A stretch of 51,900 bases of DNA from Acutalibacteraceae bacterium (lineage in GTDB: Bacteria; Bacillota; Clostridia; Oscillospirales; Acutalibacteraceae), in assembly GCA_045645685.1 (NCBI GenBank), contig JAZRJH010000179.1, forward strand, positions 1 through 51,900. Direction: 5' to 3'. The notes under the pieces are model-generated. The model had not been told where the DNA came from. It was given only the letters and a program-made list of their open reading frames with translations, and did not search any database. The translations under genes and the position numbers were made by a program. Numbering within the stretch: position 1 is the first letter of the stretch; every line of letters starts with the position of its first letter. Positions 1 to 51,900 of this stretch are shown here, piece by piece.

Positions 1-58
<58 letters not shown>

Positions 59-65
59 ATTTTTT

Positions 66-141
66 GCCTTAATAGCTCAGTCGGTAGAGCACGCGGCTGT
101 TAACCGCGGTGTCACAGGTTCGAGTCCTGTTTGAGGCGCCA
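66..141 (+). tRNA. tRNA-Asn (GTT)
   Basis: 76-nt cloverleaf: GCCTTAA/TTGAGGC acceptor stem, anticodon loop CTGTTAA, GGTTCGAGTCC T-arm, encoded CCA. Confidence 0.97.
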
Positions 142-143
142 TG

Positions 144-180
144 AAAATACAGATACCCAATCGGGTGTCTGTATTTTTTT
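144..180 (+). terminator. Intrinsic terminator after rrf-tRNA-Asn
   Basis: AAAATACAGATACCC-aatc-GGGTGTCTGTATTTTTTT stem-loop plus T-tract. Confidence 0.85.
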
Positions 181-193
181 ATTGTTACTTAAC

Positions 194-293
194 GGACTCG
201 AAGGGGAGCGGTAGTGAATGACAGTCCGGTGGACTGTCAGAGCCGCGACTGACCGAGGACCGCAGTCCGAGAGTCGAGTCCTGTTTGAGGCGC
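194..293. repeat. tRNA-associated palindromic element ending in a copy of the tRNA-Asn 3' end
   Basis: Palindrome GACAGTCC-ggt-GGACTGTC (220-238); TCGAGTCCTGTTTGAGGCGC at 274-293 is identical to tRNA positions 120-139. Confidence 0.75.
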
Positions 294-382
294 AAGAGAA
301 GAAACCAATCGGATGAGTGGTTTCTTTTTTTATTATCTATAAGATGATTTAGTTATGTTTTATAGATAATTTGTGTGCGATG

Positions 383-391
383 TGTTATAAT
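383..391 (+). promoter_or_regulatory. Extended -10 promoter element
   Basis: TGnTATAAT about 40 nt upstream of the RBS GGAG and ATG at 432. Confidence 0.55.
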
Positions 392-431
392 GTCGGTGTA
401 AAGTTATTTTATTGAAAAAAGGAGAGTTCCT

Positions 432-1787
432 ATGTTCAGTCTTATTAAGAATTTATTTGTCGCATTGTTGGCATTGATTACCTTTGCGGCTCCTTTCGGC
501 GATACTCAGTTGCCTGATCGTAAATGTGCCCCCGAATTCAGCGGTACATTTCTTCAATCATGGATGAGCAGTACCTGGGACGATGAGCGTTGGGCGTCAG
601 AGATTGAATGTATGCAGCGTGACGGCGTTGAATATCTCGTTCTACAGGATCTTGCAAACATGGATGCAGATGGAAACTGGACCGTTTATTATAACAGTTC
701 AATTCCTGCTTTTGACGGTGCTACCTTTGGCGGCGATGTTGTAGGTGCGGCTCTTGAAGCCTGCAAGGATACGGATATCAAGGTTTTTCTTGGTCTGACA
801 ATGTTTGATTCGTTCTGGTTGCTCGGCAATTTTACAGGAGAATACAATTCTGTCTGCACAATTACGGCTGATATGCTTGAAGATATTTATGATGGTTACT
901 ATTCTATCAGTCCTGAAAATTTCTATGGTTGGTATTTCACCCTTGAAATCAATAATCAGATAAATTGCGGTCCGCTTATGGGCAAGCTCGTTAAAGGCTT
1001 TAATACCGTACTTAATAGGGCAACTGAGGTCGACTCCGCTCTGCCGATGATGATAAGTCCGTATACTGCACATTACCTCGATTTGGGTGATGTCGCAACA
1101 TATTCTCAATGGCTCACTTTCTTCGAACAATCTTATTTCAGGGATGGTGACATCGTTGCACCGCAGGATGCAATCGGAGCTGATTGGATTGAGGAAAAAG
1201 ATCTTGTAAAAATCTGGGAAATGTATTCCCAAGCGGCAGAAAAGGCTGATGCAGATATAAAATTGTGGGCAAATTGCGAAAATTTTGATATTGCAACGGG
1301 TCCGAGCATCCTTGGCGGAACAATTCTGCGACCCGAGACTGAAAATATTGAGTCTGTCACTGCTACGCTTGACCGCTTTGTTATGCAGTTGGATATAGCT
1401 TCACGTTATTGCGAGAATATCATTACTTTCTCTTATTCCCACTATTTTTCACCGAACCTTGTAAAGAGTATGTATATCGAAACTTACCGTGATTATGTTG
1501 CGAACGGATATGTGCTTGAAACAGAGAAACCATCCGCACCTGCAAATGCAACGGTCATTTCTGACGAAAACGGTGTGACATTAAGCTGGGAGCCTTCTGA
1601 GGATAACTTTGGTGTTGCTTATTACCGCATTTGCAAAAATGGTGAATTTTTCACACGTGTGGAAAATTATAAATGGGATTATCCTCTTACGGTAACAGAC
1701 GCTGAGGGCATCTCGGGCGATACATATACGATTTTTGCGGTTGATGCCGCAGGAAACCGATCAGACATAGAACTGTCTGTTGATTGA
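432..1787 (+). CDS. Secreted DUF4434-like (glycoside hydrolase TIM-barrel-type) protein with C-terminal FN3-like domain
   Basis: N-terminal signal-like segment; SGTFLQ, GWYFxxE, APQDxxG, LWANCENF and FSYSHY motifs; C-terminal PSAP..LSWEPSEDNFGVAYY...YTIFAVDAAGN FN3 pattern. Confidence 0.8.
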   Translation: MFSLIKNLFVALLALITFAAPFGDTQLPDRKCAPEFSGTFLQSWMSSTWDDERWASEIECMQRDGVEYLVLQDLANMDADGNWTVYYNSSIPAFDGATFGGDVVGAALEACKDTDIKVFLGLTMFDSFWLLGNFTGEYNSVCTITADMLEDIYDGYYSISPENFYGWYFTLEINNQINCGPLMGKLVKGFNTVLNRATEVDSALPMMISPYTAHYLDLGDVATYSQWLTFFEQSYFRDGDIVAPQDAIGADWIEEKDLVKIWEMYSQAAEKADADIKLWANCENFDIATGPSILGGTILRPETENIESVTATLDRFVMQLDIASRYCENIITFSYSHYFSPNLVKSMYIETYRDYVANGYVLETEKPSAPANATVISDENGVTLSWEPSEDNFGVAYYRICKNGEFFTRVENYKWDYPLTVTDAEGISGDTYTIFAVDAAGNRSDIELSVD

Positions 1788-1918
1788 TACTGTGTCGCGA
1801 ATTATACTTTTAATTTAAATTGTTCTTGTTCCGATTGATTTGGTGATACATTTTTATGCTTATTAAAAAATTCAGTTAAGAACAAGTTGGAGCGGGGCTT
1901 GAAATGGTGTAGATATCA

Positions 1919-1959
1919 CAAGAGAAGAAATCACTCATCTGAGTGGTTTCTTCTTTTTT
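1919..1959 (+). terminator. Terminator-like hairpin, near-copy of the hairpin at 293-331
   Basis: CAAGAGAAGAAA...GAGTGGTTTCT followed by a T-tract occurs at both positions. Confidence 0.6.
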
Positions 1960-2007
1960 CTTTGATGTTTTAAATGGCTCTCACCCGTTACACCTCGTAG
2001 TTAATAC

Positions 2008-2074
2008 CGCGGCTGTTAACTGGCTCACGGGTCTGCGCTCGCAGTCCGAGAGTCGAGTCCTGTTTGAGGCGCCA
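2008..2074 (+). pseudogene. tRNA-Asn remnant (anticodon fragment plus 3' end with CCA), att-like
   Basis: CGCGGCTGTTAAC (2008-2020) equals tRNA 92-104; 2053-2074 equals tRNA 120-141; 2040-2072 equals 261-293. Confidence 0.75.
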
Positions 2075-2081
2075 AAGCATG

Positions 2082-2123
2082 ATAATCCGAACCTTTTCTT
2101 TTATCAGAATCGGTTCGGATTAT
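2082..2123. repeat. Inverted repeat ATAATCCGAACC/GGTTCGGATTAT downstream of the tRNA 3' fragment
   Basis: 12-bp perfect inverted repeat; same core and spacing recur after tRNA-Tyr. Confidence 0.8.
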
Positions 2124-2698
2124 TACTTTTTATCTGATATTTATTTCCTTTTCAAAAGCAAACGGAGTAGCTCAATGCTGCTCCGTCTTTTTTATGTCTT
2201 GTTTTGTTGGCTTTCTTTTCATTCAGCGAATTCTCACTGACCTTCTTCGCTATGGAAAAACTCTAATATGTCCGGATACAAGGCTTCTGCCAATGTCTCC
2301 AATGCGTCTTCCGATATGCCCGAAATTAATCTCGATGCTTTTACAGCTACGTAATAGTCTTTCTTTTAGCATAGTAAGCAAGCAAAACGATCCTTAAATT
2401 TTAAAAATAATTCTCTTAACAAATGAAATACTAAATCATGATTTAATGAATTATTATGCATTTTATATTCGCCGAATATAAAAATTAAACATAGTGCATC
2501 CTGCAATATATAGAAAAAAAACGCATAAAATAGAATCTATGTTTTTAATTTATTAATAAACTCCTATAATTAATATTTACTTACTGCATATTTGGTCGAA
2601 CTTTAGTCTGCTTTCTGAATATTTGATGAATATTATAAAACATTTATCGGCATATTTTGTATATGATATCATTCAAAATAGCCTTATGGGGGTACAAA

Positions 2699-3385
2699 AT
2701 GAAGATTCAGTTAATCACAAATAATAGTACAATTGTTGATAAAATTCACAAATTTATTGTTAATGAATATCCTGAATATACTATTGATACAGATTGCATA
2801 CAAACTGCAAATGATATCACAATAAATGATAAATTTGATGTTGTATTTATTGATGATTCATTGGGAGAGCTTTTGATTCCTACGGCTGTTTTTATTAAAA
2901 AACATTACTCCGAATGCAAGATTATTGTATTATCAGATAATATTGCTTTACTTTCTGATTTGTTGTTATACATCACTCCGTTTGGAGTGATAGATAAGCC
3001 ATTGCATAACAAAATTATTCACAGATATCTTGAGGCGGTTAAAGCATCTGATAAGGCTATAAACAAATTTTGCTATATAGAAAAAGGAAGGAAAAGAACT
3101 GTTTCATTTTCCAATATTATTTACATCGAAAGCAACAGAGAAAAAATCATTGTCAGAACAACAAAATCTATTTTTAGTTTATGGATGAAAATAAGTGAAG
3201 CCGAACCACAATTCCCTGATTATTTTGTAAGATGCCATAATAGTTTTTTGGTTAATATGAATCACGTTGTTGACTGTCAAAAAAGCACTTTCAAACTTAC
3301 CAACGGACAAGAAATTGCAATCAGCCGATCAAGAAAAGATGAAACAATGGAGAAATTTCTTGCGTTTATGGACTCTGTAAGATAA
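2699..3385 (+). CDS. LytTR-family regulator with degenerate receiver domain
   Basis: IIYIES..., FVRCHNSFLVNM and IAISRSRK LytTR motifs; VVFID receiver Asp present but N-terminal acidic pocket replaced by TNN; ATG at 2699 follows GGGGG. Confidence 0.9.
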   Translation: MKIQLITNNSTIVDKIHKFIVNEYPEYTIDTDCIQTANDITINDKFDVVFIDDSLGELLIPTAVFIKKHYSECKIIVLSDNIALLSDLLLYITPFGVIDKPLHNKIIHRYLEAVKASDKAINKFCYIEKGRKRTVSFSNIIYIESNREKIIVRTTKSIFSLWMKISEAEPQFPDYFVRCHNSFLVNMNHVVDCQKSTFKLTNGQEIAISRSRKDETMEKFLAFMDSVR

Positions 3386-3522
3386 CATCCAAACATGTTG
3401 CATTTTGTTGGATTTATGTGCTAATTGTAGAACAAATATTTATTTATATTATATATAAATATATAATTATTTTTATAAAACAATGTATAAGCTAACTTTT
3501 TAGATTTGAATGGAGAAAAAAG

Positions 3523-5187
3523 ATGCTTAAAATCGGTTCAGTACTTGATGGTAAATATAAAATACTCTCTGAAATCGGCCACGGCGGCATGAGTGTTGTT
3601 TATATGGCGCTCAATGAAAAAGCAAATAAAACTTGGGCCGTTAAAGAAATCCGAAAAGACGGAAAGATGGACTTCAATGTTGTTAAACAGGGTCTTGTGG
3701 CTGAAATAGAAACTCTCAAGAAGCTGAAGCACAATAATCTTCCGAGCATTGTTGATGTTATCGAAGATAAGGATTCATTTATCATTGTAATGGATTATAT
3801 CGAAGGCAACTCGTTGGACAGAGCTTTGGCTGATAACGGACCGCAATCTCAGGATGATGTTATAAATTGGGCTATTCAGTTGTGTGATGTTTTAGGATAT
3901 CTTCATTCATGTAATCCGCCTATAATTTACAGAGATATGAAGCCTGCGAACATCATGCTTAAGCCTGATGGAAGCATTGCACTTATAGATTTCGGAACTG
4001 CAAAGACATATGAAATAGATCTTGGTGAAACAACAGGTATAGGAACTATTGGTTATGCTGCCCCTGAACAATATCTCGGCAGCGGTCTTGGCAGAACTGA
4101 TGCCAGAACAGATATCTATTGCCTTGGAATTACATTATATCACTTACTTACAGGAATTGATCCTTGCAAAAATGTTATCAGTGACAGATCAATAAGAGCG
4201 GTTAATCCCTCTTTCTCATATGGGTTAGATGAAATAATCATAAAATGTACTCAGCCTAATCCGAACGACAGATATCAATCGTGTGCCGAACTGTTATATG
4301 CATTGGAACATCATAACGAGATGGGTGAGATTTACAATAAGAATCTCAAAAAAAAGCTAGGCATCTTCATTGCTCCTGTTGTTTTATCGTTGGTTATGGC
4401 TTTTGCAAGTATATTCTGCGGTGTTTCTGCTGATGGAAAAAAGAAGAACGATTACGACAATATTATAAAAAGCATCTATTCATTGCCTGATTATCAAAGC
4501 AGATGCGAACAGTTGAAAAAAGCAGTAAAAATGTCTCCGGAAAGAGAAGATGCATACTTAACGATGCTCGAGGTTGTTCTTGAGGAAGAAACTTCAAACG
4601 AAGGGGCATACATGATAAGTGCTGACGAGTCAGGTTTTCTGAATTGGTGTCTTACAGACACTGAAATGAATTATCTTGATGTTTTGAAGGAAGAAAATCC
4701 CGACGGACATCTTAATGTCTGCAAGGAAATGGGATTCAAGCTTTGGTACAACTATAAAAGTGAAAACGGCGGATATGATGTTGCCAGAGGGTGGTTCAGA
4801 AGAATTGCGGATGTTGATAATGTTGCGGAAATGTTTTCAGATATTGCAGAAAGTCGTGAAAAAATAAAGCAGCTCAGAGGACGTAACAATCCTAACAGTG
4901 AAGCTCTTTACGTGGAGTGCTGGACTACTTTGAACGATATGTACAATCTTTCCGAAACAATCACCGATAAAAGTTATAAAAAGGTTGCTCTGAATGAAAT
5001 TGCGGATTGTATTTCGATGTATGTTACAGGATTTCTCACAGAAACTGAAGAGATAACAAAGGACGATTTGTCAGGGTTACTTAAAAAAGTCAAAGAAGAA
5101 GCAAAGACAATGTTTGCAACAGATAGCAATTTACTTGCTAAAATCGATGAGGCACAAGCAAGAATAGAAATGGTTGTTGTTGAATAA
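3523..5187 (+). CDS. Hanks-type Ser/Thr protein kinase with one TM helix and C-terminal helical ectodomain
   Basis: IGHGGMSVV, AVKE, YRDMKPANIM, DFG, GTIGYAAPE, DIYCLG; hydrophobic GIFIAPVVLSLVMAFASIF. Confidence 0.96.
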   Translation: MLKIGSVLDGKYKILSEIGHGGMSVVYMALNEKANKTWAVKEIRKDGKMDFNVVKQGLVAEIETLKKLKHNNLPSIVDVIEDKDSFIIVMDYIEGNSLDRALADNGPQSQDDVINWAIQLCDVLGYLHSCNPPIIYRDMKPANIMLKPDGSIALIDFGTAKTYEIDLGETTGIGTIGYAAPEQYLGSGLGRTDARTDIYCLGITLYHLLTGIDPCKNVISDRSIRAVNPSFSYGLDEIIIKCTQPNPNDRYQSCAELLYALEHHNEMGEIYNKNLKKKLGIFIAPVVLSLVMAFASIFCGVSADGKKKNDYDNIIKSIYSLPDYQSRCEQLKKAVKMSPEREDAYLTMLEVVLEEETSNEGAYMISADESGFLNWCLTDTEMNYLDVLKEENPDGHLNVCKEMGFKLWYNYKSENGGYDVARGWFRRIADVDNVAEMFSDIAESREKIKQLRGRNNPNSEALYVECWTTLNDMYNLSETITDKSYKKVALNEIADCISMYVTGFLTETEEITKDDLSGLLKKVKEEAKTMFATDSNLLAKIDEAQARIEMVVVE

Positions 5188-5210
5188 TAGTCTTGAAATA
5201 AAATTCGTGT

Positions 5211-5699
5211 ATGGTTGGAGTTGAGTGGGCTTTGAATAAATCAAATAGTGACAGAACAGTTCTGTCGATTTTTTATCTTTCAATCGGATTCATGGCTTTG
5301 TTTGCGGCGTCATTTCTGATGATGCCCGTGGCAAACGGAATATCACTGAACGAAGGAAAAAACGGAATTTTGTATCTTGTTGGAATTGTTTTTTGGTTAT
5401 CATTTTTGTTATCGCAGGTTATGATGATAACAGTTTCGATAAAAAGAAAAGCTGACAAAAGATACAGCAAAAAGAAAAGATTGGGTTTGATATCATTTTT
5501 TTCCAACAGAGAAGCAACGATTGCGGATATACTCACGGCAGTTTTTACAGCTGTATTTGTAATCTGCACATTAACAACAGATAGTTATTTGATATACGTT
5601 TTTCTCTGTCTTGCGGTGCTTTCATTCGAAATGCACTGCGTTCTGAACGGAAAAAATTATGCTTATATAAAAGAATTGAAGTCTGGGGGCAGCGTGTGA
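5211..5699 (+). CDS. Integral membrane protein (about 4 TM), unknown function
   Basis: Four hydrophobic segments; stop codon overlaps the start of the next gene (GTGA). Confidence 0.75.
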   Translation: MVGVEWALNKSNSDRTVLSIFYLSIGFMALFAASFLMMPVANGISLNEGKNGILYLVGIVFWLSFLLSQVMMITVSIKRKADKRYSKKKRLGLISFFSNREATIADILTAVFTAVFVICTLTTDSYLIYVFLCLAVLSFEMHCVLNGKNYAYIKELKSGGSV

Positions 5700-8600
5700 T
5701 GAATTTTAAAAAAGGAACAACAGCATCAAAGATACTGTCAATTGTGCTTTCGCTTGTGATGGTTCTTAGTGCCATTCCCATGCAGGAAACGGTTGCATAT
5801 GCGGCAGAATTTGAAACAAACCAAAATGTCTTTTCTGTCCAGTATCTGAAAAAAGATGTTGTTCAGAGCGGAGTCGAAATCAAAATCAAACCCAATGAGG
5901 ATAAAGACGATACTTTTTCAGGCGTTACTGATGAGTATGGTGTGTGGAAATCAGATGTAACATGGGAATCGCTTTCGGATGTTTTCTATGTTTATATCAA
6001 TGGTGAAGCAAAAACAGTAACCAAACCCGGAAAACCCAATAAATTCCTTATTATTTCAGATGACGAAAAAAAGTGGACCGATCGTGCAATGCCTCTTGTG
6101 TCGGTTGTTATCGGAGCTGACAAGTCGACAGTAACAAGAGGAGAATCGTTCGAACTCAAAGCATCCGCAATTGGTACTCCTTATGCATATCAGTGGTATC
6201 TTGATTCAAAGAAAATTGACGGAGCAACCGAACGTTTTCTTATTATTGACAGTGCAACGCTTGAAGACGGCGGCACATACACATGTAAGGTAACAGATTT
6301 AAACGGAGATTCAAGAACATCAAATGAAGTCACCGTTAAAGTCAGCGAAAAAACTCCTGAAAAAGTAACTCTCAATGCATATGCAGACGGAAAAGAAATC
6401 GACGGAGATATTTCAAGAGATTCTGTAAAAGAAGTTGAAATCAAGCTGGAAAACCTTCCCAAGGATGCAGCTGTTTCAGAAGTTGAATATTATATCAACG
6501 ACAAGTGTGTCAGTTCAGGAACAACAGAGCTTTCATATGTTTTCAAAATCGAAGACGGCGTTGAAGTGTATGCTTGCAAGGCAAAGGTAGCTTTTGATAA
6601 GACATATGAATCCGTTGAAGTTGAGTGTTCTGTCCATGCTCCTCTTCTTGCACAGGATGAATTAGTAATCACCGTTGACGGTGCTGAATATGACGAGGAA
6701 ACAGGCACTTATAACATTACTTATTCAGCTTCTCCCAAAGCAAAATTTGATGTTACCGTCACAGGCGGTTCAGGCGACGGTGCTTACTCACTTAAAATAA
6801 CAGATGAGAAGGATTCAAGCGGAAAAAGTCTTTTCACCAAAGGAAAGATAGCCACTGCAAGCCAGACATTCACAAAGAATAAGTGGACTGTGACAGTAAA
6901 CAACGCAGGTTCTTTCAATTTGGTGGCATCCAGAGCGAGTGACGGAAGCTACAAAGATGTTGAACCCGTTACAATTTCCGTAAATGTTGCAAAGGCAACT
7001 CCCGAAGGTTTTGCTTTTGTAACAGAAGCTCCCGAAGCAGTTACATATAACGAAAACGGCAATAAATTCAGCAATCCTGTTGTTGACGGATTCACAGATG
7101 TTGTTTATTCAATCGAATCAGGCGATTGCGCAACAATCGACGGTAAAACAGGCGAGCTTACAATAACAAAAGCAGGCGAAGTTACAGTTAAGGCTGTTCT
7201 TGCAGGCAACAAAAACTATGAAGAAGCAACCGCAACCTATACTCTCACAGTAAACAAGGCTGCACAGAATGTTGCATTTGAAGAAAAAGCAGAAACAATT
7301 TTCTACGGCGAATCATATTCAAGAATTGCAAACCCTGTAAAGGTTGAAACTGCAGCTGACGGTTATGGTTATAACCATGACGAGGGCGTTAAAGTTGAAT
7401 ATTCAATTGCTGACGAAACAGTTGCAAGCGCAAATGAAGACGGAAGTCTTTCATTCAAGGATTTTGCTCTCGGCACAGTAACTGTCAAAGCAACATATGC
7501 AGGAAATGACTGCTATGAAGCTGCAGAAGCAGAATATACACTTACCGTTGAAGAATATACAGTTGAAAATCCTTGCACAACAGACGGTGACAAGATTATC
7601 GCTGGCGGCGAATGGTATACAGGCGACATCACAATTACCCCTGCTGAAAATCATCTCATCGGCAGAACAAACAACCTCGGCGATTATTCAGAATGGTCAG
7701 AGTCAATCGTTATTGATACCGAAGGCAATGAAAACGGATTCGATTTCTACGTCAAGAATATCGAAACAGGCGCAATTTCACAGCTTTACACAGTTGAATC
7801 CGAAGCTGTTAAGCTTGATAAATCAGCTCCCGAAAACCTTAAGGTAAGCTATCAGACACAGTCATGGTACGAAGATGTGATTGAGAGCGTAACTTTCGGT
7901 TACTATAATTCAGTTGTTACCTTCACTCTTGAAGCAGACGACGATGTTTCGGGTGTTGAATATTTCGTATGGAAGCTCGCTTCCGATGAAACAGATGAAA
8001 CTGTTGTTCCCGAAACAACAGTTGCCGCAACTGAAACTGACGGCATTTACAAATCAGACGTATGTGTTCTCGGCGATGAGAATGACCTTCAGGAACTCCG
8101 CGGTAAAATCTCATTTGTTGCATATGACTTTGCAGGCAATTCAGAAGAGTATGAAGACAGCTATGTAATTGTCATTGATGCAAAAGATCCCGAACTCTAT
8201 ATCAACACCAACGTTTCGCCCGAAACCGTTGTTAACAATGCATATCCCTACGGACAGGCAGACGAAACATCCGAAGATACAATTGAAATTTTCGGCAACG
8301 AAGTTGAACTCACATTCGGTATTATCGAAAAGAACTTCTTTGAAGATAATGCATATGTTGAAATCAACGGAGAAGATGTAACATCAAAGCTTTCATGGGT
8401 TGCTTCAGGCGATAATCACTATGCAACCTACACTCTGAAGGCTGACGCTGATTACGAAATCACTCTCGTTTATGAAGATGTTTTCGGCGAAGATGCAGAA
8501 AACAAAGAAATCAAGAAGACATACGAAGCATCAAAGTCGCTTGCAATTGACACAGAAGCACCGGCTGTTTCCGTTTCACTCAGCGCAGCTGACTATGAAG

Positions 8601-11600
8601 CATCCGATGTTAAATATTATGATGACACAGTAACAGTTGAAATTGCGGTTGAAGAAGAAAAGTTCAATCCCGCAGGTATCGTTGTTTCAAGCGTTGAAGG
8701 CTTCAAGGGCATGAGCATTGAAAACGTCGAATACCTCAAGAATGCCGACAGCTGGTCATACGATTCAGATATCGGTGCATACAAGGCGATTGCAGAATTC
8801 GTTGCAGCAGATGCAGACGGCGACTATGCTTTCGCAGTTGATTACACAGACCTTGCAAAGAAAGTTGCAGATAAGGCTGAATCAGGCACATTTGTTATCG
8901 ATACAACAGCACCCCAGACTGATATTGAATCAGCAGTTGAGCCTGAAATCACAGTAAATGACAGCTATCCTTATGAAACAGCTGAAAAGGATGCAGAAAA
9001 TTCAGTTGACATTTTCGCATCAGCAACAGAATTCGTTTTCAAAATCACAGAAAAGAATTTCTTTGAAGACGGTGCAGAAGTAACCGTTAACGGAAATGAA
9101 GTTTCACTTGAGTGGAACAGCGAAAACAATGTCAACACCGCAACTTATACAATCGACAAAAACGGCGATTATGAAATCAAACTTTCATACACTGATATTT
9201 TCGGCAATGCAGTTTATGAATCAACAGATTTTGTTTCAGTTGATATGATTGCTCCCGAAGTAACAGTTGTTCTCGGTGAAGCTGATTTTGAGGCTGATGA
9301 TGTCAAGTATTATGACAGCGCAGTAACTGCAGAAATCAAGGTTAAAGAAGAGAGATTCAACCCTGCAGGAATCAGCGTTTCTGAAATCGAAGGTTTTGCA
9401 GGCATGAGCGCTGAAAACATTGCTTATCTTGCACAGATTTCGAGTTGGGAACCCGAAGACGATGGTTATAAGGCATCTGTTATTTTTACTGCAAAAAATG
9501 CAGACGGCGATTATGCTTTCGCAGTTGATTATACAGACCTTGCAAAGAAAGTTGCAGATAAGGCCGAATCAGGCACATTTGTTATCGATACAACAGCCCC
9601 CCAGACTGATATTGAATCGGCAGTTGAGCCTGTAATCACATTAAATGACAGCTATCCTTATGAAACAGCTGAAAAGGATGCAGAAAATTCGGTTGACATT
9701 TTCGCATCAGAAACAGAATTCGTTTTCACAATCACAGAAAAGAATTTCTTTGAAGACGGTGCAGAAGTAACCATTAACGGAAATGAAGTTTCACTTGAGT
9801 GGAACAGCGAAAACAATGTCAACACCGCAACTTATACAATCGACAAAAACGGCGATTATGAAATCAAACTTTCATATACCGATATTTTCGGCAATGCAGT
9901 TTATGAATCAACAGATTTTGTTTCAGTTGATATGGAGAATCCTTTCGTAACAATCGAACTCAATGCAGAAAATCAGGTGTACGACGGAATTAAATACTAT
10001 AACAGCTATGTCGTTGCGAAGATTACTGTTAAGGAAGAAAGATTCAATCCTGAAGATATTGCTATTTCAGAAATTGAAGGCCTTGCAGGTATGAGCGAAG
10101 CAAACAAGAATTATCTTCTTGATTCTGAAAATTGGCAGTATAACACAGAAAGTAAATCCTACAGCGCATCGGTTGCATTTACTACCGAAAATGCAGAGGA
10201 TGTTTACGGATTTGCTGTTGATTATAAGGACATCGCCAACAATTCCGCAATGCAGGTTGTTTCGGATACGTTTGTTATCGATGTTACGGTTCCTGTTATA
10301 TCTGTTGATTACGGAACTGCAAGAATTCTTGATTCAGATAATCTTCCTTTAGAGAATCTTGATAATATCGACAGCAACAGCGCAACGGTTTATGACAACA
10401 AAGATGTGGTTGTGACGGTTGTTGTTGAAGAAACAAATTTTGATCCCGCTAAGGTTATCGCAATGCTTTCACAGAATTTCAAGGAAGCAAAAGCTTGTGA
10501 TTTTGACGGAGAGTGGGTATCGGACGGAGATAAACACACAAACACAATAACATTAAGAGAGAAGGATGTTTACAAATTAAATATCACTTGTGTTGATCGC
10601 AGTGATAACAAATCCGCTGAATATGTATCACCTAAAATTGATATCAACGATTCAGAGCCTTCAATTACTTTTGATGTTACACCCGAAAGCGAAAACGGAT
10701 ATTACAAAGAAGATTCCCTTGATGTAACAGTTAAGATTTTTGATGAATATTTCGCACAGGAAAATGTGGATATCAAAATTGAAACCGTTGATCTTGACGG
10801 AAAGAAAATTGAACTTGATGTCGAAGATGTGATTCCTGATTACAATGATATCGAATGGACAACAGGTGAAAACTTCTGTAACAGCATTGTTTTCACATTT
10901 GCAACCGAAGGCAGATACAGCATCACAGTTGAATATGCCAATGCAGTTGATATCAGCGATAAATCACTTTGTGAATTCGTTCTTGACCGCACTGCACCTA
11001 CACACGAAATAACATATTCAGAATCAGTATACCAGACAATTCTCAACACCATTACATTCAGACTTTTCAACAGCAGTAAGTCAGAAGTCAAGGTAACCGT
11101 CAAGGCTACAGATATGGTTTCCGGTATCAAGAAAATGGTAGTTGAATATTCTGAAGAACTCAAGCCTGAAGAATATTACGGTGTTGAAAACATCGTGCCG
11201 AAGGCAGAGTTTACCAACAACAGCGAAAATGACGAAAAGGTTTATGAAGAAACCTGGATTGTCAATGCAGAAAATGCAACTGTTGAGGCAAAGGCAAATA
11301 TCAAGGTTACGGTAACTGATAATGCAGGTAACATTACGGAAGAAGAAGACAGGGTTGACAAGAACAACGAAGTAGGAATCGATAACGTTTCTTCAACTAT
11401 TTCGATGTCATATGGCGATGCGGTTATTCTTAACTCGGAAAATGTTGAAACAGACAGCTTTGAAGAGAGCGAGAAAAACAACGTAACAATCTATGATAAT
11501 AAAAATATTGTTGTAACTGTTACTGTTAATGAACCCAATTTCAACCCAGAAAAAACCGAATGCTATCTCTCTGTTGATTATGCAGAAGCACAGAAACACA

Positions 11601-14600
11601 GTTTTGACGGCGAATGGGTTTCTTCTTCGGATGGATTCACTCATACAAACACAGTAACAATAAATACAGAAGGTGTTTATAAGCTTACTGTCAATAGCAC
11701 AGACAACGCAGAAAACGAAGCAACATATACGTCTGCAAAGATGGTAATCAGTGCAAGCAAACCTGCAATCAATATGCTGATTGAGCCTGCAAGAACAATT
11801 GATTACTATAATGAAACTGTGGCTATGGATATAAAGATATTTGACGAGTATTTCTCATCAGATCGTGTAAAAATTACCGTTACAGCAGCGGATGCCGGCT
11901 TCAATACGATTGCAAAACCTGATTATGAAGCTTCTGGATGGACAAGAAGCGGAAGCAGCACCAACATATCCACTCTCACATTTGCTGATGAAGGCAGATA
12001 TAATGTGAAGGTTGAATATACAAATGCGGTTAATGAGTTTGCATTTGCTGAAAGAAGTTTCATTGTAGACCTTACAGCACCCGTAATTTCCAGTGACATC
12101 AAGAACTCCGATGACGAAGTAAATAATGGTGCAACATTCTATATTAAGGATAATTTCCTTGATAAGAACAGTGACGGAAAAGTTGTTTTAAATGCATCTG
12201 ACTACAGCTTTGTAGTTAAAGGCAAGAACATCAGCGGTATAGAAGATGTTGGAATGGATGATATAAACGGAATCATTCAAAATCCTGAAAACTGGACTAC
12301 TGAATGGAGTCACGCTGAAGCTACTTACATAAGCAGCATAACAATTTCCGGATTCAAGGATGCACGATATACCATTACAGTAACCGGTAAGGATAAGGCT
12401 CTCAACGATGCACCTGAATATACTACAGAACAGTTTATCGTCGACAGTACTGCTCCTTACGAAGTTAAAATTCAATACAGCGAGCCTGTAAGCATTGGCA
12501 CGGCAACCAATGGTAAGACAACATCTGAAGTCAGATATTATGACAACAAGATTAAAGTCAGACTTCAAGCTACTGACTCCACATCAGGCGTTGTTCAGTT
12601 CAACTGGGAATACAAAGTGGCTTCAGGCGCAAGCAACACTAACGTTCAGACGTTGAGCGGTGTATGTTTCCTTGATGTTTCATCGGATTTGGTAACAGAT
12701 GAAACAAGTACACAGTATGCAGAGTTCTATCTTCCTGCAGATAAACTGCAGGATATCCGTGGAAATCTTACCGTTACTGCAACAGACAGACTCGGAAATG
12801 TAAGTGAACCGTTCAAGGATCCTACAACACTCGTAATCGATACTGTAAAGCCCGAAATCGAAATTGAGTATAATCCTTCAGATCCGAAGCGTTCGGATGG
12901 CGATTATAAGGACGGCGGAACAGCATATTATGATTCAGCTGTTACAGTAAGCGTTTATGTTAAAGATGCGAATTTCACAGAAGATGCAAAATCAATCAAG
13001 AACACAAACAAGAGCATCTATAGCGGTGCGGTAATATTGTGCAACGGTGAAATACATGCAGCAAGCTGGACCAAGTCAGGAGATGTATGGAGAACTGATA
13101 TTGAACTTCCCAATGACGGCAGTTATGTAATCAGCGCTGAATATACAGACCCGTCAGGCAATAAGGCTGAGTCCGAAGAAACCGGCACATTGATTGTTGA
13201 CAGAAGCGCACCGGTTATTGAAGTTGTTTATTCACCTGACAAAGCTGTTTATACCGAAAACGGAAGAAATTATTACAATGAAGATCAGACTGCAACGATC
13301 ACTATCACAGAGCGCAACTTCAACCCTGCTGATATCATTGCTTCCGTAACAACACAGAATATCGGCGAAAGTCAGGAAACACAGACTGACATAGCTACAG
13401 CTCTTCTTACTGAATCCGCATGGAAACAAAACGGAGATATTTATACCGCAACAATAAAATATGCCACAGACGGAAACTATAAATTCAACATTGAATACAC
13501 CGATCCATCCGGCAATAAGGCAGAAGAATATGCAGGAAACGAATTCACTGTTGATAAGAGTGCGCCGACTGATATTTCAATTGATTTCAGCAACGAAATC
13601 AACGCTTCTGACGGAACTCTCTTCTACAATGCCCCTGTAAAAGTAACGCTCACAGCTAAGGATACAATTTCAGGAGTTAAATCGTTTGATTACAGCTACA
13701 CATCATCTGTAACAGGCGAAACTGAAAACGGAACAGCAAAGGCAACTGTAAACGGTGCAAATGCAAAGGCAGAGTTTTATATTCCTTCGAATGAAGCAAA
13801 GCAGTTCAAAGGTACAGTAAAAGCTTCCGCAACTGATAACTCAGGCAACAAATCTTCATTTGAAGACGGCGGAAAAACAATTATATATGATAACATTGCT
13901 CCCGTGGCTGTCATAGATCTCGGAACAGACGTCACATCAGTAAACGGAACAAGTTATTTTGCAAGTGATGTCAATGCAACAGTCACAATAGAAGAAAGCA
14001 ACTTTGATGAGAACGATGTGACTGTTTATGTTGACGGAAATCAGATCGGAACAGGTTCATGGGCAAATAACGGAGATACATGGACAACAACCGTCAGTGT
14101 ATCGTCAGACGGTCAGCATAAGATATCGGTTTCTTATACTGATAAGTCAAACAACCAGATGGAAACTCAGGAATCTGACAGCTTTGTAATTGACCACACT
14201 GCGCCTGTAATTGTTGTCAGCGGCATTAAGAACAAGGCTGCCTACAGTGATGATGAAATCGGATTCACCATTACTGCACAGGATGCCAACTTCAGTGCTG
14301 CCGGTCTTGAAACGAAGCTTACTGCAGTGGTAAAAACAGATGACGGAAAATTTGCAACAAAGAATATTGATGTCAAGAATGCATATTCAACATCCGGCGG
14401 ATATTCAATCAATGTTTCAAACCTTGAAGAAGACGGTATCTACACACTGTCATGCACCGCATCTGACCTTTGCGGAAACAGAGCAAACGGACTTTCGGTT
14501 GACGGAAAGACAGAAAGCACAATAGTTTTCTCTGTAAACAGAAAAGGTTCAACATTTGATATTGATGATAATACCAAAAATATCGTTTCAGGCAGAGGAT

Positions 14601-15310
14601 ATATCCAGACTGTTGATGGTGACATTATCATCACTGAAACAAATGTTGCTCCCATCGAAACTCATTCCGTAAAAATTAACGGCATTGAGCTTACTGAAAA
14701 TGTTAATTACAGTATAAAACCCACAGGCTCAGACGGAGAATGGTATCAGTATGAATATACTATTTTTGCAACTAACTTTGTGGAAGAAAATGACTACAGT
14801 ATTGTAATCAGTTCAACTGACGGAACAAAGAACACAGGATACAGTGACCTTAAGGGACGTCCTATTGAATTTACCGTAGATAAAACAGCGCCCATGGTTT
14901 CAGTTTCCGGAATAGAAGCAGGCGGTAGTTATAAGACTGATAAATTAACCGTAGGTGTTGCGCCGTTTGATGCGGGCGGAATGATTCAGAAGCTCGAAAT
15001 CTTTGCTGATGATAAATCCATTGCAGTTTATTCCGGCGAAGAGCTTATTGAACTTCTCAACTCATCTGACGGAAAACTTACTGTGGATATCAACGAAGGA
15101 ACTTATGACAGAATCAGATTTGTCTGCACCGATGAAGCAGGAAATGTTTACGATTCAGAAAACACCTATAAAGACATCACCGTATCACCCAATCAGTTAG
15201 TCCTCTTGTGGTCAAGAGATTGGTTTAAGGCTGCTACTATAGGCGGAACCCTTCTTATTGCAGGTTTGATTGTGCTCCTTGTTCTTAAGAAGAAAAAGAA
15301 GGAAGAATAA
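5696..15310 (+). CDS. Giant (3204 aa) surface protein/adhesin with tandem Ig-like beta repeats and C-terminal TM anchor
   Basis: Signal peptide; Ig motif YQWY...DGGTYTCKV; many [IV]D-x-x-x-P and D-x-AGN repeat signatures; ends in a hydrophobic helix plus KKKKKEE. Confidence 0.92.
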   Translation: MMNFKKGTTASKILSIVLSLVMVLSAIPMQETVAYAAEFETNQNVFSVQYLKKDVVQSGVEIKIKPNEDKDDTFSGVTDEYGVWKSDVTWESLSDVFYVYINGEAKTVTKPGKPNKFLIISDDEKKWTDRAMPLVSVVIGADKSTVTRGESFELKASAIGTPYAYQWYLDSKKIDGATERFLIIDSATLEDGGTYTCKVTDLNGDSRTSNEVTVKVSEKTPEKVTLNAYADGKEIDGDISRDSVKEVEIKLENLPKDAAVSEVEYYINDKCVSSGTTELSYVFKIEDGVEVYACKAKVAFDKTYESVEVECSVHAPLLAQDELVITVDGAEYDEETGTYNITYSASPKAKFDVTVTGGSGDGAYSLKITDEKDSSGKSLFTKGKIATASQTFTKNKWTVTVNNAGSFNLVASRASDGSYKDVEPVTISVNVAKATPEGFAFVTEAPEAVTYNENGNKFSNPVVDGFTDVVYSIESGDCATIDGKTGELTITKAGEVTVKAVLAGNKNYEEATATYTLTVNKAAQNVAFEEKAETIFYGESYSRIANPVKVETAADGYGYNHDEGVKVEYSIADETVASANEDGSLSFKDFALGTVTVKATYAGNDCYEAAEAEYTLTVEEYTVENPCTTDGDKIIAGGEWYTGDITITPAENHLIGRTNNLGDYSEWSESIVIDTEGNENGFDFYVKNIETGAISQLYTVESEAVKLDKSAPENLKVSYQTQSWYEDVIESVTFGYYNSVVTFTLEADDDVSGVEYFVWKLASDETDETVVPETTVAATETDGIYKSDVCVLGDENDLQELRGKISFVAYDFAGNSEEYEDSYVIVIDAKDPELYINTNVSPETVVNNAYPYGQADETSEDTIEIFGNEVELTFGIIEKNFFEDNAYVEINGEDVTSKLSWVASGDNHYATYTLKADADYEITLVYEDVFGEDAENKEIKKTYEASKSLAIDTEAPAVSVSLSAADYEASDVKYYDDTVTVEIAVEEEKFNPAGIVVSSVEGFKGMSIENVEYLKNADSWSYDSDIGAYKAIAEFVAADADGDYAFAVDYTDLAKKVADKAESGTFVIDTTAPQTDIESAVEPEITVNDSYPYETAEKDAENSVDIFASATEFVFKITEKNFFEDGAEVTVNGNEVSLEWNSENNVNTATYTIDKNGDYEIKLSYTDIFGNAVYESTDFVSVDMIAPEVTVVLGEADFEADDVKYYDSAVTAEIKVKEERFNPAGISVSEIEGFAGMSAENIAYLAQISSWEPEDDGYKASVIFTAKNADGDYAFAVDYTDLAKKVADKAESGTFVIDTTAPQTDIESAVEPVITLNDSYPYETAEKDAENSVDIFASETEFVFTITEKNFFEDGAEVTINGNEVSLEWNSENNVNTATYTIDKNGDYEIKLSYTDIFGNAVYESTDFVSVDMENPFVTIELNAENQVYDGIKYYNSYVVAKITVKEERFNPEDIAISEIEGLAGMSEANKNYLLDSENWQYNTESKSYSASVAFTTENAEDVYGFAVDYKDIANNSAMQVVSDTFVIDVTVPVISVDYGTARILDSDNLPLENLDNIDSNSATVYDNKDVVVTVVVEETNFDPAKVIAMLSQNFKEAKACDFDGEWVSDGDKHTNTITLREKDVYKLNITCVDRSDNKSAEYVSPKIDINDSEPSITFDVTPESENGYYKEDSLDVTVKIFDEYFAQENVDIKIETVDLDGKKIELDVEDVIPDYNDIEWTTGENFCNSIVFTFATEGRYSITVEYANAVDISDKSLCEFVLDRTAPTHEITYSESVYQTILNTITFRLFNSSKSEVKVTVKATDMVSGIKKMVVEYSEELKPEEYYGVENIVPKAEFTNNSENDEKVYEETWIVNAENATVEAKANIKVTVTDNAGNITEEEDRVDKNNEVGIDNVSSTISMSYGDAVILNSENVETDSFEESEKNNVTIYDNKNIVVTVTVNEPNFNPEKTECYLSVDYAEAQKHSFDGEWVSSSDGFTHTNTVTINTEGVYKLTVNSTDNAENEATYTSAKMVISASKPAINMLIEPARTIDYYNETVAMDIKIFDEYFSSDRVKITVTAADAGFNTIAKPDYEASGWTRSGSSTNISTLTFADEGRYNVKVEYTNAVNEFAFAERSFIVDLTAPVISSDIKNSDDEVNNGATFYIKDNFLDKNSDGKVVLNASDYSFVVKGKNISGIEDVGMDDINGIIQNPENWTTEWSHAEATYISSITISGFKDARYTITVTGKDKALNDAPEYTTEQFIVDSTAPYEVKIQYSEPVSIGTATNGKTTSEVRYYDNKIKVRLQATDSTSGVVQFNWEYKVASGASNTNVQTLSGVCFLDVSSDLVTDETSTQYAEFYLPADKLQDIRGNLTVTATDRLGNVSEPFKDPTTLVIDTVKPEIEIEYNPSDPKRSDGDYKDGGTAYYDSAVTVSVYVKDANFTEDAKSIKNTNKSIYSGAVILCNGEIHAASWTKSGDVWRTDIELPNDGSYVISAEYTDPSGNKAESEETGTLIVDRSAPVIEVVYSPDKAVYTENGRNYYNEDQTATITITERNFNPADIIASVTTQNIGESQETQTDIATALLTESAWKQNGDIYTATIKYATDGNYKFNIEYTDPSGNKAEEYAGNEFTVDKSAPTDISIDFSNEINASDGTLFYNAPVKVTLTAKDTISGVKSFDYSYTSSVTGETENGTAKATVNGANAKAEFYIPSNEAKQFKGTVKASATDNSGNKSSFEDGGKTIIYDNIAPVAVIDLGTDVTSVNGTSYFASDVNATVTIEESNFDENDVTVYVDGNQIGTGSWANNGDTWTTTVSVSSDGQHKISVSYTDKSNNQMETQESDSFVIDHTAPVIVVSGIKNKAAYSDDEIGFTITAQDANFSAAGLETKLTAVVKTDDGKFATKNIDVKNAYSTSGGYSINVSNLEEDGIYTLSCTASDLCGNRANGLSVDGKTESTIVFSVNRKGSTFDIDDNTKNIVSGRGYIQTVDGDIIITETNVAPIETHSVKINGIELTENVNYSIKPTGSDGEWYQYEYTIFATNFVEENDYSIVISSTDGTKNTGYSDLKGRPIEFTVDKTAPMVSVSGIEAGGSYKTDKLTVGVAPFDAGGMIQKLEIFADDKSIAVYSGEELIELLNSSDGKLTVDINEGTYDRIRFVCTDEAGNVYDSENTYKDITVSPNQLVLLWSRDWFKAATIGGTLLIAGLIVLLVLKKKKKEE
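8811..9934 (+). repeat. Near-identical 437-bp direct repeat (8811-9247 and 9498-9934) inside the giant gene
   Basis: Both copies encode ADGDYAFAVDYTDLAKK...YESTDFVSVDM; offset 687 bp (229 codons), few substitutions. Confidence 0.92.
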
Positions 15311-15350
15311 TTAAATCTGATTCCGCAGAAATAAGAATTATCAACTGGAA

Positions 15351-15391
15351 ATCACAGATGCAATAATCACTTGAATTATTGCATCTGTGAT
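15351..15391. terminator. 17-bp perfect inverted repeat after the giant gene (terminator or mRNA-stabilising hairpin)
   Basis: ATCACAGATGCAATAAT-cacttga-ATTATTGCATCTGTGAT; no clear T-tract. Confidence 0.65.
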
Positions 15392-15452
15392 GAATATCAA
15401 CTTTGCTTAAATGATAACACTTTATTAATTTTCAAAAAAGGAATGATTACCA

Positions 15453-15884
15453 ATGAAGAAGTTTACAGCAATTCTTCTTGCAGTTATTCTTGTATTTTCA
15501 GTATCAGTAGTTGCATTTGCTGCAGACGTTTATACTTGCCCCACATGTAACAAGAAGTATGAAGGTATCGAAGCATACAATGCATGCATTGAAAATCATA
15601 GCAAACCTGCAGAAGAGAGCGGTGAGTTGTTTGAATGTGGAACATGCCACAAGAAATACGACAACATCGAAGAATACAACGCTTGCGTTGACGACCATTT
15701 TAACAACGTCAACTATCACTACGACAAGTACATCGACCTTACAATTGTTGAACTTATCAGCTCATTTGTTGAAATTTTCAACAACACAGGTATCAAAGAA
15801 CTCTTTACTGACATTATCGAAAAGGTAGTATCATTTATCGGTGGTATTGCTGATTCAGGTATTGTTTCCGAAATCGCTGCCTGA
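15453..15884 (+). CDS. Small exported protein with two CxxC-x12-CxxxH zinc-finger-like motifs
   Basis: Signal peptide MKKFTAILLAVILVFSVSVVAFA; YTCPTC...NACIENH and FECGTC...NACVDDH; RBS AAAGGA. Confidence 0.85.
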   Translation: MKKFTAILLAVILVFSVSVVAFAADVYTCPTCNKKYEGIEAYNACIENHSKPAEESGELFECGTCHKKYDNIEEYNACVDDHFNNVNYHYDKYIDLTIVELISSFVEIFNNTGIKELFTDIIEKVVSFIGGIADSGIVSEIAA

Positions 15885-16031
15885 TTAAACATGCGATTTT
15901 CATTCGCGATTCGAAGCGAATACATTTTTATTACAAAGAAAAATAACCCCGGGTTTTAAAATCACAATTGTGGAATGAAGTGTTATCATTTAAGCAGGGC
16001 TGATATAACATATCAATATAAGGTGACTAAT

Positions 16032-17540
16032 ATGGAATATTTTTATGACAAAAACGAATCGATATTATTGGTAAAAACCAATCCTCAGAAATTTTCTGAA
16101 ATGAAAAAGCTGAGCGAACTTCTGATGCCTGAAATTGTTGACGGAAGAGGCGTTGGATTCAACTCATCCGGATTAATGAGCCTTAATGAGTTTATTTCAT
16201 ATACAACAGAAAAGGATTTGCTTTATTTTGTGTTTTTCCTTTTCAAGGCAATGAATGAATGGGCGGACAAATCCGATTCAAAGCTGGAACTTATTTTGGA
16301 TACCAATGCAATTTTTTATGAACAGAAGAAGAATCGATTCTGCTTTGCTGCAACAACAGAAAAAAACAACATTAATGCAATAGAATTTGCAACCGATCTG
16401 ATATTTAATGCCATCTTCAAAGAAAAAGAATTGCAAACTGCAGTTGAACTCATTTCATTTATAAGAGCATCAATACATACTAATGCCAGAGATATTCTTC
16501 TTTTCCTTGAAATGAGCAAATACGGAAGAGCTTATACATCTGATTGGACAAAGTTTAAAAAGACTTTTGAAAATACAACCGTCGGACACACTGAGTCTTT
16601 GGCGGATGCACATAAGAACAGCAAAATGACCCATAAAGTCAACAATTCGATGGATTTCAGCGATTTCCTTTCTGTTGACGATTTGTTCTCAGACGCAGAT
16701 TCATCTTCAGAAGAATCAACTGATATTTTTGAAGAAAAAGTTGTGCCCGAAGAGAAGATTGAAGAAGTTCAGAAAGAAACTGTATTTGTTCCTTTCATAG
16801 ATGAAGTTCAGGAAGAAGAAGCTGCAGATGTTCCTTTCGCAGAAGAAGTTCAGGAAGAAGAAGCTGCAGATGTTCCTTTCGCAGAAGAAGTTCAGGAAGA
16901 AGAAGCTGCAGATGTTCCTTTCGTAGAAGAAGTTCAGGAAGAAGCTGCAGATGTTCCTTTCGTAGAAGAAGTTCAGGAAGAAGCTGCAGATGTTCCTTTC
17001 GTAGAAGAAGTTCAGGAAGAAGCTGCAGATGTTCCTTTCATAGAAGAAGTTCAGGAAGAAGCTGCAGATGTTCCTTTCGTAGAAGAAGTTCAGGAAGAAG
17101 CTGCAGATGTTCCTTTCGTAGAAGAAGTTCAGGAAGAAGCTATAGATTCCTATCCTGTAGGCTATGATACGTATACCGATATCGATGATGACATCGAAGA
17201 TCAGACAATGATATTGGAAGAAGAAGATATGCCGGAAGAAACACTCGTGGCGTATCTTAAGGGTTCGGACGGAACAATTGTTGAGATAAGCAAAGATTAT
17301 TTTGTAATCGGAAGGAATTCAAAAGAATCTGATTTTGCTGTAAGGGATTCCTCAATGAGCAGAAAACACGCCGCAATAATCAGAATAGACAATGAGTTTT
17401 ATATTGAAGATCTCAATTCAACCAACAAAACTTATCTTGACAATGAACAGATTTTACCAAATGTCAGAAAGCTTTTGTCCGATGGCAGTGTGATTTTTGT
17501 TTCAAGAAACAAGTATATATTTAATGTTGAGAGGCGTTGA
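16032..17540 (+). CDS. FHA-domain protein with acidic tandem-repeat linker
   Basis: C-terminal FVIGR...SRKHA...DLNSTNKTY FHA; start placed at ATG 16032 after AAGGTG. Confidence 0.9.
   Translation: MEYFYDKNESILLVKTNPQKFSEMKKLSELLMPEIVDGRGVGFNSSGLMSLNEFISYTTEKDLLYFVFFLFKAMNEWADKSDSKLELILDTNAIFYEQKKNRFCFAATTEKNNINAIEFATDLIFNAIFKEKELQTAVELISFIRASIHTNARDILLFLEMSKYGRAYTSDWTKFKKTFENTTVGHTESLADAHKNSKMTHKVNNSMDFSDFLSVDDLFSDADSSSEESTDIFEEKVVPEEKIEEVQKETVFVPFIDEVQEEEAADVPFAEEVQEEEAADVPFAEEVQEEEAADVPFVEEVQEEAADVPFVEEVQEEAADVPFVEEVQEEAADVPFIEEVQEEAADVPFVEEVQEEAADVPFVEEVQEEAIDSYPVGYDTYTDIDDDIEDQTMILEEEDMPEETLVAYLKGSDGTIVEISKDYFVIGRNSKESDFAVRDSSMSRKHAAIIRIDNEFYIEDLNSTNKTYLDNEQILPNVRKLLSDGSVIFVSRNKYIFNVERR
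16788..17147 (+). repeat. In-frame tandem repeat, 9 units (3 x 42 bp, 6 x 39 bp) encoding VPFxEEVQEE(E)AAD
   Basis: Direct reading of GTTCCTTTCGTAGAAGAAGTTCAGGAAGAAGCTGCAGAT units. Confidence 0.95.
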
Positions 17541-18088
17541 ATATGCAGTCTGTCAAAAAATCAGCTGATAGAACCGATAAGGTTTGTGCTGTGTGCGGAA
17601 ATGCAATAAAAACCCCTGCTCCTGTTGATGATTTATGTGGCAGTTGTTTTGAAAAAGAGGTCATGTTATCTCGTCTTATTGAATATTTGCAGGATGCGGA
17701 TGCTGAAAAGCTTAACATAATTCAATCATTTTCTTTTAAAGAAAACGTGGGTTGTATTTCTCCTGAATCATCCGGTTCTTGTAAAAAAAGCAATCAAAAG
17801 GCATTTCTTGTCAGGGTTACAAACAAAGAAAAATTCGAGTTGATATCTCCGATAACCGTATTTGGTCGCAGCAAAGAAAAAGCCGATTATGTTTTGCCTA
17901 GTAACGTTATGAGCGGAAAACACGCTTCGGTAATAATTGAAAATAATAATTATTACTTGGAAGATAACTCTTCCAGCAACGGAACATGGCTAAACGGCCA
18001 GAAGCTGAAACCGAACAACAGAACGTTGCTTTGTCAGAATGACAAAATACGGTTTGCTAACGAAGAATTGATATTTAGTGTTATGTGA
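17537..18088 (+). CDS. Zn-ribbon plus FHA-domain protein
   Basis: CAVC...CGSC; VFGR...SGKHA...SSNGTWLNG. Confidence 0.9.
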   Translation: MNMQSVKKSADRTDKVCAVCGNAIKTPAPVDDLCGSCFEKEVMLSRLIEYLQDADAEKLNIIQSFSFKENVGCISPESSGSCKKSNQKAFLVRVTNKEKFELISPITVFGRSKEKADYVLPSNVMSGKHASVIIENNNYYLEDNSSSNGTWLNGQKLKPNNRTLLCQNDKIRFANEELIFSVM

Positions 18089-18098
18089 GAAGGAATTA

Positions 18099-18872
18099 AT
18101 GATGGAGTATAAGGTTTCAGTATATACGGATTCCGGAATTAGAAAAAAAGTTAATCAGGACTCATGCAGTGTTCAGGTTGCAGAAACTGCATACGGACAG
18201 TCTTTGCTTGCGATTGTGTGCGACGGAGTAGGCGGATTGAAGAGCGGAGAGCAAGCCAGCGCAACGGCGACCAAAAAACTGAGTGATTGGTTTGAAAATG
18301 AGTTTCCTGCTCTTTTGGAAAAGAAGACCCCGCTTCTGAAAATCAAAGATATATTATTTGATATTCTTGGCGAAATTAATCAGACATTGAAAAAGTATGG
18401 AAATGCCAAAGGAATGAATTTAGGCACAACAATCGCCATGGTACTGGCGTTTTCAAACATGGCACTGTTGATAAACGTCGGAGACAGCCGTATTTATTGT
18501 ATCAGAAACAATACGGTACACAAACTCTCGCACGATCAGACGGTTGCACAAAGAGAAGTTGAAAAAGGCAGACTTTCTCCCGAAAACGTGCTTCAGGACA
18601 AGAGAAGCCATGTTCTTTTGCAGTGTATCGGAGCTTCGGAAAGCATTGCTCCCGATTTTTCCATAATAAATATTGAAAGCAATGATGTATTTCTTATCTG
18701 TACCGATGGTTTTTACAGAAAAACCAATGATAACGAACTCGTCTTTAACCTTGCATCGTCAATGAATTCATCAGAGGATGCAATGAAGAGATCGTTGATG
18801 CTCATATCGGATATGGTAAAAAATCGTGGTGAACCCGATAATATTACGGCTGTTGCAATAAAGGCTGAATAA
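18099..18872 (+). CDS. PP2C-family Ser/Thr phosphatase
   Basis: RxxNQD, CDGVGG, GTT, NVGDSR, CTDG, DNIT motifs. Confidence 0.96.
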   Translation: MMEYKVSVYTDSGIRKKVNQDSCSVQVAETAYGQSLLAIVCDGVGGLKSGEQASATATKKLSDWFENEFPALLEKKTPLLKIKDILFDILGEINQTLKKYGNAKGMNLGTTIAMVLAFSNMALLINVGDSRIYCIRNNTVHKLSHDQTVAQREVEKGRLSPENVLQDKRSHVLLQCIGASESIAPDFSIINIESNDVFLICTDGFYRKTNDNELVFNLASSMNSSEDAMKRSLMLISDMVKNRGEPDNITAVAIKAE

Positions 18873-18888
18873 AACATTTTGTTTTCAG

Positions 18889-20433
18889 GTGATAAGAGTG
18901 ATTGAATCAGGAACTGTTATTTTAGAGAAATATAAAATAATCAAAAAAATCGGTCAGGGCGGGATGTCGGTTGTATATCTCGCTGAGGATATAAATCTCG
19001 GGAAAAAATGGACAATCAAAGAAATAAAAAAGAACGGCAAGTCGATTGAAGATAAGGTCAATCTTAAAAGTTTGATTGACGAGGCCAATCTTATTAAGAA
19101 ACTGGACCATCCGTTTATTCCGAGAATAGTTGATATTATTGATAAAGGAAACACCGTTTTTATTGTCAGAGATTATATTGACGGTGAACCGATGGACAGA
19201 ATTATCAAAAATTTTGGTTTGCAACCTGAAAAATCAGTTATTGAATGGGCTAAAATTATTTGTGATATTTTCTTGTATTTACACGGAAGAAATCCGAAAG
19301 TTATTTACAGAGATATGAAACCTGCAAATATTATGCTGGTTTCCGACGGATCTTTGAGACTCATTGATTTTGGAATTGCCCACGAGGGTGTGTTTGTTAA
19401 TAATACCTGTGTGGGAACAAAAGGATTTGCTCCGCCTGAGCAATTCAAGAAGGAGAAAATCACTGATGAAAGATCGGATGTTTATTCTCTCGGAATGACT
19501 TTATATCAAATGATGACCAACATAAACCCCGGCGGAGTCGGATTTGACAAAAACCTTCTTGCTTCAGATATAAATCCGAAATGTTCGCAGGAATTTGCAA
19601 AAATAATTGATAAGTGCATACAGGATAACCCTGAGGACAGATATCAGAACTGTTCGGAATTGCTTTATGCATTAAATCAAATTACAGATGAAAGCAAAAA
19701 AGGAAATAAAAAGTTTTCACTTGTTAAAATCTTGCCTTATATTTCGGTTGCATTGGGCAGTGTATTTTTGAGCCTGGCGTTAATAGGTCAGTCTATTTTG
19801 CCGTTTCCGGAAAGTTGGTTTTCAAATCCGATAATAAATGTTAAAAATATTTGCCTTATTCTGGCGGTTATATTCTATGCCTTGTTTGGTGAATTCAGAT
19901 ATCTTTCTGTCAAAAAAACCAAGTCGCGTTCCGCCAAAGCCTCTATAAAAGGAAATGCAAACCAATATGTTGTTCCGACTGTTTCGGAAGGCAGTTTGTT
20001 TGATGCTATTCAGAATCCAGAGATTTATAATACACAAAACAATATAAAATCTGACAATTCAGGCAACAAAAATAATACATCGTCAACCGACGACGACGAC
20101 TTTGAAACGGGCGGCACACAGCTTCTGGGCTATGCACCCGAAGTAACCGAAGAAGACGACGACTTTGAAACGGGCGGCACACAGCTTCTCGGCTATGCAC
20201 CCGAAGTAACCGAAGAAGACGACGACTTCGAAACGGGCGGCACACAGCTTCTTCAAACGGAGAAAGCAGAGAAAATTCTTGTCGGAAAGATGGACGGACC
20301 TCTCGAACCTGTCAGAAAATCTGAACCGAAAGCGGATTCAACTGTAAAGGTGCAAACGAATTCTGCAAGTAAGTCATTATTTAAAATTATCAAGAGTGAA
20401 ATTCATCTTGCTTCAGATGAGATTGTCATATAA
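18889..20433 (+). CDS. Hanks-type Ser/Thr kinase with two TM helices and repeat-bearing C-terminal tail
   Basis: IGQGGMSVV, IKE, YRDMKPANIM, DFG, GTKGFAPPE, DVYSLG; two hydrophobic segments. Confidence 0.95.
   Translation: MIRVIESGTVILEKYKIIKKIGQGGMSVVYLAEDINLGKKWTIKEIKKNGKSIEDKVNLKSLIDEANLIKKLDHPFIPRIVDIIDKGNTVFIVRDYIDGEPMDRIIKNFGLQPEKSVIEWAKIICDIFLYLHGRNPKVIYRDMKPANIMLVSDGSLRLIDFGIAHEGVFVNNTCVGTKGFAPPEQFKKEKITDERSDVYSLGMTLYQMMTNINPGGVGFDKNLLASDINPKCSQEFAKIIDKCIQDNPEDRYQNCSELLYALNQITDESKKGNKKFSLVKILPYISVALGSVFLSLALIGQSILPFPESWFSNPIINVKNICLILAVIFYALFGEFRYLSVKKTKSRSAKASIKGNANQYVVPTVSEGSLFDAIQNPEIYNTQNNIKSDNSGNKNNTSSTDDDDFETGGTQLLGYAPEVTEEDDDFETGGTQLLGYAPEVTEEDDDFETGGTQLLQTEKAEKILVGKMDGPLEPVRKSEPKADSTVKVQTNSASKSLFKIIKSEIHLASDEIVI
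20085..20252 (+). repeat. 63-bp in-frame tandem repeat (about 2.7 units) encoding DDDFETGGTQLLGYAPEVTEE
   Basis: TT[T/C]GAAACGGGCGGCACACAGCTTCT at 20101, 20164 and 20227. Confidence 0.95.
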
Positions 20434-20439
20434 ATAAAG

Positions 20440-20712
20440 GTGATATATATGTTTAACAAATCCAAGAATCTTAAACCTGTTCCCAAGATTGAGACGATGG
20501 TTGCAGAGAAAGAAGAATCAGAACAGGACAGAAACAGCGTATTGTCAGACTGGAATATTCCTGCTGACGGCTTTACCAACCAAGGATTTGCCCAAGAGCA
20601 ATCAGGAAATACAGGTTCAACTAAAAAAGGTTACAAAATATGTGCGAAGTGCTTATCTGTTGTACCGGCAACAGATATAAAATGCGCATCGTGCGGTTTC
20701 ATAAAAAAGTAA
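20440..20712 (+). CDS. Small protein with C-terminal Zn ribbon
   Basis: CAKC-x10-CASC at the C-terminus; sits in operon context. Confidence 0.75.
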   Translation: MIYMFNKSKNLKPVPKIETMVAEKEESEQDRNSVLSDWNIPADGFTNQGFAQEQSGNTGSTKKGYKICAKCLSVVPATDIKCASCGFIKK

Positions 20713-20757
20713 CAGTGTTCTGAATTTCAGACAAACAAAAGGAAGGAATGATGCCAA

Positions 20758-21030
20758 ATGAAAAAGATCACAAACGCAATCAATGATTTTGCATTAAAGC
20801 TCTATGTAAAGGCAATGTCAATCAAGAACGAAACAGCAGAAGCACTTTCAAACACAAACGGTGACGCTTATATCGACACAGTTGTTAAGATTCTTATTGC
20901 TGTTGTTGTTGGTGCACTTATCCTTTGGGCTCTCTACGCAATCATGGGCGACGAAAACAGCGGTGTAATGGGTACACTTGCAGACAAGATCGAAGAACTC
21001 TTTGATCAGGTTGACACAAACGGTAGATAA
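20758..21030 (+). CDS. Flp-like major pilin (DUF6133-like)
   Basis: Leader ending in G followed by DAYIDTVVKILIAVVVGALILWALY hydrophobic helix; first gene of the Tad cluster; strong RBS. Confidence 0.85.
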   Translation: MKKITNAINDFALKLYVKAMSIKNETAEALSNTNGDAYIDTVVKILIAVVVGALILWALYAIMGDENSGVMGTLADKIEELFDQVDTNGR

Positions 21031-21057
21031 GCGCTATAGAGTGAAAAAATTCCGATA

Positions 21058-21088
21058 CATCCTGTGTGGCCGGTTATCACACAGGATG
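21058..21088 (+). promoter_or_regulatory. Hairpin after the pilin gene (probable mRNA stabiliser or partial terminator)
   Basis: CATCCTGTGTG...CACACAGGATG 11-bp inverted repeat. Confidence 0.6.
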
Positions 21089-21103
21089 GAATGGAGTTAA
21101 ATA

Positions 21104-21676
21104 ATGAAAATTTTTGTTTTTACATTATTAATCATATGTGGCGTAATTGCAGGATTTGCCTCATATAAGAAGTTTTCTATAAAAAGATATCAGATAATTA
21201 TTTATCCGTTGATATCAGCAATAGTTTCGACTTTTTATTATTATAGATTCGGACTGTCAGCTGAATTGGTAACGGGCGGCATTCTTGTTGCGATATTTTT
21301 GTTTTTCTCAACAGGTGATATTAAAACAAGAAAAGTCAGCGATGTTATGCATATTCTGATATTTGCGGCGGGGTTTGTTTTTGTAACTAAAGAAACTCTG
21401 CTGTCTATGATTACGGGAGCTTTTGTTCTCGGGATCATTCCGCTTGTGGCGGCAGTTGTCAAACCGGGAACCTTCGGTGGTGCTGATATTAAATTTCTTG
21501 CAGCTGCAGGATGGTTTTTCGGAATCAAAAACGGTGTGACCGTTATGGTTATGGGTCTGTTGGCTTCCATAATCGGCACATTAATTATCTCAGTTGTCAA
21601 AAAAGAAAAAGTAAAAAGGATTCCGATGATTCCTTATTTTTGTTTTGCGGCAACAATTATTTATTCAACTTTATAA
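21104..21676 (+). CDS. cpaA: Prepilin peptidase, A24 family (TadV/CpaA-like)
   Basis: Polytopic membrane protein; D in GDIKTRKV, FGGADIK catalytic motif, IPMIPYF. Confidence 0.92.
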   Translation: MKIFVFTLLIICGVIAGFASYKKFSIKRYQIIIYPLISAIVSTFYYYRFGLSAELVTGGILVAIFLFFSTGDIKTRKVSDVMHILIFAAGFVFVTKETLLSMITGAFVLGIIPLVAAVVKPGTFGGADIKFLAAAGWFFGIKNGVTVMVMGLLASIIGTLIISVVKKEKVKRIPMIPYFCFAATIIYSTL

Positions 21677-21698
21677 GTTTAAAGGAGCGGATATTAAA

Positions 21699-22511
21699 AT
21701 GAAAAACAGAACCGTATTGGGTATTATTTGTATTGCACTTGCACTTGTATTGTGCTTCGGTGTAGGTCCCCTTATTAACAATCTTACAGATGGAACAGTA
21801 GAAGTTGTCCGAGTTAAGGAAGGCGTTACAATCGCTTCAGGTTCCGAAATCACAATGGATCATATCGAAGCTTACAAAGCAAAGAAATCCCTTGTTTCAA
21901 ACGGTGTTTATTATACATATGATGTTTTTATGAATAAGTATTTCGAATCATCAAGCGAAGATTATGTTGGTGTGCCTTATGCCGATTGTGAAATGGTTGC
22001 GGGTGAATATATTTCTCAGCACAAGGTTTCAATAAACGGTGCAAGTTCAGGCGCTATTTTTGATGGCCTTTACGGAAGCAACCTTGCAATGAGTATCTCT
22101 CTCGATTCATTTGCCGATGGTCTTTCCGGTAAGCTTGAAAACGGAGATATCGTAAGTGTTATTGTTTTCTCGAATGAAAACGGCGAAAGAACTTCATTTA
22201 TTCCTGAAGGTCTTGAATATGTAAAGGTTATCACAACCACAACAGACAGCGGTATTGACCGTGGTGATATTGCCAAAAACGAAGACGGAAGCATGGCAGA
22301 AAGTGTTTCTACAGCAACTCTTCTTCTTGACGAAGAACAGGCACAAACTCTCCACAAGTATGCAAACATTGGCAGTATAACACTTGCACTCAGATGCAAG
22401 GGAACAAGTCCCGGTGCAGAAAGCCTTCTTGAAAGAAATTATGGCGAACCTGAAACAGCTCAGCCTGCACCCGAAGCAGCACCTGAAACAACTGTTGCAG
22501 CAGCACAGTAA
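21699..22511 (+). CDS. cpaB: Flp pilus assembly protein CpaB/RcpC
   Basis: N-terminal TM, SAF-like segment, GLSGKLENGDIVSVI, LEYVKVI, TATLLL; ATG 21699 after AAGGAG. Confidence 0.88.
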   Translation: MKNRTVLGIICIALALVLCFGVGPLINNLTDGTVEVVRVKEGVTIASGSEITMDHIEAYKAKKSLVSNGVYYTYDVFMNKYFESSSEDYVGVPYADCEMVAGEYISQHKVSINGASSGAIFDGLYGSNLAMSISLDSFADGLSGKLENGDIVSVIVFSNENGERTSFIPEGLEYVKVITTTTDSGIDRGDIAKNEDGSMAESVSTATLLLDEEQAQTLHKYANIGSITLALRCKGTSPGAESLLERNYGEPETAQPAPEAAPETTVAAAQ

Positions 22512-22525
22512 ACGGAGGACTTGAT

Positions 22526-23278
22526 ATGTCAAAACTTATTACAGTATGGGGATCACCCGATTCGGGAAAAACAACCCTTGCAGTAAAACTTGCGAAGGAA
22601 ATTTATAACAACAATTCCTCGGCAAAGGTTATTTGTGTTTTCCCTGACCTTTCAACACCGACACTTCCTGTTATTTTTCCCAACAAGAAACCCAATGAGT
22701 TTTATTCAATGGGTAAGCTTCTTAATATGGCTGAGTTTACAACCGGTGATGTTCTTTCACATTTTGTTCTTGCCAAGGGTATAAAAAACGTTGTATTTAT
22801 GGGATATACACTCGGCGAAAATAAATACACCTATGCAGATTATACGGTTGATAAGGCAACAACGTTTCTCAGCATGTGTCAGTATCTCGGCGATTATGTT
22901 ATTGTTGATTGCTCGAGCACTCTTGAAGATAAAATAAGCAATATTGCTATGCAGAATGCGGATTATTGCTTCAGAGTTGCTTCACCCTCATTAAAAAGCA
23001 TCAGTTTCCTTGCTTCTAATGTCAAAATGTATACCGATGAAAAATACGGTTTTGACAGACATATTCCTATTCTTAATGTAACAGAGCAGGATGTGTTCAT
23101 GCCTGTTGATGATGCGGCAAATTGCCTTGGAAACATAAAACATACACTTTCATTCTGCCTTGATCTTAAGAAACAATATTATAACGGAGAGCTTCTTGAT
23201 ACCTTGAATAACAAGAAATATCAGGAAGAAATGAAGAAAATTTGCGGTGAGGTATTGAACGTTGAGCAAGAAGATTGA
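22526..23278 (+). CDS. TadZ/CpaE-like ParA/MinD-family ATPase
   Basis: VWGSPDSGKTT P-loop, DYVIVDC; lies between cpaB and cpaF. Confidence 0.88.
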   Translation: MSKLITVWGSPDSGKTTLAVKLAKEIYNNNSSAKVICVFPDLSTPTLPVIFPNKKPNEFYSMGKLLNMAEFTTGDVLSHFVLAKGIKNVVFMGYTLGENKYTYADYTVDKATTFLSMCQYLGDYVIVDCSSTLEDKISNIAMQNADYCFRVASPSLKSISFLASNVKMYTDEKYGFDRHIPILNVTEQDVFMPVDDAANCLGNIKHTLSFCLDLKKQYYNGELLDTLNNKKYQEEMKKICGEVLNVEQED

Positions 23279-24557
23279 TTTTTGGGATTTACTCAACGAT
23301 GTTCAGGGATATATTTCAAAGAATTTCTCGGCATCTCTTAATGACAATGAATCCGAAGAACAGATAAAAGCCTATATAAACAAGTATTTATACGACTTCC
23401 CTTGTGAAGTTGAGGGACACTCATCAGAAACAATAATTGATGATCTTTACTGCGAGATGGCTGAATACTCAGTTCTCACAAAGTATCTTGAGTCTCCGGA
23501 TCTTGAAGAAATCAACGTCAATGCATGGGATGATATTGCCATAACATATGTAGATGGTAGTATACATAAGAGTGTTGAACATTTTCATTCTCCTCAGCAT
23601 GCCGTAGATATTCTTAAAAGATTGCTTCATAATTCAGGTATGGTTATTGATAATGCGACGCCTATGGCTCAGGGTCACTTACCCAACAATACCCGTATCA
23701 CCGTTCTTAAAGCTCCTATCGTTGACGAAATAAACGGTATAAGTGCATCTATTCGTTTGCTTCATCCGCAGAGAGTTACTCTTGATAAGCTCATGACAAC
23801 GGATTTTGCAACAGAAAAAATGCTCAAGTTCCTTTGTATGTGCATGAGATACGGCGTATCTCTTGTTATTGCGGGTGCAACAAGTACAGGTAAAACAACC
23901 CTTCTTAACTGTTTGCTAACAACAATTCCTGATAACAAGCGTGTATATACAATCGAAAGTGGTGCCAGAGAACTCGGTCTTGTCAGAAGAGATGAGAACG
24001 GCGTTATAAAAAACAATGTTGTCCATACATTATCAAGACCCAGCGAAAATCCGAACTATGATATCAGCCAGGAAAAGCTGGTTGTTGCATCTCTTCGTTT
24101 TAATCCCGACATTATCTGTGTTGGTGAAATGCGAGACGTTGAGTGTTATTCAGCAGTTGAAGCCAGTCTTACGGGACACACTGTTGTAAGCAGTGTTCAC
24201 GCCAGCGGTTGCGAAGGTACGCATATGCGTATAGCGCTTCTTTGTCAGAAAAAGTTCCCTATCGATTTTAACACTTCGCTCATTCAGGCTGCACAGGCCT
24301 TTCCTATTGTTGTTTTCACACACAGACTTGAAAACAATGACAGAAAGGTTATGGAAATTGCAGAAGCAGAAGTTCTTCCGAATGGTGAAAGAAGATATCG
24401 TACATTGTTTAACTATAATATCACCAACAACATTCTTACTAAAGATGGTTATCAGGTTGAGGGTCATTTTGACCAGCCTGAAATCATGTCCAACAGTCTT
24501 AAAAAGAAGTTGTTGCAGTACGGTGTTCCTCAGACATTACTCAGACAGTTTTTATAA
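23262..24557 (+). CDS. cpaF: Tad pilus assembly ATPase CpaF/TadA
   Basis: EEINVN, GATSTGKTT Walker A, TIE..REL, LRFNPDIICVGEMR, TGH...SVHA. Confidence 0.95.
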   Translation: MSKKIDFWDLLNDVQGYISKNFSASLNDNESEEQIKAYINKYLYDFPCEVEGHSSETIIDDLYCEMAEYSVLTKYLESPDLEEINVNAWDDIAITYVDGSIHKSVEHFHSPQHAVDILKRLLHNSGMVIDNATPMAQGHLPNNTRITVLKAPIVDEINGISASIRLLHPQRVTLDKLMTTDFATEKMLKFLCMCMRYGVSLVIAGATSTGKTTLLNCLLTTIPDNKRVYTIESGARELGLVRRDENGVIKNNVVHTLSRPSENPNYDISQEKLVVASLRFNPDIICVGEMRDVECYSAVEASLTGHTVVSSVHASGCEGTHMRIALLCQKKFPIDFNTSLIQAAQAFPIVVFTHRLENNDRKVMEIAEAEVLPNGERRYRTLFNYNITNNILTKDGYQVEGHFDQPEIMSNSLKKKLLQYGVPQTLLRQFL

Positions 24558-24595
24558 AATATGATATTCATTTATTGAAAAGGAGGAGAGAAACA

Positions 24596-25525
24596 GTGAC
24601 AACCATGATTTCTTTCTTATCCGCCATGATTTTTGTTGTGGGTATAATTATTGTCTTTGAGCTCACTCCCGAAAGCATGACAAAGGACATTATTGTTCTG
24701 CTCGAATATGAGGAGTCACTTTCCGTCAAGGCGGGCGAAGCAAGAGGTGATTCATCCCACAGAAAACTCACAAAGGAAATTAACGCTATAAGACGTGCCC
24801 TTCAGATAATGGGAAAAGAGAGACAATTCGCTCTTATTTGTACAGCTGCACTGGCTCTTTTTGTAAGCGGTATGATTATTGCATTGTTGATTGACAACTG
24901 GTTTCTTGCACCTGTATTAAGCGTATCGTTCACATTCATTCCCGTTATGTATGTTAAATCGTCAATGAATCATTTTGAGAAAATGATGAACGAAGAACTT
25001 GAAACCGCGCTTTCTATCATCACTACTTCTTATGTGCGAAATGATGATATTGTTGCAGCGGTACGTGAAAATATAGGTTATATCAGACCGCCTGTAAAAA
25101 ACATGATGATTTCATTCATCAATCAGGCGAGCGTTATCAGTGCTAACACAAAATCGGCAATATACGATTTGAAAGAAGCATCAACCAACTATATTTTCAG
25201 AGAATGGTGTGATGCACTTATATCATGTCAGGATGACAGAACACAGAAGACCACTCTTTTGCCTATTGTTGCAAAGTTTACGGAAGTAAGACAGGTTAAT
25301 CAGGAACTTGAGACACTTGTTTACAGCCCCAGATCAGAATATCTCACAATGGTACTTCTTGTTGTTCTGAACTATCCTTTGATTTATGCACTCAACAAAG
25401 AATGGTTTATGGTGCTTATTGATTCCCTTCCGGGAAAGATTGTAACAGCAGTTATTGCTCTTGTGGTAGTTGTTACGGCAGCACTGATGTTCAAGTATAC
25501 CAAACCTATCGAATATAAGAAATAA
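24596..25525 (+). CDS. tadB: TadB-like pilus platform membrane protein
   Basis: T2SSF-like layout (ELETALSIIT), TM pairs at both ends, follows cpaF; GTG start after AGGAGG. Confidence 0.85.
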   Translation: MTTMISFLSAMIFVVGIIIVFELTPESMTKDIIVLLEYEESLSVKAGEARGDSSHRKLTKEINAIRRALQIMGKERQFALICTAALALFVSGMIIALLIDNWFLAPVLSVSFTFIPVMYVKSSMNHFEKMMNEELETALSIITTSYVRNDDIVAAVRENIGYIRPPVKNMMISFINQASVISANTKSAIYDLKEASTNYIFREWCDALISCQDDRTQKTTLLPIVAKFTEVRQVNQELETLVYSPRSEYLTMVLLVVLNYPLIYALNKEWFMVLIDSLPGKIVTAVIALVVVVTAALMFKYTKPIEYKK

Positions 25526-25538
25526 CGGAAGTGATTAA

Positions 25539-26414
25539 ATGACACTGACTAATATATTGCTTGGCGGTCTTGTGGGCATCGGCGTTTATATGATTCTTGC
25601 GGATGTTTTCGGAATTGCTTCAATGAAAACATCAAAAGCCATGAGAAACATGGCAAAGCAGAGCAGTGAAGTTTCGTCGATAGAACTCTGGATGATGGGT
25701 GTTTCAGATAATCTTTCGAAATATATAAAAGTTAATGAATTCAAAAGATTACAGATGGAAAGAGACCTCAAATCGGCCAGCGATAACAGAACCCCCGAAA
25801 AATTCATTGCGGATGCAGTTGTAAAATCTGCACCGATTTTTCTGCTTGCAATACCGGCAATTTTTATGATGCCGATTCTTATGGTTTTAGTTGTTTTTCT
25901 CGGAATTGCAATTCTTATGAAAGAGCTTACATCCATACAGGAAAAAATCAAAATAAGAAGAGAGCAGATTGAATATGAGTTACCGCATTTTATTTCAACA
26001 ATAGAAAAAACATTGAAATATAACAGAGACGTTCTTTCAATAATGGAAAACTATCGTGAGAACGCTTCTGAAGTAATGCGCGAAGAACTCGATATCACCA
26101 TAGCAGACATGAAAACAGGTAACTATGAATCTGCGCTCACAAGATTTGAAAGCAGAATAGGTTCATCTATGGTATCGGATACCGTCAGAGGTCTTATAAG
26201 TGTTATCCGAGGCGATGATACAGACTTCTATTGGGCAGCTCTCTCCATTAAGTTTTCCGATATTCAGAGACAGAATCTTAAAAATAAAGCTGTAAAGATT
26301 CCCGGAAAGATCAACAAACTTTCAATGGTTCTTTTGTTCTGCTTTATTATGATTTATTTTGTTGTTTTCGGCTCAACAATGGTGGGCGAAATGGGTCTTC
26401 TTTTCAGCCTGTAA
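25539..26414 (+). CDS. tadC: TadC-like pilus platform membrane protein
   Basis: IEYELPHF, ADMKTGNYESALTRFESRIG, C-terminal TM; follows tadB. Confidence 0.85.
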   Translation: MTLTNILLGGLVGIGVYMILADVFGIASMKTSKAMRNMAKQSSEVSSIELWMMGVSDNLSKYIKVNEFKRLQMERDLKSASDNRTPEKFIADAVVKSAPIFLLAIPAIFMMPILMVLVVFLGIAILMKELTSIQEKIKIRREQIEYELPHFISTIEKTLKYNRDVLSIMENYRENASEVMREELDITIADMKTGNYESALTRFESRIGSSMVSDTVRGLISVIRGDDTDFYWAALSIKFSDIQRQNLKNKAVKIPGKINKLSMVLLFCFIMIYFVVFGSTMVGEMGLLFSL

Positions 26415-26430
26415 AATACGGAGGGATATA

Positions 26431-26868
26431 ATGAAAAACAGAATAATTTTAGCCCTCAGAAATAAAAAAGGCGAATCATATATTGATATTGTAATTCTTA
26501 TTTTTGTTTCCATGATGGCAATAGTTCTTGCTCTTAATGTGTTTTCATATCTGACACTCAGGCAGGATATTGACTACATTGCTGCGGAAATGGCAGAGGT
26601 TTGTGCAATCGAAGGCCTTACAAAGAGTTCAAAAATTGACAGCTCATTTAACGAACTTTGCGCAACAGCAGGTGTGGATGCAGATTATACAATAACCGCG
26701 AAAAAATACTATAATCATTCAAAGAATGAGGTTCAGCTCGGGGACCCGATAACCGTTACGGTTACTTGCAAAACAACATTCAGCGGTCTCGGCGCGTTGG
26801 GCGATAGTATTGAAATAACGGCAAAAGTTTCAAAAACAGGACTTTCAAGAGTTTATTTCAAGGATTGA
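26431..26868 (+). CDS. TadE-like minor pilin (DUF4320-like)
   Basis: LRNKKG/ESYIDIVILIF prepilin-type N-terminus; VQLGDPITVTV; ATG 26431 after GGAGGG. Confidence 0.82.
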   Translation: MKNRIILALRNKKGESYIDIVILIFVSMMAIVLALNVFSYLTLRQDIDYIAAEMAEVCAIEGLTKSSKIDSSFNELCATAGVDADYTITAKKYYNHSKNEVQLGDPITVTVTCKTTFSGLGALGDSIEITAKVSKTGLSRVYFKD

Positions 26869-26890
26869 TTTTCAGAAAGGCGGAGCCCTA

Positions 26891-27592
26891 ATGAATAATT
26901 TATTCAGCAGAGTAAAAGCTGTCTTAAAAGAGAAAAAAGGAATATCCACGGTTGAAACCGCTGTTATATTCCTTGTTATAATGATAGTTTTTGCTGTTGT
27001 GCTTGAATATGCGAGCATACAGACCATTCTGAAAACAACTCAGGATGATGCTCAACGCGTACTTGACAGTATGATAATTAAAAATGCATCCGAAATATTT
27101 TCTTCCATCAAAATCGGTACATCCGCAACAGATGAAGAACAGATTGACTATCTTGAATCGATAGGACTTGACGGAAAATATTATATGCAGGAACTGCAGA
27201 AAGAAATGGGTCTTCACAGTCAGGGCGGTAAATACTATCGTGGCGATTCAGACAATAGTATTTTTATCATTCCTACAGGAAGCGGAGATTTCAAGGTTGA
27301 ACAGCTTAGTGCAGAAAGACTGGAAATACGCATGGATTTCCGTGTGGGAAGAACGGTAAATATAATTGGAGATATCGGAATTTCATATTCTGTTCCGTTT
27401 TCAATTTCTTCGCATTACACAAAGAAGAATGCTGTGTCAACCGGTGAAGAACTTGTGACAGAGCCTGCAACAACACCCAAGAACTTGCTTGAACACAGAG
27501 GCGAAAATGTCCGTGAAGAAGTACCGACAACACAGAGAAAGAATCCGACGGTAACAACTCCCAAGGCACAAAACCCCGTCGTAGTTAATTAA
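26891..27592 (+). CDS. TadE/TadG-like minor pilin
   Basis: LKEKKG/ISTVETAVIF cleavage motif with Glu at +5 and hydrophobic helix. Confidence 0.8.
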   Translation: MNNLFSRVKAVLKEKKGISTVETAVIFLVIMIVFAVVLEYASIQTILKTTQDDAQRVLDSMIIKNASEIFSSIKIGTSATDEEQIDYLESIGLDGKYYMQELQKEMGLHSQGGKYYRGDSDNSIFIIPTGSGDFKVEQLSAERLEIRMDFRVGRTVNIIGDIGISYSVPFSISSHYTKKNAVSTGEELVTEPATTPKNLLEHRGENVREEVPTTQRKNPTVTTPKAQNPVVVN

Positions 27593-27603
27593 GGAGCGAT
27601 AAC

Positions 27604-27960
27604 ATGAAAAACAAAGCGCTCTTTATAATCGGAGCAGTAATGGTAGTGCTTGCGATTATATCGGTTGTATTTTATTTTACTCTGAAGCCTTCGGATGATC
27701 CGACGGCTTCGGAGATGTCTGATAACAGTTCGGTTCTTTATGAGATTTCAGAAAAAGAAAAAACCACCCGCGTTGTTCAAAAAGAAATAACTCATAAAAC
27801 GGTAACCTATAAATGGGAATCCGTGGTTGAACCGACTATAAGCGAAAATTATATGATTGTAACTGCTGCAGGCGGTAACGGAGAGTGGCAGGTCTTCGAA
27901 AACGAAGACAGTTACAAAAACGGTTATGAGCCCGAAGGCGGAGCGATTATTATTGAGTAA
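27604..27960 (+). CDS. Small membrane-anchored protein, Tad-associated
   Basis: N-terminal TM, RBS AAGGAG, operonic spacing. Confidence 0.75.
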   Translation: MKNKALFIIGAVMVVLAIISVVFYFTLKPSDDPTASEMSDNSSVLYEISEKEKTTRVVQKEITHKTVTYKWESVVEPTISENYMIVTAAGGNGEWQVFENEDSYKNGYEPEGGAIIIE

Positions 27961-27965
27961 GGAAG

Positions 27966-30599
27966 GTGTCGGCGGTGAAAAAAACAGCAAGAGCATTCTT
28001 GGTGTTTGCTATTGTTTTGACAACAGTGTGTTCGCTTTTCTCTTTGAACAATATGAAAGCGTTTGCTGACTATACTCAGGTTGGTGGCGGATCAAACATT
28101 CAACCGGGCGGACCGTCTTCAGCAACAATTTATATGTATAAGGTTACGGTTTATATTAATCGTGACGGTACGGCAACAAAGGAAAGCCCTTATGGAAAAT
28201 TTAATGAGAAGGCGTTTGCATATTATTATAAAGACTCAAGAGTTACAAGGGAGTCTAAAGCGTATATTGGCGGATGTACAAAGTTTGATTATGCTGTAAA
28301 CGGCGCTTCGTTAAGTGCGACGACAATTTCCAAACTTGGAAATAAGTTGATAGCAGATAGTAGTTTGCCCACTGTGTCGGTTATTAATGACACTGAAATG
28401 AGCAATGCATTTAAAGTAATCGCCAATTACTTTGGAGGAAGTGAGGCAAAACGCTTTAGATTTGCTAGCGATGTATGTTCAAGATCAAACATAACCATTA
28501 CAAAAGACGATTCTTGGGCATTGATGGTTGAACCGACTATCAGATCATATGTCAACGGCAGATATTATTACTATACTCCAACAGAATATGCACTTGCATT
28601 GGATGGCAATAAAAATGCAGAAGGTTTCGGATCTTATGATCAATATAACTATACAATGTTGGGATACGGTTTGACATTGAACAGAGGCGCATCGGTAAGT
28701 TATATCAGTAACGGTGCGTGGTTTGGTCTTGGTTCGGGTACCGTGCAAAACACATGGAAAGATGCCCGAACAGAAAAGGCTTTCAGAAATCAAAAAAGTA
28801 CGTTTATGAAATATGCAGGTGCTTTCGTGTGGTTCAGTCAGGCTTTTGAAAACTCCGATTTCACATTGGGTTCTGTTCCTGCAAATGCAGAAAAATTCGA
28901 GGAAGAGGAAATTACAATCTCAACTCAGATAAAAAGAACCAATCCGAGCAAAGCGGGAACGGTCAATGCAACGCTTAAACTCAACAGCGGCGGTTTTACA
29001 GGTGTACAGATAACTGACGGTGCAACAAGAGCGGTCAGTTTTGCAAAGGGCGAAGACTCAAAAAACGTTTCCTGGAAAGTTAAAGTCGGATCATACGGCG
29101 ACAAATCCGCGAACAGAAGTTATACATATGACATCAACATTTCTCCTGAAGAAGGAACAAAAGATCTTAACATGAATAACAATACAATTTCGGGTCAGAT
29201 AACGCTCAAGCGTGATCTGCAGGTGACGAGTGTCACCCTGGATAATTCCGAATGTTTTGAAAATTCAAATGTTACGGTCAGATTTTCGGTAAAGAATGCA
29301 AATCCCTACAAGGCATACAGCAATGTTCCTGTTGCAATTTATTTCACCTACGGCGGAAAAGTAATCCGAATCAGTGAAACAACACTTTCCTTTGATAAGG
29401 GTGCAACCAAAAACGGAAGCTGTGTACTGAATGTTGGATGTGTTACCGATAATTCCGACCAGAGAGATACGGTTACGGTAGTTCTTAATTCTTCCAATGT
29501 TTCAGCGGAATCCGGAAGCAGGTATACCGAGCCGGTTATGACAAACAACAAACTCTCGGCAAGCGTTAAAGTCAAAAGAGATATAAATCTTTCCGTAAGT
29601 ATTGTAGACAGAAGCACATGGGAAAGTTATATCGGAAATGCACCGAGCAAGGTGAAAGAAACAGAAAAAACACAGGCAGTAACAACTTGCACTGTTACAA
29701 ATCACAGCAGATTCAATCTCTATGAATCCGACCCGATGGGTGATAAGATAACGGTTAATTTCTATGTCAACAACAAGAAGGTCGGTTCAAAATCTGTTCC
29801 CATTCCCCGTTACGGAAGCAATCTGGTATGGTTCAAATGGGACGTGCCCGACGGTTCATCTGTAACATTGAGAGCGGAAATGGTATGGAATGTTGATCAG
29901 GAAAATTCCTCGTCACCGTATGCAGATAACACCTCAAGCATAACAAAAGGCATAAAGACGGTGAACAAATTCAGCACACCCGATACCAAGCTTATGATGG
30001 AGCATGGATCGAATAAAAATTATTCAAAAGCATCAGCCTACACAAAATTCAAACCGTCGGTTGCAAAATGGTCGCAATGGATATGCAACAGTGGCGGAAC
30101 ATTCACAAGAATAGACTATGCAATGACCGGGGATTCGGCGTTGGCTCTCACACCCATGAAGTCGGCTGAATATTATGACGGAAACACGATTGCATCAGGT
30201 TCTGCGCTTTCGGCAGTGTTCTCGTATACCGTGAGAACGGAATGCAGTGAAGCAGGCTACAATGTTTCACCCAATGATTATACATATGCACAGAATGTAG
30301 TTGCAATGTTCCCTGAATTCCAATATACAAATTCAGGAGATTGCAGAACGATGTATCTTGTGAAAGAGGACGGAAATCTCGGAAATGCTTCGTTCTGTTT
30401 AGAGAAAAATCCGTATATAGAGGATAAGCAAAGAGTACACTTTACTCCGTCGAATATGCCTGACGGAGAATACAAAGTAGGCGTAGTGGCAAGTTCAATG
30501 TGGACGCCTGCAGGACCGATTTATGTCAATGCCGCTTCTTCGGTTATGATAAACGGTTCTGTCTATGATGACTGGAGCCCCAACGCTTCGGTAAGATGA
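27966..30599 (+). CDS. Large exported beta-rich protein with CARDB-like repeats (candidate pilus-associated adhesin)
   Basis: Signal peptide ending AFA; repeated DL-x-V...NN motifs; last gene of the Tad block. Confidence 0.75.
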   Translation: MSAVKKTARAFLVFAIVLTTVCSLFSLNNMKAFADYTQVGGGSNIQPGGPSSATIYMYKVTVYINRDGTATKESPYGKFNEKAFAYYYKDSRVTRESKAYIGGCTKFDYAVNGASLSATTISKLGNKLIADSSLPTVSVINDTEMSNAFKVIANYFGGSEAKRFRFASDVCSRSNITITKDDSWALMVEPTIRSYVNGRYYYYTPTEYALALDGNKNAEGFGSYDQYNYTMLGYGLTLNRGASVSYISNGAWFGLGSGTVQNTWKDARTEKAFRNQKSTFMKYAGAFVWFSQAFENSDFTLGSVPANAEKFEEEEITISTQIKRTNPSKAGTVNATLKLNSGGFTGVQITDGATRAVSFAKGEDSKNVSWKVKVGSYGDKSANRSYTYDINISPEEGTKDLNMNNNTISGQITLKRDLQVTSVTLDNSECFENSNVTVRFSVKNANPYKAYSNVPVAIYFTYGGKVIRISETTLSFDKGATKNGSCVLNVGCVTDNSDQRDTVTVVLNSSNVSAESGSRYTEPVMTNNKLSASVKVKRDINLSVSIVDRSTWESYIGNAPSKVKETEKTQAVTTCTVTNHSRFNLYESDPMGDKITVNFYVNNKKVGSKSVPIPRYGSNLVWFKWDVPDGSSVTLRAEMVWNVDQENSSSPYADNTSSITKGIKTVNKFSTPDTKLMMEHGSNKNYSKASAYTKFKPSVAKWSQWICNSGGTFTRIDYAMTGDSALALTPMKSAEYYDGNTIASGSALSAVFSYTVRTECSEAGYNVSPNDYTYAQNVVAMFPEFQYTNSGDCRTMYLVKEDGNLGNASFCLEKNPYIEDKQRVHFTPSNMPDGEYKVGVVASSMWTPAGPIYVNAASSVMINGSVYDDWSPNASVR

Positions 30600-30621
30600 A
30601 AATTTCAAATGAAGGGATGGC

Positions 30622-32046
30622 TTGCAAATGAATAACAGCAATACACAAGCCTTGGTTACGTTAAACAGAAGCAAGACTTCTCTTGTGTATGATATCAATG
30701 AAAAAAGTATTTTCTCTCCTTCAGGTTACAAGCTGCTTCAGAGTCATGCTTCGAAGGGATTTGTAAAATGCAGCAAAAGTTCCATTAACGGTAAGATAAG
30801 ACTGATTTACGATGTGTCTTCGTTATCAACACTTCAGGATGCAATGAAAAATATATACAGCAAGCAATATCTGGCGGTTATATATAATGTTCTCTCGATT
30901 GTTCTTGAGCTCAGGAATATGGATCTTATGCACAGAGAAAATATAAGTCTTAATCCCAAGGATATTTTTATTGATAAACAGACTTTCAAGGCATATTTTA
31001 TCTATTTGCCTGTTGAAAGAGAATCGTCTCCAAGCGCACATATTATATTTGAAAAAAACATAAGGGAATTACTTGGAGATTTTGTTTTGAAAAACCCCGA
31101 AGGAATGTCATCTTTTACAGTTCAGATTTGTAAAGAGTTGATGAATTTCAGAATTAACACTCAGGAAATTATCAATAAACTGCAAACAGAAGATGTTGCT
31201 ACAGTGTCACCTGAAACCGGTTACAAGACCGGAGCACCATCTGAATCGGAGAAATCGTCCTTCTCGCAAAAAGTAGAATCCCGGCCATATGCAGCTGTTA
31301 ATGATACTTCAAAGCCGAAGGTTGAACGACCTGTCAGCGTTGCAAAAAACAATGAATCGTTGAAGAAGGAAGACAATCCTGTATCTTCGGAGAGAGAAAT
31401 AAACGCTCTTCTTCAAAGTATGTCAGCGAAATCTTACAACTCAACTAATCCCAACAATCAGCGCATGGTTGAGAAAGTAGTAAAAAAAGAAAAAAAGAAA
31501 ATGAAAAAGGAAACAGCGAGCGTACTTGTTTTCTTCTCATGTTATATTCCGATTCTTCTTGTTGCGCTGTTTGTAATTTTTAATTATTACAAAAACTCAG
31601 GCATGAACGGTGCTTTTGTGTTCTTCATAATTGCTGTATTCATGTTTGTTTTTATGGCTCCTGTAATGTTTTTCTCTCGAAAGAACAAGAAAGAAGAAGA
31701 AACAACAATTTACGAGCCGTTTGTTCCTTCGTCAAGAACAGGATTCAGACCTTTTGCAATAGTCAGCGTTTCAAATGCCATGACGATGGAGTTTTTTATA
31801 AACAAGAAGGAATATATTATCGGTAAAATGCCTGATTGTGTGGACGGGACAATTCCTTTTGATAAAACAGTTTCGGATATGCATTGTAAAATTGTATGGG
31901 ACGACGGCTGGTTTATTCAGGATCTTAACAGCGATTACGGAACTTTTGTGGACGAGATAAGAGTTGTTCCCGGACAAAAATTCCCCTTAAAAGAAGGCAA
32001 TAAAATAAAAATCTCGAAAAACTATTTTGAGGTTAAAATGTTTTGA
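30622..32046 (+). CDS. Membrane protein with N-terminal DUF6382-like (pseudokinase-like) domain, two TM helices and C-terminal FHA
   Basis: RLIYDVSSLSTL...ISLNPKDIFID...FIYLP; two TM segments; IIGK...SDMHC...DLNSDYGTF. Confidence 0.82.
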   Translation: MQMNNSNTQALVTLNRSKTSLVYDINEKSIFSPSGYKLLQSHASKGFVKCSKSSINGKIRLIYDVSSLSTLQDAMKNIYSKQYLAVIYNVLSIVLELRNMDLMHRENISLNPKDIFIDKQTFKAYFIYLPVERESSPSAHIIFEKNIRELLGDFVLKNPEGMSSFTVQICKELMNFRINTQEIINKLQTEDVATVSPETGYKTGAPSESEKSSFSQKVESRPYAAVNDTSKPKVERPVSVAKNNESLKKEDNPVSSEREINALLQSMSAKSYNSTNPNNQRMVEKVVKKEKKKMKKETASVLVFFSCYIPILLVALFVIFNYYKNSGMNGAFVFFIIAVFMFVFMAPVMFFSRKNKKEEETTIYEPFVPSSRTGFRPFAIVSVSNAMTMEFFINKKEYIIGKMPDCVDGTIPFDKTVSDMHCKIVWDDGWFIQDLNSDYGTFVDEIRVVPGQKFPLKEGNKIKISKNYFEVKMF

Positions 32047-32057
32047 GGAGTGATTGC

Positions 32058-33083
32058 TTGAAAAAAATTAAAATTGCAGTTGTTTCTTCAAACGAAAGTT
32101 TTGCTTTGCAAATAAATGATAAGCTCAAAGAAAAAACAGGCGATAGTTCGGAAGTTTTTATAATAACTCAAAGGGAATATATCAGGGAGTTCTTTTCGCA
32201 GTCTCCCAAAATGGCTGTGCTTCTTATTGAAGAAAATTTATATTCCGACGTTGTTGAGAAAAACAATATTGACCTTATATGCATTCTGAAAGATAGTATT
32301 GATGAGTGCCAGAACGCAAAAACGGGCTTTGTTTACAATATTTATAAAGGTGAGAAAACCGAGAAAATAATTGAAACAATGCTTTCAACTATAAATCCCG
32401 CACGGTACAGTAACGATTCGGACGGCGATGGGTGCAAGGTTGTTCTGGTAACATCACCGATTGGCGGAAGCGGCAAGACGCTTGTCGCATCTGCAATTGC
32501 ACAGTGTCTTGCAAAAAACGGGATGAAGGTTCTTTTTGCGGATACAACCTGTTTTCAATCGGCTTCTTACTGGATAAAAAATAAAAGAAAAGCAAGTGAT
32601 GAATATATTCTCGATAATTTCAGCGCAAGCACAGTCGATAATATAGTTGAACATGACGATATTCATCATATAGCTTTCTTTTCGCAGGTTTTACCTGCAT
32701 TGAGCATAAAAGCGGAAGATTATTACGAATTAATAAAAGCGGAAAAACTCAGAAACGATTATGATTATATAATTGTTGACAGCGAAACGTGTTTCACAGA
32801 GGGACTGATAAATATTATGTCTATGGCTGATTACACGGTTGTTATTGCTCTTCAGGATGAATTTTCTTCATTCAAATTAAAGAAGTTTCTGGATAACTTT
32901 GATTGTTCAGGTTATATGCTTTGCTGTAACAAATTTTGCATTGATAAGAAAAATTATCTTAAAAGCGGGATGGATACATTGCCTGTCAGTGTTTATATAC
33001 CAATGTTCAACACCAACGGTGCACAGCTGTCGGATATTTGTCAGATGAAATGTATACATCGGATTGTTTCAAGTTTGTTTTAA
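32058..33083 (+). CDS. Second TadZ/CpaE-like ParA-family ATPase with receiver-like N-terminus
   Basis: SPIGGSGKT P-loop, KVLFAD, YDYIIVD. Confidence 0.85.
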   Translation: MKKIKIAVVSSNESFALQINDKLKEKTGDSSEVFIITQREYIREFFSQSPKMAVLLIEENLYSDVVEKNNIDLICILKDSIDECQNAKTGFVYNIYKGEKTEKIIETMLSTINPARYSNDSDGDGCKVVLVTSPIGGSGKTLVASAIAQCLAKNGMKVLFADTTCFQSASYWIKNKRKASDEYILDNFSASTVDNIVEHDDIHHIAFFSQVLPALSIKAEDYYELIKAEKLRNDYDYIIVDSETCFTEGLINIMSMADYTVVIALQDEFSSFKLKKFLDNFDCSGYMLCCNKFCIDKKNYLKSGMDTLPVSVYIPMFNTNGAQLSDICQMKCIHRIVSSLF

Positions 33084-33101
33084 CAGGAGATGTGAACAGT
33101 A

Positions 33102-33353
33102 ATGGATAAAAAAACTATAGTTGTCTTGGTTTGCGATCATCGCAATTCAACAGAAACTGATGTTGAAATTCCGGTTAATATCAGTGCCAATGAGTTGATT
33201 GTTGCGATAAATGAGAGTTTCCATCTGGGAATGGATACAGATAATTTATATAAATGCTTTCTCAGTGCCGAAAATCCTATTGCCTTGCTCAAAGGAGACA
33301 AAACCATTGATGAGTTTGGCCTTCATGACGGAACTGTAATTCATTTGATATAA
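33102..33353 (+). CDS. esaB: EsaB/YukD ubiquitin-like T7SS component
   Basis: 83 aa; DVEIP...KTIDEFGLHDGTVIHL pattern; immediately upstream of essC. Confidence 0.9.
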   Translation: MDKKTIVVLVCDHRNSTETDVEIPVNISANELIVAINESFHLGMDTDNLYKCFLSAENPIALLKGDKTIDEFGLHDGTVIHLI

Positions 33354-33363
33354 GGGGTTAATT

Positions 33364-36300
33364 ATGGAGACGACATATAAAATTACTCTGTTCAATAAAA
33401 GAGTATACAAAGAAATAGAGCTTTCATCGGAACGCAATGCAATAGCTATAGGAACTGACAAATCGTGTGATGTAAGATTTAATCCTGAGGCGTTTTCAGG
33501 TGATTTCAAACTGATGGTCAGACGTACTAACAACGGCTGGCAGCTCAGGTGCGGAGAAAATATTTATATTTCTGATTCCGGTGCTATGAAATATGTATCC
33601 AAAGGTTTGGAACACGGTGATACTTTTTCGATAAGATATCAGAATAACAATCAGGAAATTCTGGCACTCACATTTACTCTTAGTTTTGATGCCGAAAATT
33701 TTGATTATAACAGAAAGATTGATATATCGGGAAAAAGCAGCGTTTCGTTCGGCGCATCACAGTCATGTGACGTGGTTTTTTCGGATGAACTCATGGAACC
33801 ATATGAATTTTCGCTTCAGAACGAAAACGGAACATGGATTGTTGCCGATAACGGAAGCAAATACGGAGTTTTTATTAACGGTCAGCGCATAATGCGATCC
33901 CAGCCGATTTCGGACTATATGTTTTTTTCTGTTCTTGGATACAGCTTCTATTTAAAAGAGAATTTCATTTATTTTGACAGCTCGCTGAAAATACAGCTTA
34001 ATAATAATCTGCATGCCGAACCGCTTCACAGAATTGGCAGTTGTTTGGAATATCCGAAATTCAACCGAAACACAAGACTTAAATATGTTGTTTCGCAAGA
34101 AGGAATTCCAATTCTTGATCCCGACAAAAAGCCCGACAAGCCTAAAAGCAATTTCTTGATGTCGTTGATTCCGTCTTTGATGTCGATTTTTCTTGTTATA
34201 TTCGTAAGGGGCGGTGCGCTTTCGGGGCAGGGTGGATTTCTTGAAAATCTTTCGGGGAACTCATATATTCTGTTCAGTATTTGCACCATGGGTGTCGGTA
34301 TCATAACATCAATCTTGAGTATGATAAACGGTAAAAAGGACTATCGTGAAACTGTACGCAAGAGAGAAACGGTATATATGAAGTATATCGAGAGAAAAGG
34401 CAAGGAAATCGATGAGATCCGCCATCAGGAAAAAGACCTTCTCGGCGATATATATGTTTCCGTCGAGGACGAGCTTGAACAGGTAAGAGAGTTTTCAGGT
34501 GATCTTTTCGACAGAACCGTTGAAGACGAGGACTTCCTTCATGTCAGATTGGGTGTCGGAAATCTGCCCGCACTCAGGCAGATTGATTATAAAAAGCAAG
34601 AAAGAATCGAAACCACAGATGCTCTTCTTAATAAACCTGAAGATCTTCATAACGAGTTTAAAAACCTTGACAATGTACCTGTCGTTTCTAAGTTTGCACA
34701 GCTTAATTCAGTAGGCGTAGTTGGTGATGATGAGCTTCTTTACAGAATAATGAAGAACATGATTATCGACTTGTGTGTCAGACATTATTATAATGATGTC
34801 AAATTATTCTTCATTCTTTCTGAAGAACATTCAATGAGATTTTATTGGGCCAGATGGTTCAAAAATATTTATAATGAATCCTTGGGTGTCAGAAATATTG
34901 TTTGCGATGACGAAAGTAAAAACAATCTTTTTGAATACCTTTATGTTGAACTTTCAAGACGTGAATCAAGCAAAACAAGCTATCCTCATGTTGTTGTGAT
35001 GGTTTTTGATGATGTTGGCATCAAACTTCATCCCCTTTCAAAATATATCGAGAAAGCTAACTCGCTTGGTTTCACTTTTGTGTTCTTTGAAAATTTCAAA
35101 GAATTGCTCCCGCAGGGATGCCAGGATATTGTTATCCTTAATCCCGATGGAATGAGCGGCAGAGTTTTTCCGTCGTCTGATGTTAACAGCGGTGTGGATT
35201 TCAACTATTCTACAATATCAGATGAGGATGCATTGTTCATTGCTCAAAGACTTGCCCCCGTATATTGCGAAGAAGTTGGTCTCGAAAGTTCACTCACAAA
35301 GAATATAACACTGTTTAAACTTTTGGGTATACATTCAGCTGAAGACCTCGATCTTACAAGCAGATGGAAATCGTCACAGGTCTTTAAAACCATGGCGGCA
35401 CCGCTTGGCGTTATGCGAAAAAACGAAGTGGTATCGCTTGACCTTCATGAAAAGTTCCATGGACCGCACGGACTTGTTGCGGGTACAACCGGTTCCGGTA
35501 AGAGTGAAATCCTTCAGAGTTATGTTTTGTCAATGGCAACATTGTTTCATCCGTATGAAGTAAGTTTTGTAATGATTGACTTCAAGGGTGGCGGTATGGT
35601 AAATCAGTTTAAGAATTTACCTCATCTTATCGGCGCAATTACAAATATTGATGGTGCAGAAATAAACAGATCCTTGCTTTCCATTAAAGCAGAACTTCTC
35701 AAAAGACAGAACTTGTTTGCTGAAATGGATGTTAACCACATCGATCAGTACATAAAAAAATATAAAGCAAACGAAGCAAAAGTTCCTCTTCCCCATCTTA
35801 TAATTATTGTTGACGAATTTGCTGAACTTAAAGCGGATCAGCCTGAGTTCATGAAAGAGCTTATCAGTGCGGCCCGTATAGGACGAAGCCTTGGTGTTCA
35901 TCTTATTCTTGCAACTCAGAAGCCTGCAGGTCAGGTTAATGATCAGATCTGGAGTAACTCCAAATTCAAGCTTTGTCTTAAGGTTCAGACCAAGGAAGAC
36001 ACTAATGAAGTTCTTAAGAGTCCTCTTGCTGCAGAAATCAAAGAACCCGGACGAGCCTATCTTCAGGTTGGTAACAATGAAATCTTCGAATTGTTCCAGT
36101 CAGCATACAGTGGTGCTCCTGCGGTAGTAAGTGATGAAGGTCTTAAAAATGAATTTAAGATTTCTGCGGTTGATTTCTCCGGTGCAAAGAAACTTATCTA
36201 TGAACATAAGAATAAGAAGAGTGAGAAGGAATCCGAAACACAGCTTCAGGCTATTGTAAATTATGTTGAAGCTTATTGTGAGAGTCAATCAATTGAAAAA

Positions 36301-37938
36301 CTTCCGAGCATATGCTTGCCGCCGCTTGAAGAAATAATCGATGCAGACAAGGCGTCTGTTATGGACGATGAATTTGTCAACTCAAAAGTTCCTATCGGTA
36401 TTTATGATGATCCCGCACATCAGTATCAGGGTGAAATCAACCTTGATCTTGCAGAGGAAAATGTCATGATAATCGGTTCTTCAAGATGCGGAAAAACAAA
36501 CTTCCTTCAGCTTATTATCCGTTCGCTTGCAAGCCGATTCTCACCTGATGAGGTTAATATCTACATCCTTGATTTTGCTTCAATGGTTCTCAAGAATTTT
36601 GAAAAACTTAACCATGTCGGCGGTGTAGTTTGTGCATCCGATGACGAAAAACTTAAGAATTTCTTCAAGCTTATCAACTCGGAAATTGCTTCAAGAAAGA
36701 AAAAACTTGTTGAAGTCGGCGTAAGTTCATTCGGCGCTTACCGAGAAGCAGGATATACAGATATGCCTCAAATTGTTATTCTTGTTGATAATTTTACTGC
36801 TATGAAGGAAATGTATCTTGATGATGAAGATCCGTTTGTAATTATATGCAGAGAAGGTCTTTCAGTTGGAATATCGGTAGTTGTTTCTAATTCTCAAACA
36901 GGAGGAATTGGATACAAATATATTTCAAATTTTTCATCAAGGGTGGCTTTGCATTGTAATGATTCTTCAGAATATAGTTCATTGCTGGAATTTTGCAGAA
37001 AAAAGCCTAAAAATGTTCCCGGAAGATGTATTGTTTCCTATCAAAAAGAATATTTTGATTGTCAGATTTACAGAGCTTTCATTGGCGAAAAAGAAATTGA
37101 TCGCGTTAAGGAAATGAAGGATTTTGTTAGTAAAATTAACGAAAAGAATGTTGGTAAATACGCTAAAAAGATTCCTGAAATTCCCGAAGTACTTACTTTC
37201 AATTATCTTAAAAACAACTATGATTGTAATTTTGCTGGTTACAAATATCCTCTTGCACTTGAGTATTCCAATGTTACTCTTGTTTCTGTTGACCTTAAGG
37301 CGATGAATGAATTCAGCATTGTTGGTAATGATTCAAAAAGAAATATATCTGTGTTGAACTGTTTGCTTTACCAGATTAACGAAAAAATATTTGACAAACC
37401 TGTAAAAATGTATATTTTTGATGCTGTAGAACGACCTTTGAAAAAATATGCAGACAAAGTTTATGTTGAGCGTTATACGATTGATTATAGTGAAATCAAT
37501 TCCGTCTTTGACGAGATTATGGCAGAGATGGAGGAAAGACATAAATTTATAGTCAATGGAGAAACAGACAAATTATCAAAGTGTCATCAGATTGTTGTTA
37601 TTATAAACAATAAAGATGCAATAGAGTATATTTCAAGCAATAAATCTACATTTGAACAGTACAAGAAGATGATCAAGCAATTTAAAGCTACGGGATTATC
37701 AGTTATATTCTCTGACATTGAAGATGTGTCAGCTGGTTTCGGTGCTCCGGAGTTGCTTAAGCATCTGAGAGAAGGTAAAAAATCAATCATTACAAGCAAT
37801 ATACATGAAGCTAAGTTCTGTGATTTGCCTTCAGGTATAAATAGAACTTATAAGAAAGTTAATCCCAATGATTGCTTCCTGTTGAATGGTTCTGATTTGT
37901 TGAGAATTAAAATTTCAGAAGGAGAGAAAGAGGTATGA
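33364..37938 (+). CDS. essC: Type VII secretion ATPase EssC/YukB (FtsK/SpoIIIE family)
   Basis: Two FHA-like N-terminal domains, two TM; HGPHGLVAGTTGSGKSE, IDFKGGGM, IIVDEFAEL, ARIGRSLGVHLILATQKP; second P-loop GSSRCGKT; degenerate third ATPase domain. Confidence 0.97.
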   Translation: METTYKITLFNKRVYKEIELSSERNAIAIGTDKSCDVRFNPEAFSGDFKLMVRRTNNGWQLRCGENIYISDSGAMKYVSKGLEHGDTFSIRYQNNNQEILALTFTLSFDAENFDYNRKIDISGKSSVSFGASQSCDVVFSDELMEPYEFSLQNENGTWIVADNGSKYGVFINGQRIMRSQPISDYMFFSVLGYSFYLKENFIYFDSSLKIQLNNNLHAEPLHRIGSCLEYPKFNRNTRLKYVVSQEGIPILDPDKKPDKPKSNFLMSLIPSLMSIFLVIFVRGGALSGQGGFLENLSGNSYILFSICTMGVGIITSILSMINGKKDYRETVRKRETVYMKYIERKGKEIDEIRHQEKDLLGDIYVSVEDELEQVREFSGDLFDRTVEDEDFLHVRLGVGNLPALRQIDYKKQERIETTDALLNKPEDLHNEFKNLDNVPVVSKFAQLNSVGVVGDDELLYRIMKNMIIDLCVRHYYNDVKLFFILSEEHSMRFYWARWFKNIYNESLGVRNIVCDDESKNNLFEYLYVELSRRESSKTSYPHVVVMVFDDVGIKLHPLSKYIEKANSLGFTFVFFENFKELLPQGCQDIVILNPDGMSGRVFPSSDVNSGVDFNYSTISDEDALFIAQRLAPVYCEEVGLESSLTKNITLFKLLGIHSAEDLDLTSRWKSSQVFKTMAAPLGVMRKNEVVSLDLHEKFHGPHGLVAGTTGSGKSEILQSYVLSMATLFHPYEVSFVMIDFKGGGMVNQFKNLPHLIGAITNIDGAEINRSLLSIKAELLKRQNLFAEMDVNHIDQYIKKYKANEAKVPLPHLIIIVDEFAELKADQPEFMKELISAARIGRSLGVHLILATQKPAGQVNDQIWSNSKFKLCLKVQTKEDTNEVLKSPLAAEIKEPGRAYLQVGNNEIFELFQSAYSGAPAVVSDEGLKNEFKISAVDFSGAKKLIYEHKNKKSEKESETQLQAIVNYVEAYCESQSIEKLPSICLPPLEEIIDADKASVMDDEFVNSKVPIGIYDDPAHQYQGEINLDLAEENVMIIGSSRCGKTNFLQLIIRSLASRFSPDEVNIYILDFASMVLKNFEKLNHVGGVVCASDDEKLKNFFKLINSEIASRKKKLVEVGVSSFGAYREAGYTDMPQIVILVDNFTAMKEMYLDDEDPFVIICREGLSVGISVVVSNSQTGGIGYKYISNFSSRVALHCNDSSEYSSLLEFCRKKPKNVPGRCIVSYQKEYFDCQIYRAFIGEKEIDRVKEMKDFVSKINEKNVGKYAKKIPEIPEVLTFNYLKNNYDCNFAGYKYPLALEYSNVTLVSVDLKAMNEFSIVGNDSKRNISVLNCLLYQINEKIFDKPVKMYIFDAVERPLKKYADKVYVERYTIDYSEINSVFDEIMAEMEERHKFIVNGETDKLSKCHQIVVIINNKDAIEYISSNKSTFEQYKKMIKQFKATGLSVIFSDIEDVSAGFGAPELLKHLREGKKSIITSNIHEAKFCDLPSGINRTYKKVNPNDCFLLNGSDLLRIKISEGEKEV

Positions 37939-38276
37939 GCGAATATTATGCTTATTCATCAAAAGCTTCGGACGGTGATTTCAAGTTAGATACCAGTGGC
38001 TTTGATGCGGTAATAAACGAAAGCAAGAGAATCGCCGAAAAGGTGAGAACCTTGAAGTCAGACATGGATATAGCCAAATCAAACCTTATGTATTCTTGGT
38101 CGGGTAAAGGCGCAGACACTTTCGAAAAGAAATATAATATCCTCAGTCAACAGTTTGATGACTTGAAAGAGAGCTTTTATGATATATATGAAAGTCTTGT
38201 TGAAATAGAAAAATCCTATATTCAAGCAGATACAGATATGTCGAAAGCTCTCGATGGTAGGGACAGCAGATATTAA
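37935..38276 (+). CDS. WXG100-family protein
   Basis: 113 aa helical; central WSG; C-terminal YIQAD (YxxxD). Confidence 0.9.
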   Translation: MSEYYAYSSKASDGDFKLDTSGFDAVINESKRIAEKVRTLKSDMDIAKSNLMYSWSGKGADTFEKKYNILSQQFDDLKESFYDIYESLVEIEKSYIQADTDMSKALDGRDSRY

Positions 38277-38290
38277 TAGGAGGTGTTTTG

Positions 38291-38683
38291 ATGAGTGTTG
38301 AGTCTTTAAAAGCAAAAAGAAGAACCAAAAAAAAACAGTTTAATGAATATGTCAAAAGAAGAGACGCAATCAATCGAATTATCAACAATATGAGCAGTAA
38401 GACAGGCGATGATGTTTCGGATGTTAACAATAAAATATATGCAACATCCAATTTTCTGCGTTCAGGCCTTTCAGGTGTTAGTAAAATATCGTCTGTAGCT
38501 ACCGAAATTTATAGCGAAAAGGAATCTTATGTGGGTGGAGATGATGCGCTTTCATCTTGCAGCGAATATTTGACAAAAGAAAAAAACAGATGCCAAAGTA
38601 AAATTAATTCTCTTGACAGAGAGATAGATGATTTGGAAAAACAGATCAAAGCAGAAGGCGGAACAATTTATTTTTGGGAGTGA
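38291..38683 (+). CDS. Small helical protein, probable LXG-associated targeting factor
   Basis: Helix-turn-helix coiled-coil pattern; lies between a WXG100 gene and the LXG-like effector. Confidence 0.65.
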   Translation: MSVESLKAKRRTKKKQFNEYVKRRDAINRIINNMSSKTGDDVSDVNNKIYATSNFLRSGLSGVSKISSVATEIYSEKESYVGGDDALSSCSEYLTKEKNRCQSKINSLDREIDDLEKQIKAEGGTIYFWE

Positions 38684-38689
38684 CATAAT

Positions 38690-40240
38690 TTGGGTACAGT
38701 AATGATCATATATTCCGAGCTGGAAAGTGCTGTGAAGAATGCAGGAAAAGTTCAAACCGAGATAGAGGGGTATATCAGTGAGATTAAAAAAACAATAAAA
38801 ACCCCGATATCAAATCTTCCCGGCAGCGATTCTAAAGGATATGCTTCAACTGCTTCTCAACTTGCGCAAAACAAAATAAATCAGTTGAACAAAAAATCCG
38901 AAAAGTTTGCAAGTATTGAAAAAAAATTAAATGATGTTGTCACAACAGCAAAAAGTAAAGACAGCAATGTTTCCGGTCGAATTGAGGAAATTGCGAATTC
39001 GGTTATAGGAAAACGAAAGTGGTATCAAGCAGTCGGAGATTGGCTTTATAATACTTTTTGTGTTGATTTGGCAAACAGTAACTTTGTGTTTGAATTTTTT
39101 GCTGATTGCTATGAATGGGCACATTCCAGATACGAAAAAGTAAAAGAAATAGTTGTTGATTGGTTTAAATATGGTGATGGTAAATACATATTGAACATAG
39201 CACTTTCGGTTGCTGGTACGATTGCTGCTATTGCCGGAGCAATTGCAGCGGTTGCGGCTGCACCGTTTACAGGTGGTGTATCACTTGCAGGACTTATCCT
39301 TTGTATTGGAGCGGTAGCTTCGTGTGTCACCGCTGCGATTGCAGCAATTAATACCATTGCAACGGTATATGACAATGGAAAGGCGCTAAGTCTTAGTGGA
39401 AATATTTTCGATGGATATGATGGTAAACCTGGCGCCGCAAGATATTATGGCGATACTGCCAGGATGAGCGAAGCATTTGACAAAAGAGATATGGGCGACG
39501 AAACAACAAACAAGATATTCAACTTCACAGGAAAAACTATCGATTTTATCGATAATGTCGCTACAGTTGTTGATGTAGTTTGCAGTGTTGCAAAATTAGG
39601 TATTGTGTATGATTACAGAATAAAGAAACCTGGAAAATCAAATATCAATACAAGAATCAATAAGGACACTTTCTTTAAGGGATATGATTTTTCGTATAAA
39701 AACATAACGAGAAATCTGATGAAAGAAATGGGATTTAAGATTACGTCGGGCGATTTAGATACGAAGACAGCGTTTGATTTCAAAAAGAAATTTTTTGCTG
39801 GGGATTATAAAATCGATAAGTTTACTAAGTTTACTAATGGTAAAAAAGTATGGTCGGCACCTGAATGGTCTGTAAAAGTATTCAAAGTAGCCAAAACCTT
39901 TACAAACATCAATAAAATTAACTCGTCGATTTCGACATTTGACCATCTCCTTGATCCCCCGCCGTCAAATGTTAAAATGACAAAACTTGAAGAGGCAATT
40001 TATGATGCTGAAAAGATCTACAACGGAACAAAGGCCATTACGGACGTAATCGGGTTCACCAAAATCGGTTCTGTTTACGGTAAATATGGAATAAAGGTTG
40101 GAGAAACCACAGGCACTGTTATAAGTGCAATCGTAAATTTAATAGACAGTGCTTCAACTTCCGTTGCAACCGGAGCAGTTCAGATGCCTGCACCTGCAAC
40201 AAGCGCAGGCGGAGGCGGTGGAGGAGGATACGCATGGTAA
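38690..40240 (+). CDS. Putative T7SS effector: LXG/WXG-like N-terminus, Gly/Ala-rich hydrophobic hairpin, unknown C-terminal domain
   Basis: Helical N-terminal 100 aa with central LPG; IALSVAGTIAAIAGAIAAVAAAPFTGGVSLAGLILCIGAVAS; no signal peptide. Confidence 0.75.
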   Translation: MGTVMIIYSELESAVKNAGKVQTEIEGYISEIKKTIKTPISNLPGSDSKGYASTASQLAQNKINQLNKKSEKFASIEKKLNDVVTTAKSKDSNVSGRIEEIANSVIGKRKWYQAVGDWLYNTFCVDLANSNFVFEFFADCYEWAHSRYEKVKEIVVDWFKYGDGKYILNIALSVAGTIAAIAGAIAAVAAAPFTGGVSLAGLILCIGAVASCVTAAIAAINTIATVYDNGKALSLSGNIFDGYDGKPGAARYYGDTARMSEAFDKRDMGDETTNKIFNFTGKTIDFIDNVATVVDVVCSVAKLGIVYDYRIKKPGKSNINTRINKDTFFKGYDFSYKNITRNLMKEMGFKITSGDLDTKTAFDFKKKFFAGDYKIDKFTKFTNGKKVWSAPEWSVKVFKVAKTFTNINKINSSISTFDHLLDPPPSNVKMTKLEEAIYDAEKIYNGTKAITDVIGFTKIGSVYGKYGIKVGETTGTVISAIVNLIDSASTSVATGAVQMPAPATSAGGGGGGGYAW

Positions 40241-40860
40241 CTGTAAATGAAAAATTGAAGTCAAGATTACAAGCTGAATATTTAAAAAGAAAAAACAAGA
40301 AACTAAAGATTTTTCATGCTTTTATTATAATTTCCGCTTTGCTGTGTTTAGCATATTGTGTTTATCTGATATTTTCACCGGATAAAGCAATAGTGAATGT
40401 TATGGGGGTCCCGAAAAAAGATTTTTTTTCAATCTCATTCATTGCTGTGACTAGTTTAGTTCTTTTGGGATTAATCAGTTTGTTTGTAAGAGTTTTTATA
40501 GGAAAAAAGTCCTCACAAAATTTGTCAGCCAGAATAAATGAAAAACTGTCGGTAAAAGAAAAAGCTTTGCTTTATTCTTTTAGAATCAAGCACGAAACTT
40601 TTCCTGCGGACAGACATGTAATTTATATTCCTTTTGATGATGAAATAGCAGTGCATTATAACTCAACAACAAGAGAAATTTACTTTAAAGGTAAAATATA
40701 TTATGAATATGTTGAAATGTATGATGAAAATGTTAATAAGACATCATTTCAGGAGGAACTCGATGAATTTGTAATATATGATTATTTTGAACCGCAGTTA
40801 AAAGAAGTTTTGGTAAAACAAAATGTTAAGATTGTTGAAAAGGAGAGTAATGATGGATAA
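40234..40860 (+). CDS. Two-TM membrane protein, candidate immunity protein
   Basis: Overlaps the effector stop codon; two TM helices plus a soluble beta-rich domain. Confidence 0.6.
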   Translation: MVTVNEKLKSRLQAEYLKRKNKKLKIFHAFIIISALLCLAYCVYLIFSPDKAIVNVMGVPKKDFFSISFIAVTSLVLLGLISLFVRVFIGKKSSQNLSARINEKLSVKEKALLYSFRIKHETFPADRHVIYIPFDDEIAVHYNSTTREIYFKGKIYYEYVEMYDENVNKTSFQEELDEFVIYDYFEPQLKEVLVKQNVKIVEKESNDG

Positions 40861-42139
40861 AGAACTTTTCCAGGATTATATAAGTAAGGGAATTTCACTT
40901 ATGACAAGCGGCAACTACGGAGCCGCAAAAACAGAGTTCGAGAATGCAATAAAGCTGGATAATAAGTCTTTTGATGCATATACACATCTCGGAAATGCAT
41001 GTGCAAATTTAGAGCTTTATGAAGATGCAATAACGGCTTTTAAAAACTGCTTACTGATTATGCCGGAATCCGGCGAAACTTTTTTCTCAATAGGTAACAT
41101 CTATCTACTTAAGGATGAAAGCATAAAAGCTGTCGAATATTACAATAAAGCAGAAGAAAAAGGTTACAAGTCGGCGGATATGTATCGCATACTTGCTGGA
41201 ATTTTTTGTGAGAACAATGACCCCGTACAGGCGTTAAGAAATGTTTCAAAAGCTATATCTGAAGAGCCTTTTAATGGTGAACTTCGTCTGTTTAAAGCAC
41301 AAATTTATATGGCGTATCAAAAATACCCTGAGGCTTTGGATGCTCTTGAAGAAATGCAGAAAGTTTTGCCGGATGCATTTGAAGCATACGATATGAGAAC
41401 ACAAATTTATTGTGCGCTTGGAAGATATGAAGAGGCGCTTCAGGTTGCTGAAATGGGCTGTGACAGATTCCCTGAGGATCCTAATGTTTCAATGGTGAAA
41501 CTCAGGGCCTTGATTGCTGCGGAAAAAGATGATGAAGCCCTTGATTTTATTGAGGAGATGAAGATTAACGGCCAGTACAATGCTGTTATAAAGGAAGCTG
41601 CTATTCAGGAATCAACAATATATTTGCATAAGTTTGATATGGAAAAAACATTGGTGACGCTTCGAAAGGCAAATGTCATCCTTAATGGCGATGCAGATAT
41701 TCTTTATTTGATAATGGATGTCTATGCAAAAATGAACGACAATGAGAAAACTCTTGAAACAGCTGAGGAACTTCTCAAATATGAAGTTAGTGATTTCTAT
41801 ACCGCAACAGCAAAATATTTCAGAGCGTTTTGTATGGACAAGTTGGGGAAAGAAGAAGAAGCCTTGACTGAATACAAGAATCTTACAGTTTATTTGAGAA
41901 AACTTACAATAGACACTCCCGCTTTCTATGAGGGTTATATTTATCGTTTGCTCTGTCACACAAGGTTGGGTGAATATGATAAGGCTCTCAGCCTTGCGGA
42001 TTATTTAGAGAATGTTAATCCGGAGAATGCGGATTCTCATATGTTCAGATATTTTATCTACAAGGAACAGGGCAATACAGAAAAAGCTGAACAAGAGAGA
42101 AGACTCGCACTTGAAATCAATCCGGAGTTAACGCTGTGA
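40850..42139 (+). CDS. Tetratricopeptide-repeat protein
   Basis: Repeated TPR patterns such as AYTHLGNACANLELYEDAITAFKNCL. Confidence 0.92.
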   Translation: MMDKELFQDYISKGISLMTSGNYGAAKTEFENAIKLDNKSFDAYTHLGNACANLELYEDAITAFKNCLLIMPESGETFFSIGNIYLLKDESIKAVEYYNKAEEKGYKSADMYRILAGIFCENNDPVQALRNVSKAISEEPFNGELRLFKAQIYMAYQKYPEALDALEEMQKVLPDAFEAYDMRTQIYCALGRYEEALQVAEMGCDRFPEDPNVSMVKLRALIAAEKDDEALDFIEEMKINGQYNAVIKEAAIQESTIYLHKFDMEKTLVTLRKANVILNGDADILYLIMDVYAKMNDNEKTLETAEELLKYEVSDFYTATAKYFRAFCMDKLGKEEEALTEYKNLTVYLRKLTIDTPAFYEGYIYRLLCHTRLGEYDKALSLADYLENVNPENADSHMFRYFIYKEQGNTEKAEQERRLALEINPELTL

Positions 42140-42149
42140 GGTGGTTTTG

Positions 42150-42452
42150 ATGGCTTGGGGTAATGATGAATTACAGTTTAATGTTGATCACATCAAAAAG
42201 ATGAGAACAAATGTTAAACAAACAATATCAGATCTGCGCGATGGAAAAAGCAAATTGAAATCTTCCTTGGAGTCATTAAAAGGAAAATGGAACACTCCGG
42301 CAGGGAAAAAATTCATGAGTGATTTTAATTTCGATTGGGTTAATGATATCGATAAGTATATCAACGTTTTAGAAAAGCTTGATGAGTTGCTAGGTGTTGC
42401 TGAATCCGACTATTCTGAAGTTGAAGAATTGGTAAAGAGGATTGATTTTTGA
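42150..42452 (+). CDS. WXG100-like protein (degenerate WNT motif)
   Basis: About 100 aa helical; KWNTPAGKKF; C-terminal YSEVE (YxxxE). Confidence 0.82.
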   Translation: MAWGNDELQFNVDHIKKMRTNVKQTISDLRDGKSKLKSSLESLKGKWNTPAGKKFMSDFNFDWVNDIDKYINVLEKLDELLGVAESDYSEVEELVKRIDF

Positions 42453-42503
42453 TGCAAAACCTAATGGTTTTACATAAATATATTTGTGAAAGGAGTGAAT
42501 AAA

Positions 42504-42791
42504 ATGGCAGTACGTGTTGACAGACCCGGTATCGAGAAGTGCATAAAGGTTATAGATGATGCAATCAAAGAACTTTCTGAGGCAGCTTCAAAAATCGAAA
42601 AAACGATGACAAGCGAAATCCCTGATTACTGGGAAGGTAATGCTCACGATAAGGCTCAGAGTACATATGACCAGGAATATCGTAAGCTTCTTACCAAAAC
42701 TCTTCCTGAGGCTGTAACAAGTTTCAAAGATTACATTGATCAGTGCAAAAACACTATTATTGAAATCGACGAACAGCTTTCAGGTTCTTAA
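42504..42791 (+). CDS. WXG100-family protein (EsxA-like)
   Basis: 95 aa; YWEGNA; strong RBS AAGGAG; followed by a hairpin. Confidence 0.9.
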   Translation: MAVRVDRPGIEKCIKVIDDAIKELSEAASKIEKTMTSEIPDYWEGNAHDKAQSTYDQEYRKLLTKTLPEAVTSFKDYIDQCKNTIIEIDEQLSGS

Positions 42792-42806
42792 TCTGCATCA
42801 GCCGGG

Positions 42807-42836
42807 AGGAGGTGCGATTTATCGCACCTCCTTTTC
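42807..42836 (+). terminator. Intrinsic terminator after the WXG100 gene
   Basis: AGGAGGTGCGAT-tt-ATCGCACCTCCT followed by T residues. Confidence 0.75.
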
Positions 42837-42902
42837 TCGGTGAACACAGATAAATTCATGCAGATGGTTTGGAAACTCGAAAGAATATAACAGGAGATAA
42901 TT

Positions 42903-43679
42903 ATGGAATATTTTATTGCTGCATGTTCAGATATTGGGATAAAGAAAAAAAGCAACCAGGATGCCTTGTCTGCAAGAGTTTTTTCTGTGAATGGTGAGAA
43001 AGCTGTCTTTGCGGTACTTTGTGACGGAATGGGCGGACTTTCTCAGGGGGAAATAATCAGTGCAACTCTTGTTGAGGCATTTATGAAATGGCTTGTGAAT
43101 GCGCTGGAAAACAAGTTGCTTATTGATGTTAATATAGAGAAAATAGTCAGAATGTGGAACAAAGTTGTTTCCTCAGAAAACAAAAAAATAATTGAGTTTG
43201 CAAAAAAACAGAATCTTTCAATGGGCAGCACCGTGGTGGTGGTGCTTATTATCGGTTCTGATTATTATATAATGAATATTGGCGATTCGCGGGCATATTT
43301 GATTTCTTCGGGAATAAAGCAGGTTACCCATGACCATTCTTTGATTTCGGCTGAAATAGCAGCCGGAAGACTTACCCCCGAAGAAGCTGAAAAAGATCCA
43401 AGAAGAAACATCTTGCTTCAGAGTGTCGGTGTGACGGAAGATGTAAAACCTGAGTATTATTACGGAAAATTATCAAAGGATGTTTGCTTTTTGCTTTGTT
43501 CTGACGGACTTGTTCATAAAGTTACCCCTTCAGAAATGGCAAGATTTTTTGAACCGACATCTTTGGATGATAAAAATTCTATGCAATCCGCAATTACGAA
43601 AACTATTTCTCTTGTTAAAGAGAGAATGGAAACTGATAATATATCAGCTGTTCTTATAAAAGCATTTCAAAATCAATAA
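42903..43679 (+). CDS. PP2C-family Ser/Thr phosphatase
   Basis: NQD, CDGMGG, GST, NIGDSR, CSDG, DNIS motifs. Confidence 0.96.
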   Translation: MEYFIAACSDIGIKKKSNQDALSARVFSVNGEKAVFAVLCDGMGGLSQGEIISATLVEAFMKWLVNALENKLLIDVNIEKIVRMWNKVVSSENKKIIEFAKKQNLSMGSTVVVVLIIGSDYYIMNIGDSRAYLISSGIKQVTHDHSLISAEIAAGRLTPEEAEKDPRRNILLQSVGVTEDVKPEYYYGKLSKDVCFLLCSDGLVHKVTPSEMARFFEPTSLDDKNSMQSAITKTISLVKERMETDNISAVLIKAFQNQ

Positions 43680-43700
43680 AAATCCGAAGGAGAATTCAAA

Positions 43701-44327
43701 ATGAATTACGAAACTTTAACTGTTTTAAGTTATATTGCGGCTGCATTGAGTGTAGTTTTGCTTGCGGTGGGTGTTGTTTTATTCTTTAAGCTGAAAATTA
43801 AAAATGTTATCGGAGACCTTACGGGCGCAAACCAGAGAAAGGCAATCGAAAGCATAAAAGCCGGAAACAAAACAAGTGCAGACAGCATATCATCTTCAAA
43901 TAAAGCCGCCAAAACATCAAAAACATCAGCAAAAACTTCTGCACCTAAAATTGAAAAATCCGGAAATACTGCGGATGAAATTTCAGCGGAAGCAGAAAAA
44001 AGAAAAGTGTCTCTTGTTGCTGATGAGAATGACGGAGTTACTGAAGTGCTTGGAGTTAACGCAATTGATGATGACGATGTGGATTCTGTCACAACTGTAC
44101 TTACAAGTGAAATTGAGGAAGAAGACGACGAAGGTGTGACATCTGTGCTTGGTGTGCAGGCTGTTGATGAGAATGACGATGATGAAGGCGTGACATCCGT
44201 GCTTGGCGTGCAGGCTGTTGATGCTGATGATGACGATGATGTTACATCGGTGCTCGGTGTGCAGCGCATAGATGACAGCGAAGGTTTTGAAGATGGTATA
44301 ACCTTTGTTCACGGAAAAACTTTATAA
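43701..44327 (+). CDS. Single-TM protein with a disordered tail carrying five acidic V-T-x-V-L repeats
   Basis: N-terminal TM then KLKIK; GVTEVL, SVTTVL, GVTSVL, GVTSVL, DVTSVL. Confidence 0.85.
   Translation: MNYETLTVLSYIAAALSVVLLAVGVVLFFKLKIKNVIGDLTGANQRKAIESIKAGNKTSADSISSSNKAAKTSKTSAKTSAPKIEKSGNTADEISAEAEKRKVSLVADENDGVTEVLGVNAIDDDDVDSVTTVLTSEIEEEDDEGVTSVLGVQAVDENDDDEGVTSVLGVQAVDADDDDDVTSVLGVQRIDDSEGFEDGITFVHGKTL
44022..44264 (+). repeat. Imperfect in-frame tandem repeat (D/E-rich-VTSVLGVQAV)
   Basis: GT[G/T]ACATC[T/C/G]GTGCT[T/C]GG[T/C]GTGCAG recurs three times, plus two diverged copies. Confidence 0.85.
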
Positions 44328-44408
44328 TGATAAGATTTTGTTGAATCAGAAGAATTTGTTGTGTTTATAATATAATTCAAAAATTATTGAATTTTTTTAA
44401 AAAAATGC

Positions 44409-44437
44409 TTGACTTAATTGAAAATATATGATATATT
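44409..44437 (+). promoter_or_regulatory. Sigma-A promoter for the tRNA pair
   Basis: TTGACT-17 nt-TATATT with TGn extension and A-rich upstream sequence. Confidence 0.8.
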
Positions 44438-44468
44438 AGTCAAGCGTTCTACGGAACACAGCAAATAT

Positions 44469-44544
44469 GCTGGTGTAGCTCAGTTGGTAGAGCAGCTGAT
44501 TTGTAATCAGCAGGTCGGGGGTTCGAGTCCGTCCACCAGCTCCA
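44469..44544 (+). tRNA. tRNA-Thr (TGT)
   Basis: 76-nt cloverleaf GCTGGTG/CACCAGC, anticodon loop TTTGTAA, encoded CCA. Confidence 0.97.
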
Positions 44545-44553
44545 ATTTAATAT

Positions 44554-44638
<85 letters not shown>

Positions 44639-44647
44639 AAGTCAAAT

Positions 44648-44685
44648 CATCCGAACATCGTCATCATTGGTGACACGTTCGGATG
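44648..44685. repeat. Inverted repeat CATCCGAAC/GTTCGGATG downstream of tRNA-Tyr
   Basis: 9-bp inverted repeat with 20-nt spacer; same geometry as 2085-2120. Confidence 0.8.
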
Positions 44686-44705
44686 TTTGCGTTTTATAAG
44701 TTGTT

Positions 44706-44746
44706 AAAAAAGAGTCGTTACATGAATTGTGTAACGACTCTTTTTT
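44706..44746. terminator. Bidirectional intrinsic terminator
   Basis: AAAAAAGAGTCGTTACA...TGTAACGACTCTTTTTT between convergent units. Confidence 0.88.
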
Positions 44747-44765
44747 AAGATATTATCAAATTACA

Positions 44766-45134
44766 TTAACAATCACCTATGACTTGTTTGTTCTTGAACT
44801 TTTTGAAAATCACTATAGACATAATGACAAATAAAATTATACCGATAAAAACAAGTACAGATATAATAGGATAGTCAATAATAATTCTACCTAAAATAAT
44901 AACGCCATAAGTTATTGCCCACAAGGTCACAAATATAATCAATCGAACAATCCAATGAGCAGCTTTTCCTTGCTCCCTTCCAGAGATAACTCTCTTTCTA
45001 TAAAGCAATCCTATAATCTTATACGATACTGCATAAGCAACAAAGGCTTCAACCGCAAGAATAATATATTCCCAAAACATATTGATAGGCAGACCTAAAG
45101 GTTCTGTAATAAGGCTAAAAATCTCTTTGTACAT
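44766..45134 (-). CDS. Small membrane protein (about 3 TM)
   Basis: RBS GGAGG; hydrophobic segments. Confidence 0.75.
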   Translation of the reverse strand: MYKEIFSLITEPLGLPINMFWEYIILAVEAFVAYAVSYKIIGLLYRKRVISGREQGKAAHWIVRLIIFVTLWAITYGVIILGRIIIDYPIISVLVFIGIILFVIMSIVIFKKFKNKQVIGDC

Positions 45135-45161
45135 TTTACCTCCAATTCTATAAAATGCAAA

Positions 45162-46208
45162 TCAGTATGTATCGATAGTTTTTTCTGAATCGGGCATTTC
45201 TGAAATTTCATCTATTAAATTAATAATTTTTTTTATGAGTTCTTGTTTACAAGCATATGAAACTTTGGAAAGCGATTCAAAATTTAGGCTTGCCAATTTT
45301 AATACAAATCCCATATCCCAATCCAAATTTGCTTCAATTCTATGTAATTGTTCGTTTGCAAATCTAATATTTTTGTCAGAATAAAAACGTAGAGCGGTAA
45401 CAATATTTTTTATAACATTTATGTTTTCAATCTCAAATTCACTCAGAAGTTCGTCGTATTCCTCTTGACTTTTAACAGAAGATAATAATTGTTCTCGTAT
45501 AATTAATGAGAAAAATTTATGTTTACACAACAAATTGTGTGCAGCATTCATTATTGCACTGTTGTCTTCGTCTGACTCTAACTCTACAAGTTCACCAAAT
45601 CTTTCAATTTTAATAAGGTAATATGAAATACTCAAAAGATAAATATATGGAGCCGTATCTTTTTTCTTTGAAAGTATATTTATAAAATCAGACTCATCAA
45701 GTTTAATCTTAATGCTTGTTGCATTTGTTGGAGCATCATCTTTGGCCCACCACTTATTATAAGGGTGATTATCGTTACGTTCTTCGTCAGTAAGTGATTC
45801 GTTTGAATTGATTCGTTTGAGAAGATACATGGGTTCGATTCCTAATTCTCGAATTCTTTCGTTAATTTCGTCAATCAATTTTTCGGGAATAGGTATCTGA
45901 CGAATTACAGTATCGAAATTTTCAAACCATACCTGTTTTCTTATTTCTTCAGGCGAGTATTTAATTTTTAGTGTTTCGTATATTTTTTCTATTGTTTCAT
46001 TATGATTTTTATTGTTTTGGGAAATAAAGTCGAATATATTCCACAAATCTTTTTCGTCAATTGTTTCTATACTGGCATTTTCTAACCTTGTGATAAATGT
46101 TGAACTTTTGTTAATATGCTCAGCAACACTTGTACCGGTTATTTTATTCTGCATGCGAATTGACTTGATAGCTTCTCCGAGTTCGGGTGTTACATAAATT
46201 CTTGCCAT
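45162..46208 (-). CDS. XRE-family HTH protein with long uncharacterised C-terminal region
   Basis: LGEAIKSIRMQNKITGTSVAEHINKSSTFITRLEN HTH; ATG at 46208 after GGAGGTG. Confidence 0.85.
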   Translation of the reverse strand: MARIYVTPELGEAIKSIRMQNKITGTSVAEHINKSSTFITRLENASIETIDEKDLWNIFDFISQNNKNHNETIEKIYETLKIKYSPEEIRKQVWFENFDTVIRQIPIPEKLIDEINERIRELGIEPMYLLKRINSNESLTDEERNDNHPYNKWWAKDDAPTNATSIKIKLDESDFINILSKKKDTAPYIYLLSISYYLIKIERFGELVELESDEDNSAIMNAAHNLLCKHKFFSLIIREQLLSSVKSQEEYDELLSEFEIENINVIKNIVTALRFYSDKNIRFANEQLHRIEANLDWDMGFVLKLASLNFESLSKVSYACKQELIKKIINLIDEISEMPDSEKTIDTY

Positions 46209-46310
46209 ATTACACACCTCCGTTTGTAAAAATATAGTAACACAAAAGCGAATCATAGTCAATATTTTTACAAAAATATTTTATAGGTAAAAATTTTTAC
46301 TAAAAATGGG

Positions 46311-46339
46311 TTGACATATCCGAACAAATGTGTTACAAT
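46311..46339 (+). promoter_or_regulatory. Sigma-A promoter divergent from the HTH gene
   Basis: TTGACA-17 nt-TACAAT with TGn extension. Confidence 0.8.
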
Positions 46340-46488
46340 GTCTGCACAATGAAAAAGCAGTGGTTCGCTACAACCACTGCTTTGAATCGGAACACGGTTG
46401 GTTCCTGACTTGAAAAGTAACTTAAGTCTATCATTTTTAGACATGAATGTCAAGCATTGAATTGCAACCGAGAGAGGGGTAAATATAA

Positions 46489-46632
46489 ATGGCAATACAT
46501 AGAACAGGAGAAAAGCCTGGCAAAGGAACCTATGTTTGTATCAAGTGCAATCAGAAAGTTGTTCTGGATGATCGCACAGATACACTCCCGCCCTGTCCCA
46601 AGTGTTCGGGCACAAAATTCATCAAAAATTAA
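46489..46632 (+). CDS. 47-aa Zn-ribbon protein (DUF1451-like); not in the ORF track
   Basis: My translation: MAIHRTGEKPGKGTYVCIKCNQKVVLDDRTDTLPPCPKCSGTKFIKN; RBS GAGGGG. Confidence 0.88.
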   Translation: MAIHRTGEKPGKGTYVCIKCNQKVVLDDRTDTLPPCPKCSGTKFIKN

Positions 46633-46646
46633 AAGGGGTTGAAAAG

Positions 46647-46817
46647 ATGGCAAAAACAGTAAAAACTGGTGGAGTTGTGCCTCAATCAGGTCAATATAGA
46701 CCTGTTGGCAGTAAAACGGAGTATACCTTTGTACAGGGCAAGAAAGTTCCACCCACACCGAAAGGTTCTACCAAATTTACAATGGTAGACAAAACAAAGC
46801 ATAAAGGCGATAAATAA
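46647..46817 (+). CDS. YjzC-like small protein
   Basis: KTGGVVPQSGQY...GKKVPPTP motif; RBS AAGGGG. Confidence 0.82.
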   Translation: MAKTVKTGGVVPQSGQYRPVGSKTEYTFVQGKKVPPTPKGSTKFTMVDKTKHKGDK

Positions 46818-46833
46818 TTACCTTTAACAAATC

Positions 46834-46870
46834 GGGCTATGTATTAGATTATACTAATGCATAGCCTTTT
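46834..46870 (+). terminator. Intrinsic terminator
   Basis: GGGCTATGTATTAG...CTAATGCATAGCCTTTTT. Confidence 0.75.
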
Positions 46871-46954
46871 TAAAAATCAATTTTCGACACAGCTATAAAT
46901 AAATCGCCGCTACACAATGTGCAGCGGCGGTGTTAATCTATTGCCAAGAGATTA

Positions 46955-47143
46955 TTATTTATTGTTATTTTTCCATTCTTCATATTCACGTTTTCCTTCT
47001 TCGCTTTCAAAGAAAGCAATTATATCAGGCAAGAAAAATCTTGCAAGTTCGCTGATGACCTCTTTGGGAATTTCAGGTCTTTCAAATTTATTTTCATTCT
47101 TAATCTCTCCGGCAACACTATTGTTGACCGGAGCTTTTTTCAA
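46955..47143 (-). CDS. Small hypothetical protein of a type I associate with Firmicutes mobile elements
   Basis: LARFFLPDIIAFFESEEGKREYEEW; RBS GGAGGTG; downstream of the integrase. Confidence 0.7.
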   Translation of the reverse strand: MKKAPVNNSVAGEIKNENKFERPEIPKEVISELARFFLPDIIAFFESEEGKREYEEWKNNNK

Positions 47144-47195
47144 GCTACCACCTCCCTAATCATTTTAATTTTATATCGCTCCCGTATTCTCAGGG

Positions 47196-48287
47196 TTAGT
47201 GCGATAAAAGATATGACTGCACAGTGACATTGTTTCTCCAATGAGCCAAGTGGAAAATTGATACTGCAGCAAGTGCAAGATTGTTGTATTCGGTTGGTAA
47301 TCCGTATCTGATTGCTAACTCTTTGTTTTTGCCTTTGACCTTGTATGTGCCTCTGATAAGCTTTTCGTCAAAGGGTTTCGGGATAATTGTGCCGTCATGA
47401 AGTTTCTGCGTGCAGTGCAATTTCCAACGCAGACGGATTTCGTCTGCAAGCTTTTCTGCATAGCTTTCTTCGTTATTAATCTTGTCGAGATAATGCTCGT
47501 AACAGCGTTTGGCATTCTCTGCTCTGATGTGGTGATAGTCAATTGAATTGGAAAGTTCAATCGGCTGAAAGACCTTTTCTTTTTCTCCGATACCTTCAAA
47601 ATAGCTTTTTACAAGTTCTTCGTTTTCAGGCAGTATTCTTTGAAGTGAGTCTTTGCCGCCTTTTCCGTTTTTGACGAATATACAAAGGTGACCCGACTCA
47701 TCTCTAACTAAATCTCTGCCTTCAAGTCTGGCAAGTTCCGATGCCCTGATTCCAACAACACGCTGAAACGATATTGTTCTTTCATAACGAGGATTATCGG
47801 GATTGTTGTCTGCACGAATAGTTTTGCCATTGTCCGAACGTGATTTTGTATATTCGGCAGTGTGGCGTATGGGCTTCTTAATATCGCTCATAGGCACCTC
47901 ATAATAGCTGCACACCGCTGCAAGGTAATTGTGAATTGTGGATGCACTGTATTTTCCCTGCAGATAGTCTGAATATTCCTGAATGTGTTTCATGCATTCG
48001 GAATGGGTTTTGCAATTGTGAAATTCACGGCAATAGCGGATAAAAGCCGTGAGCCATTTGCGATAGTTTTTCTGAGTGACAGAGCTTTTACGTGACTGAA
48101 TAAACGGCTCAATTTCATCACGCAGCTGTCTTGTTATGCTCTTTCCTCTGATTTTATTTTGTTTCTTTGAAGCGATCATTCCTTTCATAATATTTGAAAC
48201 ATTTTTCTGTTGGTGTTTCTTCCAACCCGTGCCAAAAAGGCTCGTTAAATCAATCGGTGATGTCTCAATTTCCATGCAGAAAATCAT
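47196..48287 (-). CDS. Tyrosine recombinase/integrase (start codon uncertain)
   Basis: SASTIHNYLAAV core-binding motif; catalytic GIRASEL (R), NGKGGK (K), HHIR (HxxR), LAHWR...SY (H/W, Y). Confidence 0.9.
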   Translation of the reverse strand: MIFCMEIETSPIDLTSLFGTGWKKHQQKNVSNIMKGMIASKKQNKIRGKSITRQLRDEIEPFIQSRKSSVTQKNYRKWLTAFIRYCREFHNCKTHSECMKHIQEYSDYLQGKYSASTIHNYLAAVCSYYEVPMSDIKKPIRHTAEYTKSRSDNGKTIRADNNPDNPRYERTISFQRVVGIRASELARLEGRDLVRDESGHLCIFVKNGKGGKDSLQRILPENEELVKSYFEGIGEKEKVFQPIELSNSIDYHHIRAENAKRCYEHYLDKINNEESYAEKLADEIRLRWKLHCTQKLHDGTIIPKPFDEKLIRGTYKVKGKNKELAIRYGLPTEYNNLALAAVSIFHLAHWRNNVTVQSYLLSH

Positions 48288-48949
48288 TCTGCCGCCGAGA
48301 AAAGGCCGGTTGCTCAGGTTACCATCCTGTTCACACCAAAGGGTTTCTGAGCAGAATTTTCTCTCAAAAACCTTGCATAAGCGGTTATCACGTAAAAATC
48401 ACTGTAATTTTTAGTGATAACCCTTATGCACAGACCGACTGAAGCTTCAAGAATCGGTCTGCTTGTGATGAAAACATTTTGCCGTTTTCATCACTTCAAT
48501 CTCACTCATTCCGTGAGATTGAATCTGCTGCATCTTGATTTCACGTTGCAAATCTTCAACCTCTGTCCCTCTTGAATCGCAATACACGAACAGAGAATTA
48601 TCCGTTGCTGACGGTAAAACCAAAATGCAGGTTGTGCGGCTCAAACGAATCAAAAGATCTCCGATTCTTTCAATTGGTCTTTCTGTCGCTGTTTATGTTC
48701 GGTTGTTTTGTGTGCATCGGAGAATGCACAACCATCGGAAATAGCTCCGAATGGATTTACTCCTGTCGTGGTCCATATATACCAAGTATGTATGACTGGG
48801 TACCCTCTAAAGATTCAAAAATCGGATTTGAGGCTAAAACACCCCAAAAGTAGCGCTTATATTTATAAATTAGAAAAATAAGCGTCAATTGGATAAAAAA
48901 TCACCGAGAAGCATACTATCTGCTTCTCGGTGGAGAATGAATTATATGG

Positions 48950-48978
48950 TTGACAAATTATTCTTATATTGTTACAAT
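48950..48978 (+). promoter_or_regulatory. Sigma-A promoter for the GNAT/phosphotransferase operon
   Basis: TTGACA-17 nt-TACAAT with TGn extension. Confidence 0.82.
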
Positions 48979-49010
48979 AAATAAAAATTACTGAAAGGCA
49001 GGTGGACAAG

Positions 49011-49128
49011 ATGACAATGATGATTAACACAATGAAGCGGAGAGCCGTTTTGTCCGTTTGCGATTGATGTAATATATATGTTTGTGTGAATTGCAGGCAT
49101 CTGCGTTTCGGAGGTGTCTTTATTTTTT
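49011..49128 (+). promoter_or_regulatory. Putative leader peptide (49011-49067) and attenuator hairpin (49095-49128)
   Basis: uORF MTMMINTMKRRAVLSVCD with upstream AGGTGG; AGGCATCT/AGGTGTCT stem plus T-tract just before the RBS of the first gene. Confidence 0.6.
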
Positions 49129-49146
49129 ACAGAAAGAGGATTTAAA

Positions 49147-49596
49147 ATGTACGAAATTAAACCTTTAAAACAAGAAAACATTATATTTGTTTGTAGTCTT
49201 ATGTCTGAACCTAACAACATTTCTGCTTTACACACAAACATAATCTCCTTGGATGAATGGCAACACATATTTGCTGAAGCTGAAAATGATACAGATGAAG
49301 AAAATTTTATCATTTATAACAAAGATATTCCGTGTGGCTGGTTGAAACTGAACGGTCTGCAAAACGATAAGACTTCGTGGATTTCAATGCTTGTTGTTTC
49401 TGAAAAGTTTAAGCATCAAGGTATCGGAAAATTTGCTGTTGAATTTTCAATTAACCACCTTAAACAAAGAGGTTTTAAAGAAATAAAACTATATACAACA
49501 GAAGATAATTATGTGGCGATAGAGCTTTATCAAAAATGTGGTTTTGTGATAATCGAATCAAAAGTAAACAGATTAACTATGATTAAAGAGGTATAA
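49147..49596 (+). CDS. GNAT-family N-acetyltransferase
   Basis: VSEKFKHQGIGK motif A; N..AIELYQKCGF. Confidence 0.93.
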   Translation: MYEIKPLKQENIIFVCSLMSEPNNISALHTNIISLDEWQHIFAEAENDTDEENFIIYNKDIPCGWLKLNGLQNDKTSWISMLVVSEKFKHQGIGKFAVEFSINHLKQRGFKEIKLYTTEDNYVAIELYQKCGFVIIESKVNRLTMIKEV

Positions 49597-49597
49597 G

Positions 49598-50455
49598 ATG
49601 AACTTGTTGCTTAAACTAAAACTCAAACAAGAACTTAAGAAACTTAATGTTTCAAACAGTAACATAACTATTATTCAAAGTAAAGACGGTGTTATTGTTG
49701 CGAGAGTTCAAGTTAACGCAACATCATACATAATCAAATATTTTCAAAAGGATGAACACAAGAGAGAAATTAAAAATTATAAGATTCTAAAATCTTTAAG
49801 CATTCCGACTATTAATTTGCTTGGAAGCACGGATTCATCCATTCTTATGGAAGATATTTCACAAAGTGATATATTCAGACTCGCTGCAAAAGAAGATTTA
49901 GATGATGTTGTTGTCGCTTCACAAATTGCAGAATGGTATAAACTGTTACATACAAGCAGCAAAAATTTTGACACAGAAATTTATGACGAAACCGATTTAA
50001 TAACAAAAGAGAATATTGAGTTTATCAAGAAAAAAACAGGCACACAAAGCCTACCGATTTGGAAAATCATTGATGATAATTTTGATATTATAATTTCAAA
50101 AATCAAAGCTTTGCCGAGAGTTCTCACTTATAACGATTTTTATTACACTAATCTTATTATAGCAAAAGACAAATCATCTGCATTTATGTTTGATTATAAT
50201 TTGCTTGGTAAAGGTTATGTCTATTCTGACATTCGCAATGTGTGTTCATCTCTCGGTGAGAATGCCAAAAAAGCTTTTATTGAAATATACGGAGAGTTTG
50301 ACAAAAGTGAAATTATAGTTGACGATGTTACATCTGTTTTAGTTACTCTTTATTATGCTTGTCAAAGAAAGACTTTCCCTTCTTGGGCTAATTACGCACT
50401 TAATGAACTTAAAAACGATTTTGAAAGTAAAATATTGTTGCTGATAAACCGTTGA
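49598..50455 (+). CDS. APH/choline-kinase-like phosphotransferase
   Basis: YIIK, ILMED, LTYNDFYYTN (Brenner-like motif), FDY. Confidence 0.82.
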   Translation: MNLLLKLKLKQELKKLNVSNSNITIIQSKDGVIVARVQVNATSYIIKYFQKDEHKREIKNYKILKSLSIPTINLLGSTDSSILMEDISQSDIFRLAAKEDLDDVVVASQIAEWYKLLHTSSKNFDTEIYDETDLITKENIEFIKKKTGTQSLPIWKIIDDNFDIIISKIKALPRVLTYNDFYYTNLIIAKDKSSAFMFDYNLLGKGYVYSDIRNVCSSLGENAKKAFIEIYGEFDKSEIIVDDVTSVLVTLYYACQRKTFPSWANYALNELKNDFESKILLLINR

Positions 50456-50468
50456 TTTGAGGTATAAA

Positions 50469-51098
50469 ATGATTACACTAACCGAATATCTTAACAACCC
50501 TTGCGGTACTCTTTCAATTCCATATTGGAAAGCTAAAAACATTACCATCCCACCTAATATGATAATTTTACACGATAATGATTTTTCATCTGACATATTA
50601 TCCGAATATACAGACGAAAAGTATTTTCGTTTACATCACAGCATTAAAGATATACCCGAAATCGTAACCGATGATTTTGAAATCACAATTGCAACACGAA
50701 GAGATATAAAAACAATTGTGAAGATAATCAACGATTCATATACAGATATTTCGGTGAATGCGGAACTTATAAAAGGTTATACCAAAACGCCTGTTTACAA
50801 CGAAAACTTATGGATAATGGTTAAAGAAAAAGCAACTGACAAATTTGTCGGTTGTGGTTTGGCTGACTATGATGCAGAAGCAAAAGAGCTTGTACTCGAG
50901 TGGATACAAGTGTTACCTGAATACCGTGGCAAGAAAATAGGACAGATGATTGTAACCGAACTATTATTCAGAATGAAAGGTGTTGCAGATTTTGCGACTG
51001 TTTCGGGCAAGGTTGATAACGCAACAAACCCCGAAGTGCTATACAGAAAATGCGGATTTGTCGGCAATGATGTGTGGCATATTCTGCATAAGAAATGA
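50469..51098 (+). CDS. GNAT-family N-acetyltransferase
   Basis: VLPEYRGKKIG; LYRKCGF. Confidence 0.92.
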   Translation: MITLTEYLNNPCGTLSIPYWKAKNITIPPNMIILHDNDFSSDILSEYTDEKYFRLHHSIKDIPEIVTDDFEITIATRRDIKTIVKIINDSYTDISVNAELIKGYTKTPVYNENLWIMVKEKATDKFVGCGLADYDAEAKELVLEWIQVLPEYRGKKIGQMIVTELLFRMKGVADFATVSGKVDNATNPEVLYRKCGFVGNDVWHILHKK

Positions 51099-51107
51099 GG
51101 AATTACA

Positions 51108-51866
51108 ATGATTGATTATACAAAGATAAATTCAGAAACTTGGGATTCTTGGGCGGAAGACGGCTGCGCATACACCTTGCCCATAAGCCATGAAGAATAC
51201 GAGAAAATTACTCCCGATAATTATTCGGTTATTCTTACTCCTTGCATTGCCGTTCCTCACGAATGGTTTGGTGAGCTGAAAGGTAAAAAAGTATTGGGAC
51301 TTGCAAGCGGCGGCGGTCAGCAGATGCCCGTGCTTTCAAAGCTTGGAGCGGAGTGCACGGTATTTGATTATTCCGACAGACAGCTTGAAGCTGAGAAAAT
51401 GGTGTCCGAAAGAGAAGGATACAGCATCACAATCATCAAAGGTGATATGTCAAAAACGCTTCCCTTTGAAGATGAAAGCTTTGATTTGATTTTTCACCCC
51501 GTTTCAAACAACTATGTTGAAGATGTTTACCACGTCTGGAACGAGTGCTACCGTGTGCTAAAAAAGGGCGGAAGATTGCTTTCAGGACTTGATAACGGCA
51601 TTGACTATTTGTTTGAAGAAGATGATCCGTTGAAAGTGGTTAATCCCTTGCCGTTCAATCCACTCAAAATGCCCAAAGAACGTCTTGAGAAAATGATTGC
51701 AAACGGCGACGGCGTGCAGTTCAGCCATACATTGGATGAACAAATCGGCGGTCAGCTCAAAGCCGGATTTACACTCAAAGCATTATACGAAGACCGTGAC
51801 GGAGAAGGCGCAAACATAATCGGCAAATATTATCCGCAGTATGTTGCTACGCTTGCGGTGAAATAA
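51108..51866 (+). CDS. Class I SAM-dependent methyltransferase
   Basis: VLGLASGGG, LPFEDESFDLI, ECYRVLKKGG. Confidence 0.93.
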   Translation: MIDYTKINSETWDSWAEDGCAYTLPISHEEYEKITPDNYSVILTPCIAVPHEWFGELKGKKVLGLASGGGQQMPVLSKLGAECTVFDYSDRQLEAEKMVSEREGYSITIIKGDMSKTLPFEDESFDLIFHPVSNNYVEDVYHVWNECYRVLKKGGRLLSGLDNGIDYLFEEDDPLKVVNPLPFNPLKMPKERLEKMIANGDGVQFSHTLDEQIGGQLKAGFTLKALYEDRDGEGANIIGKYYPQYVATLAVK

Positions 51867-51875
51867 GGTGAAACT

Positions 51876-51900
51876 ATGCGTAATCCGGAAGAATTTATGT
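51876..51900 (+). CDS. Start of the next operon gene (MRNPEEFM..., truncated)
   Basis: AAGGTG RBS, ATG 9 nt after the previous stop codon; too short to identify. Confidence 0.45.

Follow-up and report, generated by a model that had tools for sequence, protein, structure and literature searches.

Nesting of a conjugative-element-type Tad pilus block within a T7SS locus of an Acutalibacteraceae bacterium

The window, the whole analysed stretch of 51,900 nt, carries a T7SS locus in which a Tad pilus block of the conjugative-element type is nested without surrounding transfer genes. This block is the new part, whereas the T7SS with its switch of kinases, PP2C phosphatases, FHA proteins, Ig-repeat protein and DUF6382-FHA protein is of an already described kind: all of these are published components of T7SSe/f/j (PMC11217815), and the T7SSb loci chosen for comparison in an earlier note on this DNA were thus the wrong yardstick. 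The openly accessible literature searched contained no description of a Tad block nested within a T7SS locus. According to our preferred reading, to which we give an even chance, an EssB-less, likely Thr-phosphorylation-regulated T7SS has captured a conjugative-type Tad pilus as an attachment device for predicted antibacterial effector delivery. It builds on gene content, intact catalytic motifs, the usual home of such Tad blocks among mobile genes, retention and purifying selection, which we regard as established. The features are, by window coordinates:

2699..3385, + strand, LytTR-family regulator (PF04397; ATG at 2699)
3523..5187, + strand, membrane Hanks kinase 1, TsxD-like, one TM, predicted extracellular C-terminus (Pkinase 1e-47)
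5211..5699, + strand, four-TM protein
5696..15310, + strand, Ig-repeat surface protein, 3204 aa, TsxI-like (Big_13/Ig match)
15351..15390, + strand, strong hairpin after the Ig gene (-23.5 kcal/mol, z -5.9)
15453..15884, + strand, predicted secreted protein, 143 aa, two CxxC motifs
15975..18088, + strand, two FHA proteins with canonical pThr-binding motifs (PF00498; GR..SxxH..N)
18078..18872, + strand, PP2C phosphatase 1
18889..20433, + strand, kinase 2, two TMs, predicted cytoplasmic tail with 3 x ETGGTQLL
20440..20712, + strand, 90-aa protein with a C-terminal CxxC..CxxC motif, matching no family
20758..21030, + strand, major pilin (DUF6133)
21048-21098, strong hairpin after the major pilin
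21104..26414, + strand, Tad assembly genes: A24 prepilin peptidase, CpaB/RcpC, TadZ-type P-loop protein, CpaF, TadB, TadC
26359..27960, + strand, two minor pilins (DUF4320; 233-aa long form) and a 118-aa single-TM protein
27966..30599, + strand, secreted beta-sandwich protein, 877 aa, last of the Tad block
30622..32046, + strand, TsxJ (DUF6382, two TMs, degenerate FHA)
32043..33083, + strand, TsfV-like MinD/ParA-type ATPase (AAA_31)
33102..33353, + strand, EsaB/YukD (TsxB; PF08817)
33364..37938, + strand, EssC (TsxC) with N-terminal FHA domains (TIGR03928, 1171 bits; cut-off 778)
37935..38683, + strand, WXG100 protein and small helical partner (Lap-like)
38690..40240, + strand, candidate effector, 516 aa: conserved helical N-terminus, hydrophobic hairpin, variable C-terminus (18-member alignment)
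40234..42139, + strand, two-TM candidate immunity protein and conserved TPR protein
42141..42791, + strand, WXG100 pair
42801-42841, terminator-like hairpin after the last WXG100 gene
42903..44327, + strand, PP2C phosphatase 2 and TsxH-like single-TM protein
44469..44638, + strand, tRNA-Thr and tRNA-Tyr, right border of the island

The locus comprises 34 consecutive + strand ORFs (2699-44327), starting with the LytTR gene, in agreement with the earlier count of about 34 tightly spaced genes on one strand; among the 33 gaps, five exceed 70 nt (137, 142, 90, 73 and 111) and the others are at most 45 nt or overlaps. Pfam/NCBIfam matches to two kinases, two PP2C, three stand-alone FHA proteins, DUF6133 pilin, A24 peptidase, CpaB, T2SSE ATPase, DUF4320, YukD, EssC and three WXG100 proteins (PF06013 x3) bear out the naming of the T7SS, Tad, kinase, PP2C and FHA parts; TadB and TadC, lacking a Pfam match, are named after their homologues, TM pattern and place in the gene order. 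Adjoining tRNA genes, the region constitutes an accessory island: at the tRNA-Thr/tRNA-Tyr border site other genes adjoin in four of four genus relatives examined, and its GC content is 37.9% versus 41.7% for the genome. An empty-site check found no tRNA-Asn close to tRNA-Thr among the relatives fetched. As a continuous, co-oriented gene run the single locus of the earlier note holds, but since three strong hairpins (z about -6) lie within it, after the Ig gene, the pilin and the last WXG100 gene, it is unlikely to be transcribed as a single unit. The two Tad junctions (gaps of 45 and 22 nt) showed no strong hairpin, and promoter scans revealed no enrichment relative to shuffled sequence (48 vs 58.5; 61 vs 59.8).

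The T7SS-Tad join is not a misassembly, because contigs of independent runs bridge both junctions, the left in X4 (20630-20872), X5 (20536-20880) and X8 (20380-28000) and the right in X2 (30165-30691) and X8 (30564-31190). Together with the domain matches, this confirms that the Tad genes are nested between kinase/FHA/PP2C genes and esaB-essC. An assembly chimera or a decaying ICE remnant could be suspected, as the window is an entire MAG contig of a fragmented assembly and a related metagenome contig (L123) departs from the locus within tadC into unrelated sequence. Against this, the bridging runs come from three studies, queries with TrbL, SpoVG and ArdA matched nothing in the genome (86% complete), all Tad ORFs are open, and the Tad genes are under purifying selection (39 synonymous and 0 non-synonymous changes relative to L123 over 635 codons). 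We regard this explanation as largely refuted.

The general hallmarks of a T7SS are present, namely an EssC/EccC ATPase, a WXG100 protein and the ubiquitin-like TsxB. In a FastTree-only phylogeny with long-branch warnings, EssC falls among Lachnospiraceae, Oscillospiraceae and Clostridium sequences; its FHA domain was located at residues 127-181, and neither EssC 1-230 nor a 32-row alignment contains the GR or SxxH of a pThr motif. EssA, EssB and EsaA had no Pfam/NCBIfam match among the locus proteins, and only the TsxJ fold resembles EssB. TsxJ matches YukC/EssB 6z0f (E 8e-6, 209 columns) as well as kinases and pseudokinases (Z 11-12, rmsd 3.5-4.4, 174-193 aligned), and its DUF6382 domain is predicted to adopt a kinase fold resembling the EssB/YukC pseudokinase. 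The TsfV-like ATPase (AAA_31 2e-13 behind a 130-aa N-domain, no TadZ-like_ARD match at E 0.01) occurs in 49 of 66 related essC loci and the TPR protein in 17 of 66. By its sequence the 516-aa predicted substrate belongs to a polymorphic-toxin-type family with varying C-termini, one of whose 18 members carries an AHH nuclease, which favours the antagonism machine that the earlier note had proposed. Its own C-terminus contains no known toxin domain; an Atlas search with this part (best 0.87) gave nothing usable and a PDB sequence search was negative. The candidate immunity gene has the lowest GC3 of the locus (0.23).

Kinase 1 has intact catalytic motifs, a TM at 281-299 and homologues of near full length within essC loci (E down to 1e-122). 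The four-TM gene lies ahead of the Ig gene in three related loci. The giant adhesin of the earlier note is indeed a large Ig-repeat surface protein, with an N-terminal hydrophobic segment and a C-terminal TM, but its layout fits the published T7SS component TsxI; of the 41 essC loci with 9 kb or more of upstream sequence, 20 contain a homologue. A 33-nt inverted repeat flanks the gene of the 143-aa protein, for which the fetched loci yielded no homologue. The first protein of the FHA pair carries acidic 13-aa repeats (repeat D1) and a DQTMIL site, and the TsxH-like protein five acidic T-x-x-L repeats, a motif shared by 15 of 16 relatives. Two assignments were rejected: kinase 2 as a kinase-TsxH fusion, for which motifs were the sole basis (profile match not significant, E 0.14), and the N-terminal part of FHA-521 as DUF6382, to which it did not align.

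The Tad block encodes a complete monoderm Tad/Flp set (pilin, prepilin peptidase, CpaB, TadZ, CpaF, TadB, TadC and minor pilins) together with a Walker A motif (GATSTGKT) and prepilin-type motifs (G-x4-[DE]), and no secretin was found among the locus proteins (Pfam). The long-form minor pilin occurs in six of 70 representatives, most others being 75-200 aa. The 118-aa ORF has a TseK-like shape with its single TM, but it lies within the Tad block. The 877-aa protein is a candidate tip adhesin whose N-terminal part varies and has diverged in run X8; the model of the protein is poor (pLDDT 48) and matches generic Ig sandwiches only, and searches with the N-terminal part were negative in the Atlas and among PDB sequences. 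Its homologues likewise close ICE Tad blocks, and the order from pilin to adhesin is identical in cpaF relatives, amid mobile-element genes (ParB, SpoVG, ArdA, TrbL). The block is likely derived from a conjugative element, judging by this gene order; no mating-pair or relaxase genes were found around it among the window ORFs scanned, and viral contigs yielded no TadB relative.

Elsewhere the two machines occur apart. All 66 of the closest essC loci (GTDB) lack the Tad block, and T7SS, kinase or FHA genes were seen at none of the 80 nearest cpaF loci (37 of which reach 5 kb or more upstream or 8 kb or more downstream), so that neither machine needs the other. ICE-type cpaF was absent or unlinked in 52 of 52 genomes with a related T7SS, the nearest at 114 kb, in a genome-wide test omitting 16 of the 66 essC loci, mostly on short contigs. 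A putative linked case, G262, was discarded, as its cpaF lies about 28 kb from essC with housekeeping genes between. Since the same T7SS and switch occur without the Tad block, the pilus is dispensable in general. The nested clade is rare, with no instance among 131 genomes of the genus, 400 of the family, 400 of the order, 330 of relatives and 234 of the class (overlapping samples).

This distribution bears on the earlier proposal that pilus contact or retraction triggers the kinases and assembles the T7SS, as a monoderm counterpart of Myxococcus Kil. Such firing is possible but unsupported, because the switch works without the pilus in 66 of 66 essC loci; kinase is found in 33, PP2C in 28 and the Ig protein in 21 of these, and FHA and TsxH also recur in pilus-free relatives. 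CpaF has T2SSE/AAA domains only, without the fused FHA of KilF, and the scanned Tad proteins lack the acidic T-x-x-L repeat save for one weak match in CpaB. Some features do speak for a trigger. A second kinase/PP2C/FHA set sits directly upstream of the pilin gene, and TsxJ-type and TadZ-type proteins also occur in chromosomal Tad clusters. Moreover, a rewiring of TsxJ is hinted at, because the nine closest sequences, those length-matched to TadB included, have two TMs, absent from most relatives, and a degenerate FHA pocket (SD..H, YGT/FGT), where 14 of 15 others retain SR..H. Overall we consider a pilus trigger unlikely and the earlier interpretation partly supported.

A less remote alternative, though one we lean against, is that the captured pilus is a passenger that borrows an island promoter for fibre, mucus or biofilm adhesion and has no role in secretion. 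Tad pili help cells to adhere and to build biofilms (PMC11217815), both modules are widespread on their own, and the low-GC accessory island at tRNA genes would suit such cargo. Yet the block is nested amid T7SS modules with no separating hairpins, it is kept across lineages whose TsxJ differ by 35-45%, and a T7SS lies within 16 kb of other Tad lineages in three of 12 class-sample loci, two of them from one genus, versus about 0.2 expected. 

Retention of the nested block counts in favour of our preferred reading. Run X8, a lineage about 10% divergent with unchanged gene order, preserves kinase, pilin and adhesin (90.6% identity over 20380-28000) and the stretch from the adhesin end through J, V and B to essC (84-90%). 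TadB and TsxJ records have four contig sizes in common (15647, 17962, 23296 and 17019) versus 0.03 expected, a number reached in 0 of 100,000 simulations; these four TadB/DUF6382 pairings are by matched size only. TadB sits in a clade of its own with 22 rows (100/100, stem 0.72), with deeper members at 64-73%. Because the join is retained, under purifying selection, in a small clade, it is not a one-off insertion, despite its absence from related essC loci; the refuting outcome named in the earlier note is thus borne out by half. Purifying selection indicates that the pilus is useful, which does not by itself establish service to secretion. The Tad block may have been exchanged recently, since on length-matched contigs the conservation of TadB (87-94%) far exceeds that of J (57-66%) or V (53%) and the co-divergence test was weak (rho 0.76, 12/120 permutations).

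According to the preferred reading of a captured attachment pilus, the docking of YukC and YukD on YukB would have its counterpart in TsxJ and EsaB, which would bind the FHA domains of EssC. A surface cue would be sensed by the Ig-repeat protein together with kinase 1, the acidic T-x-x-L repeats, in the TsxH-like protein as well as in the kinase 2 tail, would be phosphorylated by the kinases, the two canonical FHA proteins would read these repeats and the PP2Cs reset them, and EssC would afterwards export WXG100 proteins and the effector. Pilus transcription may start at the kinase-2 module and run on into J-V-B-C, whereby pilus and secretion core would be made together. The pilus would supply contact, not signal, holding neighbouring cells close for effector delivery. 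A bolder extension, which we consider doubtful, is a domesticated mating-type pilus whose variable tip adhesin catches targets while the second kinase/FHA set relays its engagement to the EssB-like TsxJ and fires the T7SS. If true, this would be a Gram-positive pilus-aimed secretion machine that evolved separately from Kil, and one of several T7SS-Tad unions in Clostridia.

Tad genes adjoining T7SSg/h have been reported, with the question of functional link or coincidence left open (PMC11217815); it becomes testable here, because the Tad origin is traceable, the block is nested and selected, and natural controls are at hand in dozens of relatives lacking the pilus. The arrangement also suggests how gut Clostridia may achieve target contact in the absence of EsaA, its value limited by rarity and the want of a cultured carrier. 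In T7SSg/T7SSh, however, EssC has no FHA, Tad is adjacent rather than nested, and the markers are DUF5050 TsgL or EspG-like TshG; no DUF5050 match was found among the locus proteins (Pfam). In Paenibacillus, CpaF beside essC is only 25-28% identical to CpaF here (8/14 loci), and the EssC belongs to another clade. With T7SSf (Garrett, Higginson & Palmer 2024, PMC11217815) the locus shares WXG100, YukD, an FHA-bearing EssC, a PPM phosphatase, a two-TM DUF6382-FHA protein and a MinD-type ATPase amid T7SS genes, but that study found neither a kinase nor further Tad genes at T7SSf loci, whereas here the Tad block is complete and is joined by two kinases, an Ig-repeat protein and a TsxH-like protein. 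The active membrane kinase, PP2C, large Ig-repeat protein and DUF6382-FHA protein are as in T7SSe/T7SSj, and the single-TM unstructured protein H and WXG100 pair as in T7SSe (PMC11217815), whose kinase D, phosphatase F, H, Ig protein I, WXG100 pair and B are all present. In contrast, EssC FHA keeps its pThr motif and TseJ is soluble in those systems, whereas here the motif is absent and J has two TMs, and neither V ATPase nor Tad is described for them.

The closest likeness of the pilus itself is to clostridial conjugative-element Tad blocks (DUF6133/DUF4320), with the same order from pilin to secreted adhesin and 64-73% (CpaF) and about 50% (TadB) identity, but it has its own TadB clade, a longer minor pilin and no ParB, SpoVG, ArdA, TrbL or helicase genes around it; the openly accessible literature searched yielded no paper on these blocks. 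In Schaalia odontolytica Esr-Esx (PMC13622651, preprint), an Ig-repeat sensor, a kinase and a Thr-phosphorylated FHA protein control Esx. Ig-repeat surface protein, Ser/Thr kinase, phosphatase and FHA protein are shared, but Esr-Esx is an actinomycete EccC system without a pilus whose MoxR, vWA, transglutaminase and beta-propeller sensor were not seen in the locus. The Myxococcus Kil apparatus, which is linked to contact killing, likewise combines Tad machinery with several FHA proteins (PMC8460266). Kil, however, is diderm, with a secretin and FHA fused to KilF, as opposed to a monoderm plain CpaF, and its partner is reportedly T3SS* (PMC12075869), whereas the partner here is a T7SS.

The window, one entire contig of a 2.35-Mb genome (86% complete), carries 34 co-oriented ORFs from 2699 to 44327 in this order:

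First part, from 2699: LytTR protein; kinase 1; four-TM protein; 3204-aa Ig-repeat protein; 143-aa secreted protein; two FHA proteins
Middle: PP2C; kinase 2; 90-aa Cys protein; Tad block (20758-30599, pilin to candidate tip adhesin); DUF6382-FHA protein (J); MinD-type ATPase (V); YukD; EssC
Last part, to 44327: WXG100; helical partner; 516-aa candidate effector; two-TM protein; TPR protein; two WXG100; PP2C; Thr-repeat protein (H)

Catalytic sequence motifs are intact in both kinases and both phosphatases. The earlier note had pointed to a single locus combining a T7SS, a Tad/Flp pilus, a giant adhesin and a Thr-phosphorylation switch. The parts are indeed present, but the main text of PMC11217815, which defines T7SSc-j, already describes them: to T7SSe it assigns a kinase (D), a phosphatase (F), a single-TM protein (H), an Ig-repeat protein (I) and a DUF6382-FHA protein (J), and to T7SSf a J with two TMs plus an ATPase (V); Thr-phosphorylation control of the T7SS is proposed there as well. 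Compared with that main text, whose Table 1 and supplement may contain similar loci, the T7SS with its switch and Ig-repeat "giant adhesin" is of a described kind, here mixing features of T7SSf (two-TM J, V) and T7SSe (kinase, phosphatase, H, Ig-repeat protein, DUF6382-FHA). Of the essC loci in GTDB, the 66 nearest (35–59% identity) include 49 with J and 49 with V, 33 with a kinase, 28 with a PP2C and 21 with an Ig protein. A kinase-bearing T7SSf-like family with the order J-V-B-C (B, YukD; C, EssC; loci L013-L078) is widespread in Lachnospiraceae and Oscillospiraceae; with it go effectors of a polymorphic family and a TPR gene that is conserved. In the main text of PMC11217815 these families go unnamed.

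The Tad block does not belong to this T7SS family. None of the ten Tad-block proteins tested has a match at any of the 66 essC loci, 41 of which have at least 9 kb upstream, and cpaF of the type found in clostridial conjugative elements (37–49% identity) occurs in five of 52 whole genomes (50 that carry one of the 66 loci, and two of family members), the sole same-contig case lying 114 kb from essC. No T7SS, kinase or FHA genes were found at the 80 nearest cpaF loci, of which 37 are long enough for the test; five annotated ones have ParB, SpoVG, ArdA, YodL, TrbL or an SNF2 giant in place of T7SS genes. From a conjugative element the window has the pilin-to-adhesin block and nothing else, and TrbL, SpoVG and ArdA queries had no match in the whole genome at its 86% completeness. 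That the pilus is an independent passenger is a possible, if somewhat doubtful, reading of this block.

The Tad-T7SS join is nevertheless not a one-off: absent from the 66 related essC loci, the block is kept in another lineage. This lineage (X8, contigs from another sequencing run) is ~10% divergent with identical gene order, at 90.6% identity over 20380-28000 and 84–90% over 30564-36758; the adhesin's N-terminal portion and the tail of kinase 2 have diverged. An artefactual arrangement is highly improbable, as contigs of other sequencing runs span both Tad junctions (20712/20758 and 30599/30622). TadB relatives fall into 15 clusters at 67–93% identity, followed by a gap down to at most 54%, and form a 22-row clade in the tree (support 100/100); J and V also each have a small close clade. 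The 24 TadB and 16 J records have four contig sizes in common (15647, 17962, 23296 and 17019 bases; ~0.03 matches expected), from which we infer, by size alone, that these are the same contigs. On them, identity to the window's proteins is 87–94% for TadB and 57–66% for J, and the rank agreement of 0.76, equalled by 12 of 120 permutations, suggests co-inheritance; exchange of the Tad block among lineages is possible. Compared with a contig that is 98% identical, cpaF, tadB and tadC show 39 synonymous and no non-synonymous changes. The overlapping samples searched (131 genomes at genus level, 400 at family, 400 at order and 234 at class level, and 330 relative genomes) had no member of the TadB/CpaF clade, which speaks against a wide distribution; the best matches among the family genomes reach 389 bits against 601 for self, comparable to a 50%-identical match. 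The T7SS-Tad island is real and rare.

Other unions exist. In the class-wide sample, EssC matches occur in 12 of 234 other genomes, with a cpaF-like gene within 16 kb in three (crude expectation 0.19): one is a T7SSg with DUF5050, and in the other two, congeneric loci (L230, L232-L233; G1015:C47, G1178:C12), an EssC-WXG100-YukD-PP2C-kinase operon meets a Tad-like operon tail-to-tail. The main text of PMC11217815 describes Tad genes adjoining T7SSg/h, its authors leaving a functional link open. A different FHA-type EssC lies in the nearly entirely co-oriented series EssC-LytTR-YukD-WXG100-SLH-FHA/ABC-kinase-TadZ-CpaF (G233:C39, L193-L194), and 8 of 14 Paenibacillus essC loci have an upstream cpaF. 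In each of the unions observed here Tad is 25–29% identical to the window's. A Lachnospiraceae chromosomal Tad cluster also ends in its own DUF6382-FHA gene. T7SS and Tad have thus come together repeatedly and have a J-type part in common.

The locus ends on the right at tRNA-Thr/Tyr, and is regarded as an accessory island because different genes occupy this site in all four genus relatives fetched. The contig has a GC content of 37.9%, compared with 41.7% genome-wide. Right beyond the tRNAs lie genes for a tyrosine recombinase (47196-48287, minus strand) and an HTH protein (45162-46262, minus strand); next come genes of GNAT, phosphotransferase-like and methyltransferase type. On the left (66-298 and 2040-2077), tRNA-Asn is followed by two copies of its own 3' end around a DUF4434 gene, which resemble scars of serial integration. 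Two proteins show recent internal duplications: the large FHA protein contains acidic repeats of 39 nt (16734-17210), and the Ig protein a repeat spaced at 687 nt (8803-9789). At 15394-16006, the 143-aa secreted gene is bracketed by an inverted repeat of 33 nt, perfect over a 16-nt core and matched nowhere else in the genome; the arrangement is possibly an invertible cassette or a pair of operators preceding the FHA-kinase-pilus unit, and four sequencing runs showed no inversion joint.

The Ig gene and the pilin, like the last WXG100, are each followed by a hairpin at z about -6. Because no strong hairpin was seen at the two Tad junctions, the pilus may share its expression with both the kinase-2 module and the secretion core. 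We give an even chance to the Tad pilus having been co-opted for attachment. Effector family members have ~300 N-terminal residues in common, including a hydrophobic hairpin, and vary beyond; one of 18 ends in an AHH nuclease. No known toxin domain is assigned to the C-terminal part of the window's effector, which we take as putatively antibacterial.

The J model (pLDDT mostly 80–94 over residues 11-190) resembles YukC/EssB (E 8e-6) and kinase folds (Z 11–12). YukB of B. subtilis has FHA domains to which YukC and YukD bind (PMC12637312). Since the EssC FHA domains of the window locus lack the pThr motif, J would likely stand in structurally for EssB. Among J sequences, the nine closest, Tad-matched ones included, carry two TMs and an FHA pocket that is degenerate, so phospho-reading is probably the task of the two canonical FHA proteins; S-R-x-H is kept in 14 of 15 other J sequences. 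FHA domains read the pT+3 residue. The kinases have two candidate substrates, both with acidic T-x-x-L repeats: the product of the last gene, with the motif in 15 of 16 relatives, and the tail of kinase 2. Esx of Schaalia is under the control of an Ig-repeat protein together with a kinase and an FHA protein (PMC13622651); by analogy the Ig protein, rather than the pilus, would be favoured as sensor. That the pilus triggers the secretion switch is unlikely.

Among known systems, the PpkA/PppA/Fha1 Thr-phosphorylation switch gates the P. aeruginosa H1-T6SS. The Myxococcus Kil apparatus, as described in PMC8460266, has FHA proteins and an FHA-fused KilF, with signalling proposed; the window locus is similar to it in outline but lacks its defining features.
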